Below, in pieces: positions 1 to 41,097 of a DNA stretch of 41,097 nucleotides (positions are counted from its first letter, which is position 1; every line of letters starts with the position of its first letter). Where the stretch lies: assembly GCA_964544025.1 (NCBI GenBank), contig CAZJCL010000001.1, positions 1 through 41,097 of the forward strand, read 5' to 3'. The notes beneath the pieces are model-generated. The model had not been told where the DNA came from, made no database searches, and saw only the letters and a list, made by a program, of their open reading frames with translations. Position numbers and translations under genes: made by a program. The stretch is from an uncultured Opitutales bacterium (GTDB lineage: Bacteria; Verrucomicrobiota; Verrucomicrobiia; Opitutales; T3Sed10-336).

Positions 1-3000
1 TTCGAGCTGACGAACGGGACGTTCACGGCGGATATCGCCGGATTGGCGGGAATCGGCGCGGACGACGTTTTTGTTCAATACACGAACGCGGCGACGACGG
101 TGGCGGCGAATCGCGAGATTTCGGTGGGCGGCGTTTCCTATACGTTCACGGACGGGATCGAAGCGGATACGATGGCGTTCGCGGTGACCGGGTTCCGGGC
201 CAATGTGGCGAACTTCGTTTCGCTGGCCGGCGATCTCGGATTCCGGAAGCAAGGGACGGAGATCGTGGCGGTCGGCAACGACATCGACGCCCGCCTGGAA
301 GTGAATTCAGAGGTTTACGCTGCTTTCACACACGCGGATTTCGGTTTGATCGCGGGCAACGGGAAACTCGCTTTCGAGATGAAGAACGGCGAATTCGACG
401 CGAAGCTCGGCGATTTTGCCGGAATTTCCGCCGACAGCGTTTTTGTGCAATTCACGAATGCGACCACGACGGTTGCTGCGGATACGACGATTTCGGTCGG
501 AGAAATTTCTTACACTTTCGCGGATGCGATCGAGGCGAATGTCGTGGTCTTCTCGGTTCAGGGATTCGCGGCGGATTTGGCCGGATTCGTTTCGCTGGCC
601 GGGGATCTCGGTTTCCGCAAGGCCGGGGAAGAACTGGTGGTCGTGGGGAACGCGGTGACGGCGAGGATGGAAGCGGGACCGGTTCTCGTGGAATTGGCGA
701 ACGCGGATTTCGGGTTGATCGCCGGGCGCGCGGAGTTCGCCTTCGAGTTGAAGAACGGCACGTTCAACGCGGCGATCACCGGTCTGGCCGGAATCTCCGC
801 CGACAGCGTTTTTGTGCAATACACGAACGCGACCACGACGGTCGCGGCCGGCCGTCGGATTGCGGCGGGCGAAGTCGAATACACTTTCACGCAAGGGATC
901 GCGGCGAATGTTATCGCGTTCGCGGTGCGCGGATTCGCGGCCGATGTAGCCGGTTTTGTTTCGCTTAGCGGCGATCTCGGATTCCGCCAGGAAGGGACGG
1001 AGATTTTCGCAGTTGGCAATAACCTGACGGCGCGTCTTGAAGCCGGTCCGGTATTCGTGGAGTTGGCGGGTGCGGATTTCGGGTTGGTCGCCGGAGAAAC
1101 AGATTTCGCGTTCGAGCTGAAGAACGGTTCGTTCAACGCGGAAATCGGAAGCCTGGCTGGAGTTACCGCCCAAACCGTTTTTGTCCAATACGCGAACGCG
1201 ACGACGACGGTGAGCGCGGGACGGGAGATCGAGGTCGGCGGTATCGCTTACACTTTTGTGGACGGGGTGGAAGCGGGGATTGTTGCCTTTTCGGTGACCG
1301 GTTTCGCGGCGGATGTGCTGGGCTTTGTTTCGCTGAGCGGCGATCTCGGATTCCGGTTGCAGGGCGAGGAGATTTTGGCGGCGGGCAATAACGTGTCGGC
1401 CAGGTTGGGAGTCGGCGAACTGGTTTACGTGGAATTGGCGAACGCGGATTTCGGATTGCTCGCGGGCGGCGGCAGTTTCGCATTCGAGCTGAAAAACGGC
1501 AGTTTCTCGGCGAAGGTCGGACCGCTCGGAAGCATCACCGCGGCCGACGTTTTCGTGCAGTTCACGAATGCCGCCACCGAAGTTGAAGCCGGTCGCGTGA
1601 TCGATGCCGGGGGTGTGACTTACACCTTCGAGGACGGCATCGAAGCGAACGTGGTGGCCTTTGCGGTCTACGGTTTCAGGGCGGAAGCTCTCGGCTTTGT
1701 TTCCCTCTCCGGCGATCTCGGATTCCGGATGCAGGACGGCGAAATGATCGTCGTCGGCAACAGCGTGACGGCGCGTCTCGGCGCAGGGTCGGTGTATGTG
1801 GAGTTGGCGGACGCGGATTTCGGATTGATCGCGGGATCCTCCTTCGCGTTCGAACTGACGAACGGCAATTTCAATCACTCGCTGTCGGCGTTCAATTTTG
1901 TCACCACGGAGTCGATCATCGTGCAATACACCGACGCGAGCACACGCGTCGAGGCGGGTCGCGAAGTGGCGGTCGGCGGAATTTCCTACACGTTCGAGTC
2001 CGGAATCGAAGCGGACACCATCGCTTTCGGTGTGAAGGGCTTCGCGGCGGATGTGTTCGGCTTCGTTTCGATGGGCGGCGACATCGGTTTCCGCAAGGTG
2101 GGCACAACGATCGAGGCGGTCGGAAACGACGTTTACGCGCGGCTCGGAGCCGGACCGGTTTACGTGGAATTGACGAACGCCAGCTTCGGTTTGGTCAGCG
2201 GGGACAACGATTTCGCGTTTGAAATGAAGGAAGGCAGTTTCGGCGCGGCTTTGGGGCCGCTGGCGAGCGTTTCCGCGGAGGAGGTTTTTGTTCGTTACGC
2301 TTCGGCGGGAACGTCGATTGCGGCGGGCCGCTCGGTCGGGATCGGCGATATCGCTTACACGTTCGAGGAGGCATTCGACGGGGAATTGATGGCGTTCGCG
2401 GTGAAAGGGTTCGCGGCGGATGTGCTCGGATTTGTTTCGCTGAGCGGCGATATCGGTTTCCAGAAAGACGCGAACGGTATCACGGCGGCGGGCAACAATG
2501 TGTCGGCGCGGATGGGGGCCGGACCGGTTTACGTGGAACTGCTCGGTGCCGATTTCGGATTGATTTCGGGAGAGGGTGAATTCGGCTTTGAAATGAAGAA
2601 CGGCAGTTTCGCGGCGGCGTTGGGGCCGCTGGCGAACGTCACCGCCGACAGCGTTTTCATTCAATATACGAACGCGACCACGACGATTGCGGCGGACCGG
2701 CGGATCGACATCGGCGGCGTGGTTTACACCTTCTCCGAAACGATTGCGGCGAATACGATGGCCTTCGCGGTCGAAGGGCTCGCGGCGGATGTGCTCGGTT
2801 TCGTTTCGCTCGGCGGCGATCTCGGATTCCGGAAGCAAGGGAACGATATTCAGGCGGTGGGGAACGATGTGCGGGCGCGGTTGGGCGTGGGCGAGATTGT
2901 TTACGTCGAGTTGACGAACGCGGATTTCGGTTTGATTTCCGGCGCGGGCGGTTTCGGATTTGAGTTGAAGAACGGCACTTTCGACGCGCGGATCGCCGGG

Positions 3001-3900
3001 TTCGCCGGAGTGTCCGCGGATTCGGTGTTCGTGCAATACACGGACGCGGAAACGAGTATCGCGGCCGGGCGGCAAATCGGCGTTGGCGGGATCAGTTACA
3101 CCTTTACCGATGCGATCGCGGCGAACACGGTCGCCTTCGCGGTGACCGGTTTTGCGGCGAACGTGATGGATTTCGTTTCGCTGAGCGGCGATCTCGGGTT
3201 CCGCATGCAAGGGGATTCGATGATCGCGACGGGTCGCGGCGTTTCGGCTCGTTTGGCGGCGGGATCGGTGGCTTACATCGAATTGAGCAACGCCGATTTC
3301 GGATTTATTTCGGGTAACGGAAAATTGGCGTTTGAATTGAAGAACGGCAGCTTCGGCGCGGCGATCGCCGGTTTGGCCGGTGTTTCGGCGGAGGAGGTTT
3401 TCGTTCAATACACGAACGCGACGACTACGGTCGCCGCGGGCGAGACGATTCGGGTAGGCCCGGTTTCCTATACTTTCGAAGCGGGAATCGCGGCGGATAC
3501 GGTGGCTTTCGCGGTGCGCGGACTTTCGACGCAGGTTCTCGGTTTTGTCCATCTTGGCGGCGACATCGGCTTCCGGATGTCCGGAAGCGAGATCGTGGCG
3601 GCCGGTCAGGTGAACGCGGCTCTCGAAGCGGGGTCGGTGGCGCATGTTCGCTTGAACAACGCGGAGTTCGGTTTCCGGGTTTTCGCGGATGGCACGTTCG
3701 CTTTCGAGGTGACGAACGGGGATTTCGAGGCATCGCTCGCCGGAGTGGCCGGGGTGACGGCGACGGGTGTTTATGTCCGTTACAGCAATTCGACCCACGC
3801 GATAGCGGCGAATACGACGGTTTCCATCGGGCCGGTGAGTTATACGTTCGCGAACGGAATCGCGCCGGGCGATTTGGCTTTCGCCGGCACGGTGTCGATG
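1..3900 (+). repeat. Tandem array of 11 in-frame units of 122-124 aa (366-372 nt), unnamed family
   Basis: The FE[LM]KNG motif starts at nt 1, 373, 742, 1111, 1483, 1849, 2218, 2587, 2959, 3331 and 3703. Unit consensus is roughly FELKNGSFxAxxxxLAGVSADSVFVQYTNATTTVAAGRxIxVGGISYTFxxGIEANxxAFAVxGFAADVLGFVSLSGDLGFRxQGxEIxAVGNxVxARLxAGPVYVELxNADFGLIxG. Stretches such as gccgacagcgtttttgtgcaatacacgaacgcgaccacgacgg recur almost unchanged at about nt 430, 800 and 2645. The last unit degenerates near 3890. Confidence 0.9.
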
Positions 3901-6900
3901 AACATCGGCGATTTCCTCTACGTTGACGCGCTCTTCTTCTTCGAGCAGCGGGAAATGTCGGTGACGTTGACCAATGGCAACACGATCACGGTCGACGCCG
4001 TGGTATTCGGCGCGTCGAACATCAATGCTTTCGCCGGTATCAACGGTCGCAGCGCGAGCCGGGTTGGCTTCGCGGTTACCGGCGTCGATTTCGCGCTGAT
4101 GACGATGACCGCGCGGGACGGCACCGGACGGACCTGGACGGCGGTGAAGGCGGAAGTGGAGGAAGTGGCTTTTGTCGGGATTCCGGATTTCTACGTCGGC
4201 GGCAGCGCGAAGATCGAAATGAACATGGCGGCGGCGGACGGCACGCTGGTCGATTTCACCGCGCAAAACGTGAATGTGGCGATCGAGGGAGTTCCGGGCG
4301 GGTTGACCTTCGCGCTTCCGCGTTCGACGGCGACGCTCGTTATCCTGGAAGGCAATTTTAGCCTGAATCTCTTCAATTTCGTCGAGTTCGAAGCGAGCAT
4401 CCGATTGGAGCAAACCTTCCCGACGATGTCGGTGCGCGACGCCGCCGGAAACGTTTCGACGGTGCCGGTCGCGGCGCTTTCGTTCAGCGTCACGGGCATC
4501 GATTATTTCGCCGGAGTCAACGGCATCGGGTTCGAGATCGAGAACGCCAGCTTTGGAATCCTCATCGCGGTCGATCTGACGGATCCGCGCAACGTCTACG
4601 TGGCGGCGGCGGCCTCGGCGGATACGGTCGGTTTCGTCGGCGTGGATATCCTGACGGTGGAAGCGAACAACCTCGATTTGTTCATCAACATCGCGGACCG
4701 GAGCGGCCGGGCGCTCGATTTCTCGCAGAACCCCTACACGTTGCGCGAAGGTTTTGGACTTTCGGGGCCGGGAGTTTCCGGCGGAGCGGGTGGTCCGGGC
4801 GACGGGGTGACGTTGACGATGAGCGGCGCCGGAATCGGTTTGAGCGGCGATCTCACTCTCAATCTCCTCAACGCGATCGTCCTCGAAGGTTCGTTCTCCT
4901 TCCGTTACGGCGACGAGTTGGTGACGCTGTCGGATGGCACGACGGCCTCGGTCGACGCGTTGAGCTTTGTCGGCGAAGAGGTGAGCGCGTTCGCCGGATT
5001 CGGCAAAGGCACGAGCGCGGAATTCGGTTTGAAGGTGGAGGGCTTGACGCTCGGACTCGGGATTTTCACGGACAAGGTGAACACTAGCCGTCAATGGGTT
5101 TCGATCCAGGGAACGGCGGATTTCATCGGGCTGGTGGGCTTGCCGGGTGTCGAGATCAACGCGACCGATCTCGATTTCGCGATGAACACGGCTTCGAATG
5201 ATCTCGTGGTCGATTTCAAGGCGATGAAGGAGGCGGGGACCGGCTTGACCTTTGGCGATCTCGACTTCGAGTTCGATCTGGACGGTTCGCTCGGGGCGAT
5301 GATCAAGTTCTCCAGCGATTTCCACATCGATTTCTTCGGCTTGCTGCAACTGGACGAATCCATTGATCTCGAACTGAAGCTGCACACGGTGAAGGTTTGG
5401 GATCCGACGACAAACCAGTTGGTGGACGAGGACGTGGTTTATTTCTCGATCGCCTACACCGGGATGGACATTTTCGCCGGGGCGAATCGCGGTACGGATA
5501 GCGAAGTCGGCCTGCGGATCGACGATCTGAGTTTTGCCGCCGCGCTGTTGTTCAGTCCTTCGAGCGGGTCGGTTTGGGTAACGGTTCAGGGAAGTAGCGA
5601 TTTCGCGGGACTCGTCGGAATTCCCGGATTCTCGCTCCAGGTGGACAACGTGAAGGTGGCGATCAACCTGCCGGATGCCGACGGACGGATGATCCATTAC
5701 GATGAAGCGACGGGCGGCAAGGCGTTGACTCTTCCGACCGGTATCGGCAGCAGTCTGCTTACCGGCGGAATCGGCGGAACGGGCGACACCTTCACCATTG
5801 ATCTGGATGGAAAGAGCGGTTCGGCGGCGGTGATCGAATTGAACGGGGCGTTGCTGGCAATCGATGGATTCCTCCACATCAGCGGCAATCTCGCGTTCAC
5901 GATGGGGATGGACGTGCATCTCGAGGTGAGCGGTTTGCCGCCGGTTATCAGCGGCTCCAAGACTTTCAATACGATCACGCTCGGCGGGTCGGATATTAAC
6001 GTCTTCGTCGGGTTCAACGGGCCGTATTTCGGGGTGGGGGATCCGGGCGACGCGACCGGTCTCTACGTGCGGAACGCCAGCTTCGGCATCGCGCTTTTCT
6101 CGCAGGACAAGAGCTCGGGCAGCGAGGGAATCAAGGCGCAGGCGGTGCGCGTGGATGTGGAGGAAGCGGCGTTGGTCGGTTTCGGCGATGTGCTCACGGC
6201 GCGTTTGGAGGGAGTGACGATCGCTTTCAACGGAGGTTCGGAGAAGAGCGGTTTGTCGAAGCCGTATATCGACTTTGTGCAGAATTTCGGTCCAGGCGGT
6301 TACGAGGTGAACGCGGGCAACGGAAACGTGAAGGTCCTCGATTTCGATTCGCCGTTCATCGGGGCGCGGGTGGAATACGCGGAGTTGCAGGTTTCGGAGT
6401 TCCTGATTTTGCAGGGCTCGATCGCCTTCACCAAGGGCCAGCGGATGGAGATGGTTTCGGTCAATCCCGGCTTGTTGGCGGATTTCGGAGTGCCGGAGTT
6501 GCGGCACGATATCGAGATCATGACGATCGGCGGCGCGAATCTGAACGGGTTCGCGGGAATCGGCGGCGCGATGGCGGCGGATGGGACGATCGATCTGACG
6601 AACGCGATCGGACTCAGTATCCAGGATGTCAATTTCGGCATCGCGATCATGACGGCCAGCGGCATGGCCGGAGTTCAGGTGCCGGGAATGGCCCAGGCGC
6701 TTCCGAAATACATCGCGGCGAAGGCGAGCATCGGGTTCGCGGGCCTTGTCGGTCTGGAAGGAATTCTCGAAGCGGAGGTTCACGATGTGGAAGTGAACAT
6801 CAACACCGGGATGATCCCGGGTCTGCCGCCGCCGCTCATGCTTCTGCCGATGCCGCACATCGATCTGATTTCAGTCTTCGGTCCGGACGGTCTCGTGGTG

Positions 6901-9900
6901 GATACGGGCGACGACGCCAATCCGGTTCACCTTGATTTCTCGGGGGAAATCATCCAGGCGAAGATCGGTTACCTCGAAGGCAATCTCGCGGGTATCGTCC
7001 AATTAAGTGGATCGATGGCGTTCACGAAACGCGGGGCGGAGGAGATCACGTTGAGCGACGGTACGACGAGAACCGTGACGTCTCTCGCGATCGGCATCAC
7101 CAACGTTTACGGGTTCATCGGAATCGGCGGTTATTGGCAGGACAGCGACGGCGACGGACGGATCACGCCGGCGGATTCGCCAAATACGAGCGCGTTCGGC
7201 GTGGCCATCGAGAATCTGAATGTGGGCGTGGCGGTGATGCTGGATCTGGATCCGGCCGATCCGGCGGTTTATTTCGCGGCGCAGGCGGATTTGACGATGG
7301 CGGGACTCGTCGGGATCGACGGAGTGACGTTGGAAGCGACGAGTTTCTCGCTCAGCCTGAATCAGGCGGTGAGCGGTTCGTTTGCGGTGGTCGATTTTAC
7401 GGCTTACGAAGCGGGTTATTACGCGATCGAGACGGGCGACCCGCTGAATCCGATCAAGATCGATTTCGACGCCCGGTTGCTGCGGATCGCGGGCGCGGTC
7501 GAGATCGATCTTTTCGGCATCCTGGTTGCGGATGGCGTGATCGAGCTGAAGCTGACGGACGAGGAATTCTCACTCTTCATCGACGCGTCGGCGCGGATCG
7601 GCACGGGCGGTTTCTATTTCAATACCAACGTCCAGGGATTGCTGGTCGTGAACTCGGGTGGAGTCGCGCTGTCATTCACGGTTTCCGATACGTCGATCGC
7701 ATTGGGTTCCGCTCTTGTGCTGACGGTCGAGTGGCTGGACTTGGTCATGAATACCACAGGGGAAACGGTGGTTTACGATGTGCCGGAGGAATTCCAGGCC
7801 CGGGTCGGAGAAGCGACCGTGACCATTTTGAACACTCCGCCGGGGAAAACGGAGCCGGTGCAGTTCTATCTTTCCCTCCACGGCGAAGGCAGCCTGAGCA
7901 TTTTCGACGGGATGCTGTCGTTGAACGGAACACTTGGCATCCTGATCGCGGACGACGAGATGGTGTTGACCGTGGGCGCGATAATCGAATTGCCGGGATT
8001 GAATTCTCTCGGTGCGGCGGGCACGCTCGGTTTCACGGCGGACGGGCTGTATGGCAGCCTCCAAGTGGGCGCGCCGGGAGCGCTGATTATCGGAAGTTCG
8101 TCGAGCGCGTTCTCGGTCGGGGGCACGATTATCATCCAGATCAACACGACCGGAAGCGCGCAACAGGTCACAACACTGACTGTTGATAATCAGACGGGGC
8201 AGGTGAACGGTTTCGAGAATACCAGCATCGCCGCGCACAGCCTTTACATTCTCGTGGCCGGGACGGTCCAGGTCGCCGGTTTTGTGAATATCAACGGGCG
8301 GATTGAGATCCTGATCGATCCGGACGGATTCCGCCTCGAAATGGACGCATCGACCGAAATCGGTGGTTTCGGGCGGATCGCGGTCATCGGCGGCGCGATT
8401 ATCACCAGCAGCGGGGACTTGGTGATTCTGCTCGATTTGTCGGCCCGGGTTTCGCTCGGACCGGTGACGATCGATGGCCAATTTACGTTGTCGATCAACA
8501 CCGGGTCGCAGGCTCGCACGATCGGGACGCGGACCATTGCCGGAAACAGTTTCTTCATCAAAGTGCGGGCGGAGGTATCGATCCTGCTATTCAAGGGCGT
8601 CGGCGACCTGACCATCCGCAGCGAGGGAGGCATCTTCGAAGTCCGGATCGATCAACTCTCGATCAATTTCTTCAACATCCTCCAGATCCGGATCAACGGG
8701 TTCTTCCGGTCGGACGGACAGTTCCTGGTGCGGGGAACCGTCTCCTTCGATATTCCGCTCGGGCCGTTCGTTCTTTACGGAGGGGTGAGCGTGGAATTCA
8801 GCAACAACGGATTCGCCGGCGAGATCTGGGGCGGTGTTCGCTTCTCGATCAACCTGGGGCTATTCAAAATCCGTTTCAACCTCGCCTCCATCGAAGCGGT
8901 CGTGAGGATTACCCAAGTGTCGGCCAACGCCAGCCTGACGATCCGCGTGGCGGGCATCTCGATGCGCGGATCCCTCTCGTGGTCGTGGGGACCGCCGCCG
9001 GTTCTCGCTTCCCAATCCGGGGGCACCCTGACGTTGAATACGGGACCGCGCGCGCACCATCGCGGCAACCTTTACAAGGACATCGTCGAGGAATCCTACT
9101 CGATCACGCAGCAAGGCAACAAAACGATCGTCAGCGGCCTGGGTTACCGTCAGGAGTTCACCGGCGTCACGCACATCGTGGCCGACATGGGCGACGGAGA
9201 CGATTTCCTCTATATCGACGAGAACGTGACCTCCTCCGCCGATATCCGGGGCGGCAACGGAAACGACGTCCTGATCTACTCCGGCCAATCCTCCGCGACC
9301 ATCAGCGACGGTTCCGGCAACAACACGATTTACGGCGGCTCGGGCACCACGACGATCACCGGCGGCTCGGGGAACGACACGATCTATGCCGGATCCGGAA
9401 ACACCACCATTTACGGTACGGCTGGCGCGAACCTTATCTACGGCGGGTCCGGGACGAACACGATCTTCGGCGGCACGGGTAACGACCGAATCTACGGCGG
9501 CGAGGGAGTGAACGTCATCGACCTCCGCCTCGGCGGCGACAACTACGTCGAAGGCGGTCCGTCGAACGACATCATCCGCGGCGGTTTCGGCAACGACACG
9601 ATTTACGGGATGGGCGGCGACGACCAGATCTTCGGCGGCGGCGGCAACAACAAGATTTACGGCGGCACGGGCAACGACACCATTTTCGCCAACTGGGGCA
9701 CGGGAACCGGGGCCGGCGCGGCCTATGCGGCTCTGCCGTCCGACCGCGGCACGGCGGGGAACAACTGGATCGATGGCGAAGCCGGCAACGACTTCATCTT
9801 CGGCGGCACCGGAAACGACACCATCTACGGCGGCGACGGCAACGACACCATCCAAGGCGTCACGGGCAACAACTGGCTCGTCGGCGGGCTCGGCGACGAC

Positions 9901-12900
9901 ACCATAACCGGCGGCACCGGAAACGACGTCATTTACGGCGACAACGGCAGCGTGACCAGCCCGTCGACGATCACGGGAGCCGGCGGCAACGACACCATTT
10001 TCGCCAATTCCGGAAATAACATCGTCTTCGGCGGCCTCGGCAACGACTCCATCACCGGCGGCACCGGAAACGATATCCTAATCGGCGATTACGGCAGCGT
10101 CATTGACGGTATCGTCCTCGTCGATTCCTCGACCGGCGGCAACGACACGATCGTCGCGGGCGGAGGGCACAACTTGTTGATCGGCGGCGCGGGCGACGAC
10201 ACTCTGGACAGCGGCGCGGGCAACGACGTTCTCATCGGCGATGTCGCTCGGGTGACGATGAACGGCTGGTTCGTCGCGAAGGTCCAAACTTACTCCAACG
10301 TGGCGGGCAACGACACAATCCGCGGCGGCGGCGGCAACGACTTTATCGTGGGCGGCAGCGGCAACGACACGATCCATGGCGGTGCGGGCAACGACTACAT
10401 TTTCGGGGACAACGCCACGCTCGAACTCGTGCAGGCTACCGGCGTCCTCACATCCTTCGCCGCGACGGATCGTCACATCGGCGGCGACGACGTCATCTGG
10501 GCGGACGGCGGCGACGATCTGGTGGTTGGCGGCCGAGGAAACGACACCATCCACGGCGTCTCCGGCAACAACGTCATCTTCGGCGACCACGGCAACGCGG
10601 TTCTGAGCAGCGGCAGGGTGTTGCGCGCCTCGACCGTCGACACCGTCAATGGCGGCAACGACAAGATCTTCGGCGGCACCGGCAACGATATCGTCTTCGG
10701 CGGTTCGGGCGACGACACGATCGAAGGCAGCGGCGGCAGCAACATCCTCTTCGGCGACCACGGCGTCGTCGCGCTTGATGACGGAAGCGCGGATCAATGG
10801 AGCGCCTGGACAACGGATTCGGGAACCGGCGGACGCGACACGATTCAGGGCGGCACCGGTTCCAACGTCATTTTCGGCGGATTCGGAAACGACAACCTCA
10901 ACGGCGGTCCGAGCGACGACTACATTCTGGGTGATTCCGGCATCGTCCGCATGAGCGATTGGTTGACGGTGGAAAGTCTCGCCTCCACCGATCCGTCGCT
11001 TGGGGGTGCCGACACGATTTCGACCGGAAACGGAAACAACTCGGTCATTGCCGGCGTCGGCAACGATTCGATCACCGGCGGTTCCGGCAACGACACCATC
11101 GTCGGCGACAACGGTTACATCGGCATTCGCGGATCCGGCGGCACCAGCGTGTATTCGACCGACATGGCGAATGGCGGAGCCGATAACGTCGTCGTCGGCC
11201 AGGGCAACAACATCGTTATCGCCGGTTCCGGCGGCGACACCGTCACTGGCGGCATCGGTTTCGACCTGATTCTGCTCGATAACGGAACTGTCGAACGCGA
11301 CGCAAGCTGGAACGCGATTCGCGCCGTCAGCCTCCTCAACGACTCCCACGCTGGCGACGACACCGCCCGCGGCGGTTCCGGCAATTCGATCATCGTCGGC
11401 GGTCTCGGCGCCGATACGATTCACGGCGAAGGAGGGGAGAACGTCCTTTTCGGCGACAGCGCCGATCTGCAACCGGGCAACTTCACCGCGATCGATCCGA
11501 CCCGCGGCGCCAACGACACCATCACGGCCGGCGACGGCAACAACATCCTCGTCGGCGGTCTCGGCAACGACACACTCACCAGCGGAAACGGCCGCAATCT
11601 CCTCGCGGGAGACCATGCGACGGTCGCGACCAGCGGCGCGACGCTCGCGGCTTACGTGCTCGTGATTTCCGCCGTTTCGACTCATCCGAGTAACTCCGGC
11701 AACGACACGCTAACCGCCGACAACGGATCCAACATCATCATCGGTGGCGGCGGCAGCGACACGATCCGCGCGGGCGACGGCAACAACACGATCTTCGGCG
11801 ATAACGCGACCGTTCTTCAGGACGCGGCGAGCGTGACCCAAGCGACCTCAACCTTCTTCGACATCGGCGGAGCCAACGACATCCGCGCCGGCGGCGGCGA
11901 CAACGTCGTCTCGGGCGGTCTCGCCAACGACACGATCCAGGTTGGCGGCGGCAAGAACGTCGTCTTCGGCGACCACGGTTACTTTGTCCGAGGCGGCGCT
12001 CTTGCGACCATGGCTCCGGCCTTCGGCGGCACCGATACGATAATCGCCGGCAATGGAGGCAACATCGTCTTCGGTGGCAGCGGCGGCGACAACATCACCA
12101 CCGGCGGCGGCGCGGATATTATTTTCGGTGATCAGGGCCGTGTGTCGCGTGTCGCGGGTGTGATCACTGGAATGGTTTCCGGCGAGATTTTCGATGGCGC
12201 GGCATTCGTCCGTTCCACCACCCACGGCGGTAATGACACGGTCGAGGCGGGCAACGGCGACAACATCGTTATCGGAGGCGAGGGCGACGACCGCATTTCC
12301 GCCGGCAGCGGGAACGATATACTTCTCGGTGACCATGCGGTGATTGGGCGCGGTTTCGCTTGGGACGGGGCGTCTGTCTTCCACGATATCCTCACGATCT
12401 ACGACGACCACCACGGTAACGACACGATTCAAACCGGCAACGGTTCGAACATCGCAATTGGCGGCGGAGGCAACGACACGATCCAGGGCGGTTCCGGCAA
12501 CGACTTCATCCTCGGCGACCACGGCCGCGTTACTCGCGACGCTAACCTGACGATGCTCCGGATCGAAACGAAGGCCAGCGACACCTACGCGGGGAACGAC
12601 ACGATCCACGCCGGCAGCAGCGGTGCCAACCACGTCTTCGGCGGGGGCGGCTCCGACTTTATTCAGGGCGGTGCCGACAACGACGTTCTTTTCGGCAACA
12701 ACGGCATCGCGGCATTCGCCGACGGCACGGCCAATGCCTTCGGACTCTGGTCGATCGATCCCGGCAGCGGCGGACCGAACACGATCCACGGCGGCGACGG
12801 AAACGACATCATCGTCGGCGGCTCGATCCGCCACTACGGCACGCCGAACACGCAAAACCTCGGCAACACGCTCAACGGCGATCGCGGCGACGACATCATC

Positions 12901-24900: not shown

Positions 24901-27900
24901 ACCGGGCACGGCGGTTCGTGGAAGGCGTTCACCGATAAACGCGGCGGTCATTTTGTTCAATTGGGCGATGTAAATGGCGATGGTTTGAACGATTTTGCCC
25001 GAGTGGTGGCGCATCGCGGACAGACGTTGACCGGTGTGGCGAACTGGACCGGAGACGGGGTTTCTGCAGACGCTCTTTACCACAACGTGGCTCAGGTCTT
25101 CCTCTCCATTCTCGACAAAGATGGCAAAACGGTCGAGTGGGCGGCGGGCAGCGCTGTATCCGATCCGCTCAAGGCGCCGACGCTCCAATTTGAGCCGGAC
25201 GCTCCAGGCTACCGAACCACTCCGGGAGTCGCCGCCACACAGTATCTGCTGGCCGCGTTCAATTACGATGGCGGCGGAACGCTGGTGATGGCGGAGATGC
25301 TCGGAAACAAACTTCACTTCTTCGACGGAACCACCTATGGCGACGCGCCGGAACCGGTCGATCTATCGTTCGAGCGTCCGCTGCCGAAAGTTTTCCGCTT
25401 CCCGCTGGCGTTCCCGAATTACGAAAACACCGATTCCACCTCCTACACCGGCATCGACATCGGAGACCCTGTGACCGGTATCGACCCGAGCGACTCGATC
25501 GCCATTGAGGGCGACCAGCCGCACCAAAACCTTTCGCTGGCGCAACAGTTGGGCGATTTCGATGGCGACGGACATAACGACGTGCTGATCTCGGGTCCGC
25601 TCCACGCCTTCCTCCTCAACGGACCGGTCGACACCATCGGCTTGCAACAGGCGGCGGTTCTCGCGGACCACCAGTTTGACCTCAGCAGCCTTGGCCGCCC
25701 CGCCGAGCGGATGGGCGACATCGACGGCGATGGCCTCACCGATCTCATCTTCTTCCGGACAGATGCGGAGGGAACAATCATCACCATCATCTTTGGTGGA
25801 CGCGTTTTGCCGCGCCTGATCACAGCGGATTCGCTCGACCCGCTTTACGCCCGCCAGATCGTTCTGACTAGCGACGAGTTGCGGACGGTTGATCCGGATT
25901 CCGGAGAAATCTTGGAAATCCAGGTGATGGCGGCCCGGTGGAGCGGCCATCTCAATGCGCAGAGCGGCCATTATTACTACGACCTCGTCGTCTCCAGCCC
26001 GCTGGCGAATTCGAAAAATTCTTATGGCTACGTTTTCGCGGGCGACGTGATCCGGGCGGCCGGCACTCTTGCGAATCCGCTCGACAGCGGAAAGGCGCTC
26101 GTCGATCTCCAGCTATTCACCACGAGCGTCTCAAGCGGACAAATCGACCAACAATTCCCGGTCCGGAATCTCTTCTCGAACAATACGCTCGAATCGTTCG
26201 AAACCGGAATCTATCGTCCCGGAACGGTTCCCGCCAACGCCGGCGACGCCGCGCATGTTACGAACCCGACCCAATCCGGAACCCGCACGCATTCGATCGG
26301 AAACGGACTCACCGGCCACTACACCTCCTGGTACAACCCGGGAATCAATTTCACCCGGATCGATTCGACCGTGAAATTCAGCTGGGACAACGGCGGACCC
26401 GTCGCGGGTATGAACGATCACTTCACGGTCACTTGGAACGGCAGCATCGTTCCGCACACCTCCGGCTGGCATACGTTCCAAACGGTAACCGACGACGGGG
26501 TGCGCCTCGCCGTCAATGGAGAGTGGATCATCAATGCCTGGTACGATCAATCGCCGACCACCCACACCTCGGGTGCCGTGTGGCTGAATGCCGGCACTGC
26601 GTATGCCATCGAAATGCATTACTACGAGAACGGCGGCGGCGCTTCGGCGCATCTTTACTGGCAGACGCCGATCTCCTCCGGCTTCGAAATCGTTCCGCAA
26701 CGCGTGCTTTACACGCAAGCTCCCGCGGCGGGAAGCGCTCCCGTCTACATCGAGGATCTCCGGACCGTCGTCTCAACGATAAACATTGGCGGCCCCTCCA
26801 CCGCGTCGGTCGGTTCGGTGAAGGTCACCCTCGACGAACTTCGTCATACTTGGATCGGGGATCTGATCATTTCTCTGGAATCGCCGGATGGCCGCCGCCA
26901 TACGATTCACAACCGCACAGGCGGCAGCGCGAAGGATATCGTTAATAAAACCATCGATATCGTCGACGGGGCGATCATTGGAACCAAAGCGGCGGGCGAA
27001 TGGAAATTGATCATCGAGGATCATGCGCTTCGCGATATCGGACATCTCGTGAAATGGTCTTTGTCCGTCGAGTCCTATACCGTCAGCGAGACGGTGACCA
27101 ATATCCCGGTTGCCGTGAACGGAAGCGAAGGCAAGATTACCGATGTCGATCTGGTAATTCACAGCTTGAGCACCGGCAGTCTCGACGGCCTCAAGCTCGA
27201 ACTTGTTTCCCCGAATGGCACAACCGTCACCTTGATGGATCGTCTGGGTGGCGGCGGAAAGCGCCTGCTCAACACCGCCTTCGACCGCAGCGCGGTCCTG
27301 TCCATTCTCAACGGATCCGGGCTTTACAGTGGGGCCTTCCGCCCGCAAACGGGCTTAATGGAGGCGTTCGGCGGTGAGGATGCGAATGGCACCTGGCATT
27401 TACGCGTCACCGACCGCTCGCACGAGGGCGTCGGTACCGAAATCGATTTCGACCTGCGCATCCGCACCGACAAAGCTCTCGAATCCGAACTCGCGGTGAG
27501 CGGTCTTCAAGGCACCATTTCCGACGTCGTGCTGAATGTGCGTTTCGCTCATCCGTCCGGGAACGACGTGACGCTCCGGTTGACGGCGCCTGATGGAACT
27601 TTCGTGAACTTGCCGAGCAACGCAACATGGGCCAACCAGTCCGTCGATCGCCACGGCTACGGCACGTTCGTTGTCACGGATTTGGAGAATCTGATTGGCA
27701 AGAATCCAAACGGAACCTGGAAGCTCACCATCGTCGATACCGTCGGCAACCACATTGGCCGCTTGCAAGGCTGGGATCTGGAGATCGCGACCAATCCGAC
27801 AATTTCTCCAATCGCGGTGTCCGGCCTTCCGGCGGGCGTGGTTGATGTGAACGTGTCGCTTCGCCTGAAAGAGAATCCGGCCGATCCGCGTCCGCTCGAT

Positions 27901-30900
27901 CTTAGCTCGATCGGCATCAAGCTCATCGGGCCGACTGGCATCGCGGTCCAGCTGTTCAATTCTGACAAGCTTTCCGGCAATTCGCTCGGCAGTGCGCTTC
28001 GAGCGATCACGTTCGACGACGAGGCTCTTCTCGCCGCGATAGATGGTTCGGCTCCCTATAGTGGTTCGTTCCGCCCAGCCGGTTCGCTCTCCGCTTTCGA
28101 TTTGCTCGATCCGAATGGCAACTGGCATCTCGAAATCACCGATGCCACCGGCGCAATTTCCGGGCTCGTCGAATCGTGGTCGCTCGATTTCGCGTTCGCT
28201 CCGGCCGACGCGGAAGCGCTGAAGGTCTCGGTGGCGGGCGATGTGAACGGCGACGGTCTGGAGGATCTCGGCTTCGTGATCCGCGCTTTCCAAGGTGAAA
28301 CCCAGAATCCGTCGAAGGGTCGCGCGTTTATTCTCCCGGGTCAGTATCTGCCGAACAACAGCGGGGGAGGGCGCCTCCTGGTTTCGACCGGCGGCATCGT
28401 CAACGGGGCCACCATCGCCGATATCATCACTTTCGGCGGCAGTGCGAACGGCCTCGCCGCCGCGGTTCTGGAAATTGGCGGATTGAACAACAACATCCTC
28501 TTCCGCGCGAAGAACGTCGGCAATGCCGGCAATGACTACCACAACGGTTACCGGATTCTCCTCAAATACAACGGCGCGCAACTCGAAGGAGTGCTCGTCT
28601 CCTCGACCGCCTCGAGCCTTACCATCACGATCCGCGACGATCAGGTGACGGCCAACGACGTCCTCAGCGCGATCGCCAGCAGCGTGCATGCCTCCTCCTT
28701 CCGCTCGCATTTCGAAGCCAGTCTTTACGCCGAGTCGCAGGCGCGCCTCTACTCCGATTCGATTTGGCAGGCTACCGATACCTCTATCGGCGGGCGGATC
28801 CAGCCGTTGGGCGACATCGATAAGGATGGGGCTGAAGATTTCGCGATTGTCCGCTTCCGGGAAGATTCCGGCAGCGCGTTGGGCGGCGTGCTCGTTTTCA
28901 AGGGTTCGGCGAATTGGCGCCTAGCCGGCGTGGCCGCGATCGACGCCTCCGACAACGCGTTCCTCCGGCTCCTCCAGGCGAGCGCAGGCGAGTTCGGTTC
29001 CACCTCGATCATCAGCGATCTCGTTGTCACCGCGGGCGATTTCAACGGCGACGGGCGGATCGACCTCGTCGTCGGCCGTCCGGATTTCATCCGCGTGACG
29101 GGACAGAATGACGATTATAATCCGGAAACGGACATCCTGGCCGGCAGCACCCGCGGCAGCGTCTTCATCTTCTTCTCCGTCGCAAGTCGCACGCAGGTCA
29201 ACATGCAGTTGCGCCAAGCCAATCTCATCATTGAAGGGCAGGGGGAAACCGACCGCTTCGGCACGTTGGCGCTCACGCCGAACCTCGATTTCGACCAGGA
29301 TGGTCTCAGCGATCTCACCATCGGGGCCGCGACCGCGAACGGCTCTATCGGCGGGACGCGCGTCGAGGCAGGCCGTCTCTATCTGATTTACGGTGCCCGC
29401 ACGATCGAGGCTCTCCCGCAAGTCGACTTCGACATCCTGACCAACCGTTCGGTCGCTGGCGCGGGCAGTTTCCTGGTCGACACGGGAATCGGCCGTCCGG
29501 ATGTTTTCTACGACGCGGATCTCGACGGCGACGGCGTTCTCGACAGCACACGTTACACGCTCCTGCCGGGCGAGGCGGGCAAGTGGTATCGGTTTACGAC
29601 ATTGGGCGACGGCGCGCTCGGCACGATGATCCGTCTTTCGCCGATTGGTGGCGTGAGCGCCGAGTCGATCGTTTCCGGTCACTCGGGCGTCCTGAAGAAA
29701 GAAGGTAGCGTTTACACCATCGAACTCGGTGGCAGCGCCCTTGAACTGCAAAATCCGGACGATCAGGCGATCATCGAGTTCGATCTCTCCGCTTACCTCG
29801 GCATTCTCGACAATCCGAACACTTTGAAACGCGTTACCCTGCGTCTGGCGGGGGTTTCGGGCGGCGATGTCGTCCTGCCGGACGGAATCTCCTCCATGAT
29901 CGAGATGGCGGACCGGCTCTACTTCGTTTCCCGCGCCGCCGATGGATCGCATTCGCTTTGGATGAGCGACGGCACCGCTTTCGGCACGAGCCAGATCCGC
30001 GAACTTGGCGGCACGCCGGTTCAACTCCTGGAGCGCGGAGGGCGCCTGTTTGTCGTGCAACAATTCGCGGAGCCGACGCGGTTCGAGATTCGCGTGCTGA
30101 ACGAATCCGGCACCGATCTGGTTCTTGTTCACGATAACCTGAGTCATGCGCCATCCGCGATCGCGGCTGCGGCCAACACGATATATTTCATCAGCAACGG
30201 CATCCTCCACCACAAATCCGGCTCGGCCGCCGCGACGCCTGTCGCTTCCGCTTCCGGTCCGGTGGTCAACGCCCGCAACGTGGTTCTCGCCGGCACCGAC
30301 TTCTTCGCCGTCGGTCAGAACCAAGTCTGGCGGCTTTCGGGAGCCAGCGCCTCCGCCGTCGAACGGACGGATGATTTCCGCGAGACGCGTGAACTGAGTT
30401 TCGCCGGAAAATACGCCTTCTTCGTCGCGCCCTACGAAAACGTCAACCGCGTCTGGGCGGTTGATCTCGACGCCGGGGAAGGCATCGCCAAGGTGGTTCG
30501 TTCCGGCACCAACGGATTCCTGAACGGAATCGAGGAAATCGTTGCGGTGGGCAATCGTATTTATCTGCTCGGTACTGGCTCGTCCGGCAGCGATAAACTC
30601 TGGATTTTCGACGGCGATACTTTCTCGATAACGGCGGCGCCTGGCGATCTAACCGATCCATCCAGCCTGACGCCGATGCCTGACGGCCGTTTGGCGGTGG
30701 TGTCCGATGGCAATCGGATCGTCATCTTCAATCCGGCAACTCCGGCCTCGGCACCGCTGGTTGTCCAAGTGTCCGACGTAAGCGAGATCACGGAACTTAC
30801 TCCATTCGCGAATCTTTTCGGGACCGGAAAAGTCGGGTTCCTGTTCTCGGCGAAGACCACCGCCTCTGGAGCGGAGCCGTGGAAACTGACCTTCGGCGGA

Positions 30901-33900
30901 GACGGCACTCCCGCATTTGCGATGGTAGAAGATGTCGATACCGGGACCGACCCGTCCTCTCCCGCCGGCTTCACGTTATTCAACGGCGAAATCTATTTCG
31001 CGGCCGACGATGGAGTGACTGGCAGAGAGCTTTGGAAGATCGCTTCCGATGGCACTTCCGCCTCGCTCGCCCTCGATGCCAATCCCGGCGCGCCCGACGG
31101 AAATCCGGCTGATTTCCTCGTCCACGACGGAAAGCTCCACTTCGTGGCCGACGACGGCCAAGGCCGGCGGATCTTCATCTACAGCGGACCGGTCAATAGC
31201 ATCAGAATCGATCCAGGTGCGAACAACGCGCTCGTATTCAGCCATTCCGCGATGACCGAAGGCACCACGGTCATCCTGCAGCTGGCTCAGGTTTCGACGG
31301 CCCCGGATGCTCCAGACGTGAGCGCCACTTTCTCGGGCAACACCCTCACCGTATTCGTGACGGGCGAGGCGACAGCCAACGATGTCGTCGCCTACTTCGA
31401 GAGTTCGGAGGCGCCGGACGGTTGGAACGTGGAAGTCGAAGGCCAGAACGGAAACGGCCGTATCCTGGCGGGCCGCGTGGTTCTGGCGGGGGGCTCCGTT
31501 GGCACGTCCGCGTATCGCGATATTTCCTTCCCGACGCTCTCGGAGGACTACGTATCCATTCGCTTGAGTAATCTCCCCGGTACGACGACCCCGTTTGATC
31601 TTAACGAACTGACGGTTGTTCTTCGCGTCGCGACCGGCACGTGGGCCCGCTACTCGCAACAACCGTATCAAGCCCGGGCGGAATTCGACGCCGTGACCAA
31701 GACTCTAACGATCGATTACAAGCCGGGCGTGACAACGATGGGCGACATCGCCCGCGCGATCGGCACGGAGGTACTTCCAAACGGAGCGGTGCCGCTGAGA
31801 GCGGAGGTAGTCGGACCGGCCGCGAATGGGTTCAATCCGTTCCCGTTCATTGAGATCACGGCGAATGGCAACGGAAACGCGGTGCAGATTCCATTCGGCG
31901 GATCCATTCTCAGTTTCACGAAAACCGGGAACTCGGTGAGATACATCGAAATCCTTCCATCCACCGACCTGTCCACTGGAGAAAACGCTCACGCGACCTT
32001 CAGCGCTGCCACGGGCGTTGTCACGATTCGGATTCGCAACGGCGTCGCCACCGCGAGCGACGTTGTAGCCGAGGTGAACGGGTTGAGCGGCGCGAATGTC
32101 ACGGCGGCGGCCTCCGGTATTTCCGGTTTGGCCCTCACGGTTCCGGCACCGCTGAGCACGATCGGCGGAACGTTCACCGGCGGGGTCGGCGGCGAATTCG
32201 CCGAAACGACGCTGAATATCGGCGGCGACTCCATCGTTATCACCTCGGCCGCGACGGGAAATATCACCAATCTCTTCCGGCTGGTGGCGGCGGTCGTTGA
32301 TGGCGATGGCGCACCGCTGATGACGTCGGCTCCGGTAAAGGTTATCCGTCATGCGAACGGAAGCTATACGATCTATGCATTGCCTGGAGTCGCTGAGGTC
32401 GGCGATGTCATTTCCGCGCTGAACGCCTTCCGGGTTGAAGGTGCGGCGATGTTCACGGCGGTTGCGGGGACGGGCACGGATGCAGACTCGGTTCTCGATC
32501 TTCCGTTTACCGAGCTCGAGGGAGGCGTGAATTATGTCGCCAACCAAGGAACGTTCACCATCGCCGGACATAACTTCACGTTAACGGCGGTGGGAGCCGC
32601 GAAATTGCCGAGCCACACACCGCGCCTGGTGTTCGATTTGATGGATGGCGACGCCTCCGCCATGGCGAGTATTTCCGGCAACATCCTCACGCTTCGTCTG
32701 CGGGCGCACGGGCAGACCGCGACAACGGTGAAGAATGTTTTGGACGCGTTGGATGGCCTGCCCAACTTCAACGCCGCGACCAGCGCCACCCATTCGACGG
32801 CCATCACCGCTCCGGAAGCGACTTATACTTACACTGGACAATTCGTCATCGGCAGTCACACGTTCACTTTTGCTTACACCGGCTCAGGAACGCCGTTTAA
32901 GACTCATACTCCGTCGATACTCTCCAATCTTGATGGTGCGACCCTTGTCGAAGTGGATATCCATAATTCGTCTCTTCGAGTCCGGATGCACGAGGACGAC
33001 GCGGTTACGGTGGGAGCATTGCTGACGGCACTCAATTCTCTCGGCGGATACACGGTCACGACGACAGCGGACACCTCGGAGAACGTGAGCAAGAACGCCG
33101 CCCCGTCGTTCACCCAGAAGGCGACGGTCAACATCGACGGAAAGGTCTTCCACCTCGAACACGGCTCGTCCGTTGGCGGCATCCGCAACCACACCCCGAT
33201 CGTTTCGTTCAACCGTTCCGGAAGCGACACCCCGCCGGCGACGGCGATGCTCATCGGCGCGACCTTGGCCGTGAACCTTCGCATCAGCGGGACTACCGCC
33301 GCGACGGCCGCCCAAGTGGATACCGCGCTCGATGGCTTGTCCGGTATTTCCTCCTCCACCTCCGCCACCGGTTCCCTCGCATCGCCATCCACCGGTTATA
33401 CGGAAACCGTCGGAGGGAACGCGGCCGTGGCGGCGAGCGGCGAGATCGTTTTCGGTTCGAAAACACTGACGATCACCGCGTCGACGGCCGGAATAGGGGC
33501 AAACGACCTGCGCGTCATTCTTGTTGGCAACGGGCGTAAGGCCGATGACACGGGCGTTCTTTCCGGCGATACCGCCAGCGCGGGTTGGAACGCGGTGACG
33601 AAAACGCTGACCGTCCACTTCGTTCCGGGTGTCACGACGTTCGCCAAGATCGTGAGCGCGATCAACGGAGCCGGCGCGGGCGTTACCGCTTCCTACAGCG
33701 ACAACGCCAGCGATATCGTGCGGCACTTCTCCTCCAGTTTCTCCGGCGGCGTGGACGCCGTTGCGGCCAAGGCAACCATTGCGCTGCCGGACGGACGGGT
33801 GATTACCGTCAGCGGTTCCGCGACCGACGGAGCCAATCACAACGGGAAGTCCTTCTCCATCGTTAGCGGAACCTCGGCGGGCATTTCCGAATCGGGCGGC

Positions 33901-36900
33901 AATTTCGTCCTGACCGTTCTCATCAATTCCACGAAGCTCGCCGACATCAACGCATTGCTCGGTGATGATCACGACCTGACCGCGACGGTTTCCGTCGATT
34001 CGTCGGCACCGCTCTGGAATGCCATGGAGGATGTTCAATCCGCCACTCCGGGCACCGAATCCTCGGTAGAGCTCCGTGCGCCGGGGCCGAAAAATGATAT
34101 CCTCATCCGCGCAACCGGCGCTTACAACGGCTACACTGTCCGCTACGACGTCGGGGCCGTTGGTGAATCACCAGAGGTGCAAATCGATCTTCCCGGGCGT
34201 GTAATTGTGATCGAGATCGAATTCGGAGTCACGACGGCCGCGCAGATCGTCGCCGCGTTGAACGCCGTCGACAATATCGAGGCCGAGCTTCTGGTGGAGA
34301 GCGGCGATACGGGCATCCACGACGGCAGCGGTAAGGTCAATGTTGGACCGGGCCGGGCGGGCGGCGTGCCTTCCATCGCGCTGAACGGTTATTCGAATCC
34401 GCGCAGCCTCTTTATCCTCGGCGGAACGATTCATTTCGTGGCCGACGCGCCGGGAGGCACGAAGATCTGGAAGTTGAACGGTTTATCCGCCGCCGATACC
34501 GGAATAGCGTTGGAGGACGCGAGCCTCTTCTCGGTGGCCGAAGATCGCATTTTCTACATCAGCGCCTCGCATCGTCACCTCGGTTCTTACGCGAACGGAG
34601 TCGACTCCACACTTGATGAAACGGTGATCGACGCGATTCTCGCGGTGGATGGCGACCGAGTCGTAGTTCGCACTGCCACCGGATCGATCCGGATGTTGGA
34701 CGTCAGCGGCGATGTGACCGTTATCGGGCGGAAGTTGCCATGGGGCGCGATGGGTGAATCCATCGCTCATAATGGAGGTTTGGTGGCCATTGAGCGCGGC
34801 GAGATTTCCGACATCCTCTGGCGCATCGACGAAAATGGAGCGACCAAGCTGCTCGAATCGGGAGTGGGCAACCGTTTAGGACAACTCTTCTCGGCCGGAC
34901 CGGGAAATCCGCTCTTCTATGTGGAGTCAGCGATCGGTGCCCAGATCGTTCCGACTCTTTACGCACTCGGCAACGCCGCCGGTTCGACACCGTCGCTTGT
35001 CCGGCCAGGTGCGGGAGGCGATCGTTTCGAGTGGTTCACGGTAATTGGCGACGAACTCGCGTTCATCCATCGAGCCTCCGGTTCGGAGGGCCTTTACAAA
35101 ACCTCGCTCGCTACACCCGGAACGGCGGATGCGGTGGCCAATCTCGCCGGAACGGCTTCGGATTTGACGGCTGTCGGCGGAACGCTCTACTTCCGCCTCG
35201 GCAACGCCCGCGGCACGGCGCTCTGGCAGAGCAATTTGACTCTCTCTGGCACCCAGCGCCTGATGCGCGACGGATCGCCGGTCTCGGATCCAGTGGCCCT
35301 CGCGGGGCTGAACGGCCGCCTTTATTTCGCGGCCAGCCTGGATGGTGTCGCGGGTGCCTTCTGGCGTGTCGATGACGATTCGCTCGATCCCGTGGCCCGG
35401 CCGCTGGTGGAATTCGTGGACGCGAGCGTTCCGGCCCTGAAGGTTTCGATCCTGCATGGCGCGGGCGACGGTGTGGTGAACGCGGCGGATGCTGGCCGCG
35501 ACTCGACACTCGTCCTCAACACCGTGAAGAACGACAACTACACCGAGGTGGACGTCACGGAATTGATCCGCTCGTTGCTCGAATCTGGCATCATGCGCGC
35601 CACCTTCCGTTTGGAACTGCCGGATAGCGTGACGACGTCGCTGGCCGAACCGGTGAAGCTCGCGCACGCTTACAACGGAACCTCCCTCCACGTCGTTACC
35701 GGCGAAAGCGATGTGGTGACCGGCTCGCTCTACTCGGTCGACGGCCGCTTGATCCAGTCCGGCCAGCCGGTCATCGATCTGAGTCAACTTCCGGCGGGCA
35801 CCTATTTCCTCCGCGTGAACGGCCCGACCGATGGCATTTCACTGGAAAACCGGGGCACGGTCGACGAACCGACCGATGGCGGCTCGATCGGCACGGCCAA
35901 GGACTACACCTATTATCTGACCGGCGGTGAACTCTGGCGGACGAACGGATCCTTAATCGCGCCTGTGCGCTTCTCGGACGGTTCGGCTGTTACCGGCGCG
36001 ACGATGGTCGGCGGAAGCGGCGACAGTTTCTACTTCACCCTGAAGAACGCGGGAATCGTGTCGCTCTGGCAGATCACGGGGCAGTTCGCCGCGAAGGTTG
36101 CGGACCTTTCCGGAACCGTGGACGACGCGACCGGAGTGGGCGGGAAACTGATTTTCCGGGTTGGCGCTGTTCTCTACGCGGCCGATCCGGAAGGGATCGA
36201 GACGCTCGAAGATTTCGGAGGCACGGAGATCGGAGAACTTTCTTCCGCGGCGGGACGCGCCCTGTTCCTCGTCGATGGAAAATGGTTCGTTTCGGACGGT
36301 TCAGCGGCGGGGACGCGCGCTCTCGACGCGGTGAGCGCGGGCGAGCGGGATGCCGAATCGGTGGTGGCCATGAACGGCATGCTGTTCTACCTCGTCGAAA
36401 GCGGCGGGAAGTTGACTCTCTGGCGGGCCACGCCGGGCGAGGACGATGGATTTGGAGCCGAACCGCTGAAGGTCGCCGCTTTGTCGGCCGTCACCGGCGC
36501 GACCGGAACTCTCTTGGGTGTCGCGAACGGGCGTCTAATCTTTACTGTTACGACCGCCGCGGGCGTTCAACTTTGGAGCAGCAACGGCCTTGGGGATCCG
36601 GTTCTGAACCTGGGTGGCGGTCAAACAGGTGGAACGGAGAAGGTGGCGGATCTCGGCGGGGCCGCACGTTTCGTCGATACGCGCGACGGCCGCCTCTTCT
36701 TCACCGTGACGACGGTCGACGGCATGGCTCTGTGGTCAACCCGCGGAACGTCGGATTCCACCAGAATGGAAGTCGCCTCGCTGCCGGGCCCGGTCGAAGG
36801 ACACGCGGTATTGAACGGGGTAACCTACTTCATCGCCGGAGCGAGCAATAGTCGCATGCTCTGGAAAATGACGGATGATGGCGTGGAACTCGTCACGTTC

Positions 36901-39900
36901 CTCAACAGCGGCGCGGCGAATCTGACCGCGGCGGGCGGATACCTGGCGTTCAGCGCGATTTACAGCGGCGAACTCGGCAGCGGTCCTTCGCTCTGGGTGA
37001 GCGACGGCACGGCGGATGGCACGCGGATGGTGATCGATCTTTCGCCGGTGAATCCGGGGACGATCTCCGGCATCGCTCACACCGGCAACGGAATCGCCTT
37101 CATCGTCAAGAATGAGGATGCGATCGTGGAAGGGCTGATCGATTACAGCCTCTGGATTTCGAACGGATATCGCGACGGCACCTATCCGGTTCTGAGCGGC
37201 AATGCCGGCACCTTGCCGTTCGGCAGAGACGGCGGCACCGATCCGACCGCGCCGGAGTTCCTCCGCACGGTGGGCGAAGTTTCCTTCTACCATTTCGACG
37301 GACGGATCATCGCGACCGACGGCACGGTGAAGGGGACAAGAGTCATTGCCGGCAGCGACCTCGCTCCGATTACGCCGGCGGAGACGCTCGAAAGCAACGG
37401 ACGTCTGGTCATCCGCACCGTTGAAGGTGGTCTCTGGATCAGCGAAGGGAATCTGGTCGGCCTGCCGTTCCAGATCGAAGTCAAAGCTCCGTTGCCCGGC
37501 ATCATGCATCCGGGAAGCGACCGTGACATCATCAACGGCGGCGAAGGGGACGACATTCTGATCGGCAACGCGGACCACGACATGATCTTCGGCGGCGGCG
37601 GCACCAACTTCTTCGTTGCCGAAAACAAGGAGATCCGCGATCTGCAACCGCACGAAAACTACGTTCTTCCGCCGACGGCGGAGTTCAGCGTGCAGCAGCC
37701 GCGCCCGGCCGATGTCGAGGTCCACATTCCGGACCTTGCCCTGCGTGCCGGCATCGCCCGCGCCCTCGGCATCCCGGTCACACTCGGCTTCGACGGGAAT
37801 CCGGTCATTCATGGCAAGATCATGGCGAGCGCGATGGCGACGCTGGTCGAATTGCAACTGAACAACCTTGGCATCCAGAGTGTCGTGGGCCTTCACTTCG
37901 CCCGCAACCTGAAGGTGCTCAACCTGAACGACAACCGGATCTCCGATCTCTCGATTCTGGTGCCGGCGACCGATCCGGTGACCGGCGCGCAGACGGGCTT
38001 GTCGAATCTCCGCGTTCTCAGCCTCGCGAACAACGGAATGGGAGTGCTCAGTTTCGATGGCGAGGATGATTACGTCGACGTGGAGGCGGATATTTCGGAA
38101 ATCCAAATGACGGTGACCTTCTGGTTCCGCACCGACGCGGCCGGCAAGGCGATGGGACTCTTCTCAATGGACAACGGCGTGCTCGGCTCGGGCGGCCTCG
38201 ACCGGAGCATTTTCCTCACGGCGGACGGCAGAATCGGAGCTTTCCTCTACACCGGAGCCGGAAATTACGACACGATCCTCAGCAACGTGCTTAATCTCGC
38301 CGACGGCAAATGGCATCATGTCGCTTATGTCTTCGGCGCGGATGGAGCCGGAACGGCGCAGCGGGTCTATGTAGATGGCATGGAGGTAGCGCGGGGAACG
38401 GCCACTTCGTCGAGCCTCTCCATTCAGGACGGGCTCAACATCGGTTTCGCCCAGGATCAAAACGGCGATCCGGTCTTCTTCAAGGGCGAGATGGACGAGG
38501 TGCGTATCTGGGATACCGTCTTTAGTCAGGATCTGGTGCGGGCGGACATGGTGCAGCCGTATGCCGCTGAGCGCGTTTATCTCGTGGGTTACTGGAGCTT
38601 CGACGGCCCCCAGACCGGTTTCGTTACCGACCACTCGCTCTTTGGACGCAACGGCGTTCTCGGCGGAGGCAATGTCGAAATGGCGCCGACCCGCATCCGC
38701 ATGTTGCCCGATCCGAATCTCCGGCCGGATCCGAATCTCGGCGACCTCGATTCGGCGGACACGCTCTTCCCGACGATCATCCGCGACTTGCAACGCTTGA
38801 ACAAGCCCGGCCCGCTTGAGCGCCTCAACCTAGCGTTCACCTATGTCGATTTGCTCGATCCACTGAGCGCGCTGACGGAACTCCGTTACATCGACCTCAC
38901 CGGCACGATCACTTCAGTGGAAAGCACGTTGGGCGAGATTGTGGACCACACCGATCCGGAAACTGGCGGTTCCACGCTTGTCGAGTTCAAGGACGGAACG
39001 CGCATCACGGTCGAGCAGGATGTGAGTCTCGTGCTGAGCGCCGGCACTTGGGCCTGGCGTCGCATCGAAGTCGGCGGCGGCACCGACGGGGACGAGCATT
39101 TCACACTCGAAATCGTGATTGTCGGAAACATGCATTTCCTCCGCGTAAGCGCGTTCGGCATCACTGAAGATTTCGACATCACGGAGTATTACAATTCCAC
39201 GACGGATTCTTACGATATGCAGGTCGTGTTCGACGGCGGCTACGGCGACGACTCGCTGACGATTATCGGCGAACTTCCGATGACCGTTTACGCGGCTGGC
39301 GGCGAGGGCGACGATCTGCTGATGGGCGGCAGCCATCAGAGCTTCCTCTTCGGCGGCGAGGGCAACGACACCCTGATCGCGAATGGTGGCCAGACGGTGA
39401 TGAGCGGCGGACGCGGCGACGATATTTATCGATTCTCCGGCGAGTGGGGGACGGCGATCGTCAACGAAAGCACGGACGCGGGCCGCGACACCCTCGATTT
39501 CTCCGATGTGACCGCCGACCTGGCGATCAACGTTCGCGGGATTTCGCAAACCGTCGACGGAAACAACACGGTGAACCATCTGATCAACACGGTGGAAAAC
39601 TTCATCGGCGGTCAGGGCAACGACATGTTGAACCTGCACCGGGCGGAAGGCGGCACTGTCGAGTTGGGTGGAAGCTGGCTGCGTTGGGATGGCGTCACGA
39701 TCACTCACTCGGACATCGAGGGAATCGATGTCAGCTTCATGAACGGTTCGCAGCAATTGACGGGCGTCATCCGCGTGCTGGAGGATCTCGATTACACCGG
39801 TCGCGATCTTCGCCTCGAAGCGCGTTCGATTGACATCCGGGCTTCCATCAAAGCCGGTGGACTTTCGCTCCGGTCGAACACTATTTTGGCCATCGATCAG

Positions 39901-40662: not shown

Positions 40663-40705
40663 TTATGCCAAAGAATTTCCCGGATCTTTCCGGACCAATG
40701 TCGGC

Positions 40706-40740
40706 AATAACGGAAGGTTTCTGTCAAACCGCCGTTATTT
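40706..40740 (+). terminator. Candidate intrinsic terminator hairpin 44 nt after the giant-gene stop
   Basis: AATAACGG-aa-GGTTT-ctgtc-AAACC-g-CCGTTATT gives 13 paired bases in two stem segments with a 5-nt loop, ending in TTATTT. The stem is AT-rich and interrupted and the T-tract is short, so this is a weak call. Confidence 0.35.
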
Positions 40741-40842
40741 CCCGTATTCATACAAATTTTACTTGAATCCGGCGATTTTCCACCTTCTAACATTCCGTTG
40801 CTAATACTTTCCCCGATTTTCTCCGGGTACACCTGTCCTTCA
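40741..40842 (+). promoter_or_regulatory. AT-richer intergenic spacer, probable promoter/5'-UTR region for the downstream gene (no specific boxes called)
   Basis: Composition drops sharply relative to the flanking GC-rich coding DNA (ttcatacaaattttacttgaatcc...ctaatactttcc). Weak candidates are TTGAAT (40763-40768) with TAACAT (40788-40793) at 19-nt spacing, and TAATAC (40802-40807). No Shine-Dalgarno sequence lies before ATG 40843. Confidence 0.25.
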
Positions 40843-41097
40843 ATGTCCAATCTCTCCAAACAAACTTTCCGAGTGGAAGTTTTGGAATCCCGTATTTTGC
40901 TGTCCGCCACACCAGTGGACGGCGGAGCGGGAGGAGAGGACGCGTTCGCGCCCGAGATCGAAGAGGCGGCGATGCAGATCGAGGAACCGGCGGAGTATTG
41001 CGAAATCGCCGCCGACGAGCCGAAGGAGGACCTTTATTGCGGCGGGGCGGCCCTCGGTTTCGATACCGGGGATGATGTTCTCGGTCCGCAAGACGAG
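40843..41097 (+). CDS. 3'-partial gene encoding a protein with an LEPR-XLL-like N-terminal motif (probable second very large secreted/surface protein)
   Basis: From ATG 40843 the frame is open to the window edge (85 codons): MSNLSKQTFRVEVLESRILLSATPVDGGAGGEDAFAPEIEEAAMQIEEPAEYCEIAADEPKEDLYCGGAALGFDTGDDVLGPQDE. The F.VE.LE.R.LLSA motif is followed by an acidic low-complexity linker. Third positions return to G/C bias after the AT-rich spacer. The ORF track misses this gene because it has no stop in the window. Confidence 0.7.
   Translation, partial: MSNLSKQTFRVEVLESRILLSATPVDGGAGGEDAFAPEIEEAAMQIEEPAEYCEIAADEPKEDLYCGGAALGFDTGDDVLGPQDE

Follow-up and report, generated by a model that had tools for sequence, protein, structure and literature searches.

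A 5'-truncated giant gene in a conserved tandem pair from an uncultured Opitutales bacterium

The giant open frame and its downstream neighbour

The window, that is, the whole stretch of 41,097 nucleotides analysed here, contains two genes on the forward strand, which are separated by a short spacer.

1 to 40662, + strand: gene 1, a 5'-truncated giant open reading frame (13,553 codons plus TGA)
40663 to 40842: spacer of 180 nt, AT-richer (GC 0.44)
40843 to 41097, + strand: gene 2, the 5' part of another giant gene, which runs past the 3' edge of the window
40867 to 40920, + strand: LEPR-XLL motif of gene 2 (NF012209, 22.4 bits versus a cut-off of 17)

Few bacterial genes exceed 10,000 codons, and most of these have received little study. 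Gene 1 is open in frame +1 from position 1 to 40659, terminates with TGA at 40660–40662 and runs past the 5' end of the window; since no start lies within the window, the gene continues upstream. The originally predicted frame of 40.6 kb, 5'-truncated and at least 13,553 codons long, is thereby exact. With a stop-codon probability of 0.031 from the base composition, the chance of an open stretch of this length is about 1e-185. The GC content at the three codon positions is 0.61/0.46/0.76. An exact 40-mer starting at position 1 has no match among the genome, metagenome and viral contigs searched, so these do not include the source contig.

Gene 1 is a genuine single gene. An assembly artefact, a chimera or a decaying pseudogene could in principle mimic such a gene, as the contig ends within a tandem repeat and misassembly is common for giant repetitive frames. 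However, GC3 stays at 0.71–0.83 across all 3-kb bins, DNA identity between the tandem repeats does not exceed 69% and no exact DNA repeat is longer than 29 nt, so that neither a compositional seam nor a collapse-prone repeat is seen along the gene in the GC3 bins and the DNA repeat comparison. Moreover, independent homologues are colinear with gene 1 throughout, covering aa 1–3231 (L016, L017 and L018), 3006–6869 (P0152), 6782–10226 (P0188), 7005–9369 (P0182) and 9595–13551 (L012). In seven genome loci, examined as 10-kb flanks, the orthologous frame is uninterrupted across the whole flank, 44–55% identical and colinear across the last 2,000–2,900 aa. Orthologues and colinear homologues together span every junction. 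In addition, the gene 1 product contains no cysteine, compared with about 255 expected, and its orthologues likewise have none in about 22,700 aa; this lack of cysteine argues for selection along the full length. The continuity of the frame is therefore borne out in independent assemblies, and an artefactual origin is barely credible. A 2,183-aa antisense frame at 307–6858 was dismissed as a shadow of the coding frame.

The N-terminus of gene 2 reads MSNLSKQTFRVEVLESRILLSA. By direct reading, its LEPR-XLL motif is also present in all seven genome orthologues of gene 2 and in the JGI metagenome locus L002. Each of the seven gene 1 orthologues is followed by a second giant LEPR-XLL frame, and the gene pair is kept in seven genomes of Puniceicoccales, Opitutales and Kiritimatiellia, where the equivalents of the spacer measure 4–150 nt. 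Scanning the spacer for promoters and terminators gave nothing above shuffled sequences, and Rfam had no match over the whole window. Gene 1 comes first in a tandem pair of giants that is conserved. The idea of an apparatus encoded as a single polypeptide gives way to this arrangement, in which another giant LEPR-XLL gene begins after the 180-nt spacer and seven genomes of the PVC group keep both genes. The same pair is found in a cultured relative, Thalassobacterium sedimentorum SDUM461004 (NZ_JARXIC010000019.1), which makes expression, export and function accessible to experiment.

Modules of the gene 1 product

From the N- to the C-terminus, the gene 1 product is composed of an all-beta stalk (modA/modB), an RTX beta-roll rod of 2,400 aa, modC spacers and a C-terminal third of binding domains. 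This last part comprises FG-GAP, PA14, four P-domains, ELWxxDGT, LRR, LamG, the last RTX block and a 390-aa C-terminal domain. All modules lie on the + strand.

1 to 4062, +: modA, 11 tandem 124-aa all-beta repeats, 45–65% identical to copy 1
3880 to 7470, +: modB, seven beta repeats of 150–190 aa, distant kin of modA
7471 to 9117, +: non-repeated beta-rich stretch (aa 2491–3039), colinear with L016, L017 and L018
9118 to 16440, +: RTX mega-block (aa 3040–5480), dozens of Ca2+-binding nonapeptide units
17407 to 23382, +: central spacer region with modC copies, small RTX islands and two PPC-like copies
17407 to 18693, 19402 to 20346, 21646 to 21894 and 23101 to 23382, +: modC, nine copies of ~100 aa
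20428 to 20901, +: the two PPC-like copies, sub-threshold
23578 to 25800, +: FG-GAP (integrin-alpha-type) Ca2+-binding propeller repeats
26341 to 26691, +: PA14 domain (Pfam/NCBIfam)
26818 to 28197, +: four tandem proprotein-convertase P-domains, no S8 protease domain alongside
28213 to 29550, +: second FG-GAP region with one modE copy inside
29911 to 31200, +: ELWxxDGT repeat (propeller-like) region 1
31558 to 34305, +: modD and modE array of ~85–95-aa modules, with eight of ten copies here
34348 to 37440, +: ELWxxDGT repeat region 2
37513 to 38535, +: RTX island, leucine-rich repeats and Laminin_G_3
37840 to 38034, +: leucine-rich repeats
38056 to 38535, +: Laminin_G_3/concanavalin-like lectin domain
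39166 to 39510, +: last RTX block (aa 13056–13178), similar to the terminal beta-roll of Serratia lipase LipA and to CyaA block V
39478 to 40659, +: conserved C-terminal domain of ~390 aa, following the last RTX block and ending in FLGW

The window starts inside the modA array, as do several metagenome contigs. In relatives, about 2,200 aa precede modA, so that the complete gene 1 product may well exceed 15,500 aa. ModA has no match in a Pfam search and a PDB profile search, and PDB profile searches with modB and the C-terminal domain returned nothing. ModB is also found in proteins annotated as LEPR-XLL or 'beta strand repeat-containing'. An AF2 model of modA-modB sequence, aa 1111–1760 (pLDDT 77), predicts long antiparallel strands; Foldseek searches of PDB and BFVD found no structural relative for it, only generic long-beta-sheet proteins (best E about 1e-3, TM at most 0.18). 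The sole match of aa 2491–3039 is sub-threshold, to Pfam T2SSN (E 1.2e-3). The RTX mega-block is broken up by short inserts and one modE copy. HemolysinCabind reaches E 1.6e-123 in one 1,000-aa tile of the product. The two modE copies outside the array are located at aa 5184 and 9487, and modD/modE also occur in gene 2 orthologues. Within the first FG-GAP region, an unassigned beta domain is inserted at aa ~8010–8230. Among solved structures, the PA14 domain is closest to that of Clostridium RsgI3, which senses carbohydrates (E 9e-42, PDB). The C-terminal domain is 53–60% identical in four metagenome proteins and seven genomes; it has no Pfam or PDB match, and its AF2 model (pLDDT 40) was discarded. 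A classical C-terminal type I signal would look much the same, with an RTX block near the end and a conserved C-terminus behind it.

Families above the Pfam/NCBIfam cut-offs are RTX, FG-GAP, PA14, the four P-domains, ELWxxDGT, LRR_4 and Laminin_G_3. Thus seven of the folds named in the original prediction stand, whereas its PPC-like fold stays below threshold (21.4 bits versus a cut-off of 25.9). Its view that every nameable fold is a binding or scaffold fold agrees with these searches, and its count of at least three unnameable families rises to at least five module families without a Pfam, NCBIfam or PDB match, which gene 1 supplies as modules lacking a Pfam entry or solved structure.

The visible part of the product has a mass of at least 1,407 kDa and a pI of 4.35. 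It contains no TM-like segment (two windows exceed KD19 1.9, neither helix-like). HExxH is absent from all 13,553 aa, and no catalytic domain was found in Pfam, NCBIfam and PDB sequence searches; the unassigned stretches give no enzymatic family even at E at most 1, as had been predicted. Toxin, effector, peptidase and pore-forming domains were likewise not detected in the 13,553 aa, nor were haemagglutinin-type repeats.

Three known types of secreted protein were tried and rejected. For an RTX pore-forming toxin (HlyA/CyaA), NF033943 reaches at most 234 bits versus a cut-off of 1000, in the repeat region only, and TM-like segments are missing. For a serralysin-type metalloprotease, HExxH is lacking and the matches are limited to the beta-roll (chain residues 279–388). 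For a T9SS cargo, the sole Por_Secre_tail match is internal (aa ~11892–11942, about 1,600 aa from the C-terminus) and scores 22.8 bits versus a cut-off of 23.

The gene 1 product is most reasonably read as an extracellular fibre or adhesin. A structural surface coat or motility component, either SwmB-like or an S-layer-type sheath, would also be a giant, repetitive, Ca2+-binding surface protein, and SapC, which adjoins some relatives, is tied to S-layer export in C. fetus. SwmB is a 1.12-MDa surface protein of marine Synechococcus. The C-terminal third, densely packed with binding domains of the lectin and propeller types, speaks against a coat rather than a ligand-binding adhesin, and this alternative is very unlikely.

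LEPR-XLL relatives and their export genes

The closest relatives of gene 1 belong to Puniceicoccales/Opitutales (Verrucomicrobiota) and Kiritimatiellia. The modA/modB homologues P0002, P0004, P0005, L015 and L018 begin with LEPR-XLL, and the order modA, modB, unique region, RTX is common to L017/L018 (41% over aa 1449–3183), P0004, P0005 and L015. A modC profile collects 768 representatives, mostly of 4,000–8,000 aa, and 58 of the top 150 matches carry LExRxLL in their first 120 aa. The longest entries of the protein database searched are about 8,000 aa, and the relatives of gene 1 there are fragments. As judged from these sequences, the best reading is that gene 1 belongs to the LEPR-XLL giant-protein class, its own N-terminus lying beyond the window edge. 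Gene 1 is accordingly no orphan oddity, as its unnamed modules are common to, and colinear with, annotated LEPR-XLL giant proteins. To our knowledge, no member of this class has been characterised experimentally, and the term 'LEPR-XLL' itself appears in just two papers of the literature searched.

The LEPR-XLL genes of the relatives adjoin either SapC or a set composed of a TolC-like gene, two adaptors, an M50 protease-adaptor fusion and a truncated SecA paralogue. SapC is located upstream of the LEPR-XLL gene in L001, L004 and L017. In L015 and L023, an M50-like and then a SecA-like gene immediately precede the LEPR-XLL gene, and L018 has a SecA-like gene upstream of it. All three distinct SecA-paralogue loci (L025/26, L027/28 and L029) contain OEP, MFP, GAF-MFP, M50, SecA-like and LEPR-XLL genes, in this order. 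Moreover, the LEPR-XLL protein P0226, selected independently of SecA, is followed downstream by DUF3467, GAF-MFP, M50, SecA_DEAD and MFP; DUF3467 has no match in PDB. Among the 11 LEPR-XLL loci picked independently of SecA, a SecA-like gene lies within 10 kb in only four and SapC in three; L021, L031, L033 and L034 have neither. The SecA-like protein of ~663 aa, read in L025, retains GEGKS and DEAD, neither of which was found in the 551-aa version of L030, and the M50-like proteins retain HEFGH or HELGH with 4–5 TM segments. A description of a SecA-like/TolC/M50 operon beside LEPR-XLL genes was not found in the literature searched.

These neighbourhoods bear on the main competing explanation, in which gene 1 would encode a classical type I RTX adhesin of the LapA/MpIBP type. 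Such a protein has an uncleaved C-terminal signal and leaves through an ABC transporter-HlyD-TolC system C-terminus first, while its N-terminus plugs TolC and anchors the fibre to the cell. In line with this, RTX repeats are present throughout the acidic, cysteine-free product, the last RTX block lies just before the C-terminus and is akin to the LipA/CyaA beta-roll regions, and the layout of a stalk followed by ligand-binding domains matches that of MpIBP (PMC5550230). SapC, from the type I S-layer secretion operon of Campylobacter fetus, adjoins three relatives, and the same sapC/tolC pairing stands beside the Chlorobium chlorochromatii giants. However, the type I neighbourhood that had been expected is not what the relatives show, since no ABC transporter occurs in the neighbourhoods read and a SecA-like ATPase recurs. 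Furthermore, what defines the family is a motif conserved at the N-terminus, for which a system relying on a C-terminal signal has no need. The last RTX block is followed by about 390 conserved residues, and BIg or cadherin-type extender domains are missing: no such family reaches threshold in gene 1, where modA/modB form the extender. We consider a type I adhesin possible, at well under even odds.

The window ends before the genes upstream of gene 1, and we infer a SecA-like export route for it from its relatives only. Our preferred explanation as a whole is that gene 1 is a genuine gene of the LEPR-XLL class for a Ca2+-binding, exported fibre or adhesin, first of a tandem pair and using a SecA-like route; we hold it to be probable. 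The polypeptide would be exported unfolded, which fits the lack of cysteine and membrane segments, and would fold and stiffen outside the cell upon Ca2+ binding. The result may be a surface fibre of great length, which would bind glycans or other cells through the lectin and propeller domains of its C-terminal third. By analogy with the relatives, a TolC-like channel and periplasmic adaptors would form a duct across the envelope, fed by a dedicated truncated SecA paralogue instead of a type I ABC transporter. The same loci suggest that a basic N-terminus with the FxxExLExRxLLS motif would act as the targeting signal, which the M50 intramembrane protease-adaptor fusion, with its intact HExxH, possibly cleaves.

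A further and much more tentative proposal is that the products of gene 1 and of its downstream partner leave through an undescribed export machine that spans the envelope and handles megadalton proteins. Its parts would be a truncated SecA paralogue without scaffold and wing domains, an M50 intramembrane protease joined to a periplasmic adaptor, two more adaptors, one of them bearing a GAF domain, and the TolC-like channel, and the basic-plus-LEPR-XLL N-terminus would be its targeting, possibly cleavage, signal. If true, this would be a secretion route apart from types I to XI, present in several phyla, and would account for the export of LEPR-XLL giants, perhaps also of the SecA-bearing giants of Omnitrophota. 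That LEPR-XLL, SecA-like, M50, adaptor and TolC-like genes recur side by side offers a concrete hypothesis for moving a polypeptide of at least 1.4 MDa over two membranes.

As to function, the choice between adhesion and contact-dependent transfer is a matter of inference. A contact-dependent interaction or transfer device, in which the giant pair reaches and enters or grips a partner or prey cell, as reported for Cag_663 and Cag_665 of Chlorobium chlorochromatii, rather than serving as a passive adhesin, would accord with the conserved tandem pair, with the many folds for cell-surface recognition (PA14, LamG, LRR and propellers), and with the SapC/TolC-like theme that the relatives share with the Cag_662-665 locus. 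For the products of that locus, both expression and transfer to the partner cell have been reported (bioRxiv 10.64898/2026.03.19.712371). Set against this is the domain content described above, which includes neither a toxin, effector, peptidase or pore-forming domain nor haemagglutinin-type repeats, and such a device appears unlikely.

Comparison with known giant-protein systems

Gene 1 resembles the type I RTX adhesins MpIBP (1.5 MDa), Pseudomonas LapA and Vibrio FrhA in being megadalton-sized, Ca2+-stiffened and devoid of a catalytic domain, with binding domains grouped in the C-terminal third ahead of RTX repeats, here at aa 13056–13178. It differs in its stalk, which consists of novel beta modules instead of BIg repeats, and in its RTX repeats, which form a 2,400-aa central rod rather than a terminal block only. 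In addition, the family signal is N-terminal and a SecA-like ATPase adjoins the relatives, in contrast to the ABC transporter of type I adhesins.

The LEPR-XLL giants (NF012209, 'LEPR-8K') are similar to gene 1 in being giant, RTX-rich and cysteine-poor, with modA/modB/modC in the same order. Examples include a protein of ~8,000 aa in Vibrio sp. VB16 (PMC10868602) and, in Limnohabitans, WP_104798714 (PMC9611531); Arcobacter sp. YIC-464 is another LEPR-XLL carrier. The gene 1 fragment already is about 1.7 times as long as a typical LEPR-XLL giant, and its type of C-terminal third, together with the tandem pairing, is confined to Puniceicoccales, Opitutales and Kiritimatiellia in the scans made.

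Cag_663 and Cag_665 of Chlorobium chlorochromatii (36,806 and 20,647 aa) are tandem giants as well, the likeness described here being one of layout. Their locus holds SapC and a TolC-like gene, and no conventional signal was recognised. The TolC-like gene lies between the Chlorobium giants, whereas the 180-nt spacer alone separates those described here.

The Omnitrophota giants carry a divergent SecA_DEAD/PP_bind unit without scaffold and wing domains, and large antiparallel beta structures are reported for them (West-Roberts et al., bioRxiv 10.1101/2023.11.21.568195). The modelled gene 1 stalk, all-beta with long antiparallel strands, resembles them by description only. Membership of this type was rejected for the visible part of gene 1, where no tile matches a SecA family and no segment is helix-like. 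In Omnitrophota, the SecA unit is fused into a giant with many TM helices and catalytic domains, unlike gene 1, whose 13,553 aa include no SecA domain, TM segment or enzyme. In the relatives of gene 1, by contrast, the SecA paralogue has a gene of its own, which shares an operon with genes for TolC-like and adaptor proteins.

Gene 1 is a real gene with a conserved tandem partner

Gene 1, the 5'-truncated giant gene of the window, is open in frame +1 from nt 1 to 40659 (13,553 codons) and ends with TGA at 40660–40662. There is no start codon within the window, so that gene 1 extends upstream, confirming the original prediction of a giant frame that is open for 40.6 kb and continues beyond the 5' end. 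With a stop probability of 0.031 per codon (base composition), the chance of this open stretch is ~1e-185. The GC content by codon position is 0.61/0.46/0.76, and GC3 remains at 0.71–0.83 in all 14 bins of 3 kb. The longest exact DNA repeat in the window is 29 nt, and the only long repeats are 372-nt units at the 5' end, sharing at most 69% identity. Thus, neither the GC3 bins nor the repeat check points to chimeric joining or repeat collapse in the window, and gene 1 is real, with a length of at least 13,553 codons. A minus-strand ORF of 2,183 aa (307–6858), antisense to the module families modA and modB, is a shadow ORF rather than a gene, because its codon-position GC (0.76/0.45/0.60) mirrors the coding frame. 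Several independent metagenome contigs (L014, L016, and L022) start, like the window, inside the modA array of 124-aa/372-nt units. Assemblies evidently break within this array, and the truncation of the window is probably such a break.

Gene 1 is followed by an AT-richer spacer of 180 nt and by gene 2, a second giant gene, which starts with ATG at 40843 (N-terminus MSNLSKQTFRVEVLESRILLSA) and extends past the 3' end of the window. Gene 2 passes the NCBIfam model NF012209 (22.4 bits, cut-off 17) for LEPR-XLL, the N-terminal motif of a giant-protein class. An Rfam scan of the window and promoter and terminator scans of the spacer showed nothing notable. The C-terminal domain of gene 1 has four metagenome homologues (53–58% identity), and when one genome per species was scanned, it turned up at seven loci, one in Thalassobacterium sedimentorum SDUM461004 (Puniceicoccales) and two each in Opitutales, Puniceicoccaceae, and Kiritimatiellia MAGs. 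At all seven (L006–L012), an ORF ending with this domain is open over the whole 10-kb upstream flank, and 4–150 nt further a second ORF starting FxxEgLExRILLS occupies the whole downstream flank. The JGI contig L002 has the same arrangement. The gene 1 orthologues are colinear, with 44–55% identity across the last 2,000–2,900 aa, and the gene 2 orthologues are 38–69% identical among themselves. These orthologous ORFs from independent assemblies are evidence that the frame of gene 1 is real and under selection, and they show that gene 1 has a conserved tandem partner with a LEPR-XLL start. The unit therefore comprises two giant genes; the original interpretation stands as to a real giant RTX-type surface-protein gene, but not as to a single polypeptide.

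Module architecture of the gene 1 product

The gene 1 product has a mass of at least 1,407 kDa and a pI of 4.35, with 1,576 acidic versus 749 basic residues. Its 13,553 aa contain no Cys, whereas ~255 Cys codons are expected from positional base composition. The orthologous gene 1 fragments of L006–L012 (~22,700 aa) also have no Cys, and the gene 2 fragments have 0–1. The domain map combines HMM iteration on the gene 1 protein itself with Pfam and NCBIfam tiles.

Domain map of the gene 1 product (forward strand, frame +1)
aa 1-1354: modA, 124 aa x 11
aa 1294-2490: modB, 150-190 aa x 7
aa 2491-3039: beta-rich unique stretch
aa 3040-5480: RTX mega-block
aa 5803-7794: modC (~100 aa x 9), RTX islands, and two sub-threshold PPC-like copies
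aa ~7860-8600: FG-GAP repeats, first region
aa 8781-8897: PA14
aa 8940-9399: four P-domains
aa ~9405-9850: FG-GAP repeats, second region
aa ~9971-10400: ELWxxDGT repeats, first region
aa 10520-11435: modD/modE array
aa ~11450-12480: ELWxxDGT repeats, second region
aa 12505-12537: RTX island
aa 12614-12678: LRR
aa 12686-12845: LamG
aa 13056-13178: last RTX block
aa 13160-13553: conserved C-terminal domain

All folds named in the original prediction are right, although PPC is weakly supported. PDB sequence searches with the non-RTX parts gave one type of match, the beta-roll portions of serralysins, CyaA, and lipase LipA, and a single other match, the carbohydrate-sensing PA14 of RsgI3. No Pfam enzymatic family was found at E<=1 in any unassigned stretch, the tiles yielded nothing enzymatic, and HExxH and membrane-helix-like segments are missing from the product. 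Detectable enzymes, membrane helices, and cysteines are thus absent from the visible gene 1 product, and the predicted lack of a recognisable catalytic domain holds for the visible 13,553 aa.

The AF2 model of aa 1111–1760 (modA-modB; pLDDT 76.8, pTM 0.72) is all-beta, with many strands of 12–22 residues. Foldseek found no relative of it in PDB or BFVD (TM <=0.18); the weak matches are all long antiparallel beta-sheet proteins, including LptD, ApoB, chorein-N, and outer-membrane barrels. In addition, window 7438–9135 (aa 2480–3045) has a sub-threshold Pfam T2SSN match (E 1.2e-3), which together with the weak Foldseek matches hints at a fold of the long beta-sheet or groove type. A weak Flagellin_IN motif match (E 0.01) lies at window 16318–16980 (aa ~5505–5540), and modC, modD, and modE have a similar '...DLVxxLNxAL...' helix motif. 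AF2 gave no usable model of the C-terminal domain (pLDDT 40).

Relatives within the LEPR-XLL class

The modB region matches only partial proteins (24–38% identity, many phyla), several annotated as LEPR-XLL domain-containing, with the order LEPR-XLL, ~300 aa, modA, modB. The modA alignment finds 12 metagenome loci. Two of them, L017 and L018, run colinear with window aa 1–3183 (41% across 1,800 aa) and have a LEPR-XLL start ~2,200 aa ahead of modA; L015 is similar. The giant genes of L017 and L018 share 98.6% identity from nt 1756 on, with different genes upstream (nt 1–1755), a divergent SapC in L017 versus a SecA-like gene in L018. In L005, seven tandem 162-aa genes (169–3735, opposite strand) lie upstream of the modB-containing P0017.

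The modC profile matches 768 of 1.84 billion representatives, mostly in multiple copies within proteins of 4,000–8,000 aa. A basic stretch plus LExRxLL occurs within the first 120 residues in 58 of the best 150 matches, and in 31 of the 50 among these with at least 4,000 aa. Moreover, four fragments are colinear with window aa 3006–6869 (P0152), 6782–10226 (P0188), 7005–9369 (P0182), and 5775–6536 (P0147); with L016–L018 and L012, homologues span every junction of the architecture. The databases searched list no protein above about 8,000 aa, so that orthologous giants appear only as fragments and their absence is not evidence of rarity. Gene 1 is shown to have modules in common, and in colinear order, with LEPR-XLL proteins. 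Gene 1 is an unusually large new form of RTX-type giant surface protein within this annotated but unstudied class.

Export genes beside the relatives and a possible secretion route

In L001 (Arcobacter), L004, and L017, the gene immediately upstream of the LEPR-XLL gene encodes SapC; in L015, L018, and L023, it encodes a SecA-like protein of ~663–683 aa. The latter contains SecA_DEAD, PP_bind, and P-loop domains and scores ~600 bits, below the SecA cut-off of 800; its match covers only positions 4–606 of the 789-position model, so that it lacks the C-terminal part with the scaffold and wing. An M50-like protein (intramembrane-protease family) fused to an adaptor-like half precedes it in L015 and L023, as does a GAF-adaptor in L023. 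This SecA paralogue belongs to a large tight family, the best 120 matches being 63–93% identical and nearly all 633–680 aa. Read from the SecA side, all three distinct contexts (L025/26, L027/28, and L029) have one gene order, ending in a LEPR-XLL-type gene.

Gene order in the SecA-paralogue contexts
1: TolC-like outer-membrane channel protein, 552 aa
2: short adaptor, ~290 aa
3: GAF-adaptor, ~620 aa
4: M50-like protein, 718 aa
5: SecA-like protein, 663 aa
6: gene starting ...FE(L/M)ExLE(P/Q)R(I/V)LLSG

In L027 (JGI 3300027690, Ga0209164_1000184), the called product of the LEPR-XLL gene immediately after this operon (14992 onward) is 25,214 aa long. As an unbiased check, P0226, a complete 4,158-aa LEPR-XLL protein, was chosen from the modC list alone; directly downstream lie DUF3467, GAF-adaptor, M50-like, SecA_DEAD, and adaptor genes. 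Of three further such picks, P0203 has DUF3467 only, P0254 has none of these genes beside it, and P0230 is uninformative, its neighbourhood covering the upstream side only. DUF3467 proteins (110–121 aa, without a PDB relative) directly follow two unrelated LEPR-XLL giants (L030 19667–20032; L031 24407–24739; 58% identical to each other).

In L025, the sequence of the ~663-aa SecA paralogue retains both GEGKS and DEAD; the SecA_DEAD protein of L030 (551 aa) showed neither motif. HEFGH or HELGH is retained in the M50-like proteins (L025 7845–9998; L027 7848–10001; L030 22015–24102), which also have 4–5 TM-like segments and an adaptor-like C-terminal half. In NCBIfam they match best to a RiPP intramembrane protease that cleaves leaders, and they may be the leader peptidase for the LEPR-XLL signal.

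Judging from these relatives, LEPR-XLL would be a signal at the N-terminus that the M50 protease may cleave, and export would proceed through the TolC-like channel and adaptors, powered by the SecA paralogue. A classical type I route is a serious rival for the gene 1 product; none of the relatives' neighbourhoods examined showed an ABC transporter. By analogy with RTX proteins, the gene 1 protein would be exported unfolded, fold with Ca2+ outside the cell, and form an elongated fibre that carries its binding domains in the C-terminal third (PMC6891781, PMC7493085, PMC5550230). Gene 1 by itself is no great surprise to a specialist. The presence of the conserved giant pair in a cultured relative, T. 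sedimentorum SDUM461004, raises its interest, and the recurrent linkage to SecA-like/TolC-like export genes offers a testable hypothesis for the secretion of megadalton proteins.

The term LEPR-XLL was found in two papers, each mentioning it only in passing (PMC10868602; PMC9611531), including a ~8,000-aa Vibrio protein with the motif at its N-terminus and RTX and serralysin-like parts at its C-terminus (PMC10868602). We found no published description of a separate SecA-like/M50/adaptor/TolC operon beside LEPR-XLL genes. West-Roberts et al. (bioRxiv 10.1101/2023.11.21.568195) reported that Verrucomicrobiota have genes for 10,000 aa or more. They also described Omnitrophota giants with fused, divergent SecA_DEAD/PP_bind units missing the scaffold and wing domains, for which they proposed a role in the export of the giant itself. 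In Chlorobium chlorochromatii, the tandem giants Cag_663/Cag_665 are preceded by sapC, have a tolC-like gene between them, and are reported to be expressed and transferred to the partner cell (2026 preprint, bioRxiv 10.64898/2026.03.19.712371).

Follow-up and report, generated by a model that had tools for sequence, protein, structure and literature searches.

Introduction

The giant RTX adhesins MpIBP, LapA and SiiE carry extender arrays of bacterial Ig-like repeats. In the flagellum, giant flagellins and other enlarged axial proteins carry small domains in series (Thomson et al., 2018, PMC6248924). A smaller element of flagellar proteins is the flagellin "IN" motif (Flagellin_IN, PF07196), which has a central Ile-Asn pair and is found, as a single copy or in tandem, where flagellins and hook-associated proteins are surface-exposed; a solved IN-motif domain is the beta-domain of flagellin p5 of Sphingomonas sp. 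A1 (PMC9751261). Here we describe a repeated module that resembles all three systems in part. It was found in a stretch of 41,097 nucleotides from an uncultured Opitutales bacterium (contig CAZJCL010000001.1, hereafter the window), for which a sequence-only reading had reported ten tandem and two dispersed copies of a module without a name. We read it, with moderate confidence, as a genuine, unannotated extracellular domain with a probably IN-related core and a role as structural extender or surface decoration. It is a new domain family, not a new kind of biology.

Results

All copies lie in one giant open reading frame

The twelve copies share one open frame of 13,553 codons without a stop (Table 1). 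Its 5' end is missing at the contig end, so that the protein has at least 13,553 amino acids. The protein is acidic (pI 4.35), contains no cysteine over the 13,553 residues and has 34 RTX stretches, some of them close to the C-terminus. Within the array the third-codon-position GC is 0.73, which agrees with the plus strand being coding. Dispersed copy d1 is located between RTX nonapeptide blocks, while d2 has a P-domain block on one side and an FG-GAP block on the other. The remaining module copies of the source genome likewise lie within giant ORFs. The giant protein contains another unnamed module at 16.5-23.4 kb, of which a regular expression caught two copies. Downstream on the same contig a TolC-like and a HlyD-like gene are found.

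Table 1. Features of the window. The foreign-only profile was built from proteins of other organisms alone; P0009 is the closest homologue.
Feature	Coordinates (nt)	Strand	Foreign-only profile	Leave-one-out E	Orthologue in P0009	Details
Giant ORF	1..40662	+				modules: RTX, FG-GAP, PA14, P-domain, ELWxxDGT, LRR, LamG
Dispersed copy d1	15553..15876	+	70.0 bits, iE 1e-23			14.2 bits with tandem-unit model
Dispersed copy d2	28453..28797	+	46.3 bits, iE 2.4e-16		residues 621-756 (Smith-Waterman score 320)	9.8 bits with tandem-unit model
ELWxxDGT repeat (TIGR04534)	30985..31122	+				76 bits against a cut-off of 65; immediately upstream of array
Unit 1	31201/31225..31497	+	28.3 bits	1.6e-4	at 1548	
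Unit 2	31498..31875	+	38.4 bits	2.2e-8	at 1661	126 aa, contains insertions
Unit 3	31876..32190	+	39.7 bits	6.8e-12		
Unit 4	32191..32532	+	17.0 bits	3.9e-10	at 1983	
Unit 5 (HTP subfamily)	32533..32829	+	27.9 bits			38% aa identity with unit 7
Unit 6 (HTP subfamily)	32830..33114	+	13.9 bits	1.8e-6		
Unit 7 (HTP subfamily)	33115..33423	+	10.1 bits	4.5e-7		
Unit 8	33424..33756	+	54.7 bits			canonical core TLTVHFVPGVTTFAKIVSAIN
Unit 9	33757..34059	+	7.8 bits, iE 2.2e-4	0.01	at 2386 (score 136, best paralogue 46)	most degenerate
Unit 10	34060..34365	+	60.9 bits			canonical; AF2 pLDDT 89.3, pTM 0.83

The repeat is real and its copies are divergent

The foreign-only profile matched every one of the twelve reported copies, at 7.8 to 70 bits, and found no further copies within the giant ORF. 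In leave-one-out searches with an HMM, eight of the ten tandem units were recovered at E <= 2e-6, units 1 and 9 being the weaker ones; when the entire protein was shuffled locally 20 times, the top score in this test was 3.9 bits. The dispersed copies are indeed the same module; a model of the ten tandem units alone detects both of them. We also found the strings that had been quoted as examples of the core, TLTIDYKPGVTTMGDIARAIG at nt 31702 and RVIVIEIEFGVTTAAQIVAALN at nt 34198, and both dispersed copies, at 15.6 and 28.5 kb, share the (D/N)I(E/L)(F/I)RA strand with unit 10. These three copies are the most canonical of the twelve, d1 most of all (PGANNDIEFRA ... KTMDIYIEKGITTAADVQTAV). The reported dimensions had to be revised: the delimited units measure 273-378 nt (91-126 aa, mean about 314 nt) and not 245-285 nt, and the array extends to about 34365 instead of ending at 34310. 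Junctions between units are short and of the type xGG(V)x. The lowest scores with the foreign-only profile were those of units 7 and 9, and these two appear to hold only with positional support. The positional orthologue of unit 9 in P0009 is clear; unit 7 lacks an orthologue there and is supported by its similarity to unit 5.

The copies are ancient, with paralogue identities of 12-38% at the amino-acid and 32-52% at the nucleotide level. At the DNA level, Tandem Repeats Finder detected no repeat in the array and a repeat search gave only short, low-identity seeds. P0009 contains positional orthologues of units at either end of the array, whereas the middle has turned over. Units 5-7, for which a shared HTP signature and a recent sub-duplication had been proposed, do carry the signature. 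They are mutual best matches and have no positional orthologues in P0009, hence a lineage-specific sub-duplication is likely. It must however be old and not recent, because the three units share just 27-38% of their amino acids and 40-52% of their nucleotides.

The predicted fold has no solved neighbour

The family consensus reads PGxNNDLxFTA..G..FNGVxVxFVDDG...A.YD...KTLTIxIxxGVTTAxxVIxAIN...FxAxL....NDGSGxI. Over about 100 residues, five beta-strands, one helix and a sixth strand are predicted. The AF2 model of unit 10, made with 137 sequences, is confident (Table 1) and places a 9-residue helix that packs after the five strands. The model of unit 5, made from a shallower alignment (pLDDT 76.6), shows the same order of elements. 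The strand-turn-helix core that had been read from the letters is supported. With neither model did Foldseek find a neighbour in the PDB (best E 0.75 and 0.86, TM <= 0.32). Large uncharacterised phage proteins may contain predicted folds of a similar kind (BFVD, TM 0.53-0.56). Conserved over 137 copies are the turn residues Gly, Asn and Asp, alternating hydrophobics, the TTA helix cap and the Asn at the helix end; no conserved set of catalytic-type residues was seen across these copies.

Pfam and NCBIfam gave no confident match, so that the claim of a module outside the described domains stands against both libraries. On the 1,059-aa array NCBIfam found no family at E <= 1, and on canonical foreign carriers it returned only ELWxxDGT or FlgL models, all of them outside the module. 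Big_* and other Ig-like models gave no consistent match (one of 137 copies at E 0.005). Two further candidates were rejected. The ferredoxin-like HMA domain (PF00403; E 0.008-0.17) and the OspA beta-hairpin repeats (E 0.0016) both matched local patterns only, below significance or through composition. The CxxC metal site of the beta-alpha-beta-beta-alpha-beta HMA fold is missing from the module, and there is no cysteine in the whole protein. Neither HMA nor OspA structures were retrieved by Foldseek.

The module nevertheless resembles the Ig-like extenders in its architecture. Both form tandem domains of about 100 residues in variable copy number with a presumed spacer role, and the hosts of both are cysteine-free, acidic, RTX-bearing giant secreted proteins. 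The predicted fold of the module differs in having a helix and no Ig-like sandwich, and no calcium-site motif was recognised in it. With giant flagellins the module shares the strings of one small domain inserted in an exposed region, but the window protein lacks the flagellin ends, neither Flagellin_N nor Flagellin_C being found in it.

The core is probably related to the flagellin IN motif

The earlier statement that the module could not be matched to a known family was right insofar as there is no confident match, but it overlooked a probable motif-level kinship of the core to the flagellin IN motif. Using hhalign, we aligned an IN-motif profile of FlgL with the family (probability 75.4%, E 2.4e-5, 39 columns). 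The seed segment of this profile overlaps the Pfam Flagellin_IN match in P0035. IN columns 9-47 fell on module columns 54-95, that is, on the C-terminal core only. PF07196 also scores on the module core of P0037 and P0020. In both the IN motif and the module, a strand-turn-helix-strand core carries an I/L-N pair at the helix end, and both are found singly or in tandem in exposed regions of flagellar proteins. At the Ile-Asn column the family has I in 50% and N in 68% of the copies. Among the window copies this position reads IN in unit 8, LN in units 4, 6 and 10, VN in unit 3 and LD in units 5 and 7; the remaining units are without a pair of the I/L-N type. For the C-terminal half of the module, consisting of a strand, the TTA helix cap, a helix ending in I/L-N and a strand, a distant relationship to the IN motif is probable. 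Only this family has the N-terminal beta-hairpin part. The link is weak, with an hhalign probability of only 75% and two of 137 single domains reaching E < 0.01 with PF07196, and Foldseek gave no solved IN-motif domain or other structure at E < 0.8.

One could argue that the module is merely a divergent member of Flagellin_IN and nothing new. We regard this as very unlikely, despite the hhalign result and the PF07196 matches on P0037, P0020 and one window unit. PF07196 spans only about 40-55 of the roughly 100 module residues and detects two of 137 single domains at E < 0.01 and one of the twelve copies in the window (E 1.5e-4), and a scan of the whole region gave no Flagellin_IN match at E <= 0.1. 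Nothing in the IN motif corresponds to the N-terminal half, PGxNNDLxFTA...FVDDG. A profile search of the PDB and Foldseek returned no flagellar structures. The module is also about twice as long as the IN motif, with an extra N-terminal beta part and conserved motifs of its own, and most of its carriers, including the window protein, are non-flagellar giant proteins.

The family is rare and occurs in giant surface proteins and FlgL

The sequence-only reading had correctly seen that the module lacks a name, but it missed the spread of the family beyond one gene. A protein search against 1.84 billion representatives gave 194 matches at E <= 1e-3, 51 of them at E <= 1e-10, and d1 as a blastp query reached 66 of 150 family proteins. 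Loci in named genomes were fetched by means of a degenerate DNA pattern that encodes LT[IV]x[IV]xxGVTTAxx[VI] and then filtered by HMM; 66 of 89 carried the module. The other 23 were chance matches, for example in Propionicimonas, Hymenobacter and Amycolatopsis, and were dropped by the filter. Of 401 genomes from the same phylum, nine had the module; among 30 closer relatives there was none with it. A word-indexed homologue search with the array alone gave no match, and one with a carrier of seven copies (the L011 ORF) retrieved 30 proteins, all via another repeat region and none with the module. The family is rare and patchily distributed.

Carriers come mostly from PVC bacteria and Desulfobacterota. 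They are giant surface proteins with tandem arrays and oversized FlgL proteins, and they contain 1 to 26 copies, which for the most part are arranged head to tail. About 27 of the best 150 family proteins are FlgL-like; they measure 1,000-1,250 aa, have Flagellin_N and Flagellin_C domains at their ends and show a match to TIGR02550 (201 bits). In the source annotations the carriers are labelled "beta strand repeat-containing protein", "ELWxxDGT repeat protein", "S8 family serine peptidase" or "FlgL", and the module stretch itself is unlabelled. A bolder reading, which we put forward only tentatively, is that of an IN-derived new fold family without a solved relative that has been repeatedly exchanged between the flagellar junction and giant secreted proteins, across PVC bacteria, Desulfobacterota and others. 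A tree of 288 domain copies built with FastTree resolved poorly (137 of 285 forks open). FlgL-borne copies clustered only slightly in it, with 27 label changes where shuffling gave 31.6 on average and 28 at the least. We draw no direction of transfer from this tree.

Architecture points to a probable role as spacer

Judged from its architecture, the module is most likely a spacer. Copy number varies from 1 to 26, the paralogues are only 12-38% identical, the middle of the array has turned over and the junctions are short, all of which are spacer-like traits. The lack of cysteine, the low pI, the RTX stretches and the FlgL-like carriers suggest an extracellular location. In canonical copies, the NND, DDG and NDGSG loops are conserved and could bind Ca2+ or a ligand. 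If the module were an adhesive or lectin-like domain, its array would provide multivalency and not length. The host resembles an adhesin in its PA14, LamG, FG-GAP and propeller modules, and among flagellar proteins, exposed inserts can confer adhesion. However, the polar motifs have decayed in most tandem units (FGSKTLTITA, IAGHNFTLTA, FGGSILSFT) with the structural core kept, the paralogues have diverged far, and no lectin or carbohydrate-binding family matched, so that we consider ligand binding rather unlikely.

Still less probable, in our view, is that the module folds outside the cell in a Ca2+-dependent, RTX-like manner, helps to pull the chain through a type 1 secretion channel and then stiffens it. 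Members of the family are also found in FlgL, a substrate of flagellar type III export; conservation of the acidic loops does not extend to the tandem units, and no recognisable Ca-binding motif family was matched. These points have to be set against loops rich in Asp, Asn and Gly, the position within or beside RTX blocks (d1 between nonapeptide runs), the acidic, cysteine-free protein, and the TolC-like and HlyD-like genes downstream on the contig.

We thus favor the structural extender. The ten tandem copies would form a beads-on-a-string rod in the giant protein, which would space the upstream ELWxxDGT propeller block from the downstream propeller, LRR and LamG blocks, and the single copies d1 and d2 would connect other modules. 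In other organisms, the module would decorate FlgL, the protein at the hook-filament junction, on its exposed insert.

Discussion

The module reveals no new mechanism. It is a confidently modelled domain without a solved neighbour and, hence, a reasonable target for structure determination. In uncultured PVC and sulfate-reducer lineages, giant surface proteins largely lack annotation, and naming the module would annotate hundreds of residues per protein, in hundreds of proteins. Its presence in the flagellar junction and in giant RTX-type proteins offers a concrete case for domain movement between export systems. If the exchange reading is true, the module would be a mobile "surface-rod" building block that joins two otherwise unrelated export systems.

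Results

The sequence-only reading had assigned ten tandem units and two dispersed copies (d1 and d2) to a single module. Leave-one-out profiles recovered eight of the ten units at E-values of 7e-12 to 2e-6, unit 1 at 1.6e-4 and unit 9 at 0.01, and when the whole protein was shuffled locally 20 times, the top score was 3.9 bits. Built from the ten tandem units, a second model matched d1 and d2 at 14.2 and 9.8 bits. Furthermore, a foreign-only profile, built from 272 domain copies that all stem from other organisms' proteins, recovered all twelve window copies. It scored d1 (70.0 bits), unit 10 (60.9), unit 8 (54.7) and d2 (46.3) most strongly, followed by unit 3 (39.7), unit 2 (38.4), unit 1 (28.3) and unit 5 (27.9), while unit 4 (17.0), unit 6 (13.9), unit 7 (10.1) and unit 9 (7.8) were weakest; no extra copies were found in the giant ORF. 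We therefore conclude from the three profile analyses that the repeat is real, including the two dispersed copies. The boundaries had to be corrected: units measure 273-378 nt instead of 245-285 nt, and the array ends near 34365 instead of 34310.

The source assembly comprises 3.48 Mb in 569 contigs (G+C 59%), and the window spans 41,097 bases from the start of contig C1. A single open frame occupies most of its forward strand, and the 13,553-residue product contains no cysteine, has a pI of 4.35 and consists of 14% glycine. Since G+C within the array is 0.73 at third and 0.52 at second codon positions, the antisense ORFs in the window are regarded as by-products of composition.

Features of the giant open frame and of the downstream part of contig C1
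Feature	Position	Strand	Evidence or size
Single open frame, 5' end cut off by contig end	1-40662	+	13,553 codons
RTX nonapeptide stretches (~34)	mostly 9-23 kb, another block near 37.5 kb	+	Pfam / NCBIfam
FG-GAP repeats, PA14 domain, at least three proprotein-convertase P-domains		+	Pfam / NCBIfam
Dispersed module copy d1	15553-15876		
Dispersed module copy d2	28453-28797		
ELWxxDGT repeats (TIGR04534)	end at 31122, immediately upstream of array	+	76 bits
Ten tandem module units	31201/31225-34365	+	91-126 aa each
T9SS-tail-like beta-sandwich (weak), LRR repeats, LamG domain, final RTX block		+	Pfam / NCBIfam
Giant gene, begins in window (40805-41097)	40805-63277		7,491 codons
Canonical tandem module copies in this gene	~45857-47866		5-6 copies
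Giant gene	63277-71487		2,736 codons
Giant gene	71504-98566		9,020 codons
100-N runs (n = 4)	41098-41197 (directly after window end), 43705-43804, 55724-55823, 95323-95422		
TolC-like outer-membrane efflux protein	in 101018-109451		OEP, 152 bits
HlyD-type adaptor fused to GAF domain	in 101018-109451		
Peptidase M50 domain-containing protein	in 101018-109451		
SecA-like ATPase	in 101018-109451		SecA_DEAD, 273 bits

The copies are strongly diverged, with pairwise identities of 12-38% for protein and 32-52% for DNA. Tandem Repeats Finder reported no repeat in the array region, and a DNA self-repeat search of this region returned short seeds only. The closest homologue found was P0009, a metagenomic protein of 4,855 aa whose identity is 52% across the C-terminal 2,277 residues. 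Clear positional orthologues of d2 and of units 1, 2, 4, 9 and 10 are present in P0009, and the Smith-Waterman scores with these orthologues are 1.5-5 times those with the best paralogue. P0009 has no orthologue of units 5, 6 and 7, which match each other best, hence a lineage-specific sub-duplication is likely. Such an event had been read as recent; the sub-duplication itself stands, but an identity of 27-38% speaks against a recent date. The comparison with P0009 indicates that the ends of the array are conserved and that its middle is turning over.

When 1.84 billion representative proteins were screened with a profile made from the twelve window copies, 194 matched at E <= 1e-3; of these, 51 also reached E <= 1e-10 and 10 reached E <= 1e-30. 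The best matches carry 24-26 copies (median 3 in the best 150 of 194), mostly arranged head to tail. The family consensus reads ASATIELPGANNDLTFTATAAGAAFNGVTVVFVDDG..GDAASASYDAATKTLTITIEPGVTTANDVIAAINA..F.A.L, then NDGSGxI. By this consensus d1, d2 and unit 10 are canonical; in most tandem units the PGxNND motif is gone and the core is kept. Judged from these matches, the module is a family found in the proteins of many organisms and not a private repeat of one gene.

Two groups of carriers were apparent. The first is formed by giant proteins that show ELWxxDGT, RTX, GEVED or LEPR-XLL-like features. The second, about 27 of the 150 best proteins, is made up of proteins 1,000-1,250 aa long whose ends are Flagellin_N and Flagellin_C; one of them reaches 201.6 bits with TIGR02550 (FlgL, the hook-filament junction protein). 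Source names include 'beta strand repeat-containing protein', 'ELWxxDGT repeat protein', 'S8 family serine peptidase' and 'flagellin-like hook-associated protein FlgL', none of which designates the module. P0017 (5,713 aa, Planctomycetaceae) is a giant S8 peptidase with GEVED domains and 7 module copies, and because of these copies the module is combined with enzymatic as well as adhesin-like giants.

A degenerate DNA pattern for the module core yielded 89 loci from named genomes, and an HMM filter confirmed the domain in 66. Main sources were Pirellulaceae, Pirellulales, Thermoguttaceae and Planctomycetaceae, together with Verrucomicrobiota, Lentisphaeria and Victivallales as well as Desulfobacterales, Syntrophales and other 'Deltaproteobacteria'. 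Zixibacteria and Rokubacteria contributed a single genome each, the latter with 16 copies within one 8-kb piece. The distribution around the window's own genome is patchy: none of 30 relatives at family or order level contained the domain, and within the phylum it occurred in 9 of 401 genomes (8 of 185 genera), nearly always inside open frames of 3,160-20,466 codons.

As proposed from the sequence, the array has no confident match to a known family, neither in Pfam-A nor in NCBIfam. When 137 domain copies were scanned singly, the only recurrent family with a meaningful score was PF07196 (Flagellin_IN, the flagellin 'IN' motif), which matched two copies; the best match, at E 1.5e-4, was a window unit. 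Whole-protein scans placed PF07196 above the cut-off in two family members, and the matched residues were the module core, PDTTTVGELVAAINAAASG and LRIEVQRGVTTAADLVQKIND... We then built an IN profile from 119 classical IN-type segments of FlgL-like proteins with module copies masked; one seed coincides with the Pfam Flagellin_IN match in the family-carrying protein P0035. Aligned with the family by hhalign (probability 75%, E 2.4e-5), IN columns 9-47 paired with module columns 54-95 (KTLTIxIxxGVTTAxxVIxAIN...FxAxL...G). Judged from these alignments, the C-terminal core of the module is probably distantly homologous to the IN motif. The N-terminal half of the module has no counterpart there, and we do not consider the module a member of PF07196.

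The HMA domain (E 0.008-0.17) and OspA hairpins (E 0.0016) gave weak matches, which were rejected as local pattern similarity. The other unnamed module (16.5-23.4 kb) contains at 19525-19960 a helix, DLIDDINRAL, that follows T..NNxS and has an IN-motif-like look; the family profile does not detect this module.

AlphaFold2 modeled unit 5 from the 12 window copies only with a pLDDT of 76.6. Unit 10 reached a pLDDT of 89.3 and a pTM of 0.83 with a 137-sequence alignment that combined the 12 window copies with 125 translations from the pattern-fetched loci. The unit 10 model has five strands (residues 2-5, 14-18, 26-31, 39-43 and 48-53), a helix (60-68) and a sixth strand (73-77), and the order of elements is identical in the unit 5 model. 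Foldseek searches of both models against 350,542 PDB chains gave best values of only E 0.75-0.86 and TM 0.32. According to these searches the module is without a solved structural neighbor, a claim that stops short of a 'new fold'. Among predicted viral structures (BFVD), large uncharacterised phage proteins ranked best (E 1.3e-3 to 8.5e-3, TM 0.47-0.56); of all models, only A0A6J5P918, A0A6J5SY06 and F6LQD4 (426-1,214 aa; TM 0.53-0.56, identity 17-20%) resembled the module.

Downstream, further giant genes lie in a row, and the first of them again bears the module. Four runs of exactly 100 N in C1, either scaffold gaps or withheld stretches, leave this adjoining frame only partly readable. 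A third copy-bearing giant frame, on contig C41 (4,901 codons), contains 3 copies. In four of the nine genomes of the phylum that have the domain (G124, G403, G064 and G073), one contig bears two giant frames: a long one (14,000-20,000 codons) in which the copies are scattered and a shorter one (about 5,000-6,500 codons) in which they stand in tandem. These gene pairs mirror the pair at the window locus. Further downstream, past the giant genes and beyond the window, four adjacent genes could encode a dedicated machinery that exports the giant products.

Discussion

Across 137 copies the conserved positions are turn Gly/Asn/Asp, alternating hydrophobic strand residues, the TTA helix cap and the Asn at the helix end, and no catalytic-type set of conserved residues was seen. 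Copy number is variable, paralogues are strongly divergent, junctions between units are short and of xGGx type, and the module either forms long arrays or links unrelated modules as a single copy. For these reasons, the module is most likely a structural extender domain, a role deduced from its anatomy. In a giant surface protein that is secreted, an array would act as a rod between binding modules; in FlgL the module would serve as decoration on the exposed side of the hook-filament junction. A multivalent ligand-binding domain is a less likely reading, and a Ca2+-dependent folding unit seems less probable still.

Taken together, the module represents a moderately sized domain family that lacks annotation; it has a confident model and no solved relative, and it is loosely tied to the flagellin IN motif. 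Arrays of repeat domains in giant bacterial surface proteins are already known in kind, and no new mechanism is implied; the use of the module lies in annotation and in its being a target for structure determination.
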